The translations under genes were made by a program, and so were the position numbers. From Chiloscyllium plagiosum (Eukaryota): 64,000 nucleotides of DNA. Each line of letters begins with the position of its first letter. Position 1 is the stretch's first letter. Location of the stretch: positions 7,578,446 through 7,642,445 of the forward strand of contig NC_057751.1 of the NCBI RefSeq assembly GCF_004010195.1. The letters run 5' to 3'. A model generated the notes under the pieces. The model did no database searches and was not told the origin of the DNA. It was given only the letters and a program-made list of their open reading frames with translations. Below, in pieces: positions 1-64,000 of the stretch.

Positions 1-114
1 GGTAGCAACGCTCTGAAAGCTTGTATTTCCAAATAAACCTGTTGGATGATAACCTGGTGTTATGCGATTTTTAACTTTGTCCACCCCAGTCCAACACCAG
101 CACCTCCACATCAT
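1..114 (+). mobile_element. Penelope-like element terminal (pLTR) fragment, cut by the window edge
   Basis: GCTCTGAAAGCTTG...AAATAAACCTGTTGGA...CCAGTCCAACACC resembles the shark Penelope-type 3' end. Recognised from memory of the family. Confidence 0.5.
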
Positions 115-115
115 A

Positions 116-1542
116 GATGGCAGATACTGACAAGCAGACAAAGATTGGTGAGGACCTGGAGACAATCAATATCACAAAAGAGGTAATGTTGGGCAAACTA
201 ATGGAGCTAAAGGTAGACAAGTCTCCTGGCCCTGATGAAATGCATCCCAGAGTACTAAAAGAGATGGCGAAGGAAATACCAAATGCACTTGTGGAAATTT
301 TCCAAAATTCGCTGTACTCTGGGGCAGTTCCAACGGATTAGAAAACAGCAAATGTGAAGCCACTGTTTTAAAAGAGAGGTAGACAAAAGATGGGGAGTTA
401 TCGGCAGGTAGTGGGGAAAAAGCTTGAATCTACTATGAAGGAAGAAATAGCAAGCTATCTAGATTGAAATTGTCCTATTGGGCAGAAGCAGCATGGTTAA
501 TGAAGGGCATGTCATGCTTAGCTAATCTACTGGAATTCTATTAAGACGTTACAAGCATGGTGGACAATGGGGTCCCAGTGGATGTGGTGTACCTAGATTT
601 CCAAAAGACATTCCAAAAGTTCTGCACAAAAGGCTGCTGCATTAGATAAAGATGCATGACGTTACAGGGTCATGTAGTAGCATGGATAGAGGAATTGGTT
701 AACTGACTGGAAGCAAAGAGTGAGAATAAATGAATGTTTTTCTGGTTGGTGATCGGTGACTAGGGGCATGCCTCAAAGGGATCAGTGTTGGGATCACAAT
801 TATTCACAACTTATACAGATGATTTGGAGTGTAGTGTGTAGTGTAGTGTGTTAAAGTTTGCGGATGACACTAGGATGAGTAGTAGGGCAAAGTGTACAGA
901 GGACTGTGAAACTTTTCTGAGGGTCATAGATAATGTAAGTGAGTGGGCAAAGATCTGGCAGAAGCAGTACAACATGAATAAATGTGAAGTCATCCATTTT
1001 GGTAGGAATAATACTAAAAAGGACGATTATTTGAATGGTAACACATTGCAGCATGGGAACTGGGTGTCCTTGTGCATGAATCACAGAAGTTTGGTCTGCA
1101 TATGCAACAGGTAATTCAGAAGGCAAATGGAATTTTGTCCTTCACTGCTAAAGAGATTGAGGTTAAAATCAAGGAGGTTATGTTGTAGCTCTATATGGTG
1201 CTGGTGAGGCCACACCCCTGGAATACTGTGTGCAGTTTTGGTCTCCTTACTTGAGAAAGGATGTACTGGCACTAGAGGGGGTGCAGAGGAGGTTGATTCC
1301 AGAGTTGAGAGGGTTGGCTTATGAGGACAGACACTGAGTAGACTGGGATTACATTCATTGGAATTTAGAAGAATGAGGGCGAATCGCATATAAATACATA
1401 AAATAATGAATGGAATATATAAGATAGAGGTAGAGAGGATGTTTCCACTGGCAAGTGAAACTAGGACAAGAGGGCATAGCCTCAAAACTAGGGAAGTAGA
1501 GTTAGGACTGAACTGAGAAGGAAATTCTTCATCCAAAGGGTT
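116..1542 (+). mobile_element. Decayed CR1 LINE ORF2 (reverse transcriptase region)
   Basis: Peptides KVDKSPGPDEMHPRVLKE and LKFADDT...NKCEVIHFGRNN; multiple stops and frameshifts. Confidence 0.92.
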
Positions 1543-2003
1543 TTAGACAATAGACAATAGGTGCAGGAGTAGGCCATTCGGCCCTTTGAGCAAGTACCAC
1601 CATTCATTATGATCATGGCTGATCATCCACAATCAGTATCCTGTTCCTGCCTTATCCCCACAACCCTTGATTCCATTATCTCTCAAAGCTCTATCCATCT
1701 TTTTTTTTAAAACATCCAGAAACTTGGCCTCCACTGCCTTCTGGGGCAGAACATTCCGTATATCCACTACTCTCTGGGTGAAGAAATCTCTCCTCAACTC
1801 TGTTCTAAACGACTTACCTCTTATTTTTAAACTGTATCCTCTGGTTCTGGACTCACCTGTCAGCGGAAACATGTTTCCTGCCTCCAGAGTGTCCAATCCA
1901 TTAATAATTTTATGCATCTCAATCAGATCCCTCTAAATTCAAGTGTATACAAGCCCAGTCGCTCCAATCTTTCAACATATGATAGTCCCGCCATTCTGGG
2001 AAC
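1543..2003 (-). mobile_element. CR1 3' end nested antisense in the CR1 above
   Basis: Minus ORF ...TRGYSLKIRGKSFRTELRRDFFTQRVV; (CTATTGT)n tail at ~1543-1560. Confidence 0.88.
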
Positions 2004-2013
2004 TGAATTCCAG

Positions 2014-2240
2014 ATTGTGAATCTATGGAATTCCCTGCCCAGTGAAGTAGTTGAGGCTTCCTCAGTAAATGTTGTTAAATCTAAGATTGATAATTTTTTG
2101 AACATGAGAGGAATTAAGGGTAATGGAGATAATGTGAGTAAGTGGAGTTGAGGCCACAAAAAGATCAGCCCATGATCTTGTTGAATGGTATAGCAGACTT
2201 GAAGGGCCAGATGGCCTACTCCTGCTCCTTGTTCCAACAT
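2014..2240 (+). mobile_element. Continuation and 3' end of the CR1 at 116-1542
   Basis: Resumes with VNLWNSLPSEVVEA, followed by a 3' UTR ending ...ATGGCCTACTCCTGCTCC. Confidence 0.85.
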
Positions 2241-2711
2241 ATAACCAAAAAAAGAAGAACTTGGAATAATTTAACTCCCATTGGAAAACTTAACAGAATG
2301 ATAGATACAATAACTTTACTAATGAACTGTTCCAATTTAGTAACATCTCATAAAAACACCCTTGGCAAAAAGGCAAATTCCGAAAATAGATTGTCTCACA
2401 TGTAGTTCTCCAATCCAAGAGGAAAGAAAATCAGAAAACAATTCTGAGAGCGAGAGAGAGAGAGAAGCAGCCAGGAGACATTCACGATCTTCCAACCCTG
2501 CTGAGACCTCAGCAACAACCACCAAAAGCTAACTAAAATTCTTGAATCTGTGAGAGCTTGATCACACCCATTCAGTCTGCATCTATTGTTCCAATTTTAA
2601 AAAAACCCAAGATCTCACATGTTGTTTATCTTCTCCCAGACAGCTCATTCTCCAATCACTCGAAAAGAAACTGGAACAAGACACATCTCTTAAAGCCAGA
2701 GCATCATTACA
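2241..2711 (-). mobile_element. Solo-LTR-like repeat (partial)
   Basis: Clearly similar to 32500-32913 and 13960-14440. Ends ...CATTACA, which reads TG on the minus strand. Confidence 0.6.
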
Positions 2712-3164
2712 CTTTCTTCAGGCATTGATGAAAGCAGCAACATGCATTTCCACTCAATCAGTTAAGGATGTGCCCGACTAGAAAAACATGCCAATTTAGA
2801 GTAGGATTAGGCAACTCGGTCTCTTGAGTCCATTCTGCCAATCATTCAGATCATGACTGATCTGATTGCTTCACATTGCTGCAAACGGTTCATACCCTAA
2901 CCCTCTTACTGAGCAAGAGTTCAAATCTCCTTTGCCCAAAAGGATTGAGGACAACGCTAAGAACTTCAAATGCATCCTGGTAAATAGTAATCCCTCAACA
3001 CAGACAGGGGTGTCAAAGTAGGAACCCTCTGGTCTGCATGGTTTCTGGCTCCCTTTCTGAACAGAGGTACTCAGAACAGTGGATGAGTGGATGGTGTCCA
3101 CTTTCAAGTCCATTCCCCTCTCGCATCTCTCCTTTGTGGTAACAAACAGTTGCACTACACCTGG

Positions 3165-3293
3165 TGATTTACACATGAAAGAAGTGAAACTATCACCGTA
3201 TTCTAACACATGAAAGGCTTAACAGACAATCAATTTTTCAATGTATAATTTCAGTTACATCACACTGTAAATTTTTGCTATAAATTCTGTACC
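3165..3293 (+). mobile_element. Short insertion, probably a Penelope-like 3' fragment, inside a DeuSINE
   Basis: Flanked by CTACACCTGG at 3155-3164 and 3299-3308, extendable to GCA(CT)CTACACCTGG. Family call is from recall. Confidence 0.5.
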
Positions 3294-3298
3294 GCACT

Positions 3299-3555
3299 CT
3301 ACACCTGGAGGTGCTGTGGTCCACTGAAGACACATTAACCGAGGCCTCATCTGCCCTCACAGGCAGAGGTAACAGACCCTGCAGTCCCTATTGTGACAAA
3401 GGGGAAAGGGAATTCTTGCTATGTCCATGGACATAAGTGTTAACACCAGTGAGTACACATGAACCGGTCATTGTCACTTGGCACTTATAGGAGCTTGCTG
3501 TGTGCAAATTGGCTGCTATGTCTCCAGCATGACAACAGTGACTAACTTCAACCTG
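3299..3555 (+). mobile_element. DeuSINE-type SINE (Deu domain and L2-like tail)
   Basis: AACCGAGGCCTCATCTGCCCTC...GGAGCTTGCTGTGTGCAAATTGGCTGC...ACAACAGTGACTA. Confidence 0.75.
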
Positions 3556-4114
3556 AACTCCAGCGCCGGTGCGCTGCTGTGCCAAGTCCTCAACTTGGAT
3601 AATTGCATCAGTCTACCACGTCTTGGTTGTATGTGAATGGAAAACAAAAATGACAGAATTTGGCACTTCTGCTGTAAAGCCTATTTTCTGAAAGTTATGA
3701 CAGCAATCGTTTGAAGGAAAAAGCAAGATCTATTTTGCCTGTCTCAACACTGAGTTTGAGAAATCGGTGTCCTTTCACGGGAGTGGAAGTAGTGTAATTC
3801 AACCACAAGTGACTTATGACAGCCTTTAAACCGAGTCATAGGGACTGCGTAACTCATTGTCACTGGCAAGATATTCTGTTTTTTCTGACGTTGTGAATGT
3901 TCCCAGGAACCTGAGCTCAGCATTCCAATAAATTCTGACAACAGCCTGGTGATAACTTAGAGAAGGGGATCATCAGCGTTGGGTGAATGATCACTTCATC
4001 AGGGAGGTGAATATATTTTGCGATCTCCGGCCGGCACATAAGAAGTGACATTTCTTCCAGTCTGCCTGGATGTCTCAGTTACTGTGAATCAGAGCTGCAT
4101 CACACCTTGTAATC

Positions 4115-4825
4115 AAACACAGCACCAAGACATTGCGTGGCTGGTGGTGAAAACGGCACTACCTACAACACCTTCATGTAAGCCCGCTCTCTCTGTGCCA
4201 TCACATGCTGCCCTCTAAGCTGCTGTTGGGGGTGGGAGGGTAGAGACTGTTAGAAATCTCCTGCTAGAATTTGCCTTTGCAAAGGAAGTCTGGAAAAAGA
4301 TGCGGTGGTTAGTGTTGAGGTTCATCCCGAGCAGCTCCATGATGCAGGAATCTGTGCTGTACGGTCTGTTCCCCGGGACACACACCGAGACAAACATCGA
4401 CTGCGCCTCGATGAAAAATGCTCTTTGATCTGCCTAAAACTTGTTGGCCTTACAGAGCAAGGAGTTGACCTTGACCGAATGTTGCAGACTGGCACATTCC
4501 AAGGTCCGGGACCATGTGCTGAGGGACGCACTAAAGCCTGGGGCAGCTGTTGCCAAGTTACGGTGGGGAAAGACCACTGTCTGAGATCTTTTTGCCAAAG
4601 TTAAATGTGGGTCCCCTCAGTTATCAGACCTCCCATTGCTTCAAATGCATGCAGACGTAGTTTTGTGCGAGTAAGAGATGCCTTTGATTTGTTTGTTGGA
4701 TACAGTCAAACTCCAAAATTTGCTCGTTTCCTCATGTTACTGTCCAGAACCAAACTTATATGTATCTATTATATATATATATATATACATATATTATTTT
4801 TGTGAATAAACTATATTTTTGAAAT
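4115..4825 (+). mobile_element. Tx1-type L1-clade LINE: ORF2 C-terminus and 3' UTR
   Basis: Frameshifted HQDIAWLVV...ETVRNLLLEFAFAKEVWKK...SVLYGLFPGTHTETNI...CCRLAHSKVRDHVLRDALK...WGKTTV*; AATAAA near 4805. Confidence 0.8.
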
Positions 4826-5129
4826 ACAACACAATCTATCTTGATGTTGTCACCACTTAACTTTCACCTCTTCATGCATGTATTTCTATATAGCCCACAC
4901 TGACAGAACAAGAGACCAAAGATGCCTCTGATGAGAAATGATTTGGCAGCCTTCCTGTTGTCAGTTGTTATAGTCGTAACTGTCCCCTATGCTGGTCCTC
5001 AGTGCGACTTTGACGTCACTTTTTGTCAAGACCAGGTGCTTTCAATATGCTCAAAGTCAGGGCTGGACCACTTTGTCGAGTCAAATCAACGACAGCAACT
5101 CTCAACATGAAGTCCATCTGCCCAACGAA

Positions 5130-5580
5130 CATTTGATGGGGACTATGTGGTGGGAGCTTCACTCTGCATCTAACCCAGTGCTGTGGCCTTCTCTGGGAGC
5201 GTTTGATGGGGACTGTGCAAAGAAAGCTTTGCACAGTACCCACCCCTGTGCTGTACCTGTTGTAGGAGTGTTTGATGTGGAAAATGTCTCGGAAACGTGA
5301 CTGTGTATCCAACCTGACATGGAGTTGCTCTCAGGGCCATTGATAGGACAGCATCCAGGGAGCTACAGTCTGACTAACCCACATCCTGCCTCAGCTGGGG
5401 GAGTCTCGAATGCAGACAGTGTAGACTATGGATTATTTTGTCCCTTACCAAGGCTAGGTTTGCCCTGCAAGCCTCTAATAGAATTGTAACCAGGAATTCT
5501 TACTCCTGTTTCTAACCCGTGCTGTAGCTACCCCTGGGAATGTCTGACGGGAAGGAATCGAGGGTGCACTCTATACATCA
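5130..5580 (-). repeat. Degenerate ~68-bp minisatellite array
   Basis: Repeated TTTGATGGGGAC...GAGCTTYACTCTGYATCTAACCC...GTGCTGTACCT; reverse complement of the array at 44690-45690. Confidence 0.75.
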
Positions 5581-5990
5581 GGAGTGTGATGAAATGTTGT
5601 CCACTCGCTTGGATGAACCTGGTGCCAATACTCAAATACCTTGGTATGAATCAAAGATAAACGACTAGGTAAAAAAAACATGCTCTCCAGCACCACCATA
5701 ATGATGCAGCAGTGTGCTTCGCCTACATGATGCACTGTCGTCAAAGCTCCTTCAACAGCACCTTCCAAATCTGCAAGCTGTACCACCTAGAGAGACAGGG
5801 ACAGCCACTTGCCATCCTGCCTTGCAACTATATTGCCATTCCTACGTCATTGCTTACTCCCTTCCTCGCAGAACCAGATGAACTGCAGCAGTTCAAGAGG
5901 ACTGCTCTACGCCGTTTTCCTCAGGGCTTTTAAGGTTTGGGAACAAATGCTGGGTCTTCCAAGTACATCCACACCCCGTGAATGAAAGCA
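5581..5990 (+). mobile_element. Old LINE 3' end (CR1/L2 group) whose tail is shared with SINE family B
   Basis: ...CAGCACCTTCCAAA...CTGCAGCAGTTCAAG...GGGAACAAATGCTGG...CACACCCCGTGAATGAA; a similar tail ends the SINEs at ~51330-51385 and ~62165-62225. Confidence 0.6.
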
Positions 5991-6227
5991 TGGATAATAA
6001 ACTGATATAAGGCAATATACCTCTGATAATTGTACTTTGAGCCAAGGAAATTTCTTAAGACATTGAAGGAAATTGAGTGGAGTTCATTCATGCCAGTCAG
6101 AAGGAGAAGCACTGGTCCTGGGGTTGAATCAAGTGCCATTAGCTGAGGGTTACATTTTCACCTTTACTGTCAGTAACATCAAAGCAAGTGGGAACTGCGG
6201 ATGTACAAGGGCAGACTGGGAGTACAG

Positions 6228-6470
6228 GAGCGACACTATCAGTAGGGCGGTGCCAGTCTTGGGTAAAATACAGACAATAAACTGTGGGGAAACAGGAGAT
6301 CATGCAAAACACCTGGATTTAAATGTGAAAATTGGGTATGAAGGGGTTAAATCATGTGCAAGAGTGACACGATCAGCAGGTTTGGTGCCAACCTTCGGTA
6401 TAATACAGGCAATGTTTGTGTGGGGAAACAGGAGACCATGTAAAAGACCTGGATTAAAGTGTGAAAACTG
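6228..6470. repeat. Diverged tandem duplication, period ~135 bp
   Basis: 6228-6334 vs 6362-6470 share GAGYGACAC..ATCAG..GGTGCCA..GGTA.AATACAG..TGGGGAAACAGGAGAYCATG..ACCTGGATT..TGTGAAAA.TG. Confidence 0.8.
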
Positions 6471-6544
6471 AAACATGTAACGTTGAATAGTTTATATAAA
6501 GTTTAGGGGTTGTCTGTTAATGCTGCAGAGTTGGTTTCTCATTT

Positions 6545-6915
6545 CAGAGTGATATTGAGGTTTATAAAATCATGAGGGACACAGTTAAGGTGAATGACAA
6601 AGGACTTTTCCGTAGGGTGGGGGTGTTCAAAACTAAGGGTCAGATTTTAACAGGTGAGAGGAGAAAGATTTAAAAAGGACATGAGGGGCAATTTGTTTAT
6701 CCAGAGATTGGTTCATGTGTGGAATGAACGGCCAGGGAAAGTGGTGGATGTGGGTACGATCACAACATTTAAAAGACATTTGGCTAAGTACATGAATAAG
6801 AAATGTTTGGGGGGAAATGGGCCAAGCACAGGCAGGTGGCTCTAGTTCAGTTTGGAACACGTTTGGTGTGTATTGTTTGGACTGAAGGGGATGTTTCCAT
6901 GCTGTATGACTCTCT
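6545..6915 (+). mobile_element. CR1 3' fragment
   Basis: RGERFKKDMRGNLFIQRLVHVWNE...FKRHL followed by 3' UTR. Confidence 0.88.
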
Positions 6916-7959
6916 GACCCAACAAGAAGACAACCTCGCTTTGTAAACAAAATATATCATGGTCTGTCCCAGATCCGAGTCTCCTGATAACACGTTGATT
7001 GAAGGTAAAAGATCAGGGTGAGGAAGGGGACTGTTCCTCGAATGAGTCACACCTAAAATAGCAATCACCAGCCTGAGGGTCAACCCAAAAATCCCTGGAC
7101 TTGGTGTATTGACTCTCGACCTTCATTCATTGAGAATGGAGGTCAGACATGGAGGGGCGAAGAGCCCCTTCCTGAATTCCCACTGACTACACTCGGAGTA
7201 ATGCAAATCAGATAAAGCTGATTTTGTCTCTGGCCAATGCATGTTCAATTTGTAGCTTCCAATGCTGCCACTGTAACAAGCAATTCACGGAACATCTTTC
7301 CATTTGTTTACAGATTTTATGCCAAATAAATCAATTATCGCTTCCTAGTTTGTCTTGTTTCAAGCCATCTGGCCATTATCACAATGCTCTTTGCTGCATT
7401 CGATTCCACATCCACATTTCCTATTATGCCATCGTGACTACACTTTAAAAGTACTTCCAGGGCGATAAAGCCCTTCAGGGGTTTCTTCAAGATGGTGAAA
7501 GGAGGAAAATACATGCATGGTGTTTTTCTTTTATTGTCATGTCCCACCGTTTCTCTTTTTCTTGTCCTTGCAACGCTCTGTTAGTGTTGACAGCCGACAT
7601 GTGGCTGAGGAAGTTGGAAGGAATGCATTTTCATCCACAGTGTTAGGGTTTGCACTTTCACTAGAGGACCTGTTCTGCCACTGTGCATGCTGGTCTGGAA
7701 CTCCCTTCACTGTCAGTGAGACCATGGGCCAGTCCATGAACATCTGCGATTATAGGGCCAAAGGGAGTCAATAGTCACCTCAGATCCTTGGGATCCCTGT
7801 GCTCCATCAGGGTTGGTGCAGCTGACCGGGAGTGCTTCCAAGTAACAGTGGCAGCATTAACTTCTATCATCACATCGAGAATATACAACTCTCCCCTTCC
7901 ACTCCACCCAGCAGGAAATGATACATTTCCCAAGAAGTGGACTCCAACCGTTAACCTGG

Positions 7960-8200
7960 AGGAGAGAATTCCAGACATTCACTCCCCTCTGGGTCAAGAA
8001 ATTCCTTCACGTCTCAGTTTGAAACGAATGCCCCCTTATTCTGTAACTATGTCCCCTAGATCGAGACTCCCCCAGAAGTGGAACAATCTTCTCAACGCCT
8101 ACCCTGTCAAGCCTCCTCAGAATCTTGTATATTTCAATGAGGTCGCTGTCATTCTTCTGAACTCGAATAAATAAAAACCAAACCCGTTTAGCTGTTCTCA
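7960..8200 (-). mobile_element. CR1 3' fragment
   Basis: DLIEIYKILRRLDRVGVEKIVPLLGESRSRGHSYRIRG. Confidence 0.8.
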
Positions 8201-8202
8201 AT

Positions 8203-8789
8203 ATTTCAAGATGGCACAGTGGACTTGGGTTGTGGGGCCCGGAGCTCGTCCACCTCTGTCTGCTTTCGTCTTCTTTTTTTTTGTTTTCTTTTCTTTCTTT
8301 TTACTTTTGAGTTTTGCTTTCCTTTTTTTTTTAAAAAAAGAGTCTTTTACCTTTTAGCCTCGGTAGCAGCAGTAGTGGCGAGAGCAGGTCCTGCGGGGAG
8401 TGGGGATTAAGACAGCGGCACGTGGCCTGGGAGTGGCAAGGCCAAGTAAATGATCAATGGTGGCAGTGGTGATTCTTTGTTCCAGAGGCAGTGGTGTAGC
8501 AAAGCACAGTTGCAGCAATGTTATTAGTTTAGCAGCAGGGACTTGAGGATCGGGGTGGAGGAACCTGGATCCAGACCCATAGCTGATCCAAAAGCATGAG
8601 CGGTTCCAAAGACCACCTAACTTTATTGAGATTCAACTGCAAGATCAACTTCATGGCTTTGTTTCTCTGGTTTCATATCCTGTGCTCAGGTTTTGTTTTG
8701 TGTTTTAAGATGACACTGGAGAGTGGCAGTACTAAACAACACTTTTCACTGTATTTGTCATCAGTACACATGACAATAAGTCAAATCAA
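8203..8789 (+). mobile_element. Putative non-autonomous retroelement (YY1-like head, Rex1-like tail)
   Basis: Starts TCAAGATGGC (8206-8215); ends ACTTTTCACTGTA...GTACACATGACAATAAGTCAAATCAA, like the tail at 27158-27248. Confidence 0.5.
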
Positions 8790-9302
8790 GAAGGAAGGAT
8801 GTCGTTAAACTGGAAAGAGTACACAAGAAATTTACAAGGAGGTTGCCAGGACTCAATGGTCAGAGTTATCGGGAGGGGTTGGACAAGCTGGGAATGTTTT
8901 CGTTAGAGAATGAGCGGGGAGCTGAGAGAAGTGTTTAAGATCATGAGAGGCACAGACAGGGTGAATGCACTCAGTCTTTTTCCCAGGGTTGGGGAATCGA
9001 GGACTCGGGGTGGGGGGGGGGGGTGATCCAGTTAAGGTGAGAGGGGAAAGGATAAAAGGGAACCTGAGGGGCATCTGTTTTACACAGAGAGGGCTACGCA
9101 TGTGGAATGAGCTGCCAGCAGAAGTGGTTGAGGTGGGTACATGTACAACACTGAAAAGGCATTTGGATAAATCCATGGATAGGAAAGGTTTAGAAGGATA
9201 TGGGCCAAGTGCCGGGAAATGAGGTTAGCGAGGATGGACATAATGGTGGATGTGGACCAGATTGGGCTAAGGGGCCTGTCTCCATGCTGTAATACTTTAT
9301 GA
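8790..9302 (+). mobile_element. CR1 3' fragment
   Basis: KVRGERIKGNLRG...WNELPAEVVEVGT...KRHLD and 3' UTR. Confidence 0.88.
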
Positions 9303-10136
9303 TCCCATCCTAGGATTCAGCCAACTGAATCTGTTTTGAATTGCCACCAAAGCCAGAATATCCTGACTTAAATACAAGGACTAAAACTGAACACGTTACT
9401 CAGGGTGCACCTTCACCAACAACCTGCACCGTTGTAATGAGACATCCCTATTTTTAAACTGCAAGTCCCTTGGCTTGACAGCCAAAATGGTGCATGCCTT
9501 TGAAATTCCTTGTTGCTCCTGTACGTTGACTTCTCTTACTTCAGGACACTCACATTCTTCTATGCTGAATTTATTTTTCTTTAAGAAGACAGAATCTCTC
9601 TCCATTACAGGAGGAGTCTGTCTACTGAGCCAAGGGGTCAACCTCGCACTTTCCTTCACTGAACTCAATCTGCTAGGATTCTGTCCACTCCCCCAACTCA
9701 CTCACTCACTCAATCTATCTCTGTCTACTTGTGGATTCTGAAGACATTGTGTATTGTCTGGATTGTGTTCATTCTCAAAGATGTAATTGCGTGGTCCTGT
9801 GATGGTATCCTGGGCAATTATTAGCTGTTCAGTGCTTCATTATTTATTCATGTGAATCTTTATTTTGCATTATTAATGCTAATTACTCTGACTAGTTAAA
9901 CACTGCTGTAGGAAGCTGGGAAAAGCTGTTCATGTGGCATCACAGCCTATGTTTGATGCCACTTCATCCGCCAAGGTAAATTCATATTCTTTTCTTTATT
10001 GTCTTTTTACAGACTGAGCATGAAGGGACAGAATATGATTGTGCCCTGAGGCTGGTCCCTGGGCTGAACACACTGAGCAAGGAGGCAAACGCACAATATG
10101 TTTGAGGTGTGCACCTGGAGCAAAGTGTGCAGCTTA

Positions 10137-10459
10137 GGGGCAGCATGGTGGCTCAGTGGTTAGCACTGCTGCCTCACAGCTCCTCAGACCCGGGTTCGAT
10201 TCCAGTCTCAAGCTACTGTCTTTGTGGAGTTTACATGTTCTCCCCGTATCTGCGTGGGTTTCCTCCCAGAGTCCGAAGATGTGCTGGTTAGGTGGATTGG
10301 CTATGCTGAATTACCTATCGTGTGCAGGCTAGGTGGGTTAGCCATGAGAAGCGCATGGTTACAGGGATAGGGTCGGGCATGTTCTGGGTAAGATGCTCTT
10401 TGGAGGGTTGGTGTGAACTATATGGGCCGAATGGCCTGCATCGGCACTGTGGAGATTCT
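10137..10459 (+). mobile_element. HE1/V-SINE-type tRNA-derived SINE
   Basis: A box TGGCTCAGTGG, B box GGTTCGATTCC, V core GTGGAGTTT.CATGTTCTCCCCG, CR1-like tail GGGCCGAATGGCCT. Confidence 0.9.
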
Positions 10460-10699
10460 CGCCTGCACTTTTGAGGAAGGAAAGAAGCAAGAGGGGACAC
10501 CAAAGAGAATCAAAAGATGAAGTGGAGATGTCACCCAGGGCACTCATTTTAAGTTAGTCTCCGAATGGGGCACAGGTAAAGTGCATCCCATGCCAAGGCC
10601 AACTTTGAATTCTGCTGCTAGGAAGCAACAACAATCTCGTGCAGAGTGGTTAAAACCCTGGACAGTCTCGGGGAGTGAAGGGAGAAATTCCTCAGGTGA

Positions 10700-10890
10700 A
10701 CGGCCTTGCCTGAATTTGAAGAGGGAGGTTTTGAGGAGCGTCTCCAAGGGGGGAGGGCGTGACACGGAAGCAGGGAGGTTTGGGCAAGGAACCTGAAAGA
10801 GAGGGCTCTGGGCCAGGGCAGCTGCAGGGCACGGCTGTCAACGGTGGAGCAATTAAAATGAAGGATGGGCAAGAGGCCAACACTGGCGAT
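10700..10890 (-). mobile_element. L2 LINE ORF2 C-terminal fragment
   Basis: Minus strand gives a decayed RAFSxxGPxLWNSLP-type segment and LETLLKTSLF. Confidence 0.65.
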
Positions 10891-13459
10891 GTGTTGTGTG
10901 AAGTGGTTGTTGGTAAGAGGCTGTGGGCTCACAGTTGGATGTGCCACGTGTGCAGTGGTTCGGTTTCCATCCAAGGGGCAGCCAGAATGGGAAAATAGTC
11001 TTCTCTGGTTATGGCTCTCTGTACTGACATGGAGGACAAACTACAGCATCTAGCATCCAAGCTCCAGCTTCCTTTTCGGCAACAGGCTAATGATGTCACT
11101 GCTTGAAGGGATCTTCTACCCATTCCTGTTAACTCCCCATTGCCTCCTCTCCTGGGTCATGGGATAATTAATCTCCCGTGCCCATTTCCCGCCCACATTC
11201 ACATCCGTGTGACTCCCACCATCCAGTGACCAAGGCACCAGGCCACCGTATCGAAGGATGACCCAGGAGAAACTGATGGTGCTCTGACCAGGTACCTGCA
11301 AGTGGGGAAGGTTTTCCAAGGGAGTGGGCAGCTGCTTGGAGGTCTGCGGAGAAGGTTCAGACATTGCCCCCACTCCAAGAATCCAGATATCTCGACTTCC
11401 ACTCAGCGCCTGGAGTAGGGAATGGAGTTCCTGAACAATCCAGGCTCACAACAGGCTGGTGGGCAGCCCAGAATCCTGACAGTCATTAAGTAGCCTGAAT
11501 GGAGATGGATTTGATCATGGACACGTCGAGAATGGTTTTCTCATTGCCTGGAGAGACCATAACTCAGAGCTTCCAACATTAGATCATTGCTATTGAAATC
11601 CAGCAGGAGATTCAAGAGGAATTTCTAAACCCAGAGAGAATTTAGAACATGGAACTCATTCCCAAAGGCAGGAGCTGAGGGGATTGGATTCAATCATTTC
11701 AGGGGAAGCATATCGATTATGAGGGAGATAAGAATAGAGGGCTATACTAGACGGTGGGAGTGGAAAAAGACTCAGCTAAGAGTAGGTCCCAGCACAGATT
11801 AGTTGGGTCATTTTAGGTAAAGGTGCTCACGTCTGACTGAGATAAGCTAATGAGACACAGAACACATTGTCACAACAAGTAATGGAATGTCACACGATCA
11901 TTGCTCTCTCTCGCAGCCTTGTGGCAAGATGAAGCCACAGGAAGATGCTCATTAAGTAAAACAAATGTTTTCCTTCACTCAGCAGGCTCCGTTGGTGTTC
12001 TGTGGCAGTGTGACAAGACCAAGAAGGTGAGGGACAGTGACCTGTTGCTGTTCCCTAATGCAATGTCACAGATTCTACGTATTTCACTTTCTCCTGAAAG
12101 GCAACATCTCAAGGACTGAACACGGTCAAGATAAAAAGGTGATTGTATGTTTCTCTTCTGGTGGACTGGCACTCTCCTCCCTCCACTTGACTCGCTCCCT
12201 ACTTCCTTCCACTGTCCCTCCTCAGGACTCCTCAATGAGCGCCCTCACCACCACTCCTCAGCAACCCGATCCCTCCTGCTCACTTTCCTCCCTTCTGTGA
12301 TGAACCTACCCATATGCCTTTCCCCCCTTCCATGAAGGTGGGGTGCTGCAGCAATAGGGAGTGGGGTCCCCTGTGGAATGTGTGAACAGGAGCCTCCACA
12401 CGCCACCAAAAATCAACAGATCTCGCATTGCGCAATGCTCACAGGATGAGCCTGTTAAAAATAAAGCAGAGAGCGGAAATTTCATTTCTAAAGGAAACAA
12501 AAATACAACGAGCTCAGGATAATGTCTTTCTGTCACCAGAGTCAATACCTGCTCAATCAACAGAAGAAAACTGAAATATCTCTGAACCGTCAATAAAATA
12601 TCTTCCAACAAACAACGGGATGATACAGTTGAATGAATTTGTAATCTCCTGCATCACTGACTAGTTATCAATAGGTTATTGTACCACACATGCTAGGCAG
12701 ACAGAGGTTAAATTGTAATAGAGTCAGGCCTTCCCCAGAGGCTCTGCTTGAAGTACACATGTCTGACTGCAATTATGTTCTTGTGCTTTCCAGCCTCAGC
12801 AAGAACATGGCATGTTGAATCTAAACACGTCGACTGCTCCTTTTTCCAGACGTTGACAGCCACAAAGTGGCTGCTGGGACAGATTAAGTCCCGCTCAGCT
12901 TCTGAATGGCAAAGCTGACCGTTTTTCACTCGTGCCATGATTCCAGCTGCTGGTGATGTCACGTTCTGGTGTGAGCAATGGCTCGGCCGACCATCCATTT
13001 CGTCGCGTCCATCTGCCAGTCAGATAGTCCCTGAGACGGGCCACAAGGGGCTGCCAATGTACATCTAAAAGGTAATCCAGGTTTATAAAGTGCGGTGGGA
13101 AAAAATGTCCACTCCTGTCGATTCCGTAAGTAATGGAGTAAAATGGTCTCACTACAAGTATCAGGAATAAAGACTGAACTCTTTTAGAACAGAAAGTTAT
13201 CATCACATGGGCTTTCATGTGAAAAATACCTGACAGGTTTTCTAAGTCGCCCCACACAGCACCTACATTAATGACAGAAGTCAGACAGAATAATTTAAAA
13301 AAAGCAAAATAAAGATAAAGTTCATCACATTTCAGTTGATGGCTTCTGGACTTGGGGAACGCCAATAAAGGAACGATGGAATAACCTGAAGACGCAGCCA
13401 GGATGAGACCACCTCCTTCTGTTTTCGCAGCATTTGTCTGTTTGACTTTATCCTCAGAA

Positions 13460-13620
13460 TCCCTTCAGTGTGGAAACAGGCCATTCAGCCCAATGAGTCC
13501 CAATCCCCGACCCTATCACCCTGCATTTCCAATGGCTAACACACCTAACCTAGACATCTCTGAACATTAGTGGGTAAGTTAGCATGGCTAATCCACCTAA
13601 TATTCACATCTTTGGACTTC
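13460..13620 (-). mobile_element. HE1-type SINE 3' half
   Basis: CAGTGTGGAAACAGGCCATTCAGCCC...AGCATGGCTAATCCACCTAA...CATCTTTGGACT. Confidence 0.75.
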
Positions 13621-13803
13621 AAGTCATTCAGACCTTCTTTTCTCCTGCCCTGATTGTTCTGGAGGTTGCTAAGCAGCGTTATGATTTTCTCACAGTAGGA
13701 CCTGCTTTTCTCTCTGTATGAAACCTGTCTACTCCCGACCCTTTGGTTCTGCCCTTGTTAGAATATGTATTTCCAAATATAAGTGATAATAAGTCATCAA
13801 TGT

Positions 13804-14440
13804 TGTTATGGACCAAGCCAGAACCCCCTCAAAACATTTTCAGAAGGTAGCCCAGACCCTAACCTTAAGCAGATGTAAGGTGAATATTCTAGGAGTAATG
13901 CAGCTGATCAAACCGCTCAGTTTCAGACAAAACAGAATTTATTTACACATGAACAAAAGCAAACCAAATTTAGAATAACATAAAAATTTGAAAACCCAAT
14001 CGACACGAAAATGCAACTTCACAAAGAACTGTTCTGATTTCCTGCAACATCCCGTGAATACAACCCTTGGCTGAAAGGTAAATTCAAACACAGGTTCTTA
14101 CAGGAGGGAGATGTCAGAGAGGGAGAGGATCAGCATGGAGCTGTTTCCATATGTCCCGATCTAAAACTAATCCAAAACTAATGTTCATGGAATGCCCTGC
14201 CAGTAGCAGTGGTGGACTCTCCCTCTTTATGGGCATTTAAGCGGGCATTGGATAGGCATATGGAGGATAGTGGGCTAGTGTAGGTTAGGTGAGCTTGGAT
14301 CGGCGCAACATCGAGGGCCAACAGGCCTGTACTGCGCTGTATTCTTCTATGTTCTAACTAAGAAAGCCCTGAACTGGGAGAACTGGCCACTCCCCTTTCA
14401 TTGTACAAGTGTTTTAAACCAAAGCCTAAAAGCCTTTTCT
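13804..14440 (-). mobile_element. Solo-LTR-like element interrupted by a CR1 tail
   Basis: Terminus TGTTATGGACC (CA end on the minus strand) is shared with 32335 and 53108; AATAAA on the minus strand near 13940. Confidence 0.65.
14182..14355 (+). mobile_element. Young, very short CR1 3' end with TSD
   Basis: WNALPVAVVD...FKRALD and TTCTATGTTCT tail; AACTAA duplicated at 14176-14181 and 14356-14361. Confidence 0.88.
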
Positions 14441-14599
14441 GATTGTTGACTAAGGGGAAGAGTGGCCTGCAAGTTTTACCCCTCGGAATTCACTCTGTCT
14501 AGATCTACCCAATTAACTTCGCTGCAAATCTATTCATCAATTTTCACTGAGTCAAACAGGTGAAATGGGTGAGATTTATTGCTTTCCTGTCAAGACAGT

Positions 14600-15955
14600 A
14601 GAACATGGATGGATACGATACCCCAGTAACATGCGACGAGATATCACATCAACATTTACTGTGGGAAATAAAAAACTCATGATGGGCAGGTTAACACGTT
14701 GCCACAGAGAGAAGAATGGCCAGCAAGCGGGGAACAAATGAGATTTTTGCTAGTCAGCAAGATGTAACCAGTGGTAATGCTGGAATAACAAAGTTTGAAA
14801 TAAGTGACATGGATGACAAGATTGAAGGTATAGTTGGTGAAACTTGTGACCAACACAAAGACTGGTCAGAAACTAAATTGGGAAGAGATCATCAGGATAC
14901 TAGTTAACATCTGGTAACTGCGTTATTATGTGGGAAAACATGAAACTGTCCGCTTCGACAGAAGAATAAGCTGAGGGGTGACCTTCTAGAAGTTTATAAA
15001 GCCATGAGGGATATGGCTAGGGCGATAGCCAATGCCTTTTTCCCAGGGTAGGGGAGTCCAAAACTAGAAGACATGGGTTTAAGGTGAGAGGGGATAGAAT
15101 TAAAAGGGACCTGAGGGGCAACTTTTTCAGAGGGTGATGTGTGTATGGAATGAGCTGCCAGAGGAAGTGGTGGAGGCTGGAACAATTACAACATTTAAAA
15201 AGCATCTGGATGGGTAAATGAATAGGAAGGGTTTCGAGGGATATGGGCCAAGTGCTGGCAAATGGGACGAGATTAGGTTCAGATATCTGATCGGCATGGA
15301 TATGTTGGACTGAAGGGTCTGTTTCCATGCTGTACACCTCTATGACTCCAGTAAAAAACACCTATTAACTAAACGGTGACAGACTGCAGAGCTCTGCTAT
15401 TCAGAGGGGAACTGGGTACCTTCATGTATCAACTGTAAAAGTTTAGTATGCAGGGATGGCAAGTAATGAGGAAAGCTCATAGAAGATCAATGTCTATTGT
15501 AAGGGAAACTGCATACAAAAGTCGGGAAGATTAGGCTTTAATTATACAGGGTGTTTGGAACATGGCAGCTGGAATACAGTGAACAGTATTTGCCTCCTTA
15601 TTGAAGGAAGGACGTAAATGGATTGGAAGCAGATCAGAGAAGGTTTACTGGAGGAATACCTGGCATGTTGTCTTAAGAGGAAAAGTAGAACAGGCAAAGT
15701 TTGGGTTCACTGCAGTTTAGAAAAGGTGACTTGACTGAAACATATAAGCTCCTGAGGGGTCTTGGCAGTGTGGAGGAGAAAATAATGCTATTTGTTGTGG
15801 GATGTTCTAGGCGGTATTGTTTAATAATAAGTGGTCACCTACTTGAGGTGAGTTATTTTCTCACAAAGGGTGCTGAGCTTTTGGAACTCTCTTCTTCAAA
15901 AGATGTTAGGAATCAGAGGTTTTGATTATTTTGAAGTTCAGATAGATTTCTAGAT
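14600..15955 (+). mobile_element. Old CR1 RT remnant with a younger CR1 3' end nested at ~14971-15350
   Basis: Decayed CR1 motifs (GDLTETYKLLRGL). The younger insert runs CTGAGGGGTGACCTT...CTCTATGACTC. Confidence 0.75.
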
Positions 15956-17699
15956 TTATACAACGGTAGAACTAGTCCAAAGACAAAATCATGTTTTCCT
16001 TTCTGAAGTGTGTCACACTCCACATTAACCTGGAGGCCTGGGATACATCAGCCCCCACCCAGCTTCGATAAAGACACACCTTTCAAATTCAGATATGACA
16101 TGGTCTTGCTTCTGTAGGCTGTCCATCTCTTGAGGGCACAAGCGTTGAGAGTTCAATAAAGGAATAGGTTCTGCCATGATACATTACAGAAGTTTTGCAA
16201 CTTCCCACTGGCAAAATTTTTAACTATCAAAACACCAGCTTTGAATTCTGATCTACTCCTCATCAAATGTCTGGAAAGCCGTGTCAACCGTCCAATAGGA
16301 AACAGGGCAATCCCACAAAGGAAGAGGATCAGATCATTCAGCCTATCGAGATTGCTACATCATTTGTTGGTGTGTTCTGCACCTTCACTCACCAGTGTGC
16401 TTTGGCTAAGCATATTTCGTCTAACAAGAGTCTATCGATGTCAGTTCTGAATTCTAACCCTCACATCCAGCCCCATCACTTTCTTTTTGTAGGATTTTTG
16501 GAAGGTGTGAGACTTTCAGTTTTCCACCAGCCTGAATTGGGCTTCCTGAGTGGACTCCTGACATCCCCCCAGTTGGCAGAGCTCAAAATTCAAGGTCATG
16601 TCCCATTCGTGTGGATTTCCCTCATCACAATTTCAGACTGTTTGCAACACAGTGACGCACACATCAGCTTGTGCATTCCAATTTAATTAAGGGAAGTTTA
16701 CAACTTCATTGATAGAAGAACCATCTTGACTGTAATCATTGAATCATGAGAGATAAAATTCTTCAATGCTTTTGTTTATTATTGAGATGACTGTATTGCT
16801 GTCAACTCTACTAAAGCAATTAATCTTTCCATCAGCAACTGTAATTGTTAACCAAAGGTTTTCCAATAATGCAAACCACTTAAATGGCAAGGGAATAGCA
16901 ATTGTCAGAACTTTGACTCCAACTTTCTGCTTTTATTCTGACTGATCAGCTAAACTGTCAGTTTTCCTGATCAGGTCTGAGTAGTTGCTGCAATGGTGCA
17001 AGGTTTTCGCGAGATCACATCTGAAGGGCAGTAGACAATTTTGGTCTTTGCATCAAAGAAATGCATGACTTGCTTGAGAAGTGGGGAGGGGAAAGAAAGG
17101 TTCACCCACATTGATTCCTGGGACAAGACAGTTGTACCCCGAAAAGAGATTGAACAAAACTTGTCTCTTCTCCCTGGAGATCAGAAGAATAAGGCAAAGC
17201 TGTTAACTGATTAATTATTCAATAACATCGATTGATGTCAGTATGTTTAAAGGGGGAGCAGCTCAGTTAGGAGAAAGGGAACAGTTGGACTTGTGTAGTC
17301 AATGAACTCTGCACAAAACATCTCTGTCTTGCAATTTCTTTTTGACCAGACTGGTTACATTATACAAAAAAAAAGTAATACAGCATTGAAATGAATAAGG
17401 TTGCAAGAGGGATTGTCAAAGTGGATGCGAGAAGCCTGTTTCTTCCAGTTGGAGATTCTAGAACATGGAGGCACAGATCTGCATAAAAGAGTTGTCACTT
17501 AGGGTTTAGGTGAGAAAAACCTTCAAAATCGTCTCCTGGAGTGTTTTAAATGCTCATTTGTTGAATGTGATCTAGACTGAGGTCAATAGACTTGAAGTGT
17601 AAGTCATTCAGCCAGAGATCAGGTGAGGATTCAAGGTGAGGTCAATGATCAACTGCAACTCCATTGAATGGTACCGACATACAGCCCAATTCTACGGAG

Positions 17700-18155
17700 A
17701 GTTAGAGTCATAGCACGGAAAGAGGTCCTTCGGGCTATCCTGTCTGTGCTGGTCATCAAGCGCCTATTGACTCTAGTCCCATTTCCCAGCACATGGTCTG
17801 TAGCCTTGTATGTTATGATGCTTGAAGTGATCACCAAAGTACTTTGTAAATGACATCATGTTTCTTGTCTCTATCAGCCTTTCAGATGGTGAGTTCCAGA
17901 TACCCACTGAGTGAAAACATTCTTCCTTAAATACCCTTCAAACCTCCAACCCTTTACCTTAACCTGGTCTTGATCCCTGCACTGACAGGAAGTGTCCCGA
18001 CCCCTCAGGGAAACAACCATAGTCCATCTAGTCTCTCTCCACAGCTGACACACTCCAGCCCAGGCCACACCCTGGTGAATTTCCTCTCCAACCTCTCTGG
18101 TATAATCACATCCCCCCTGTGGTGTGCCGTCTGAACTGCACAGGACACTCCAGCT
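17700..18155 (-). mobile_element. CR1 3' fragment
   Basis: ERLERKFTRVWPGLE; KVKGWRFEGYLRKNVFTQWV. Confidence 0.8.
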
Positions 18156-19559
18156 TTTCTTGGGTTCCCCTGCACTTGACGCTTTCCAAACCCTACCTCT
18201 CGCTTGGGAGAAGATGGACGCCTGCTTTGTTTGAGATCATGCACCATGCAGTGCCCGATCATTCCCACGTCAGGAGAGTTTTCAGGGGAGCCTGGCACTC
18301 CCACTGTTGTCCAAAGATGAGAAGGCTTTGCTGGCGCTCCATCACCACAATTTGGAAAAAAAAACCCAACAGGATTGCAGAAAGAACAAAAAAAAACAGC
18401 AAGAGTAGCAAAAATGGTAACATGGTGACAAAAAATCATAAGAATCAAAAGCTGTGATTGTGGACCTTGTGGGGTTGGATTCAACCACAGACACATAGAA
18501 ATGTAAAACTTTGAACACAAATTGGTGGGAAAGGTAACATGAGGTCAATTTGCTGATGCAAGAGATTAAAAAAAAAACCTAATATAGACAATCAAATGCT
18601 CTAGGGTCCTAAAGAGGTGACAGAGCCCCGGTCCATCTGACATATTACGTGTACCATTTCAGTGAACAAAAACAAATGGGATCACAGTATATTTGTGCAC
18701 GTGAAGAGGGAAGGTGATTGAGACTACTGCCATTCTCATTCACTAATACGATGTCAGTGTTCACACACTGCTCTTACGCACCAAAGTGTATCATGTCAGG
18801 AATCACACAGAACAAGTACAGTCTGTAACTAGTCTTGAAAAAGCCACCACAAATGCTTAGAGGGTTGATTTCACAAATCCCCAATGATTCTGCTCCTTGT
18901 GAGCACCAAGGTCCCAATCTCATCAGTACTCAAACATTGAATTTGTTTTGATTTCACAATGTTATCGATTAGACAACTGTCTCCCTCTTATCCCGAGTCC
19001 ACCAGCGTGCAATGAATTAAAAGGAAATGGATTACTTGAAAACTGCACTCCTGTCCTGTGCTGCTGTCCATGCCAATAAATCATTATACCCTCTTCATTC
19101 AAGATCACTGGTTCCAGTTCAGACTGGCTGAAAAGTAGCATCCCATCAGATCAATTTGCAATGTTCCCTGATGTGATGTTTGAATATGTCGTGCAAGCTA
19201 CAAAACAGAATGTCACAGACCCAGAGTTTCCTCGCTCAGGGTATGATATCAGTATTGCTAAGAATGAAGATTTGTTCATTGACTGAAACACTGGTGATAC
19301 CTTGGAACAAAGAAATGAAAAGCTTTAACAATGTCGTAAGAAATGAGCGGAGTATGCAATGATGCCCCTCAAGCGTGCTTTGTAATTGTCCTCAATCCCT
19401 GTTGATATTCTATCTCACTAATGCTTCCACAAAGTCTCCATTATCCTGAACAGAATTTCCCTGCACTGCCTCACATATCTCAATGTCATTGATGTCTAGA
19501 AGTATCTTGCACATTCTCAATGGGTGAATGTGCAGAGGGGGAGCATAGAAGGTTGAGCC

Positions 19560-19685
19560 GTTTATAAAATCATGAAGGGTATAGACAAAGTGAATGGTAG
19601 ATGACTTTTCCCTGAGATGGGGGATTTCAAGACCAGGGGGCAATTTTTAAGGTGAAAGGAGAGGGATTTAAAAATGACATGGGGG
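19560..19685 (+). mobile_element. CR1 fragment abutting the L1 5' end
   Basis: TTTATAAAATCATGAAGGGTATAGAC...TTTAAGGTGAAAGGAGAG. Confidence 0.8.
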
Positions 19686-19800
19686 TGGGGGGGTGGGGAA
19701 GGGGATCCAAGATGGCAGCAATCTAGAAAGATTGTGTTGCAAAGCTCCGCGCCACATCGCAAAGCAGGACCAAATCTGAACGCACCCTACCCAGATCACT

Positions 19801-20691
19801 GTGGCATCCCGGGACTCTGGAAAAGTCATGGAGTCCCAGGAAACTGTTAAAAACAACTTACCTCGGTTTTTGCTGTCGAGGGATGCCGAAGAAGGGAGCA
19901 GGTATGTCCAAGGCCGGCTCGCAGCCCAGCCTGTAGGATCCTCAGGCTCGATTTCCAACCAGGTCCTGGTAATGGAGCTTGCAAAATCTTGCAAGATGTT
20001 CGGTGAGCAGATAGAGGAGAAGAAGTTGGCCCCGATCTCTATGATGCTGCAGAAGCATGAACAGCAGCTGGGAGACCTGGACAAAAGGACGGATGAGAGA
20101 GAACGCAGAGCTATAATGGTGGAAACTGATACCGGTTCCTCCAAGGGTGGGATCCAGGCCCTGGAGACACAGGTCCATAATTTGCTTGACCAGCTTGATG
20201 ACCTCGAGAACAGGAGCAGGAGAAAATATATTCGGATCGTCACTCTGCCAGATGGTAAGGAAGGTGAGCGGCCGGGTGTAATTCATTGAGGACTTGTTGC
20301 CGGAATTCCTTAACTTGGAGGCTGGAATGGGAAGCTTAAAGATTGACAGGTCATGGCGTGGAGGTCAGATCTGGACCAACGTCCTCGCCCTCTCTTGGTG
20401 CCATTTTATCACTACAGAGATAAGGAGAGAATCATACAAGCTTCCAGAATCCAGGGGAAGGATCCGAAGGCCCGAGTTTATGAGGGCTCTAAGATCATGT
20501 TCTTCCAGGACTTCTCAGCGGCGGTGATCCAGAAAAGAAAACCAGATGATGGCATTAAGAAAAGACTGAGGGAGTTCAGGATCCAGTACTCTCTGAGGTA
20601 TCCAGCAGTGCTTCAGATCACCTTAAATGGACATGTACATCTTTTTGACATGTTGGAGAAGGCAAGAGACTTTGTGGACAAATTAACTTAA
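19801..20691 (+). pseudogene. L1 ORF1 (coiled-coil/RRM/CTD, Transposase_22-like), disrupted
   Basis: LDDLENRSRRKYIRIVTLPDGKEG; RPRPLLVPFYHYRDKERII; IMFFQDFSAAVIQKRK; YSLRYPAVL; split over several frames. Confidence 0.88.
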
Positions 20692-21361
20692 TCTGAGCAA
20701 CTTATTGTGAACAAATAGTGGTGTCGTTTGGGTATGTTTCTACTTTTCTTTAAAATAAAAAAGGAAGTCCATTTGGTGACTTTCTTTTCCTATTTATTAT
20801 TGGTAATAATCTGGTCGAAACCAGGATCGGGGTGGCTGGGATGTTTACTTTCAATTTCTAAGTTAAGTTATACCAAAGGATGGGTGGAATACTTACTGTA
20901 TTTTTCAAAATTTCTTTGTTCATGTTGTCATTCAACATGTTGTCATTGTTCATGTTGTCATTTTCTTTCTTTGTTGCTTGTGTATGTGGTGCGGCTGTAG
21001 CTAGGAGGAGAGAAAATGGCTGGAATGGCTAGATGCCTACTTACGGGCAGTTTATGCCGATTCAGGTATTTAAATGCCCTAGCTGCTGTGTTAGCAGTGG
21101 GATAGAAAGTTGGGTTTGAGATGTGTGGATGTCCCCTTTCGGCAGGGGGTAAGTTCCCCTATTCAGCGCCATTGGTGTTTTATATGTTGGTTTGTTTTTT
21201 TTTTGGTTTTTGTTACATATAGTCTTTGATAGCTTTGTAGATTTGTTAACTGTAGTGGTTTTAGATAATGTAGTTTTTATGTTTATCTTGTGACAATAAG
21301 ACTCGGCGATTTGTAATTCGAGTTCCTCCTCTCTGGAATCTAAATGTTATTGCAGAAGGTT

Positions 21362-24300
21362 ATGGCAAATGACTTGCTTAAATGGTGTACCTGGAACATC
21401 AAGGGCAATGACTCACCAATTAAGAGAAAAAAGGTTCTCTCAAGTCTTAGAAGTTACTAGAGTGTGTTAAGTTTCTACAGTGTGTTAAAAACACACACAG
21501 GAGGTTTGCAATCCTCAAAGCCCTGATAAATGGGGAGGAATACGGTGTTTTAAATGTTTATTGCCCTCTGGTCCATCCCCTCAAGTTTCAGTTAGATGTG
21601 TTCTCTAAACTGATCAGCTTCTAGTCTCGGCATATCATCATAGAGAACCCATGGTAGACAGGTTTCCCAAAGACCCCTGATACCTTCTAAACAATTAGTG
21701 GAGCTGTATATGGAGTTAGGGTTAGTGGACGTCTGGAGGTGTCTCCATCATGCAGGCAGGGATTTTACATTTTGTTTTCTAATGCACACAGATGTCACAC
21801 CAGGATTGATTATTTTTCTGACCTCCGTGGCAACCCTGGATTTGGTGGCATCTTGTACGATTGGCAATATTACCATCTCCGATCACGCTCCAGTGTACCT
21901 GTTGGTTAAGATTAAGGATGCTTGGTGGGCGGCACGGTGGCACAGTGGTTAGCACTGCTGCCTCACAGCATCAGAGACCCGGGTTCAATTCCCACCTCAG
22001 GCGACTGACTGTGTGGAGTTTGCACGTTCTCCCCGTGTCTGCGTGGGTTTCCTCCGGGTGCTCCGGTTTCCTCCCACCATCCAAAGATGTGCAGGGTCAG
22101 GTGAATTGGCCATACTAAATTGCCTGTAGTGTTAGGTAAGGGGTAAATGTAGGGGTATGGGTGGGTTGCGCTTTGGCGGGTCGGTGTGGACTTGTTGGGC
22201 CGAAGGGCCTGTTTCCGCACTGTAATCTAATCTAATCTAATCTAATCTAAATACAGTGGGCCTGAGGCACTGGCGAATGGGTCCCTTCATCCTCAATGAT
22301 AATAAGCTTGTGGAGTACTTCTCTAGGGAATTTTGGGCATTCCTAGACATTAACGAGTTAGTAGTCAATCAATCCATCCTTTAGGAAACTGCCAAAACCT
22401 CTGCCAGGGTGTTAATTATTTCCTACTCTGCCAGTAGGAAGTGGCGGAAGGGTGAGCAGCAATGTCTCCTTGAAGCACGGTTGAAGGCAGCCGAGAAGGC
22501 TTACTTTGACATGCCCTCATTGGCCAAGCTACAGAGGATTACAGTGCTCTGGTCTGTATTGAATACTGTGCTCGCAGACAGCAAAGAAGGAGCTTACTTT
22601 TGCAAAACAAAGGTTGTATGAGCCAGGCAAGTACCTAGCACATCTCGCCAGGAGAAAGAGTGCCCCTCAAGCCATAACGTTGACCAGGGAAGGGACTGGG
22701 AACCTAACACGTGATTCCAAAAAGAATTAATGCAGCATTTTGGTGAGATTTTACTCTGAATTATACCAATCTGAGGCTTGTGAGGAGGGCGGGCCAAGAT
22801 GGAGTCCTTTTTCAAGGATCTAGATCTCCCAGGTGTGACCCCTGAATAACAATCGTTTCTCAATGTCCCTTATCAGAGCAAGAGGTGCAGGAGGCTGTGA
22901 AGAGTGGAAAGGTGCCTGGTCCTGATGGACTTCCCAGCGAATTCTATAAGGAATTTATAAGCATATTGTCAGGCCCAATGCTCAACATGCTCAATGACTT
23001 GTACAGTCATGATCGTCCTCTGTCATCTCTAAGAGAGGCCAATATTTCACTTATTCTTAAAACAGGAAGGTCCTGGAGGACTGTGCTTCTTTCAGGCCCA
23101 TTTCACTCTTAAATGCTGACTTTGAAATCCTCTCTAAGACTCTTGCATTAATGCTGGAAACTGTCTTACCTTCTATTGTTAAAGAGGACCAGATGGGCTT
23201 CATAAAGGGCTGCAGATCCTCCAATAATGCTTAACGTAATTTAAGAGTGTCAACAACAGTCAATACAGGGATTGGTGACTTCTCTAGATGTAGAGAAGGC
23301 ACTTGACTGAGTTGAGTGGCGGTACCGTTTTTATATTCTCGAGTAGTTTGGCTTGGGCGAAGCCTTTGTAAGATGGGTGAAGGTTTTCTACAGTGACCCT
23401 CTTGCTGCGGTCATCACCAATATGGTACGATCAAGCAATTTTAGTATTTTTAGGGGCAGCTGACAGGGCTGTCCCTTTTCACGATTACCTTTTACATTGG
23501 TGATTGAACCATTGGCATAGGCCATTTGTAGGGATCCCAATAAATTGGCTCCAGAAGTGGGGTCAAAATTACATAAGATTTCATTGCATGCGGACCATGT
23601 CCTCATTTTTTTTTGTCAAATCCAGCAGCCTTGCCTAATACAATGCATCAACTCTTTTGGCACCTCTTTGGGGTACAATATTAGTTTTGCAAAATCAGAG
23701 GCTATGCCTATGGGTGGTCTTTCAAAGGTGCTAGGTTTTGAGGGTGAATCTCGATTCCCATTTGAGTGGTCACAGGGGGGTTTTATGTATTTGGGCATAT
23801 TCATCACTAGTTTTTGATTGGTTGCTTAAAGTTAATTTTGTTCAATTATTCAACAACGTCAAGCAAGATCTTCAAAGATGGCAGGCACTTCCAGTCTCAT
23901 GGTTATGTCGGATAGCTCTTATTAAGATGAATATTCTCCCGAGTTTGTTGTACCCTATACGAATGCTCCCCCTGATTTTCGATAAGCAAAAGTTCAGGAG
24001 ACTGAATGGCTGGCTCGGTTCTTTTATTTGGTATTGTCAGCAGCCCCTTAAGAAATTAGCTAAACTGAAATTGCCTCACAGACTGGAAGGAGTGGATCTC
24101 ATGGACATTAAAATTATCAACTCAGCTCGCTTTTATCTTACATGAGTGATTGGGCTGGTGGGGACCCTCTTTCAATATGGTGAGATAGCGAAACCTCTCA
24201 GGTAAAGTGTCCCCTTGCTACTTTTGGACAAAATGAGGACAATTAAGGAATATTGCCATAACTCAATAGTTACTGATACTGTTAAAACATGGAGGGCAAT

Positions 24301-24616
24301 TCGGCAGAGGGAAGGCAATACTGGCAAAACATGTTTTCTTACACTTATAGTGGGTTTGCCGGGTTTTCACCCGGGGATGATGGATTCAGGATTAAAATAT
24401 TGGGCAGCTAGGGGTGTGTCTGTTTATTTGAGGGAGATACAATGATGTATTTTGATCAGTTAGCATGGAAATACAAGCTTTCTAGCAGGGACCTCTTTCG
24501 TTTTTTTTTAAGTTAAGGATTTTATTCAAAAGAAGACTACACTTTTGACTGATTCTTATAATCTGACATAGAGAGGAAGGTGCTCAGAGCTAAGAGTACA
24601 CTTTCTGTCAGCACTA
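21362..24616 (+). pseudogene. L1 ORF2 (APE endonuclease + RT), disrupted
   Basis: MANDLLKWCTWNIKG; LGLVDVWR; ISDHAPV; GKVPGPDGLPSEFYKEF; QGCPFS; ISLHADHVL (decayed YADD); YLGIFI; RIALIKMNILP. Confidence 0.9.
21927..22250 (+). mobile_element. Young full-length HE1/V-SINE inserted in L1 ORF2
   Basis: A box TGGCACAGTGG, B box GGTTCAATTCC, V core, CpG-rich body, (TAATC)n tail. Confidence 0.93.
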
Positions 24617-25377
24617 GGACCCATTAAAGATCAAATCGCTCTTTGAATGGATCAAACTGACCAGAGATACAAAAGGACCGCCAAGACTTGAAATGATTAT
24701 CCGAAGGGAGTGCTGCAAATTCTCAGCACAGCGAGGCCTGGTCTGTTGGATGAAGACCCTGTTTTGTGGGGAGTGGTCTCATCCAGCAGCTGGGAACACC
24801 GGTAAGGGGGATGGGGAGAGGTGACCCAGTGATCCATTTGAAGGTGTGGGAGGCGAGGGACTCTCCCCCATGCCCCCCTCCAGCTGGAAAGGACGGAAGA
24901 GGCCGCACAGTTTCGGCTACTTTGCACTCCCGCTCCCCCCCAACTCAGAAGCCGTTGGTCTGGCAGAGGAGATGGTGTCATTCACAACACAGCCTGTACA
25001 TCTTTATGGTGAGCTATGGTGTGAGACAAGATTTAAAACATCAGCTCAGAGGACAATAGATGAGACTGTTTAGCACGAGAAAGCAAGTATGTTATTCCAA
25101 AGATGTGCCATTTAGCTCACCACGTTGGACATCCCACTGATTTACACCCAGTTAAACTACTAAACAGGATCTACCTTTCCTTTCCTTTCCACTTTCAATG
25201 TAAGCAATTTGTCCTGGCACTGGGTTGTACTGCCACAAATACATTCAGTTGACGTCTCATCTGCTTCAGGGCAGGGAGTGCACACTGGCTGTTTGACTGG
25301 ATGCCGACTGTTGGCATGCACTTCTGAGCCAGGCTCATACTGTCCCCCAGGTCTCTGGAATGTGCAATCTGTCAAAC

Positions 25378-25662
25378 CAAGTTGGAGGGTTTGAACTACA
25401 GGGAGAAGCTGAATAGGCTGGAGCTATTTTCTCTGGAGCGTTGGAGGCTGAGGGTGGTGCGTGTATGGAATGAGCTGCCAGAGGAAGTGGTGGGGGCTGG
25501 TACAATTACAACTGGATGGGTACTAGATAGGAAGTGTTGAGAGGGTTAAGGGCAAAATGGTGGCAAATGGGACTAGAGTCATTTAGGATATCTGGTCAGC
25601 ATGGACGGGTTGGACCAAAGAGTCTGTTTCCGTGTTGTACAACTCTATGATTCTACAACTCT
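25378..25662 (+). mobile_element. CR1 3' fragment with internal deletion
   Basis: ...GGAGGCTGAGGG is joined directly to TGGTGCGTGTATGGAATGAGCTGCC. Confidence 0.82.
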
Positions 25663-26257
25663 AAGTTAATCTTCGCAATATCCCCAAGTCTTCCTTCACA
25701 ATGAATCCCACTCTGCCTGTTTGTGCTTCAAAAGTGATACTGTCTGAGTGCCACACGATGGTGAAGTGCAAGCAGTGGGTGAAACACATGGCTCTGTGTC
25801 AGATAGCTGTAGTTCCAAATGCCCCTCTGGAGACTGATCACCAGAAACCAGTTGGACGCAACATTAAAAGGGTGCTGCTGTTTCGGATAGAAATGCCATC
25901 TTTGCAATGAGGCATTTAACTGCTGTTCCGTTTGCTCTCCAGATGGTTTACATAACATCCCTTGGATCAGGAGCAGGAACAAGTCAATTGGCCCTTCAGA
26001 AAGGTCACGGTTGATCTGGTTGCTCAAGGTACTGCCTATCCTGGATAACCTCACTCCCGTTACTCATCAAGAGTAGAGTGCCTTCTGCCTTCAAAAGTAT
26101 TTCAAGGCTCTGCTTTCACTGCCCTTTTGGGGAAAGAGACAGACAGCATTTGATATCATCTGCATTGTATGAGCCAGTATCAAATATCGCAAGATCAGAA
26201 CAAATTGTCTTCTCATTTGTTTCACGGCTGGTTGTGGGATCTTTCTGTGCGTGAATT

Positions 26258-26868
26258 AAGAACAAAGAACAATACAGCACAGGAACAGGCTCTGAGACCT
26301 TCTAAGCCTGCACTGACACATTTTGCCCTTCCATTCTAAAACTGTCTTCACTCATGGGATCCATTTCCCTATATCCCCTACCTATTCATGTACTGGTCTA
26401 GATGCTTCTTGAATGCTGCTATAGTGTGTGTTTCCACCATCTCCTCTGGCAGCCTGGTCCAGGCACTCACCCACCTTTGTGTGAAAAACATACCTCACAC
26501 ATCTGCTTTAAACTTATGCCCTCGCACACCTTGAACTCGTGTCCCCTAGCAATTGACCCTTCGACCTTGAGAAAAAGCCTCATACTTTCCACTCTATCCA
26601 TGCCATTCACAATCTTATAAAGTTTGACCAGGTCGCCCATCGGCTTCCTGCATTCCAGTGAAAACAAATCAACTCTATTCAACCTTTCCTCACAGCTAAA
26701 ATCCCCCATATCAGGCAACATCCTGGTAAACCTTTTCTGTTCCCTCCCCAAAGATTCACCCTTCTTCTGAGAATGTGGTGACCAGAACTGTACGCAATAT
26801 TCCCAGTGTGGCCTAATGAAAGTTCTGTAAAGCTGCAGCATAACCTGCCTATCCTTATACTCAATGAA
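26258..26868 (-). mobile_element. CR1 3' fragment
   Basis: LQLYRTFIRPHWEYCVQFWSP...RFTRMLP...GHEFKV; (TTCTTTG)n tail. Confidence 0.9.
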
Positions 26869-27157
26869 TAAAAACAAATCACTTTAGAACCATTCTGGTA
26901 AATACAGTACATAGTTTGAAACAAATTGACATTTATAGCCTTTGATATGACAATTGTTGTGAGATTTGAAAATTCATTAATTGGCTATGGAGTATTTTGA
27001 GACGTCCTGAATTTACTGCTACACTTCCCAACACTACAATGTGACCGCACTTCTGAAGGACTGAATTGGCTGTCCAGAGCTCTGTATTGGTGAAACTTGG
27101 GGCAAAAATAGGCCATTCAGTCCTTCCAGCCTGTTCTTCCGTTTCACATAGTCATTG

Positions 27158-27248
27158 TGTGATAACTATGTGATCTGCTTGTATTGCTCACAAGACAAAG
27201 CTTTCCACTGTGTCCCGGTACATGTGACAATAAATTCAATTCAATTCA
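27158..27248 (+). mobile_element. Rex1/Babar-like LINE 3' tail inside an old antisense CR1
   Basis: AAAGCTTTCCACTGTGTCCCGGTACATGTGACAATAAA followed by (TTCAA)n. Confidence 0.55.
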
Positions 27249-27967
27249 TTGTCTCTTAAACATAAAAATCCATCTCTTTCTTGAATATAATCAGCAACTT
27301 GGAATCCACAGCTTCTTGTGGTCACACACTTCACAGACTGACCAGCCTCTGCATGAAGAAATATTTCCTCATCTTAATCCTCAATGGCCTAACAACCTGT
27401 CCTCAGACTGTGTCCTCTGGTTTTAAACTCCCCAACCTGGGAAAATATCCTCCCTACAATCTAAACCCCAGAACAGTGAGCTGTCAGTCCTGTTCATGTT
27501 TCAGCCAAGTTTCTGTAAAAGCTCTGAAATCCCAATCCCATGTACTTAAACACACTCTGAGTTTATCAGCCTTATCTGGAAGACCCCTTGCACTGAAATA
27601 AATGCAATTTCGTTCTTCAGAGTTACAATGTACCCTGATTCTCTCTTTTCTTTCTTTTCTAATTGGTGTGCTCTCTTCACATTCAGAACCTTCCCCACCA
27701 ACCTTTCTATTTACGCCATGACTTGTAATTCCTCCACTCTCCTCTCTATCTGTATAAAGTCTCTTTGGGTGGAACGAGCAAAGCTCCCTGCTAAGATATG
27801 GGTCCCTTTCCAGCTCGGGTAAGACCTATCCTCTTTGAACAGGTCTTTTCTGTCCCAGAGGAGACTCCAATGTGTGCAACTGGACTTGAAATCATACAGA
27901 ACTGAGATTCCAGACAACATCTATGTTGATCTTAGCTGGGCAGTTGTAGGGGTGGCACAAGTTGAAG

Positions 27968-28186
27968 GAAAAATTGAGGACTGCAGATGCTGGAGATCAG
28001 AGTCAAAAAGTGTGGTGCTGGAAAGGTGTGGTACTGTGGTCAGGCAGCATCCGAGGAGCAGGAGAGTCGACGTTTCAAGCATAAGCCTTTCATCACATTC
28101 ACGGTGAAGAGCTTATGCTCAAAACATCGACTCTCCTGCTCCTCGGCTGCTGCCTGACTGGCTGTGCTTTTCCAGCACCACACTAC
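27968..28186. mobile_element. Palindromic Penelope-like insertion (two inverted pLTR ends)
   Basis: Inverted arms meet near 28095-28103; TSD GTGGCACA(A)GTTGAAG at 27952-27967 and 28187-28201. Confidence 0.85.
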
Positions 28187-28707
28187 GTGGCACAGTTGAA
28201 GTCAACCTTCCTGAGGTAGAACAGGTAAGTGTTTGCACTTGATGCGGATAACTGGTCCCGTCTTGGAAACTGGTTTCTGCTGAGCACAGACGAGAGCATG
28301 ATTTGAGGTGGGAACTTGACTGTCAGAAAAAGCTCCCAAGAAGCAGCTCCAAAGGAATTTTGAAGTCTGGCAGCACTGAGGGACTTGCATCTCAGCAAGT
28401 GCCTTCAGCTTTGAGCCAAGGGGGAAGTGGGTGGAAGTGTGGACAAGCCCCTGATCTCTCCTCGTGATGCTCTCTTGGGTGCAAAGCTCACCACCTCTTC
28501 TTGAAAGTGGTCCCTTTGAAGACAGGTGCAGGCAGCAGCCGCTTGAGTTCCTCCTCTTCACCCCCCCCTCCATTAGCCCTCCCCACCATCACCAACGACA
28601 TCTGCCAACACGGATGAGGTTGGAGACGATGTGGTTTTGCCAAGAGGCTCCTTCACCTCATCCCAACAACAGTCTACTCACTCTCACTGGATGTCATTTC
28701 TCTGCTT

Positions 28708-29146
28708 TGCAGAGAAGATTTACCAGGATGTTGCCTGGAATGGAGAGGAAGTCGTATGAGGATAGGTTGAGAGTTCTCGGCCTTTTCTCATTGGAACGGC
28801 GAAGGATGAGGGGTGACTTGATAGAGGTTTATAAGATGATCAGAGGAATAGATAGAGTAGACAGTCAGAAACTTTTTCCCCGGGTACAACAGAGTGTTAC
28901 AAGGGGACATAAATTTAAGGTGAAGGGTGGAAGGTATAGGGGAGATGTCAGGGGTGGGTTCTTTACCCAGAGAGTGGTGGGGGCATGGAATGCGCTGCCC
29001 GTGGGAGTGGTAGAGTCGGAATCATTGGCGACCTTTAAGCGGCATTTGGATAGGTACATGGATGGGTACTTCATCTAGGTTAGAAGTTCGGCACAACATT
29101 GTGGGCCGAAGGGCCTGTTCTGTGCTGTATTGTTCTATGTTCTATG
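28708..29146 (+). mobile_element. Young CR1 3' end with open ORF2 C-terminus
   Basis: [12 protein letters not shown]...[18 protein letters not shown]...FFTQRVVGAWNALP...FKRHLD; (TTCTATG)n tail. Confidence 0.95.
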
Positions 29147-29889
29147 CTTATTGTTCCAATCCCTGCCCCAGGTTTGTGTGAGTGAGTACGCTGCAGTCAG
29201 GGAAGGAGGAGGGAGTGGGCTGCGACTGACACTGGCCAAGCTCATTATTATACCAAGGAGAAATTCATCAGCCTGCACCGGTAGTGAACGTGGCTCCCTG
29301 AGGTTGTCTAATTGCTTCTGCAATTGCAGTACCCGAACTTAATTATTTTGAACACAAGGATCAGCATACATAATTAGGACAGGGGAAAAAAAATTAAGAG
29401 GCTATCCCATGAACATTCATAAAGCAAATTAACTCCCTGCTTTTTGTGAAAAAAAATCTCTTGTGAAATATCTACATTTGTCCTGAGAATCACTTCCTTA
29501 AATACATCAAGTATAATCAACTCTAATTAAAAGGGTAAGCCTTCCATTTTACAAACATGTCACTCAACAATTAATTTGCTAGCGCCCACAGTGCCTCTCA
29601 AGGGCTCTGATAAAATGATGAGTTTGCAACACGAGAACGCAGTTCTGTATTTTATTGGTCCAGTGAACCGCGATTCATAAAGCTTCTGACCAATCATTAA
29701 CTCTGTTTCTCTCTCCAGCTGCTGTCTGGCCTGCTGAGATTGGCAGCATTTTCAGTTCTGGTGCCCGCTAAGACTGGCCACTGAACCTGTATTTCCTCTC
29801 AAGCTACATCAACTCCATCTCTCGTTTCCTATCGTGAACAGGCTCCAGGTGCCCTATCCCACACAACATTCATCTTGACCCTGACCCGA

Positions 29890-30250
29890 TCAACAATGCA
29901 TTGCATTTATCTAGCACCTCTGGCACAGCAGACCTTTGTCACAGGAGTGTCACCAAGCAAAACACTCTTGGCACACTTGGAGCTATCAGGGAGGATGAAC
30001 AGAATCTTGACAGAAAAGAGACTTATTTTTAGGGACAGGTCTAAAGGGGAAAGAGAGGTAAAGGGGTTCTTGGAAGGAACCTATGGCACCTCAGAGCTCA
30101 GAAGATGAAGGAACTGCCAGCCATGGTGGTACAATTAAAACTGGTGATGTGCAAAAACCAGGAGTCAGAAGGGTGTAGAGGTTCTGGAAGGAGGAGTCGC
30201 TGGAAGACGATGCAGAGAAAGGGAAGGGGACAATGTGGATTCTGAGTGAG
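29890..30250 (-). mobile_element. L2 LINE 3' fragment
   Basis: Similar to 10700-10890; minus-strand tail AGGTGCTAGATAAATGCAA. Confidence 0.65.
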
Positions 30251-30309
30251 CTTCTCGCTGGTGTATGACAAAGCCAATCCATGAGGTAGACTCCTCCCCT
30301 TGACTGCAT

Positions 30310-30412
30310 GCACACACACTTCCACACACACACACACACATGAACACACAAAAACAAACACATACACGCACACACACATGTACATCCCCCCAACACAACA
30401 TATACACACACA
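30310..30412. repeat. Imperfect (CA)n microsatellite
   Basis: Seen directly. Confidence 0.95.
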
Positions 30413-30529
30413 ACTTCTCATGTCATGCACTCCTCAGTCATGTGAATAATGCCTCCATTCTAACCCCATTCAGGACGGCGAAATGCAGTTCAATCTGACC
30501 TGTGGGGTCTCATAAGGGAAGGATATGGT

Positions 30530-31670
30530 AGGTCTCGAGGGAGAACTGAACAAGAAAAGGCACCTTGGTGTAGAAGTCCATAGATCCCTGAAGACATCAG
30601 TACAGATCGACAGGTTGCTGAAGAAGTTATATGGGATGCTTACCTTCATTAGCTGAGGCATGGAATATAGGAGGAAGGTAGTCTTGTTGCAACATTACAG
30701 AATATTGGTTCAGCCAGGATGAAATACTGTACATTTGTGGTCGTCTCAGTGTCTGAGGGATTGCATTAGTGAGGGTGCGGAGGAGATTCACCGCAACAGA
30801 AAGTCTCAGCTATGAGGAGAGAGAATCATCTGGGTTTGTTTATCTTGGAGCAGAGGAGGTTCAAGGGCATGTGACTGAGGTCTCCAAAATTATGAGAGGC
30901 GCAGACAGGGTAGATGTGAGAACAGAAAGAGATGACCTTACAGAGGTTTATAAAGTCATGAGGGGTATAGATAAGGTTAATCGTAGGTGCCTTTTTCTGA
31001 GAATGGGAAATTTCAAGCTCGGGGGAAAATTTTGAAGATGAGACGAGACAGATTTAAGAAAGAGAAAGAGCAAAGATTTTACACAGAAGGTAGCATGCAT
31101 ATAGAACGAACTCTCAGAGGAAGTGCTGGATATGGGCATAATTACAATCCTTAAAAGACAGTTTAAATAATGCTTAAAAGCTCATGAATAGGAGAGGTTT
31201 GGAAGGATATGGGCCAGGAAAAGCCTTAATTTGGGATTATGTTCGACATGGATTGGTTGGACCAAAGGGTCTGTTTCAGTGCTGTAATACTCCATCTACC
31301 TAAAAACAAAACTTGTCGAGAAAGCTCAGCAGGTCTGGCAGCATCTGCAGAGAGAAAGCAGGGTTAAGGTTTCAGTTCCATTGACCCTCCTTCAGATCAT
31401 GAGAATCTTCTCCTCATGGTAGATGCGTCTAAGACCAAAGGACATATATTTAAGGTGAGTATTAAGTGGCTCAGAGGAAATCTGAGGGTGGCAGAAACAT
31501 GCAACATGCTGCCTCAGAGGGTGGAGGAGGCAGAACCTCTCGTAACATCCATGAAGTATCTGAATGAGAATAGATAAGCCAGGGCATAGTCTGCTATGGA
31601 CCAAATGCAGGTAAACGGGAATAGTATAGTTTGGTGTTTGCTGGTTGGCTCAGACCTATTTCTATGCTGC
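30530..31670 (+). mobile_element. Old CR1 with a nested younger CR1 3' end (~30925-31295)
   Basis: Two successive EVxKxMRGxDxV motifs; old element resumes near 31400. Confidence 0.75.
31302..31397 (-). mobile_element. Penelope-like pLTR end with decayed hammerhead motif
   Basis: Minus strand: CTGAAGGAGGGTCAATGGAACTGAAACCTTAAC...CAGATGCTGCCAGACCTGCTGAG. Confidence 0.65.
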
Positions 31671-32334
31671 ACGACTCTCTACGACTTTAGGCTTTGTGTT
31701 AACATTGGAAGGGACTTTTGGTGGGAGTTTACAGAACTATAAAAGCACACATAAAAGGAACACCTTGATTGAACATCAGAGGAGGGGACACTTTATGAAG
31801 GAGGCATGTCATTTTGTTACATTATCATTCCCTGAAGAGAGAATTACTGTTGAGTCGACCTGAAAATGGATTTTACATTGCCAACTAAAGAATAAATGAA
31901 AAAGGTGAATAAAAAGGCTGATCAAGAAGATAACACAGACACCGTTTCATCAGTCTTTTCGGCAGCCTCTTAACAGCTGAAAGAACATGCATTTACAAAG
32001 CATCTTATCACATTTCTCACCGCTTCCTGAAATGCGTTGGCAACAATGGACTCTGAAATGTATTCAGTGTTGACATCTAGGTGAATGTAGCACTGATCAA
32101 ATGACTTTGAGATTGTCTTAAAAAAATGTTTATTCTGCTCTTCCTTGAGGCACTGGGAGAATGTCCTGAAACTCACTCCCTCACAGTACTGTGGACACAC
32201 TGAAACTATACAAACTGCAGTGCTTCAAGGAGTGAGCTCAATGTCAGTGTCTCAGTTAGGAAAGGGCAGCATGAACAAACAAAGATAAGAACAAAACTTC
32301 ATCATCACTGGCAAGGTTGGAATTTATTGTCTGT

Positions 32335-32913
32335 TGGTATGGAGCAGACGAGAACCCCTCAAAATATATTAAGAAGGTAGCCCAGACCCTAACTTATTCT
32401 GATTTTAAAGGTAAATGTCAGATGCTGTGTTCCTGGTGCAATCAAACTACTCCAGGTTAAGCCAAACACATTTGATTCAAACATGATAGTTAATAAACAA
32501 CCAAAGAAGAACTTGGAATAACTTCACTCTAGTGAAAAACTTAACAGAATCATAGATACAGCAACAATTACTAATTAACTGTTCCAACACAGTGACATCC
32601 CATAAACAAAAAGGCAAATTCAGCAAACAGATTTTGTCTCACATGTGATCCAGGAGCTCTGGCGCAGAAGCCCAAGCTTTTGGCTGGAACTGAGAGAGGG
32701 GAAAATAGCTTCCACTCCTTCAAGATCCCAGCAACAAGTGCCAAAAGCTAACTAAAAATCCTGGATCTGTGACACCCACTCAAGCTGCTTCTATTGTTCC
32801 AACTTAAAAAAAAACCAAGGCCTCACAAGTTGTTTATCTTCCCACAGACTGTTCAGCACCTATTCCCTACTCTCTCTCTCTCTAAAGGAAACATACCTCA
32901 TAGCATAGTCAAA
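32335..32913 (-). mobile_element. Near-complete solo-LTR-like element
   Basis: AACCCCTCAAAA..AAGAAGGTAGCCCAGACCCTAAC is shared with 13804; distal half is shared with 2241-2711. Confidence 0.68.
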
Positions 32914-33177
32914 GCGGCTCTTGCTGTTATGTGCAGGTGGTGGGAAGTTTACATTTAACATTTTTCCATATTCCCAAAATATGAGACAATTGGAATCTTG
33001 AGCTGTGGTCAAATGAGGCCTTGGGTTAACATCTAAGCTGAGAGATGAAATTTTGAACATTGTTGCTTTCCTTTGGCCATGTACCTATGTGTCAGCCTAG
33101 AATTTCTACATAAGGGACTGAAGTGAGACTTGTACACACGACTTCCAAAGTGAGGGGCTGACCACAAACCCCTCATG

Positions 33178-33327
33178 GCAGGCAGGCTCCCTGCCTCTAT
33201 TCCTGATGAAGGGCTTTTGCCCGAAACGCCGATTTTCCTGCTCCTTGGATGCTGCCTGACCTGCTGTGCTTTTCCAGCACCACTCTACTCCAGACTCGGG
33301 TTTCCAGCATCTGCAGTCCTCGTTTTT
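33178..33327 (+). mobile_element. Short Penelope-like pLTR insertion
   Basis: 17-bp TSD ACCACAAA(C/T)CCCTCATG at 33161-33177 and 33328-33344. Confidence 0.85.
33199..33234 (+). ncRNA. Minimal type I hammerhead ribozyme motif (mutated cleavage triplet)
   Basis: CTGATGA (33203-33209), A, GGGC-TTTT-GCCC stem II, GAAAC, then GCC where other copies have GTC. Confidence 0.7.
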
Positions 33328-34577
33328 ACCACAAATCCCTCATGTTTTCAAATTAAGCTTGAAGAAAATTTTTATGGACAAATTTCAAAGCCAGTGTGAT
33401 GCCAAATGTATAGAGCATATGTTTCAGCAATCGATTGAGTAGAACAAACAGTATATTCCCTTCATTGCTTTTAATAGGTGGACTACAGATGCTACTAAAT
33501 AAGGGCGCAAAGGCAAAACCCAAAGCAAGCAGCTTGATATGATTCCATGAGTGGACAGCACTTATTGAAAGGTAGCTAAACGAACAACTGATTTGGGATG
33601 GTCAGTGGAGGCCACAACATGGCTGATGAATGCTTGCCAGAAATTACATCCATTCACATGCATGGACCTCCTCCTCAATGCAAACAAAAGGAATATGTTC
33701 AAGCTTTCTGCTTCTTTCAATTATCCAGGAGCTAGGCAAGCCAAGAGTTCCCCAGTGCTTGCTCCATAGCAACACCTCAACCACAGTCCAAGTGCCAAAT
33801 GATCAGCATCCCTTTCTCCTTTGGTATAAGCTGTGGTGATATTCTGAAATCTGGCATGCTTACATTTATCCTCAAGCGTGCAAAATGTAAAGTTCAGAGC
33901 CATGTTTCTTTTTTTCAACAATACCAGTCTCTCCCAGTTTCACACAAACCATTAACAAAGGTGGTCAAACGTTGGACCAGTCCCCAATGTGTTCTGCACT
34001 GACTCAATGATATCCCTCCCGCACACAAACATCAGCAAAGCTCTAGTGCACTCACGAAAAACAACATTCACTTCCTGAATCAACACATCAGTCACAAGAG
34101 CCGATTCCAGCTCAGACCTGTGACCTCGTCAAGAGCACTGCACAAGAAATGTACAAGTTCTAGGTTCTTCGGGTTGAGATTATAATTGCAAAAGCATGAA
34201 AAAAAGACAACTTAGCAATTGAAAAGTTCAAATTGCAAGAGGTAACTCTCCCCTTTGCTATAATGTGGCATTCCGCAGGTGACAAGTGACATTTAAATAT
34301 ATATATTTAAAATAATTGGTGTGACCCAGAAATCACACTGCAGTCGGACTGTTCAAATCAGTACCATAAATCAAACTGGTTTTCTCCTAAGATGGATGTG
34401 CAAGGTGCTAATCAACATTCTTTCAGCCAAAACACTGTGACCTTCAGAACAACATCGATCTGATTGTTTTCTTGTCTCAAAGGTGCTTGAAAATAGTTTT
34501 GTTCTCACCCACTCATGGTGACAGCAAGTAATGGGCTTGTATACGGCATTTCATTGTGAAGGGTCGGGTGTGTCAAA

Positions 34578-35352
34578 GACTCATTGAGATGTACAGCACG
34601 CAAGCAGATCCTTCAGTCCAACTCGTCCATGTCGACTGTATATCCTCGATTAATCTAATTCGCATTTTCCAGCATTTGGGCCATATCCCTCTAAATCCGT
34701 CCGATTCATGGACCCATCCAGATGCCTTTTAAATGTTGTAATTGTACCAGCCTCCACCACTTCCTCTGGCAGCTCATTGCATACACGCACCACCCTCTGT
34801 GTGAATAAGTTGTCCCTCAGGTCCCTGTTAAATCTTTCCCCTCTCACCTTAAACCCATTTCCCCTGTCCTGGGGAAAAGACCTTGACTATTCACCCTAGC
34901 CATGCCCCTCATGATTTTATTAACCTCTATAAGGTCACCCCTCAGCTTCTAGTGCTCCAGGGAAAACAGCCCCAGCCTGTTCAGCCTCTCTTGTAGCTCA
35001 AACTCTCCAACCCTGGCAACATCCTTGCAAGTCTTTTCTGACCGGTTTCAATTTTCACAAAATCTTTCCTATACCAGGGAGAACAGAACTGAACACAGTA
35101 TGCCGAAAGTTGCCGACCCAATGTCCTGTACAACTGCAACATGACCTCCCAACTCCTATACTCGATGCACTGACCAGTAAAGGAAAGCATACCACCAAAT
35201 GCCTTCTTCGCTACCCTGTCTACCTGTGACTCCACTTGCAAGGAACTATGAACCTGCACCACAAGGTCTCCTGGTTCGGCAATAGTCCTCAGGATCTTAG
35301 CATTAAGTGTATACGGCCTGCCTTGATTTGCCTTTCCAAAATGCAGCACCTT
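34578..35352 (-). mobile_element. CR1 3' fragment
   Basis: LHFGKANQGRPYTLN...LQLYRTLGR..CVQF; RGERFNRDLRDNLFTQRVV. Confidence 0.92.
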
Positions 35353-35662
35353 AGATGTGATGGTTTCAAGAAGACAAATTGTTTTTGTTTATTTGGCTGA
35401 TGAGTGCCTGTCGTTGGCTTTTCCTGTTCATACGATACTCTGCCTGTTCATATCGGTCCTGAGGAGTGCAGGATGGAAAACTCTGACAACATATCTCTTT
35501 TCTCAGTGAGAGAGAAACAAAATACCTACAAAACCTTTTTTTCCAAGATTGGGGTCAACAAAATTCAGAGCAGGACAAAAGCAAACCATCAGGCTCCTTC
35601 ATGTTCATGCCAGATAAATAGAAATGACCAAAGGGGAGAAAGGGGGAAAGAGAAAGCCATGT

Positions 35663-35688
<26 letters not shown>
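35663..35688. repeat. (GA)n microsatellite in a purine-rich tract
   Basis: Seen directly. Confidence 0.95.
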
Positions 35689-35693
<5 letters not shown>

Positions 35694-36879
35694 GAGGGAC
35701 AGAGAGGAGGCACGGAGAGGACGGAGGGACAAAGATGGATGCAGGGAGGGATGGACAGAGGAGGTGGGGGAGGGGGGGATAGAGAAAGTGCAAGGAGAAA
35801 GAATCATGGAATCATACAGCAGAAAAGAGGCCCTTTGGCCCATCGGCCCATCAAGTCTGTACTGCCAAAGCTTCATTCAATCTCACTTGCCCCACCTTCC
35901 AACACTAGCCTTGAATGTTATGTCATTTCAAGTGCACACCCAAGTACTTTTTAAAGAGACAGTCGCAGGCAGAAAGAGAGAGGGAAGAGAGGGAGAGAGA
36001 CCAATTGATCATTAATCACGTCTGGATCTGAACAGCATCTGCAAGATATTCAACCAGCTGCAGCTTCACAAACAAGACTCCTCCTGGCCTCATCCAAAGC
36101 CCAGATGATGCTTTTCTGCCATGGGTCACAGGAAGGCAGACAGGAGCAGGAACCTGACTCTAAGACTTCAAACACATGGAGCATAGTTTTAACAGCACTA
36201 CACATTGACTTGAACATTCAAGCAGGGACTGCAAAACTGGATTCGTCTTTGCATCACTGACTGATTCATTCTCACTCAGAAACTGGCTGTAGGTTTGCTG
36301 TAATGTCATCGGGTCCACACTCCTGGACATGCACAGAATTCCCACGTACCACATTACCTCCCATTCAATCCCAATGTACAGAATTGCTAATCCAGGCATG
36401 ATAATGCAATGTATATTCCAGGCATGAAATTATCTCCAAGTTACTGACGTTTTCAACATTCAACAGGGCCCAAACCTTACATGATCAGAGAATCAACTTT
36501 CTGCTTCCTGCGAAAGACGATTAATCAGGTCCTGCCTTCTGTGATTTGGCAATTCCAAGTGACTGGCCCAAAATGAAAGTGATCTTACAACAACTTGATG
36601 CACATACCTCACGAGGTAAGTGGTCCTTTAAGGTACAACTATTAACAAGAATCTTTGGTTGAGATAATGTCCTATGCACCTCAGAAAAATCAGCAAGCAC
36701 TTCACCTTCAGTTACACAGAACTGCATTTGCGAAAAAACTGAGGCTATTTTGTGCACAGCAGGAGTCTACGAAACAGCAGTGCTCTTTCAATACAAGAAT
36801 GGAATTTCAACTCAGGCAGAATTCAACCATCACCACAACATCTCCCCAGCCTCACCAAAAGATAATAAACCTGTGACCC

Positions 36880-37155
36880 TTGCAGCCGAGAGGAACAAGA
36901 AGTGAGATGAGGAGGAATTTCTTGAACAGGAAGGTGGTGAATCTGTGGAACTCAGTGCTGCAAAGGGCTGTGGAGATCGATTCACAGAATGGATTTTTGA
37001 CAGAGACACACTCGACAGGCTCTTGAGTAGTAAGGGGGGGTCAATGGTTATGGGGAGAAAGCAGCAGAATGGGGTTGAGAATGGCCATGATCGAATGGTG
37101 GAGCAGGCTCAATGGGCTGAAAAATCTAATGTTGCTCCCACAGCCTGCGGTCTTA
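36880..37155 (+). mobile_element. CR1 3' fragment
   Basis: GAGATGAGGAGGAATTTCTT...GGTGAATCTGTGGAA...GAATGGTGGAGCAGGCTCAATGGGCTGAA. Confidence 0.75.
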
Positions 37156-37399
37156 AAAGGTAGTGGAAAAGTGAAGGATTTCCAGACCACAATTCAACTT
37201 GCCCACATGCCGTCCAGAAAACTATGTAGTTTGTGGCCACGTCTCGTGGTTGAACTCTTCCACAACTATTGTTGAGGATGTATGTTAGGTGAAAGAGTTC
37301 AGGAAAAAAAAAATTATCCAGTTCCTCTCATCCCATTGGGAATCTGAAGAGTTTTAATCAGAGGACTTATCTGGTAAATCTCTTTCAAGACATCCAGCG

Positions 37400-37850
37400 T
37401 CAGAGAGTCATACAGACCCTTCGGTCCAACCACGCCATACCGACCATAATTCCAAACAAAATTAATCCCATCTGCCTGCAATTGGCCCAAGTCCCTCCAA
37501 ACATTTCTTATTCATGTACTTATCCAAACGTCTTTTAAATTTGGTAACTGTACCCGCATCCGCCACTTCCTCTGTAAGTTTGTTTCACACACGAAACACT
37601 ATCTGTGTAAAAAAAAGCCTATCGTGTCTTTATTAAATCATTCTCCTCACAACTTAAAAGTATGCTGCCTCGTCTTTAAATAACCTCACCCTGCCATTCA
37701 CCTTATTTATGTCCCTCATGAGTCCATAAACCTCTCACCAAGTCACCCCTCAGCCTCTCTTGTAAACTCAAACTGCCTGTTCCTGGCAACGTCCTGGTAA
37801 ATGTTTTCTGAACCCTCCCCAGTTGAATAATAACCTCCTTCCAATTACAA
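37400..37850 (-). mobile_element. CR1 3' fragment
   Basis: LGRVQKTFTRTLPG..RLRGDL; tail CAGACCCTTCGGTCCAAC. Confidence 0.82.
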
Positions 37851-40129
37851 CTCAAAATTGCTCCTGAATGTGTTTCCCAGAATTGGATAAGCTCTGTCCA
37901 CTGTTTAAACACAGCTGCAGTGAATGAAGCTGGAAATTCTAGTTCTGCATAGCTTAGCAGCTCGCCTTGTGGGTTCTTATTACAGTGACGAGTACATTCA
38001 GAAAAATTGCAATAATATACCACTCGTTGCTTGTGTCTGCATTTCACAACAAGCTTCTTTTACAGCTCATACACTGTGCTATCATTTCACACAAATCTGC
38101 TTCATGAATTACCATTGCCTGATAATAGCTGATCTCCTTTCTGCAGTGATGACCCATATTCAACTACGCTTTCAGACAAATAAAAATGAGAATACATTAC
38201 ACATGAAGCTCTCCTCTGCATGAGATAGTTTTCTGCCCAGCCAGAACCCCATCACTCAGCAGACAAATGAGGATTGAAAATTGGTTCTTTGGTGAAATTG
38301 GGAATCCACCATTGGAATCTGAATGATGGTTCGCACGGTTCAATCGTCATGACGTTCCTGACCTGCCAGATGTCTGGGATGGGCGAGGGTGTACTGAGGA
38401 GAGGTGCAGACATGGATGGGTTTAACCAGCACAGAATACCCCACATTTGGTGGTCACCTGTCCACGTTGTGAGGTTTTTTGCTGTCTCACCAACTGGCTT
38501 CCCGATTTAGAAGCTGCATGGTGAGTTTTTCAGTGAAGGCTGAAGGGACTTCTTACACGGGGTGACGGGAATAATGTGGGGGGAGGTTGGGTTGGGGGGT
38601 GGGGTCTGGGTCTGGATGGGATGCTCTTCGGAGAATCAATGCAGACAAAATGCATTGCAGGGATTCTTTGATTCTGTGGGTCAACTGAGACCACTCTCGG
38701 AGAAGGACAGTTTTGATTCAGGTCATGTGTGCTTGGAAGGTGGGGGAGTTCCAAAGTCAGAAACACTCAATCCCACATGTTTACTTGGTTTCTTGAGAGA
38801 GCTGATGAGTTTTTTTCCAGTGGTTCCGGATCTTCCTTCACGCTTCAAGTATCGGTGGCATTCCGACTTCATATCACCACCTCACGCACTGCTCAATCAC
38901 CACTCGAACCAAAGTTTCAAGTTGGCCAACCCAAGTGGGCCGTTGAGACCCACCTCAAAACACCCCATGACCAGGCTTACACTGTGTCACGGACATGATA
39001 ATGCTCTGGCCATCAAATGATCATCACGGACCAATCAACTCCATGGGTTGGTTTGTTTGGGACAGTAAAACGCATTCTAAATTACGAAGCAGACATGACA
39101 GGGAGTCAACTCATTTCCGTGTGCGCAACTTACAAATGACCAGGTAGAGTCACAACAAAGTATACAGATGGCACACAGGGTCCTTGAAATCAAACTCCTT
39201 TGAAGGCTAAGTATATATGCAACACCCTACACCTCCTCCGAAGAGTCGTATCGTTTGCAACTTCAACCTGCAGATGGTGCCATACCTGCTGAGCTTTTCC
39301 AGCACTTTCTGGTTTTATAATAACCTCCAGAAAGTTTTGGATCGAGAACTATGATTTTTCAGACACTAACCCCGTTCTTAAACCAAACCAGCTGACCCAA
39401 ACCAGTCCACCTTTTCAGACTCAAATTCATCCCAATGCACACAAATGGAAGTGAACCGAAAAGTATCTGATGTTGAGGAATTTTCAATCTCTCCCTAAAC
39501 GAGTGTGGATCCACTGTATGAACTGCAGTGTGAAGGGATAGTGTTTGTTTATGAAAATGACCATTACACTGCTCTCCTGCAGTTTCATGGCAAGACGAAT
39601 CTCAGTTCAAGGTGATGTAATTGTTTCTTACATTCTCAAACAAAAGTTTATCGTTTTAACCTTGCCTGAGCTGACTCTGTTGATCTTCTTCAAGGAGACC
39701 GAAAACATTTTGAGATGGCAAAAAACTGACGATATTATGTAAACTGTTGTTGATTTGACAATTTTAGAGAATGGTTTTCAACTTCAAAACCATTATCCAA
39801 CACACTTCAATTCCAGCCTGCATTCATTCATCTGCACATTACCTGCTGACACCTGCATAGTAACACACTTCTCAAAGCTACCTGAAATCACCCAATTTTA
39901 TGCACACTCCTGAGCACCTATTCATCCATTAATAATGTGTCTGATGTGACAATGGTCCTACCTGGAAGACTCTTTCCAAGGTGCAAAAGATGGTCGTTAT
40001 AAGCTCATCAAAAGGTCATCAGTGCCCACTGCTTCCACGAGCATTGCATCTGTTGCTTCCCAGGTTAAACATCTGCTGTCAACACATCAAAACAGAACAT
40101 ATCTATGACTGGCAATGGAAGCAAAATTT

Positions 40130-40230
40130 GAAACAAAAACAGAAATTGCTGGAAAATCTCTGCAAGTCTGGCAGCATCTGTGGAAAGAAATCAGAGTTAA
40201 CTTTTCCGGTCCAATGACCGCTCCTCAGAA
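40130..40230 (-). mobile_element. Penelope-like pLTR end with hammerhead motif
   Basis: Minus strand: CTGAGGA-G-CGGTC-ATTG-GACCG-GAAAAGTTAAC, followed by CAGATGCTGCCAGAC..TTTCCAGCAATTTCTGTTTTTG. Confidence 0.7.
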
Positions 40231-41667
40231 TCGTACTTGAGTTGAATACTTTGTGTACCACAGAGTTCTCCTGATGCAATGGGACAGTGTTGCGAGGACA
40301 AGAGAGACATATCCCCTCATCACACTCCCTCAGCATTTTTTGACACAGCGAAGTATGATTTTCTGCCATGCAGGACACCCTCAAAACTTGAAGATACTGT
40401 CAAGGGAGGAAGACATGGGCTTGGATCTGGGAGAATAATGATGGTCAAGCTGTCAACATTTGCCATCATTTCTCCTCAACAACAGACAGTGACTTTTAAG
40501 CTGTACAAATGGACAGGGATCCAGATGTGAATGATTCAATGCTCCTCAGGTTATCATCTGCCTGTTGAATGCCAGACTGTAAATCATCAGAAATTACTCA
40601 GCTAACAAGGAAGAGCACATTTCATTCCTCACTCTTGAAGGAACAATGATGCATTCTCACCATGAGTGGGGTCTGCATGTCTTTAGCAGAAAGGCTGTAT
40701 GAGAAGGGGAGTGAAGCTTTATATACGCAGAGGGAGAAGTGACAAGTGTACAGCACTTGGAATTAAGGATCACAAGGGAGCTAAGTTCAATGGAACACTG
40801 ACTTCATCAGTATCCTTACAAGGTACAAGGCAATGGATCGAAAGGGCATAGGAGAGATGTGAAAGGATTGTCTATCAGGAAGCATCACTTCCTCTATGAC
40901 CAAATCGAATGCTGAGTTCTCCAGCCTGTTTACTCCCAGCAGGACAGAAACAATTCTGTTTAGTTACATGTTTAATGATGCATTTGTCAGAAGTGCAGGC
41001 ATGCAGACAAAACACTATGAAGTATCTGAGGACGCATACAGTCTTCACTGCTTCACACCAAAATGATTGCTTCAAAAAACCCAGTGACTATTTTTAATTA
41101 GATCTACAAAACAATTCTTTGCAGTGATTAGGGAATTGACTGTGAACTACAAAGGCATCTTTTTACAGCCAAGATTTCAGGCTTTTTTACTCGCAATTCT
41201 CTATCTGGAAAGTGTTCAGTTTTTTTTTTCTAAATTCCATTCTGCACCATATGATGAATGTTAGTACTAGATAAGAGGATGCTTTGTATTTCAGTGAAAC
41301 CAGCTTAGGAATGATGCAGCTCACACACAGAACGACGCTCTCTCTGAACAATCTTGCAAAGCACCCTCACTCAGCGACAAAATTAGTTTAGGTGGGACAC
41401 AACATTCTCCTGATAATGCCTCATCAATCATGCCAATGGCAGTCACAAAACAGGTTAGAAGCTGAGCAAAGATGCCACTATACCATCCCCAGCAAACATT
41501 CGCAGCAGGTTTTGCATAGGATCGATGCAAAGGTAAACTCCCTCAGTATTACCACATCAAACACTTGCAAGGCCAACACAGTGCAATGCATGTTACAAAT
41601 TAATTAATGGGGTGGTGTGATTGTCCTCGAAGGAATGATTGAGAAGAGTGGACCTCTGCTCTCTACT

Positions 41668-42243
41668 GCATTGAGTATAGAGTTGGGAGGGTACCTTGCA
41701 CATGTACAGGACATTGGTTAGGCCACTGTTGGAAAGTGTTCAGTTCTGGTCTCCCTTTCTATAGGAAAGGTGTTATGAAACTTCAACGTGTTCAGAAAAG
41801 ATTTCAAAGTCATTGCCAGAGTTGGAGGGTTTGAGGCTGAACAGACTGGGGCTGTTTTCCTTGGAGTGTTGGAAGTCAAGAGGTGACGTTATAGAGATTT
41901 GTAAAATCATGAGGGGCATGGATAGAGTGCCCAGGGCAGGGGTGCCCAAAACTGGAGGGCATAGGTTCAGGGTGAGAGGGGAAAGATTTAGAGGTAACCT
42001 TAAGGATTTTTTCACCCACAGGCGGTGGTGCGTGTGTGGAATGAGCTGCCAGAGGAAGTGGTGGAGGTTGGTACAATTACAACATTTAAAAGGCATCTGG
42101 ATGGATATATGAACAGGAAGGGATCATAGGGATATGGGCCAAGTGCTGGCAAATGGAACTAGATTAGGTTGGGATATCTGGTCAGCATGGACAAGTTGGA
42201 CTGAAGGGTCTGCATCCATGCTGTACATCACAATGACTCTATG
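41668..42243 (+). mobile_element. CR1 3' fragment
   Basis: PELEGL..RLGLFSLE..RGDVIEICKIMRGMDRV..GHRFRVRGERF. Confidence 0.9.
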
Positions 42244-42991
42244 AAAGCGGGGTCTCTTCAGGACTGAGGAAATAGGAGCAGAATTCACCTCATTGAGCCT
42301 GCTCCATCATGGGCTGACCCACGTAATTCTTCTGCTCCATCCCTTTATCTCTGTCTGTCAGGGAACCTCTCAGTATCGACCAAAATTCACAACAGAGATC
42401 ACTCTTCTTTGCACCAACATCCCCCCCCCACCCCCCAAACCCCATCAGCGTCTCATAAAGGCAACTGTTGTTACAATTGGTCTTGATCCCTTCGATACTC
42501 TCAATGCCACACCCAGCTCTCTTATCGTCTCCATGCTCATGAAACAAACAAATCATTCTTCACAATATGGTTTCATAATTGGCGTCATTCAGTTGAGCTG
42601 AGACTCATGATCCCCTTATTTGCTTTCACTCGGATCAGCGTGGGGCCTCTAAACCTCCTTCCAGCTTCCCCAAACGACGTGGTGAAATCCCACAGTTTTG
42701 TTTCCTGAGAAAGGAGGTAGTTTTGAAGTCAGGTGGTGATGCAGGTGATTCAGGGTCTTGAGCTTGCTCTGCCAACATGCACAACATTCCACATACACAA
42801 CACCAGAACTACAGACTGCAATGGTCAGGACTCCAACCTTGACAAACACAGGAATATGCTGGAGAAATATTGGCAACATCTGCGGGGCAAGAAACAGAGT
42901 CCATGTTTTCAGTACGGTTCGAGCCTCTTTCAGAACCCAGAGGGGTTGGGAAATAGGGTTTTTTTCTGAACATCTTTTGAGAGAGGCAGAG

Positions 42992-43489
42992 AGGAGAAAG
43001 TGGGGACGTTGGAGATCAGTGTTGAAAAATGTGACGCTGGAAAAGCACAGCAGGTTCCGGGGAGCACCGGTGGAGGAAGATCGAATCCAATGCGCATCCC
43101 TGGTGCTGTGAGGTAGCAGTGCTAACCACTGAGCCACCGGGAATCTTCGGCATTTATTGCATCTCATGGTGTTTTGTACTGTGGGACTTAGGGTTTCAGT
43201 GTTGATCCTGTGTGGTTGGAGGGTTCCAAGGCAGAAGATGAGGTGTTCTTCGTCCAGGCATTGGGTGGCTTGGACTTGGTGGTGGAGGAGGCTCAGGACT
43301 TGCATGTCCTTCATGGAGTGGGAGGGGAAGTTGAAGTGGTCGGCCACAGGTCGGTGGGGCAGTTTGGTGCATGTGTCCCAGACATGATGCGAGCTGGCAA
43401 TCTGTCTTCCCAATGTAGAGGATTCCACATCGAGAGCAACGGGCACAGTAGATGAAGCATATGGATGTACAGGAAAACCTCTGCTGGAT
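42992..43489 (-). mobile_element. Penelope-like element: GIY-YIG C-terminus + pLTR end, with a captured 120-bp foreign segment
   Basis: PVADHFNFPSHSMKDMQVL...EEHLIFCLGTLQPHRIN; terminal GAGAAAGTG..GGAGATCAG; possible TSD remnant GAGGCAGAG at 42983-42991 and 43490-43498. Confidence 0.82.
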
Positions 43490-43789
43490 GAGGCAGAGGT
43501 AAATGACTGAAGAAGGAGAAAAGAAAGATGTTAAATGTGCATAAACAATGGTGTGAAAGTGGGACGAATGGGTCCTCTATACTCAAAATAAAGTCAACAA
43601 GATGCAGAAACAAGGGAGTGGGGATGTGAATTTGGCCACATTATCAATGTACCTTCTCTGGGGCATTGTCAAATCCTGCAGTAAGCATTGAATGGAGGGT
43701 TTCTGACAGGGGGACAGACACCCACTCCATTACATGTCTTCCATATTGATAGAGTATGAGTTTTAAGCTGCCATCATCATATAGAACCA

Positions 43790-44121
43790 AAGAATTCATA
43801 CAGTGTGGAAACAAGCCATTTGGCCTATTAGTCCACAGCAAACCTTCCAAAGAGCATCCCACCTAGACTCCCCTTCCCTATTCTTGTAACCCTGCATTCC
43901 CCATGACTAACCCACTTAGCCTGCACATCCCTGCACACAATAGCATGGCCAATCCACCTAACCTGCACATTTTTGAACTGTGGGAGGAAACCAGACCACC
44001 CAGAGGAATCCCAAGCAGACACGGGAAGAACATGCAAACTCCACGCAGACAGTCATCCAAGTGTCAAATCCAACGTGGATTCCTGGTGCTGTGAGGTAGC
44101 AGCGCTAACCACTGAGCCACC
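43790..44121 (-). mobile_element. HE1/V-SINE
   Basis: Reverse A box GCTAACCACTGAGCCAC, V core and tail. Confidence 0.9.
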
Positions 44122-44689
44122 GGGAATCTTTGGCATTTATTGCATCTCATGGTGTTTTGTGCTGTGGGATTTGGAGTTTCAGTTATCATGGAATTAAAAT
44201 GCAAGGGCACACAAAGATTTGCATCAACTCCAGATTCAGATTTCATGCGCATTGTTCTGTATTCCAGACCAGACTCACTACCTGAAAAATATGCAAAAGG
44301 ATCAATCACAAGTTCACATTCATTAAAAATAATAAAGAAAGTTCACCACAACTCTCAAACTGAAGACGAGTAGTCATAGCAACAGAACACAGTGACTATG
44401 CATGCATCTTCCAGGTCCTGCTACAGATGGTCCTTTGAATGCAAGATGCAGCATTTCTGACTGGGGAGAGAGATTGGGCACCTACATTTGGTTCCTTAAA
44501 TATCAGAATATGATACAGACAGGAGTTGGTTGTTGTCCAATGTCAACTCTGCCTCAGTCTAACTCAAATGATAATTTCTGTAGCACAATCTGACAAAGAA
44601 GGACAATGTTGTGATGGTTTTCTCAGATTTTCATGTCCGATCACTCATATTTTCTCTCCCATACTCCTGCAGGGTTCAACTCTTCAGGA

Positions 44690-45690
44690 TTTACAAGAAA
44701 GCTCTCTTTCTGCTCTGCAATCCCAGGACAGGTACAGCATGAGGTTAGATACAGAGCAAAGCTTCCTCCATGCTATCTCCATCAAACACTCCCTGGACAG
44801 ATACAGCTCAGGATTAGATGGAAAATAAAGCTCCCTGCACACTGTCCCAGAACAGATACTGTATGTGGTTAGATACAGAGTAACCCTCCCTCTACACTAT
44901 TCCCCCATCAAATATTCCCAGGACAGGGAGGAGAAAGTGAGGACTGCAAATGTTGGAGATCAGAATCAAGAGTGTGATGCTGGAAAAGCATAGCCGGTCA
45001 GGCAGCGTCTGATGTCATCTACTGCATCTGTTGCACTCGGTGTAGTCTCCTCTACATCAAGGAGACACGACACCTTCTTGCAGACCGTTTCAGAGAACAT
45101 CTCTGGGACACCCGCACCCACCAACCCCATTGCCATGGCTGAACACCACAACTCCCTCTTCCACTCTGTCAAGGACATGCACTGCCAAACCATTATCACC
45201 CGACGCCTGGAGGAGGAACACCGACCCTTGGGACCCTGCAACCACACAGGATAAATGTGGATTTCAACAGCTTCCTTACTTCCCTCTGTCCACATTACCC
45301 CAGTCCCAAGCCTCCAACTCAACACCGCCCTCTGGACCTGTCCATCACACCCCCCTCTGACCTATCACCTTCTCCTTCACCTTCATCCACCTATCGCTTT
45401 CCCAGCTACCTTTCCCCAACCCCACCCCTCTCCCATTTATCTCTTAGCCCCGACCCATAAGCCTCATTCCTGATGAAGGGCTTCTGCCCAAAACATCGAT
45501 TCTCCTGCTCCTCGGATGCTGTCTGATCGGCTGTGATTTTCCAGCACCACACTCTCGACTTATTCCCAGGACAGGTGCAGCACAGGGTCAGATACAGAGT
45601 AAAGCTCCTTTTACAGTGTCCCTTCAAATACTCTAATGGAAAATTCAGCAAGAGTTAGACTCAGAGTGAAGTTCGAAACACTATGAAGCT
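44690..45690 (+). repeat. ~68-bp minisatellite array split by a Penelope insertion
   Basis: Unit CCCAGGACAGGTACAGCA..GGTTAGATACAGAGTAAAGCTCCCT..ACACTGTCCC.ATCAAACACT. Confidence 0.82.
44928..45560 (+). mobile_element. Penelope-like element: inverted pLTR arm + GIY-YIG remnant + pLTR with hammerhead motif
   Basis: VIYCICCTRCSLLYIKET (GIY-YIG motif); CTGATGA at 45470-45476; perfect TSD TATTCCCAGGACAGG at 44913-44927 and 45561-45575. Confidence 0.9.
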
Positions 45691-45979
45691 GTCCCAGATG
45701 AGAAAGGAAAAAAGGCGTTAGGAAAAAAAAGTAATGTTTCACCGGCACAATCCCATCAGATACACCCAGCAGAGTGAAGTTCCTTGTGAAAAAAGAAGAG
45801 AGAATGAAAGAATGGGAGGAGAAAAGCTTGCACGGCTGTGAACAATAAACAGGAGCACTGAGTCTCATTGGATAGCTCCTGCAAAGAGCTAGGCAAGGCA
45901 GAATGGGGTGAATGGACTTCTTTTGCACTGGTAACATTCCAGGATTCATTGAACCTGGGACAAATAAATAGGAATGAAT

Positions 45980-46164
45980 TAGAATCCTGACAGCGAGGAA
46001 GCAGGCCATTCGAGACCACATCAAATCCCATCCCACCCCGCCGAAAGGCAACTCACCTCAACCCACCCCTTCTTTCCTATCCCTGTAACTCTACATTTCC
46101 CATGGGCGATCCATCCTAACCTACACATCTTTGGACTGTCGGAGGAAACCGGAGCACTCGCATG

Positions 46165-46204
<40 letters not shown>

Positions 46205-46288
46205 TGTGCAAACTCCACACTGTCCACAGATCGAAACCAGATCCCTGGCGCTGTGAGGCAGCAGTGCTAACCACTGAGCAACCAGGCC
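45980..46288 (-). mobile_element. HE1/V-SINE with internal (CA)n expansion (~46167-46200)
   Basis: Reverse head GCGCTGTGAGGCAGCAGTGCTAACCACTGAGC; V core. Confidence 0.88.
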
Positions 46289-47059
46289 ACCCTGACTATT
46301 CCTGGCTGTATATTACAAGGAATGTTTAACACAAATTTTCTCACCTTATTTAGATGACAGAGGAAATAGTATTGAGTCCAGATAAAGGAAATGATACTTG
46401 TTAGCCAGGCAGGAGGACAGATGGTGCCCTTCCAGCTATTCATAAAAAAAAGCAATATTCTTTCTTTTATCCAGATGCCCACAACAAGCAAAAAGACAAT
46501 TTTTTTCTAATGATCTCTGCGGGAAATCCTCTTAAACTTAAGTTAGTAATTAAAAATGGCTTGGCCATTGAATTGGGGCCAATTGTGCATGACGCACTTT
46601 TAATTAAATTCTCTGCTTACCTTCAGAATTGCTGCTTCAGTCTGACAAGGGAGAAAAAAAAATAAGTGGAGAAGGAAAGCTGTTTTTTTTTTCGGTCTGC
46701 AGCGTGGGCCGGTGTGGGAGGTGAGAAGATGGCATGAATCAAGCCTGTAACTCAGGGTGCAAATCGAAAAGAGGTCTGAAATTAAGCCAATGCTTCACCA
46801 TATGTGTCCAGTGGATTCCAACTGGTGTAGCTTGAAATGTTACTTTGGCAATTCTTGACCATAAAAAAGGGCCGTGTGACCTTGGACTGACCTGACAACC
46901 AGGAGCTAGATTTGTTCACTGCCTGCCCTCTTGGTGTCCAATTCCAGTGAAGGGATCCGTGCTGGGTGCATCGCCTTCTCAAAGGTTGGTTTCCGTATTT
47001 GGCGTAAGGGGTTGCACGTCTAATTCAGAGATTTGGAGGAGCTCCCCCTGTCTGGGGAG

Positions 47060-47320
47060 GAGGAGGGGGCACTGAGTCTGTGGAATTCTTCACTGCAGAG
47101 GGATGTTGAGGCTGGGTCATGAAATGCATTCAAGTGTGAGATCGACAGATCTCTAATCAGTCGCAGAATCAGAGGTGACGGGGGATGGGGGGGGGGGGGG
47201 GGGGGGGGGGGGGGAAGTCAGGAAGGTGGAGCTGAGGGTTATCAGATTGGCATGATCTCATTGAACGGTGGAGCAGACTCGATGGGCTGAATGGTCAACT
47301 TCTGCTCCGACAACCTACGG
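47060..47320 (+). mobile_element. CR1 3' end containing a G28 run (47187-47214)
   Basis: CTGTGGAATTCTT...GTGGAGCAGACTCGATGGGCTGAATGG. Confidence 0.78.
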
Positions 47321-47589
47321 AGGTTGGGATGATCTGGATTAAGAGGAGACGTGACTTGGTGTGATAATTTTCTGAACAGGTCAGAGAAAACGCACAGTGG
47401 TCAAGTTAGGCCCATAAGCCTCTTTCTCCTTTGAGTCAAAGTGCTGCACACCTGAATTCGGCGACTCGTCCCATGACTTGGAAAGCTGCTCACAGCCCCG
47501 TGGCTTTCCACTTCAGTTCTGGAACAACCCATCCTGCCTCAATACTGGGCTGACTGTGCGACCCCATCACTGATCAATCAATTCACGGA

Positions 47590-47830
47590 GAGGCACTGGC
47601 ACTGGACAAGAAACCCAGAACCCCAGCCAAATACTGTGGAGACATGGGTTCAAGACCCACCATGTCAGATGGTGAAACTGAATTCAACAGACAAAAATAA
47701 TGGTGATCATGTAACTATTGTCCACTGTCTTAAAACTTTGGTTCACTGATGTCCTTCAGGGAAGGGAATCTGCCATCCTTACCTTGTCTGGCCAACTTGT
47801 CACTCCAAACCCACCACAATATGGTTGCAT
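47590..47830 (+). mobile_element. tRNA-derived SINE family B (3'-truncated)
   Basis: GGGTTCAAGACCC B box; core GGTTCACTGATGTCCTTCAGGGAAGGGAATCTGCCATCCTTACC. Confidence 0.78.
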
Positions 47831-47844
47831 CATTTTTTTTTCCC

Positions 47845-48167
47845 TTTAATCATTAATTGGATGATGGCTAGGCAGTATTTATTGCCCATCCCTAATTACC
47901 CAGAAAGCAGTTAAGGGTCTGGAGTCACATGTGACCCAGGCCAGGTAAAAGGATGGCAGTCACCTTCCTTTAAGGACATTCGGTACCCAGATGGGTTTTG
48001 CCAAGAACCAACAATGGATCCATGGTCATCATTAGATTCTTAATTCTGGATATTTATTGAATTCAATTTCCACCATCTACCATGATGGAATTCGAGCCCA
48101 GATAAGGAGGGCATCTGGGTCTCTGGATTAACAGTCCAGCGATAATGCCACTAGGCCATCATCTCCC
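47845..48167 (-). mobile_element. SINE family B, full length, antisense
   Basis: Reverse complement of 50903-51385 and 61886-62225 (ATTTATTGCCCATCCCTAATT; TCTGGAGTCACATG). Confidence 0.82.
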
Positions 48168-48531
48168 TCATACAATCCCTACAGTGCAGAGGCAGGCCAT
48201 TCAGCCCATCCATTCCACATCAAAGGGCACTCCACCCAGACCCAACAACCCCCAACCCTATCCCTGCAGCCCTGCATTTCCCATGGCCAATCCACCTGAC
48301 CTGGACATCTTTGGGCTGTCAAATATTGGCTTGAGCTGAATAAGATGCCCATCTTCCGGGAGGCACAGGAGACCCGTCACGTCTTGACCCGCTCCCAGTT
48401 GCAGTTCACGTGTCCACTTGCCAATACACCCCCTCAGATGCGCTTGAATGATCAGACCATCACTGAGTAATCGAACAGGAGCGGGAGACCATTCAGCCCC
48501 CTGTACCTGTACCGGTGAAGAGGAACAGCTC

Positions 48532-48905
48532 CATAAGACATAGGAGCAGAAAACAGGCCATTCAGCCCATCGAGTCTGCTCTGTCATTCAATCATCGGGA
48601 GGTGGAGGAATCGGCTTCTCCACCTCCTGCTGCTGCCTGGCTTGCTGTGTTCTTCCAGCCTCCTGCCTGTCTACTTTGGATTCCTGCAGTTGTTTGGTCG
48701 ACTGCCATTCAATCATGTCTGATAAGTTTCTCAAGCCCATTCTCCCACTTTCTCCCCTTAACCCTTGATATGTGAGATCCTATCTATCTCCGTCTTACAT
48801 ATACTCAATGACCTGCCTTCCACAGCCTTCCATAGATTCACTGCTCTCTGGCTGAAGACATTTCTCCTTATTGCCGTTCTAAAAAGGTCTTCCCTTTTCT
48901 CTAAC
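48532..48905 (-). mobile_element. CR1 3' end hosting a Penelope insertion
   Basis: CATAAGACATAGGAGCAGAA..AGGCCATTCAGCCCATCGAGTCTGCT tail. Confidence 0.8.
48596..48701 (+). mobile_element. Very short Penelope-like pLTR insertion with 5' fold-back
   Basis: GGAGGTGGAG...CTCCACCTCC inverted; TGCTGCCTGGCTTGCTGTGTTCTTCCAGC; 15-bp TSD CTG(T/C)CATTCAATCAT at 48581-48595 and 48702-48716. Confidence 0.78.
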
Positions 48906-49394
48906 AGGGTCCCAGGACGTGCACATTTTTAAAAAATGCAAGGCGTTCAATCTTGAGAAACAGGAGTCCGGTCTGAATGACGAAAAAAATCTAGAAATGA
49001 AGTGCCGGCCCCCAATTTCTTCTGCTCCTCCTAAAATTCTGGACCTTTCTGGACAGACCGAGGTTCTGAGGTGCTGACAGATCTTTTCCAATTTACTGAA
49101 CTGCAGTGAATCTGACCTGGATGTTCCCCAAAATAGCCAATGGGGCTATCAGCAAGTGGGTCGCAGTAGGTAGCCATTAGCAGTGGGAATCTGCCCCCTT
49201 CCCCCTGAACGCGACTCCTCATCATCCTGCAAACAGCAGGAGAATTAACTATGAAACTCTTTCCTGGAGGTAAAACAATGTCTGATTAACTGCTTTCTAT
49301 CTGAAAATGAAAGATTTCTTTCCGCTTCCCCCCCACCTTAGCTAAGGGATATGCAGCAAAGCAATTGTTCCATTTCAGCTCCCTTCACATGAGG

Positions 49395-49738
49395 CTTACA
49401 TGGGGTTGACGTTCAGAATCTTCTTCCAAGAGTTGAAAAGTCTCATATTAGAGAGCGTGCATTTTAGGTGAGACAGGAAAAGCTCAAAGGAGATGTGAAG
49501 GGCAAGTTTTTTTTTACAGACAGAGTGGTAGGTGCCTGGAACGCGCTAACAGGGGTAATGGTGGAAGCAGATATGATAGGGCAGTTTAAGGGGCTTCTAG
49601 ATAAATACATGAATGTCCAAAGAATGGAGAGACATGGACCATGGGCTGGCGGAAAAGATTAGTTTAACTTGGCATCATGCTTGGCACAACATCGTGGGCT
49701 GTAGGGCCTGTTCCTGTGCTGTGCTTTCCTATGTTCTA
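49395..49738 (+). mobile_element. CR1 3' fragment
   Basis: KGDVKGKFFFTDRVVGAWNAL..FKGLLDKYM. Confidence 0.88.
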
Positions 49739-50902
49739 CATAAATGCATGGCCAATTTATTCTCAATGAATGCCACTTTGAAAAACTCAATGCACTTTTA
49801 ACGCTTGGAGATCAAGATTCACTTGGTCCAAATAGAGAGAGAGCTGGAGGAACGCAGCAAGTCTGGCAGCAGCTGCAGAAAGGCAACAGGCTGAACATTT
49901 CGAATCCAGCATCGTAACAGGGTAATTTCCATTTTCCAGTGTCCACAGTTCTTTGCACTTATTTTAAGCTTTACATGGCTCCGTCCAGAGTCCGACTTGG
50001 ATGTACTCATGCCCAACTTAATGGGAGCATGGGGGAAAGAGGTGAGTGCCTGTAGTTACAGTGCAGATCAACCTTGATCTAAGTAAATGGTGAAATGATT
50101 TTTAGGGGCTTAAGCAGCAGCAGTACCACAGCCCCCCACCCCCCACCTCACCCTACCAATAGTTACACTCCACCGCCTAGTACCCACCCTGACATGAACA
50201 GCAAGAAATTAGTGAATTTCCCACCCTTCAGACTTTTATTTCGTATTTATTTCTTCATTTTGTTATTTATTTCCTGAACCTATGAAGTTTAATCAAGTCT
50301 TTCATGCGGAACTTCATCAACAGTTTTTGCAAAAAAATTGCAAAAGTCAAGCAGGGGCATCACATGACTTGTCCAGTGGGAAAAGTGACATTGGGAATAG
50401 ATAGATTTAAATGGGGTATCAAGGATTTTTAAAATCAATTTATTCAATAAGTAGAAGTAGGAAGGAGAAAGGGTGATGGGAAGTGAAGTGCAAATAATTG
50501 GGAAAAATTAAGAATTCATTGGACAACATAGACGTCAAGTCTTGAATCTCAGATAGACACAAAAATCTGAAGGTCAGCTCTCTGGAGACCCATGTCTCAA
50601 ACCGTTGAAAGAATCCAGCAGCCTGCAGTTGAAGTGTAAATGTGTGTATGCATCTCAGAAAGCTTTTTAAGCCAAGATGCCATTTGCAACACACTGTCAA
50701 TACATCCTGAATCTGCATAAAGCCTCAGTCTGTGCAGGGCTCTGATGTTGTTTCCATATCTCGGAGACTCTTAACCTTTCTCTCACTTTCCCAAATAGAT
50801 AGCCTGCCAAATGACAAAAACCTGCGTCTCCATTCCTCACTTTCTCGTTGTCTCATTTATCTCAACTGCAGTCAGTACTGGTCAAATTTTGTTACCTTAC
50901 TG

Positions 50903-51385
50903 GGGGACATGATGGCTGAGTGTTATTATTAGCGGACTGTTCATCCAGGCACTCTGGGGACCCCGGTTCAAATCCTGCCAGGGTAGATGGTGGAACTGGA
51001 ATTCAATAAAAATCCAGAATTAGGAGTTTACTGATGTTCGTGAATCCATTGTAGATTCTTGGGGGAAAAACCCATCCAGTTCACTGATGCCCTTTAGGGA
51101 AGGAAACTGCTATCCTTACCTGGTCTGGCCTACCTACTGAAGGGCTTATGCCCGAAATGTCGATTCTCCTGCTCCTCGGATACTGCCTGACCTGCTGTGC
51201 TTTCCCAGCAATGCATTCTTGACTCTGATCTCCAGCATCTGCAGTCCTCACTTTCTCCTGGTCTGGCCTACGTGTGACTCCAGACCCACAGCAATGTAAT
51301 TGACTCTTGACTACTCTCTGTGCAATTAGGGATGGGTAATAAATGCTGGCCAAGCCAGAGATGCTCACATCCCGTGAATGAATTT
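50903..51385 (+). mobile_element. SINE family B, full length, split by a Penelope insertion
   Basis: B box GGTTCAAATCC; core; tail GGGATGGGTAATAAATGCTGGCC..CACATCCCGTGAATGAA. Confidence 0.85.
51134..51256 (+). mobile_element. Short Penelope-like pLTR insertion starting within the hammerhead core
   Basis: TGAAGGGCTTATGCCCGAAATGTCGA...; perfect TSD CCTGGTCTGGCCTAC at 51119-51133 and 51257-51271. Confidence 0.9.
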
Positions 51386-52159
51386 TTAAAAACCTTGATT
51401 TCATTAAACTACAAATGTCCTCCAATAGTCACCCTTCTCCTTGTCACATACTGACATGAAAGCTCATTTCTGCTCCACGTCCTCCTCATCATTTCCTTGG
51501 GTAAAGCCAGGGCTCCTCAGGTCCCAAGTTTGTTACAGACGCTTGGAATTCTGCAGCACATGAACTGCTTTAATCCTGGAGTGCAGTTCTGACAACACTC
51601 AAGAAACGTAACACCATCCAGCAGCCCTCTGGATTGGCACCCCATCTCCCATCTTCACCAGTTGTGCATGGTGGCAGGAATGCCTACCATCTGCTTGATG
51701 CACTGCAGTGATTCATGCAGGCTATTGCAAAAGCACCTTCCAAATCCATTAGCTCTACCTTTGGGAAAGGCAGAGGAAGCAGATGTATGGAAACCTCAAT
51801 ACCTTCAAGTTCTCCTACAGATCCAAACTTGGAACAACGTTGGGATTGCTTTGCTATCTTTGAATCATTTCCTTATTGAACCTACATTGTGAGGGCTTAT
51901 TCCCGGAGTATTAGAGATGGGAAATAAATGCTGCCCTGGTGAGTGAATGAATTAATGAATAAGAAAGAAGAGGTCTTCCTCAAACTGCACTTTCATCAAA
52001 CAAAGGCCTTAACTCCCCTGAATCACAACTTCCTGAATTATTTTAGCACAATTCCAGATCTTTTTTTTTTAGTTGCTGATCTGCATTCTCACCGTGTCAC
52101 CATATTGAGACTCTCGACACTGTACAGTGACCTGAACTATGACCCTCAGATCTGACAGT

Positions 52160-52645
52160 GGAACATCATAATGGAACATCCAGAATAAGGTGGGTCAACT
52201 TGCAGCTTGGGTTGGTACCTAGGATTTTGATGTTGTGGTCATTTCGGAGACATGGGTAGAGCAGGGACCGGAATGGTTGTTGCAAGTTCAGGGATTTAGA
52301 TGTTTCAATAAGAATAGAGAAGAGGGTAAAAGAGGGGTTGGCATGGCACTGTTAGTCAAGGACAGTATTACGGTTGCAGAAAGGACATTTGAGGATTCAT
52401 CTACTGAGGTAGTATGGGCTGAGATTAGAAACAGGAAAGGAGAGGTCACACTGTTGGGGGTTTTCTATAGGCCTTCAAATAGTTCCAGAGATGTAGAGGA
52501 AAGGATAGCAAAGATGATTCTCGATAGGAGTGAGAGTGACAGAGCACTTGTCATCGGGGACTTTAACTTTCCAAATATTGACTGGGAATACTATAGTTCG
52601 AGTCAGTTTAGATGGGTCAGTTTTTGTCCAATGTGTGCAGGAGGG
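52160..52645 (+). mobile_element. CR1 ORF2 N-terminal APE endonuclease fragment
   Basis: ISETW..GMALLVK..LGVFYRPSNS..IGDFNFPNIDW. Confidence 0.9.
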
Positions 52646-52865
52646 TTCACCAGTTTCCTCATTTCCCCTCCCCACATCTTACCCCAGTTCCAACCTTCCA
52701 GCTCTGCACTGTCCCCCTGACCTGTCCTACCTGCCAATCTCCTGTCCCACCGATCTGCTCCACCCTCCCCTCTGACCTATCACCTCCATCCCCACCCCCA
52801 TTCACCTATTGTACTCTTTGCTACCTTCTCCCCAGCGCCCAACCCACCCCCCACCCCATATTTAT
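52646..52865 (+). mobile_element. Penelope-like C-rich 3' region
   Basis: Similar to 45262-45440 (CCCTCTGACCTATCACCT...CACCTAT..GCTACCTT). Confidence 0.72.
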
Positions 52866-53108
52866 GGGGATTGTTGCAAGAATTTGGAACTGCATCATTA
52901 AGCTGGGATCGTCTGTTGGGTTTTTGGTTAGGTTGAGTTATTCTATATTCTGTTCTTTTTTATTTATGTTTCATTTGGTACTCTGTTAATAAATTCGGTT
53001 TTGACCAGCTGCATCACTCCTGGAATATCCTCTCTACACCTGCTCAAAGAAAGCGGGCAAAGTTAGGGTCTGGAAATGTTTTGAGGGGTTGTGACCTGGT
53101 CCATAACA
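52861..53108 (+). mobile_element. Solo-LTR-like 3' part
   Basis: AATAAA at ~52988; ends GGTCCATAACA; reverse complement of 13804-14060. Confidence 0.68.
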
Positions 53109-53119
53109 AAAGAAAGAAT

Positions 53120-53480
53120 TCACAGCACATTCCAAAACCTCAGGACACTGCAAATCACCTCATACCCAAATCAAATACTTCATTCACTCAAGTTGACTAT
53201 TGTGAAGTCAGCGATGCCATCTCACTTTGCACACAGCAAGCTCCCACCGAACACTAACATGATCGTGATCACACAATATCTTTTTTGCAATGTTGGTTGA
53301 GGGTCAGCAGAGGACAGCAGCGAGGAGAGAACCAAACTCAAGAGGCCACAGCCCACCCGAATTGGATAAAATCTCATCGTGAATTTCTGTATCCACCTGA
53401 GAGGGTGGAGGCAGACTGGTTCAGTCCCCCCATTCGAAAGGCTGCATCTCAGAGAACATAGCACTTTCTCCATCCTGTGC
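53120..53480 (-). mobile_element. DeuSINE-type SINE
   Basis: TTTGCACACAGCAAGCTCCCAC...TGTTGGTTGAGGG...TCCACCTGAGAGGG. Confidence 0.75.
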
Positions 53481-54549
53481 AAGGGTGATCAGTCACTCGC
53501 GGAGCGGGATGCACTGCCAAAACTTGAAACCTGAGAAGGACAAGTCAGCCATCTCCTGGAGGGCTCCTGGTGGGCTGTGTCACACAAGTCAGTGCCTCCA
53601 GGAGAAGAGGCACTGACTGCAGAACAATTGGAGTATCTGCAAATGGCTAATGCATATTGGAATTTAAATGATTAAGATAACAACGATGTTAAGTGCAGAC
53701 ATTATTCATGTATCACCTTCTTAACTGTACAAACCATGCATGTCAATAAGGTTAATCTGATTTCCAAGGATCAATGAAATCAGCCATCATTCACTCGAAA
53801 TCCCGTTGCCAATTAACAGCAAATGAAATTAAAATTTTCACTGACGCAGCATGTCCAAAGCTCTGTGATTTTCGCTGGACGCAAGAAATGAACAGAGTCA
53901 AGTCTGCTGTGTAACCTCCCTGGGCACAGACACTTCTGAGCGATGGACAAAACATTCTGCAAAGTACACCAATTATACTTAATGGAAGCATTAAAAAAAA
54001 TCAATAGGTTGCACATACTGCATCTCAGGCTTTGGTGCCGCTGTGGGATAGGATACATTTTCCAACACATCCGGGTAGAGGTTCCGGTGACTCCTGGGGG
54101 TATGTGCAAATCCAAGGCAGCAGGATCTGAGCGTCACAGGGACCTGAGCACATCTCACGGATCAGGTTCAGGAAGTGGTACTTGGTTGGATGGAGCAACC
54201 TCAGCTCCACAGAGGGTGCACTTACCGAATGAGATAAGGGGCAAACTCTGGGCAACGGTGAAACAATCTGACCTCAGTGTGTTGCTTCCTTCTGACTATC
54301 AACAAGACCATCATCTTGATTACAACCTCAGAATCACGTGTACGCACAGAGGCAAATGTTGGTGGCGTTTTATAAAGACTCACTCTGCAAACAACCCGTA
54401 CGTCCTGGACTTCACTGAATGGTGCGAAGGATCTCTTGATTGTTAAAGACAGGAAAATGCTGCTGAATTAACAATTTAATCTCTTTTCAACACCCACTCA
54501 CCTTCAATACATACACACTCCTCATATCCTCAGGAAGAGTAGGGAAATT

Positions 54550-54867
54550 CATAGAATCCAGACATTGTGGAACCAGGCCATTCAGCCCACAAAGACCCTT
54601 CGAAGACCATCCTGTCCATGACCCACCTTCCCCTCCCTGCCCGCCAAACCCTGTATCTCCCATAGCTAATCCACCTGGACACTACGGGCAAATTCCCATG
54701 GCCAGTTCACCTAACCTGCACACCTTTGGAAAGTGGGAGGAAACCAGAGCAAACCCACGCAGACACGGGGAGAACCCGCAAACTCCACACAGACAGTCGG
54801 CTGAGTGTGGAATTGAACCCAGGTCCCTGGCGCTGTGAGGCAGCAGTGCCAACCACTGTGCCACCCC
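54550..54867 (-). mobile_element. HE1/V-SINE
   Basis: Reverse A and B boxes, V core, tail. Confidence 0.9.
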
Positions 54868-54869
54868 TG

Positions 54870-55300
54870 GAACTGTATGAAATGCTGTTTAGGACGCAAC
54901 TGGAATGCTGCATGCAGTTTTGATCACCGCACTATGGCAGGGATGTGATTGCACTGGAGAGGAGAGAGAGGAGATTTCCCAGAAGAGCTTGAAATATGAA
55001 GCATGAATTGGCTGAGGTCCTTTTCATGGAAACAACAAAGATTTAGTGGGGACCTGATGGAGGTGTATGAGCAGCATAGATAGTGTGGATAAGAAGCCAT
55101 TTTTCCCATTCCTAAAGCATCAATAGCTCAGGGGCCTAGACTTAAGCTAAGGGGTAGAAGGGACCGAAGGGTCTGTTTCCGTGCTGTACAACTCTGTGAC
55201 TCCATGACTCAGAGGTCAGATGAGGGAAACAGTTCACTCAGAGGGAGATGGGAGTCTGTTACTTGATGCCTGAAAGGATGGTTGAGTCAGTGTCTTCTTA
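54870..55300 (+). mobile_element. Old CR1, continuing at ~57238-57385 after a nested insertion
   Basis: RTQLECCMQF; GGGGACCTGATGGAGGTGTAT; 3' part resumes CAGGGCTATGAGCC..TGGAAATGGGATCAG. Confidence 0.65.
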
Positions 55301-57237
55301 ACATAGAACATAGAATAATACAGCACAGAACAGGCCCTTCAGCCCATGATGTTGTGCCGACCACTGATCCTCATGTATGCACCCTCAAATTTCTGTGACC
55401 ATATGCATGTCCAGTAGTCTCTTAAATGTCCCCAATGACCCTGCTTCCACAATTGCTGCTGGCAATGCATTCCATGCTCTCACAACTCTATGTGTAACGA
55501 ACCCAGCTCTGACATCCTCTCTATACTTTCCTCCAACCAGCTTAAAACTATGACCCCTCGTGTTAGTTATTTCTGCCCTGGGAAATAGTCTCTGGCTATG
55601 ACTCTATCTTTGCCTCTCATTATCTTGTATACCTCAATTAGGTCCCCTCTCCTCCCCCTTTTCTCCAATGAAAAAAGTCCAAGCTCAGTCAACCTCTCTT
55701 CATAAGATAAGCCCTCCAGTCCAGGCAGCATCCTGGTAAACCTCCTCTGAACCCNNNNNNNNNNNNNNNNNNNNNNNNNNNNNNNNNNNNNNNNNNNNNN
55801 NNNNNNNNNNNNNNNNNNNNNNNNNNNNNNNNNNNNNNNNNNNNNNNNNNNNNNNNNNNNNNNNNNNNNNNNNNNNNNNNNNNNNNNNNNNNNNNNNNNN
55901 NNNNNNNNNNNNNNNNNNNNNNNNNNNNNNNNNNNNNNNNNNNNNNNNNNNNNNNNNNNNNNNNNNNNNNNNNNNNNNNNNNNNNNNNNNNNNNNNNNNN
56001 NNNNNNNNNNNNNNNNNNNNNNNNNNNNNNNNNNNNNNNNNNNNNNNNNNNNNNNNNNNNNNNNNNNNNNNNNNNNNNNNNNNNNNNNNNNNNNNNNNNN
56101 NNNNNNNNNNNNNNNNNNNNNNNNNNNNNNNNNNNNNNNNNNNNNNNNNNNNNNNNNNNNNNNNNNNNNNNNNNNNNNNNNNNNNNNNNNNNNNNNNNNN
56201 NNNNNNNNNNNNNNNNNNNNNNNNNNNNNNNNNNNNNNNNNNNNNNNNNNNNNNNNNNNNNNNNNNNNNNNNNNNNNNNNNNNNNNNNNNNNNNNNNNNN
56301 NNNNNNNNNNNNNNNNNNNNNNNNNNNNNNNNNNNNNNNNNNNNNNNNNNNNNNNNNNNNNNNNNNNNNNNNNNNNNNNNNNNNNNNNNNNNNNNNNNNN
56401 NNNNNNNNNNNNNNNNNNNNNNNNNNNNNNNNNNNNNNNNNNNNNNNNNNNNNNNNNNNNNNNNNNNNNNCCGAGGACAAATCTGGTCCTGGCCTGGCGA
56501 CTTGTCAATCTTAATGTTTGACAAAATTTTCAGCACATCAGCTTCCTCTATCTCTATCCATTCCAGCATGCACACCTGCTCTTCAAAGGTTTCATTCACT
56601 ACAAAGTTCATTTCTTTCCTAAACACAGAAGCAAAAAACTCATTTAGGGCTTCCCCTACGTCCTCAGACTCCACACACAATTTCCCTATGCTATCCCTGA
56701 TCGGCCATACTCTTTCTTTGACCATTCTCTTATTCCTCACATAAGTGTAAAATGTCTTTGTGTTCTCCCTAATCCGTTCTGCCAAGCCTTCTCGTGCCCC
56801 CTCCTGGCTCTCCTCAGACCATTTTTGAGCTCCTTCCTTGCCTGCCTGCAATCCTCTAGAGCTGAGCTTGATCCTAGCTTCCTCCACCTTATATAAGCTA
56901 CCTTTTTCCTTTTGACGAGAAGCTCCACCGCTCTCGTCATCCAAGGTTCCTTTATCTTACCACTTCTTGCCTGTCTCAGAGGGATATATTTGTTCATCAC
57001 ATACAACAACTGTTCCTTAAACAGTCTCCACATGTCTATAGTGCCTTTACCATGGAACAATTGCTCCCAATCCATCCTTCCTAACTCATGTCTAATTGCA
57101 TCATAGTTTCCTCTTCCCCAATTAAATATCCTCCCATTTTGCCTAATCCTCTCCTTCTCCATAGCTATGTAGAATGTGAGACAGTTGTGGTCACTGTCTC
57201 CAAAATGCTCTCCCACCACAAGATCTGATACCTGCCT
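55301..57237 (-). mobile_element. Young 5'-truncated CR1 (HER1-like) spanning the assembly gap
   Basis: [63 protein letters not shown]; (TTCTATG)n tail. Confidence 0.93.
55755..56470. other. Assembly gap (716 N)
   Basis: Seen directly. Confidence 1.
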
Positions 57238-57414
57238 CACAGGTAGTGTTAAGCAGTGTTGAGATATTTGTTTGCTTCACCGTAGCCTTCAGGGCTATGA
57301 GCCAACAACTTGGAAATGGGATCAGCCTTGTCAGATCATTGCTGAATGACATGGTTATGATGGGATGAAATGCCTCCTGCACATATCCATGAGTCTAAGG
57401 CAGGAATTGTGAGA

Positions 57415-57935
57415 CTTCAGATGTAGGAGCAGCGAGTAGACCATATAACCCATTGAGTCCATTCCACCAATCAATGAGATCATGGGTGATCTGCTCATCC
57501 TCAACTCCATTTTCCTGCCTTTTCCACAAAACAACACAATTTTGTCACTTACTTAAAATCTCTCTCTTTCACACTCAGCCTCAACAGCCGTAGTGGGTGA
57601 AGAATTCCAAAGAATCACTAACACCTCAGAGGAGAAATTTTTCGTCATCTCTATGTTGAATGTGCAACCCCTTGCTCTGAAATTACACCCTCTAGTGCTT
57701 GGCTCCCACACAAAGGGAAACAACCTTTTCACATCCACCCTGTCAGGTTCCAGAAGTTTCCAGAAGGTCACCTCTCATTCTTCTAAATTCCAGTGAGTAC
57801 AGGCCCAGAGCCTTTACCTCATAAGACAGTCACTCCATCCCAAGTATCAATCTCATGAATCTTCTCTGCACTGCCTCTGATTCTGGTGCATCCTTGCTGA
57901 GGTTCGGGAACCAAAAGTATTTGTACTATTCCAGA
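57415..57935 (-). mobile_element. Old CR1 3' fragment
   Basis: DRVDVKRLFPFVWEPSTRGCNFRARG..LWNSSP. Confidence 0.8.
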
Positions 57936-58721
57936 TGTGCTCACAGGAGATAATGACATGCACACATGCAAAGGGACATTTGTAATGGCACAGTGTTTAA
58001 AAACATTGGTCAGTGGGTACAATGCTCTCAGTGGCCAGAGATCCTGCCTGATCTCAAAGAACTTGCATAGCACAGTAGGAGTGTCCTTATGTCTGAGTGA
58101 GAAGGCCAGGGTTCAAGTCCTACCTGCTCCAGAGGTGTGTCATATCATCCCTGACCAGGTTGAAGAGTGAAATATCTCTGAAGAAACAGGGTGGGCAAAG
58201 AGCTCATTTGACGATCAGATTGGGTAGGAGGGTGACTGTTCAATTCAAATTAACGTCAACAGCATTTGACTCGATCCCTGCTCTGGGTGAGATAGAGTCA
58301 GAGCCTGTTCACCACGTGAACCACAGTGGGGAAATAAAATCACAGCATCTTCCTGTGGTTCAATCAAGAATCACCAAGGACCTGCCTCTGGACAGAGAAC
58401 TCAAGTAGAAACAGCATCAATGTACCAGAAAATGACTTTGCTCTATAATTAATACCACTCAGTTTAAAGAGACAAGTATTGACGCAATTGATGGGTAGTA
58501 AGGTTGAGCGCGTCTCACTTGGTGAATAGATTCTCAACTGAGCAAGGATTGATTCCTGGTCTCCACTTTCACCAATCAGGGTATCAGAAGTTGAACAATT
58601 GACTGACCACCTGTCTCCAGAAACAGTTGTAATGGTTATGAACCCTTTGGCAAAGGTACCCTCATATTTTGTTCCTGGCAATTTATCCCAGACTTTAAAA
58701 GGGAGAGATGATGATCATATC

Positions 58722-60818
58722 ATAGATAGAACATAAAAAAATTACAGCACACAACAGACCCTTTGGCCCACGATGTTGTGCTAAGGTTTAATCCTAATGT
58801 AAAATATAATAACTTAACCGACACACCCCTCAACTCACTACTATCCATGTGCATGTCCAGCAGTCGCTTAAATGTCCCCAATGACTCTGCTTCCATCACC
58901 ACGGCTGGCAACACATTCCATGCATTCACAACACTCTGCATAAGGAACCTACTTCCAACATCTCCTTTATACCTTCCTCCTAATATCTTCCAAACTATGA
59001 CTCCTCATACCAGTTAATCCTGCCCTGGGGAAAAGTCTCTGGCTATTGACTCTATCTATTTCACTCATTATCTTGTATACTTCGATCAGGCCTCCTCTCT
59101 TCTTCCTTCTCTCCAGAGAGAAAAGCCCCAGCTTATTCAACCTTTCTTCATAAGGCAAGCCCTCCAGTCCAGGCAGCATCCTGGTAAACCTTCTTTGCAC
59201 CCTCTCCAAAGCCTCTGTATCTTTCCTATAGTAGGGTGACCAGAACTGGACACAGTATTCCAAATGTGGTCTCACCAGGGACTTGTAGAGCTGCAGCAAA
59301 ACCTCACGGCTCTTAACCTTGATCGCCCTGTTAATGAAAGCCAAAACGTCATATGCTTTCTTCACAACCCGATCTACTTGGGTGGCAACTTTGAGGGATC
59401 TATGTACTTGCACACTCAGAGCCCTCTGTTCCTCCACACTGCCAAGAATCCTGTCTTCAATCCTATATTCAGCATTCAAGTTCGACATTCCAAAATGCAT
59501 CACTTCACATTTATCCAGTTAAACTCCATCTGCCACTTCTCAGCTCAGCTCTGTATCCTGTCTATGTCACGCTGCAGCCTGCAGTAGTCCTCTGTACTAT
59601 CGATGACACCTCCAACCTTAGTGTCATCTGCAAATTAATGAGCCTACTATGAGGAACCTTATCAAATGCCTTGCTGAAGTCCAAATACACCACATCCACT
59701 GCTCGACCTGTGTTGACCTGTCTTGACACCTCCTCAAAGAACTCAATAAGATTTGTGAGACATGACCTGCTCCTCACAAAGCAATGCTGACTGCCTTTAA
59801 TCACACTATGCTTTACCAAATAGTCATAAATCCTATCCCTCAGAATTCTTTCCAAAACTTTGCTGCGACAGCCGTAAGACTGACTGGTCTGTATTTACCA
59901 GGGAATTCCCTATTACCCTTCTTGAAAAGAGGAACAGCATTCGCCTCCTTCCAATCCTCCGGTATGACTCCCATGGAGAGTGAGGAAGGAAATTTCCTCG
60001 CCGACGGCTCAGCAACCTCCATTCTCACTTCCCGGAACAGCCTAGGATACATCTCGTCTGGCCCTGGGAACTTATCAACCTTAATGTTTTTCAAAATTTC
60101 CAGCACATCAACTTCATCAAACTTGATCTGGTCAAGCCTATATCCCAGCTCCTCAAAGTTTACATTCACAACAAGTTCCCTTTCCTTGGTGAAAACCGCA
60201 GCAAAGAAACTCATTTAGGGCTTCCCCTATCTGCTCAGTCTCCACGCACAATTTCCCTCCACTATCCCTGATCGGCCCTACCTTCTCCCTGATCATTCTC
60301 TTATTCCTCACGTAGGAGTAAAATGCCTTTGGGTACTCCCTAATCCTTCTTGCCAAGCCTTTTTCGTGTCCCCTCCTGGCTTTCCTCAGTCCATTTCTGA
60401 GCTCCTTTCCACCAAGCCTGTAACCCTTTAAAACTGTGCTAGATCATTGCTTCCTCCACCTTACATAAGCTGCCTTCTTCCCTTTGATGAGAAGCTCCTC
60501 TGTTTTTGTCAACCAAGGTTCCTTCATCTTACACCTTCTTACCTGTCTCAGAGGAACAAATTAGTGCATCACTCACAACATCTTAAATAGTCTCCACGTC
60601 TGCTGTGTCCTTTCTGTCTCCTGTCTGATAGTGTCATAATTTCCTTTTCCCCAATTAAATATTTTCCCTTGGTAACTGCTCCTTTCCCTCTCCAAGGCTA
60701 TGGTAAATGTGAGGCAGGTGTGATCACTGTCACCAAAGTGCTCTCCCACCGCGAGATCTGACACCTGTCCTGGCTCGTTGCCAAGCACCAAATCCAAAAT
60801 GGCTCTCCCCTCGTCGGT
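58722..60818 (-). mobile_element. 5'-truncated CR1 (HER1-like) with an internal RT deletion near 59635
   Basis: LDLVLGNEPGQVSDL; PGPDEMYPR; YRPVSLT; RSCLTNLIEFF; VYLDFSKAFDKVPH; RPHLEYCVQFWSP; the QGSVLGP segment is missing. Confidence 0.94.
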
Positions 60819-60900
60819 CAGTCTATCACTAGCCACATAAATCCAAAAGCCTGGGTTCTGAGTTCAAATCTCACCACAGTCACCCCAGTGGCGGAATTTA

Positions 60901-61331
60901 TGTGATCGGGACAGGAAGATTTGAGCTGTGGGTTGGGGCTGTTTTCCTGGAGTGTCGGAGGCTGAGGCATGACCTCATAGAGGTTTATAAAATCATGAAG
61001 GGCATGGATAGGGTAAATAGACAAGGTGTTTTCCCTGGGGTGAGGGAGTCAGAACTAGAGGGCACAGATATAGGGTGAGAGGGGAGAAATTTAAAAGGGA
61101 TCTAAGGGACATCTTTTTCACGCAGACGGTGGTGCTTGTATGGAATGAGCTGCCAGAGGAAGTGGTGAAGGCTGGTACAATTGCAACATTTAAAAAGCAT
61201 CTGGATGGGTATGTGAAAAGGAAGGGTTTACAGAGATATGGGCCAGGTACTGGCAAATGGGACAGGCTCAATTTAGGAAATATGGTCAGCATGGGTGAGT
61301 CCGTTTCTGTGCCGCATGACGTAATGAATCC
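60901..61331 (+). mobile_element. CR1 3' end inserted in an old SINE-B copy (~60820-61570)
   Basis: RGEKFKRDLRDIFFTQTVV..WNELP; AATTTA duplicated at 60895-60900 and 61332-61337. Confidence 0.88.
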
Positions 61332-61885
61332 AATTTAAGTTCAATTAAAGAGTCTGTATGATAAAGTCCAGTGACTGTTGTTAGAAGTCCATCTGACTCA
61401 GTCATGCCCTTCTAAGAGGGATATCTGACTTTTGTGTCCCTCCAGACCCATAACAACGTGGCTAACTCTGTACTGCCCTGTTAGATGGCCCCAGCAAGCC
61501 ATTCAGCTTGGGAGCAACCCAAGATGGGCAGGAAACTCTGGTCATGTGCCCTGCCATGAAAGAATGAATTTAAGAGTAGAACTCCTTTCCTCCTCAGGGA
61601 TGTGCATGCCCTACATCCACAATTCTCTTCTCCTGTGCAGAGAGGCAGCACGGACACAACGGGATGAATGGCCTCCTACTGCATTGTAATTTTTCCACGC
61701 TTCCTGTGACTGGACTGCAGGGAACTTCTTTGTGTGATCATTTGCTATTTAAGGACAAAGTGGGATGCTTTAAAACTAGCCATCTTGACCCCAGTACAAC
61801 AGGAGCTCCTTCAACACAAGATTGCTCAGGTCCACTGAGCAATGAAGAGTGACTCAAGCATGGAAGCAAAAGCAGATTCATTGAG

Positions 61886-62225
61886 AGAGGCGATGGTGCA
61901 GTGGTATTATTGCTGGACTATTCATCTAGAGAACCAAACAATGCCCTGGGGACATGTGTTCAAATCCTGCCCCAGCAGATGGTGAAATTTGAAATCAATT
62001 TAAAAAAGTAATTTGGAATTAAGAGTCTAATGATGGCTGCGAATCCATTGTCAGGAAAAAAAAAACCACTTATGGAGAAAATTTGCAATCCTTACCTGTT
62101 CTGGCCGACATGTGACTCCAGACTTACAGTAATGTGGTTGACTCTTAACTATTGTATGGGTAATTAGGATTGGGCAATGAATGCTGGCCGAGCCAGCGAT
62201 GTCCTCATACCATGCATGAATGATG
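61886..62225 (+). mobile_element. SINE family B, full length
   Basis: TGGTGCAGTGG A box, GTTCAAATCC B box, CATGTGACTCCAGAC core, LINE-like tail. Confidence 0.85.
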
Positions 62226-64000
62226 GAATAAAGATTTGCAGTTGGAGACTCTGTGGGTCTGCCTTCAGTGCTCTCCTGCAGATATGCAAACCAAGGTGCA
62301 ACTTGACAGCTCACCTCTGAATTCTACAAGCTTTGCGTTTCCTCTTCTCTCCAACGTTATGCACATGGTGAAGTAACCTGCTCTGATATCTCCCGCTGTG
62401 GCTCGTTGTCACGCTTTTGTGAAGCCCCTCGGTGCCTTTTATTATTTCGAAAGGTGCAACGCGAACAACATTTGTTGCCGCATTCATCTCCTGAGTTGTC
62501 CAGCAGAACCCATGGGATCAGCTGCAGCAGCTCCTAATACCTCAGGTAAAACTTGCCACTTGATTATCCACGTTCCAGGAGGAACATGTGCCTGTCCTCT
62601 TGGCACCTGTTTGACTTATGTTATGATTAAGGCTTGCCTTTAGCAGCATCAGTCCACACAGAAAGGACAAATAGCTCAGCCACGACTCCTGCCTGAAGCC
62701 TTTCTTATTTCCACTGCAGAACCTTGCAGTACAAAAGTAGGCCATTCAGCCCATCAAACCTGTGAAAGACTTTCAACCCCCACTTGCAAATTTGTTCTCT
62801 TCAAATACAAACCTTTACAAATATCCTTAGGAAACTGTTTTAGGCAGCTCTTGACCTTGTGCATTCCAGTTCTTCCACAGTCCTCCAAGTGAATAGTTAC
62901 CTCTTCCATCAGGCTTGAGGTGAGACCCACATACAGGTGTGACGCACATACAGATACTATGCAAATCTGACATTCAGAACGCTGTCCTCAGCAAAGCGAA
63001 AGAACATTTCCACCTGATTTTCAACTGAACAGAGCCTAACTGGACAGCCCTGCCCTGACGCACTTCCCTTGCAAATGCTTTGACTGATCAGCATCTGCCT
63101 GTCCGCCAGTCAGCCCCCACATCACCTCACGCAATATCATATGTTCCCTTTCAGATTTGGAATTCTTGTGATTCTGTCCTGATGACTGCTGGACAAAAAG
63201 CTTCAACGTTGTAGATGAAATGGGACGTCATGGTCAAGTTTCCCTCCAGTACCTCTCTCAGTTTCTCTCACCAACAGCACCATCCAGTTGCCCAGTGTTT
63301 AATTGTGTTTGGTATCCAGAGTGTCAGTGTGTGATCATACAAGCCTGAGCAAGATCACCTCCAAAGAAAAACTGAATGGGGACAAGCTGCTGTAAGCAGC
63401 AGACAGCAATAATTTTAAAACAACAATCTTATGCCACACGTAGAGAATCTGGAATGCATAGCCTCCACATACCCCGAAGGAATAGAAAACAACCATTATT
63501 TTATTGGCTTGAATTCTGTTTCCTCTGCTTGGTAACCAAAGCTTGTCCAGTTAAGACTCTGATTTTTAGGGTTACATCTCTGTCTGACATCACTATGTCT
63601 CCATGAACCAACTCCACTCTAAGGAGACCAATGGAATCTGAAAAGAGCCACAGAGCACGATGGCTGCAGTCACCACAGACACCATAGCTCATAGCCTTGC
63701 CACAGCCCAGGAGGAGGTCACTCAGCCCATTGGTGGACTGCCATCACAAATCTCTGTTTCATATCCTAGGATGCATTTTCCCTCCTCCAGTCCGACTTCA
63801 AACATCCCACCCAGCCAACACACCCCTTTACTCAATTGCAAACTTCCTTGCTATCATTTGTAGGAAGAGGTGGATCAACAACAAAGACTTGTCCAGAACC
63901 AGGGGTCACAATCTGAGGATTTGGTGTTGACCATTTAGGTTGGAAATGAGGAGACTTTTTTTCATATAGAATCGCTACAGTGTGGAAACAGGCTCTTCGG

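Follow-up and report, generated by a model that had tools for sequence, protein, structure and literature searches.

Six short inserts flanked by direct repeats lie within 64,000 nucleotides of the Chiloscyllium plagiosum genome (contig NC_057751.1; this whole stretch is here called the window). The locus raises the question of whether the repeats are the products of insertion and, if so, which kind of element made them and how its target was cut. A sequence-only reading had described five such inserts (e1 to e5) as Penelope-like units with a consistent 15–17-bp target-site duplication, and had proposed a fixed, sequence-independent staggered cut of about 15 nt and mobilisation of mini-elements in trans.

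All five flanking repeats exist where that reading had placed them (Table 1). The paired copies enclose 219 nt in e1, 150 in e2, 633 in e3, 106 in e4 and 123 in e5, and are perfect in e3 and e5, whereas one mismatch separates those of e2 and of e4 and one indel those of e1. Their anchored scores of 12.5–15 are beyond chance, as a score of at least 12 was reached by none of 3000 random position pairs. An unanchored scan of the window returned 33 direct repeats scoring at least 12, including four of the family pairs (e1 was missed owing to its indel). Unanchored repeats of this length are thus not rare in the window, and adjacency to family ends serves as the criterion. In a contig of a related organism (B), position 33169 is a T, with which the e2 pair becomes perfect. 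Minisatellite periodicity was considered as the source of the e3 repeat and rejected, as both copies have a variant start that is absent from the other units printed.

The host repeats invaded by e3, e4 and e5 have paralogues in which the target is present as a single copy. The repeats at these three sites were therefore made by insertion and are true target-site duplications. At e4, contig joints from 48588 to 48719, with 9 letters between them, lack exactly 121 bp, which corresponds to the insert plus one target copy. No empty orthologous site was seen among the matches listed in the read and contig comparison, which covered 19.2 kb with e1 outside; filled sites appear in the contigs listed for e2 and e3 (organism B) and for a further insert, e7 (organism C).

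Table 1. Positions of target-site copies and element parts at the six insertions, in window coordinates.
Feature	Position	Strand	Remarks
e1 left target-site copy, 16 nt	27952..27967	+	final 2 nt coincide with the element's terminal letters
e1 inverted pLTR arm with decayed putative minimal hammerhead core and ~35-nt tail	27966..28095	-	nhmmer E 5e-32; arm alignment
e1 direct pLTR arm, tail-less end, head-to-head with inverted arm	28096..28186	+	70/91 columns identical
e1 right target-site copy, 15 nt	28187..28201	+	
e2 left target-site copy, 17 nt	33161..33177	+	
e2 5'-truncated direct copy with tail	33178..33330	+	putative hammerhead core at 33203, 4-bp stem II, cleavage triplet mutated
e2 right target-site copy, 17 nt	33328..33344	+	first 3 nt at position of family's 3' end
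e7 left target-site copy, 9 nt	42983..42991	+	adjoins element's 3' end
e7 pLTR remnant with tail	42992..43080	-	nhmmer E 7e-17
e7 captured 120-bp copy of window 44064-44183	43081..43200	.	blastn 90.8%, E 5e-44
e7 frameshifted GIY-YIG endonuclease remnant	43195..43489	-	Pfam, HMMER, alignment, tblastn
e7 right target-site copy, 9 nt	43490..43498	+	starts with first base beyond coding match
e3 left target-site copy, 15 nt	44913..44927	+	within ~70-bp minisatellite unit
e3 inverted pLTR arm with tail	44929..45012	-	nhmmer E 8e-20; extra base at 44928
e3 broken GIY-YIG remnant	45005..45283	+	Pfam PF01541 E 0.016 (below cut-off); tblastn E 1e-12
e3 3' UTR and direct pLTR arm, putative decayed hammerhead, tail-less end	45284..45560	+	
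e3 right target-site copy, 15 nt, perfect	45561..45575	+	
e4 left target-site copy, 15 nt	48581..48595	+	within multi-copy host repeat
e4 short copy, other subfamily, 14-bp fold-back at start	48596..48701	+	nhmmer E 1.5e-14; hairpin z -5.8
e4 right target-site copy, 15 nt, one mismatch	48702..48716	+	
e5 left target-site copy, 15 nt	51119..51133	+	within dispersed host repeat
e5 direct copy, truncated inside putative hammerhead core	51134..51259	+	tail end 51258/51259 is family's genome-wide 3' end
e5 right target-site copy, 15 nt, perfect	51257..51271	+	first 3 nt common to element end

Judged by their sequences, the inserts derive from a Neptune-like Penelope-like element (PLE) as 5'-truncated copies, some of them joined head-to-head. 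Two of the six (e3 and e7) retain GIY-YIG coding remnants, for which the Pfam matches (E 0.016 and 0.16) are both below cut-off, and which match a whale-shark RT+GIY-YIG protein by tblastn (E 1e-12 and 3e-13) and align with the C-terminal PLE-type GIY-YIG endonuclease, a type marked by cysteines between GIY and YIG, of shark and ray proteins. Searches with a 65-aa remnant retrieved 90 relatives from the full HMMER library and none by a word-index protein search. A tail of about 35 nt is present on five arms of the main family and missing from the direct arms of e1 and e3, so that each of these head-to-head units combines one tailed and one tail-less arm in the arm alignment. Loose ends of raw reads accumulate at 51258 (10,555 reads) and 51259 (23,812 reads), where the flanks are random (agreement 0.33); the 3' end of the family is thereby fixed at this point. 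From the reads we estimate that the end module is present in roughly 10^5 copies. A putative minimal hammerhead core with a 4-bp stem II lies in e2 and is decayed in the other arms, and Rfam returned no hammerhead, only two chance matches. The coding remnants, tail, pLTR arms and candidate core uphold the Penelope-like identity and the GIY-YIG link proposed earlier. The accompanying view that all five inserts are of one pLTR-end type needs correction for e4, which belongs to a different subfamily and agrees with the other inserts in 34/63 to 50/96 aligned columns.

No RT or linker was found in the window copies, which are truncated downstream of the linker, and our search for an intact RT+GIY-YIG master copy found none. 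Partial RT plus GIY-YIG occurs in relatives from whale shark (P0091) and sea urchin (P0069), with RVT_1 matches (E 9e-5 and 0.005) below cut-off. A zebra-shark protein (P0092) has an RT motif followed by GIY-YIG and then a tail, in which 9 of 14 residues match, by eye, the translated hammerhead region of e2/e3. Most of the longer aligned relatives (P0012, P0027, P0039, P0069, P0071 and P0081; not P0008) carry a CX2-5CxxC linker, a hallmark of Neptune/Nematis (PMC8557442), and the name Neptune-like rests on this motif in the relatives rather than on an RT tree. Pattern scans of viral, metagenome and genome contigs and phage records, and protein-based locus scans, gave no further copies.

The sixth insertion, e7 (minus strand, 42992-43489), is a family member that had been overlooked. 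Its 9-nt repeat adjoins both element ends, and its captured segment stands where the 3' UTR and hammerhead would be. Stretching the repeat to 15 nt introduces four mismatches, for which p is about 0.04 given that the captured segment has diverged by 9%. The pair at 3155/3299, previously offered as a sixth candidate, was dropped: it is a 10-nt perfect repeat whose score is equalled by 8 of 3000 random pairs, and the enclosed DNA was matched to the family by neither blastn nor nhmmer and has no hammerhead motif. At six hammerhead-like stubs that are older and belong to other subfamilies, no adjacent repeat scored above 9; these duplications may have decayed, or may have been short or absent from the start.

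The apparent duplication lengths are 15-16, 17, 15, 15, 15 and 9 nt (e1, e2, e3, e4, e5 and e7), and the described consistency of 15–17 bp thus extends to five of the six strong family members and breaks at e7. Overlaps of 2-3 nt with the element end occur at three of five scorable junctions, and allowing for them gives 13-16, 14-17, 15, 15 and 12-15 nt, in which 15 is the value common to all five. Five of six lengths fall within a 3-nt range, with p 0.04 if that range holds 40% of lengths and 0.11 if it holds 50%; the range was picked post hoc, on six insertions from one window. Because 15 fits the five overlap-corrected copies and e7 has 9 nt, the data suggest that the target is cut with a preferred stagger of about 15 nt rather than a fixed one. 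Target sequences are GC-neutral (33-67% GC), and their independence of sequence is only rough, as the target begins with C plus a pyrimidine in five of six cases, like the last letters of the element. PLE duplications in the rotifer Adineta are 8, 9 or 10 bp or none (PMC3846280), and PLE duplications have been termed variable (bioRxiv 10.1101/2021.04.23.441226). Our literature search found no survey of PLE duplication lengths and no shark PLE duplications; the accessible text of PMC8969392, PMC1564403, PMC12910113, PMC6515669 and the Poseidon study PMC11167929 gives no such lengths, which supplements, Repbase/Dfam or subscription papers may hold.

How far can these lengths be explained otherwise? 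Integrators with a fixed stagger, such as DDE transposases and integrases, leave one invariant duplication length, which the six insertions do not show. It is nevertheless conceivable that a dimeric RT-GIY-YIG enzyme makes a strictly fixed 15-nt staggered double cut and that chance overlap and later mutation account for the deviations. Such a cut would agree with the inclusion of 15 in the allowed range of five copies, with e3, both of whose ends are primed 3' ends and whose repeat is exactly 15 nt with zero overlap, and with the Poseidon protein, a predicted dimer that cleaves both strands (PMC11167929). The mismatches needed to bring e7 to 15 nt and the shorter rotifer duplications make it unlikely, and we do not retain the fixed cut of the sequence-only reading, although six insertions are too few to separate a fixed from a peaked length. 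We consider it improbable, too, that the inserts are a separate non-autonomous family, of solo-pLTR, retrozyme-like or SINE-like type, that is transcribed independently and moved in trans. The abundance of the end module would suit such a family, as would the finding in Adineta that pLTR cis-sequences are enough for trans-mobilisation (PMC3846280), the presence of PLE-derived non-LTR retrozymes in a chondrichthyan (bioRxiv 10.64898/2026.07.22.740005) and the starts of three arms, at most about 5 nt from the putative hammerhead core. However, no two of the six window copies share both ends, their 5' ends all differ, e3 and e7 retain GIY-YIG DNA, and 17,412 reads continue upstream of the hammerhead into common sequence (agreement 0.59). 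The hammerheads are mutated or cut, and tandem arrays of the unit, which the definition of a retrozyme requires, are absent from 13 TRF rows. These observations speak against mini-elements mobilised in trans as a general account; a short RNA template could still have served for some copies.

Very improbable is a third alternative, in which integration of the RNA ends was the work of a different enzyme, one known for a signature of about 15 bp (a LINE of the L1/Tx1 or RTE type), or in which the host set the length. Duplications of human L1 and its passengers do peak at 14-16 bp (PMC2912911, PMC4245944), but none of the six junctions has a poly-A tail or an AT-rich L1-type nick motif, and none of five SINE copies in the window (approximate ends) has a flanking repeat scoring above 7. 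The combination of tailed and tail-less ends with head-to-head arms is, moreover, specific to PLEs (PMC8557442, PMC11167929).

The inserts are therefore probably ordinary insertion products of endonuclease-bearing Neptune-like PLEs whose second nick is preferentially offset by about 15 nt. The repeats, the single-copy host paralogues, the family end, the architecture and the coding link are direct observations; we infer that both strands are nicked, that the offset is a preferred one, that microhomology assists priming, and how the 9-nt duplication arose. In this mechanism, the RT-GIY-YIG protein would nick one target strand and copy RNA from an internal pLTR start site, with or without the ~35-nt tail, priming often being aided where 2-3 nt pair with the last letters of the RNA. 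The second strand would be nicked at the preferred distance, leaving 3' overhangs. Should the second 3' end also prime, the product would be a head-to-head unit in which just one of the two arms has a tail (e1, e3); otherwise the cDNA would be 5'-truncated and joined (e2, e5, e7) or folded back (e4). Fill-in would duplicate the target, and trimming or repair at the 5' joint could yield a shorter duplication (e7). Published PLE units similarly include a 5'-truncated inverted copy and a 30-40-bp tail at a single end (PMC8557442, PMC3846280). For LINEs, an element-specific preferred second nick combined with host trimming has been described, at about 15 bp in L1 (PMC4245944), and short duplications are enriched among 5'-truncated L1 copies (PMC2912911).

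A more tentative possibility is that both target strands are nicked about 15 nt apart before copying begins, probably by a dimer of the shark Neptune-like PLE enzyme, and that both 3' ends can prime. If so, head-to-head copies would record the geometry of the enzyme as a sharp genome-wide 15-bp peak, and shorter duplications would be confined to repaired 5'-truncated copies. This would supply a measured, clade-specific second-strand rule for a class of retroelements whose duplications have been called variable, with some 10^5 copies available as test material.

The kind of element and its architecture have been described before, and we did not find the ~15-bp preference in print. Among the closest known systems is Pen2a_Av of Adineta vaga, an insertion unit of an endonuclease-positive PLE (PMC3846280, PMC8557442); the shark duplications are mostly about 15 nt rather than 8-10 bp, and the shark family has far more copies, which are also much shorter (PMC3846280). 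Neptune elements share the CX2-5CxxC linker before GIY-YIG seen in most longer relatives (Arkhipova 2006, as cited in PMC8557442), whereas their suggested microsatellite bias (bioRxiv 10.1101/2021.04.23.441226) is not seen at the six shark sites. The Poseidon element PAc of Anolis carolinensis resembles the shark family in its pLTR hammerhead and two internal start sites bracketing the tail, and its purified protein, a predicted dimer, cuts and extends both strands, which fits the head-to-head shark units (PMC11167929). PAc belongs to another clade, however, and its preference for AT-rich cuts and its RNA priming sites without homology to the cut DNA in vitro fit poorly with the GC-neutral targets and short overlaps in the shark (PMC11167929). 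That study leaves the second-strand cut and the completion of integration unvalidated (PMC11167929); an abundant vertebrate PLE family with clean duplications would offer a large natural data set on nick-to-nick distance and two-ended priming, and the six insertions of this window serve as a lead toward a genome-wide length count.

Metazoan PLE hammerheads and non-LTR retrozymes resemble the shark copies in their type I minimal core, which lies in the pLTR and forms stem II but no stable stem III (PMC4209133, bioRxiv 10.64898/2026.07.22.740005). By definition, non-LTR retrozymes form tandem arrays in which two or more successive units each carry a complete hammerhead (bioRxiv 10.64898/2026.07.22.740005); the shark copies differ in being dispersed and non-tandem, with decayed cores. 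Human L1 has a poly-A tail, unlike the shark PLE junctions. Its APE endonuclease is unrelated to the GIY-YIG enzyme of PLEs. The likeness to L1 lies instead in the 'specific-cleavage model', with a preferred second nick at about 15 bp and shorter duplications in some 5'-truncated copies (PMC4245944, PMC2912911).

A profile built from eight arms, the copies of the Penelope-like element (PLE) terminal module (pLTR) found inside the insertions (alignment A1), recovers six insertion units in the window at a unit cut-off of E < 1e-10. Five of these (e1-e5) were described in the sequence-only reading, and their direct repeats have the coordinates, lengths and differences that it gave; the sixth (e7) had been missed. 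The repeat pair 3155/3299, proposed there as a further candidate, lacks both a family match and a hammerhead motif and is removed from the family. The segment concerned (3155-3308) is an AT-rich 134-bp stretch bounded by 10-nt repeats and is unrelated to the pLTR family. Six older stubs resemble PLE ends of other subfamilies; two carry a clear hammerhead-like core and stem, and none has an adjoining repeat scoring above 9 or a detectable long flanking repeat. The surrounding sequence is repeat-rich vertebrate DNA (44% GC; one N gap, 55755-56470) and the proteins most similar to it come from whale shark, zebra shark, skates and rays. It includes broken ORFs at 19780-24145 that we take to resemble L1-type ORF1 and an ORF2 remnant.

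PLE insertions and hammerhead-like stubs in the window, with the duplication lengths allowed for each insertion
Feature	Coordinates	Strand	Arrangement	Duplication (nt)
e1	27952-28201		head-to-head; one tailed and one tail-less arm	13-16
e2	33161-33344		direct, 5′-truncated	14-17
e3	44913-45575		head-to-head; one tailed and one tail-less arm	15
e4	48581-48716		another subfamily; 14-bp fold-back at start	15
e5	51119-51271		direct, 5′-truncated	12-15
e7	42983-43498 (profile match 42992-43489)	minus	direct, 5′-truncated	9
Stub	~29680	plus	older, weaker, shorter	
Stub	31395	minus	older, weaker, shorter	
Stub	~39240	plus	older, weaker, shorter	
Stub	40228	minus	older, weaker, shorter	
Stub	42913	minus	older, weaker, shorter	
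Stub	49905	minus	older, weaker, shorter	

All of the inserts have in common a terminal module composed of a decayed minimal hammerhead and an optional extension of ~35 nt. The hammerhead core and a 4-bp stem II are present at 33203, and an Rfam search returned no hammerhead match. The extension, previously termed the terminus, is the PLE tail, which is reported to span 30-40 bp (PMC8557442). Because raw reads stop loose at 51258 (10,555 reads) and 51259 (23,812 reads) with unrelated flanks, the 3′ end of the family was fixed at 51258/51259. Depth is 44,038 at 51222 versus 0.58 in four repeat-poor bins, and read depth gives ~77,000-88,000 copies at 85% likeness, as an order of magnitude only. 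Between the two arms of e1 (27966-28186) and of e3 (44929-45560), 70 of 91 and 41 of 55 columns are identical; the arms diverge more than the flanking duplications, a difference for which two separate RNA templates, or else rapid decay at CpG sites, could account. The interior of e7 (43081-43200) is a same-orientation 120-bp copy (90.8%) of 44064-44183 that stands in place of the 3′ UTR and hammerhead. The captured source, a SINE end with its unique flank, lies ~575 bp past the 5′ end of e7, and the copy looks like local template capture. A fragment at 52646-52851 resembles the PLE 3′ UTR of e3, is joined upstream to LINE-like coding DNA, and has neither a pLTR end nor a flanking repeat.

The link between the inserts and a GIY-YIG endonuclease is supported by broken GIY-YIG DNA retained in e3 and e7, where Pfam matches are weak (E 0.016 and 0.16), and by tblastn matches of a whale-shark RT and GIY-YIG protein to these remnants (E 1e-12 for e3 and 3e-13 for e7). 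The e7 coding piece matches 90 library proteins. In a zebra-shark protein, RT and GIY-YIG are followed by a tail whose residues match those obtained by translating the hammerhead region in e2 and e3, and this continuity is why enzyme and end module are treated as one family. Six of seven aligned relatives have the CX2-5CxxC linker of Neptune/Nematis, a motif that would place the family in a Neptune-like clade. Public skate and ray gene models (P0006, P0020, P0027 and P0039, with names such as neuromedin-U receptor 1 and mucin-2) finish in this PLE endonuclease domain, probably through annotation read-through into insertions.

In 30-nt windows anchored on element ends, the repeats of e1-e5 score 12.5-15, and a score of at least 12 was reached by 0 of 3000 random pairs. 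Since 33 repeats score at least 12 window-wide when unanchored, mostly micro- or minisatellites or common SINE/LINE motifs, the evidence for duplication is adjacency to family ends. A perfect 16-bp direct repeat (41206-41221/41730-41745), of which one copy sits within a LINE fragment and its partner in unique sequence preceding a T run, has no PLE link and is possibly the product of local templated repair. True target duplication is established for e3, e4 and e5, as paralogous hosts carry the target once: three copies for e5 (62095, 47782 and ~47945), host copies such as 37125-37050 for e4, and, for e3, other minisatellite units without the variant start common to both flanking copies. Public contigs of two relatives join 48588 to 48719 with nine letters between, so that exactly 121 bp are absent, equal to the e4 insert plus one 15-nt copy; because depth is high, this joint is read as paralogous. 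Among the contigs listed, the e2 and e3 sites are filled in a related organism (B) and the e7 site in another (organism C). One organism B contig has T at 33169, abolishing the sole mismatch of e2, and an organism C contig matches the window. Orthologous empty sites were absent among the matches listed (4 of 24 listed runs; 19.2 kb of the window).

The last two to three letters of the element overlap the first letters of the target in e1, e2 and e5, for which reason lengths are given as ranges; e3 and e7, the other two scorable insertions, show no overlap. The proposal of a ~15-nt stagger is favoured: the single value 15 fits five of the six insertions, and the duplication of e3, an insert with a primed 3′ end at each junction, measures exactly 15 nt. 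A fixed cut is not supported, given the 9 nt of e7 and the small sample. For five of six to fall within a 3-nt window, chosen post hoc, p is 0.04 if that window holds 40% of lengths and 0.11 if it holds 50%. One copy of the e7 repeat runs up to the base immediately preceding the family terminus, and the other begins at the base directly after the coding match. Its score was matched by 20 of 3000 random pairs in the looser 30-nt null, but the exact fit at both ends is a stricter criterion than this null; stretching it to 15 nt requires four mismatches (p ~0.04 at 9% divergence). Sequence independence of the target holds roughly, as targets range from 33 to 67% GC with no long motif in common, but five of six start with C plus a pyrimidine, which likely indicates some priming homology or weak target preference.

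These features are probably best explained by target-primed reverse transcription, which the element's own RT-GIY-YIG protein would perform. The second nick would fall preferentially ~15 nt from the first, head-to-head units would result from priming at both ends, and some truncated units would have undergone trimming. A second nick specific to the element, together with trimming by the host, is described for LINEs, with a sharp L1 peak at 15 bp (PMC4245944), and short duplications are reported to be commoner in 5′-truncated L1 (PMC2912911). That the 15-bp signature is made by L1, or is host-wide, is unlikely: poly-A tails are absent from the insertions, and none of five SINE copies in the window, with ends set approximately, has a long flanking repeat. 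The suggestion that these are a discrete family of mini-elements is not supported, given that all 5′ ends differ, two copies are coding and 17,412 reads run upstream into common sequence. The window also has no tandem units, unlike retrozymes, which are reported to require them (bioRxiv 10.64898/2026.07.22.740005). Mobilisation in trans has already been described for RNA that carries a pLTR (PMC3846280) and may be the source of some copies.

PLE elements, their hammerhead (PMC4209133), tail and inverted architecture are already published, and the insertions are of a known kind, correctly caught; the one testable quantitative lead is the ~15-bp preference. PLE duplications are described as 'variable' in general (bioRxiv 10.1101/2021.04.23.441226) and as 8-10 bp in a rotifer (PMC3846280), and no PLE-family survey with a ~15-bp mode was found in the literature searched, with Repbase, supplements and subscription papers outside the search. 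The purified Anolis Poseidon protein, which is predicted to be dimeric, is reported to cleave and extend both strands, starting at two sites on either side of the tail; unlike the sites here, its described preference is AT-rich and involves no primer homology (PMC11167929).
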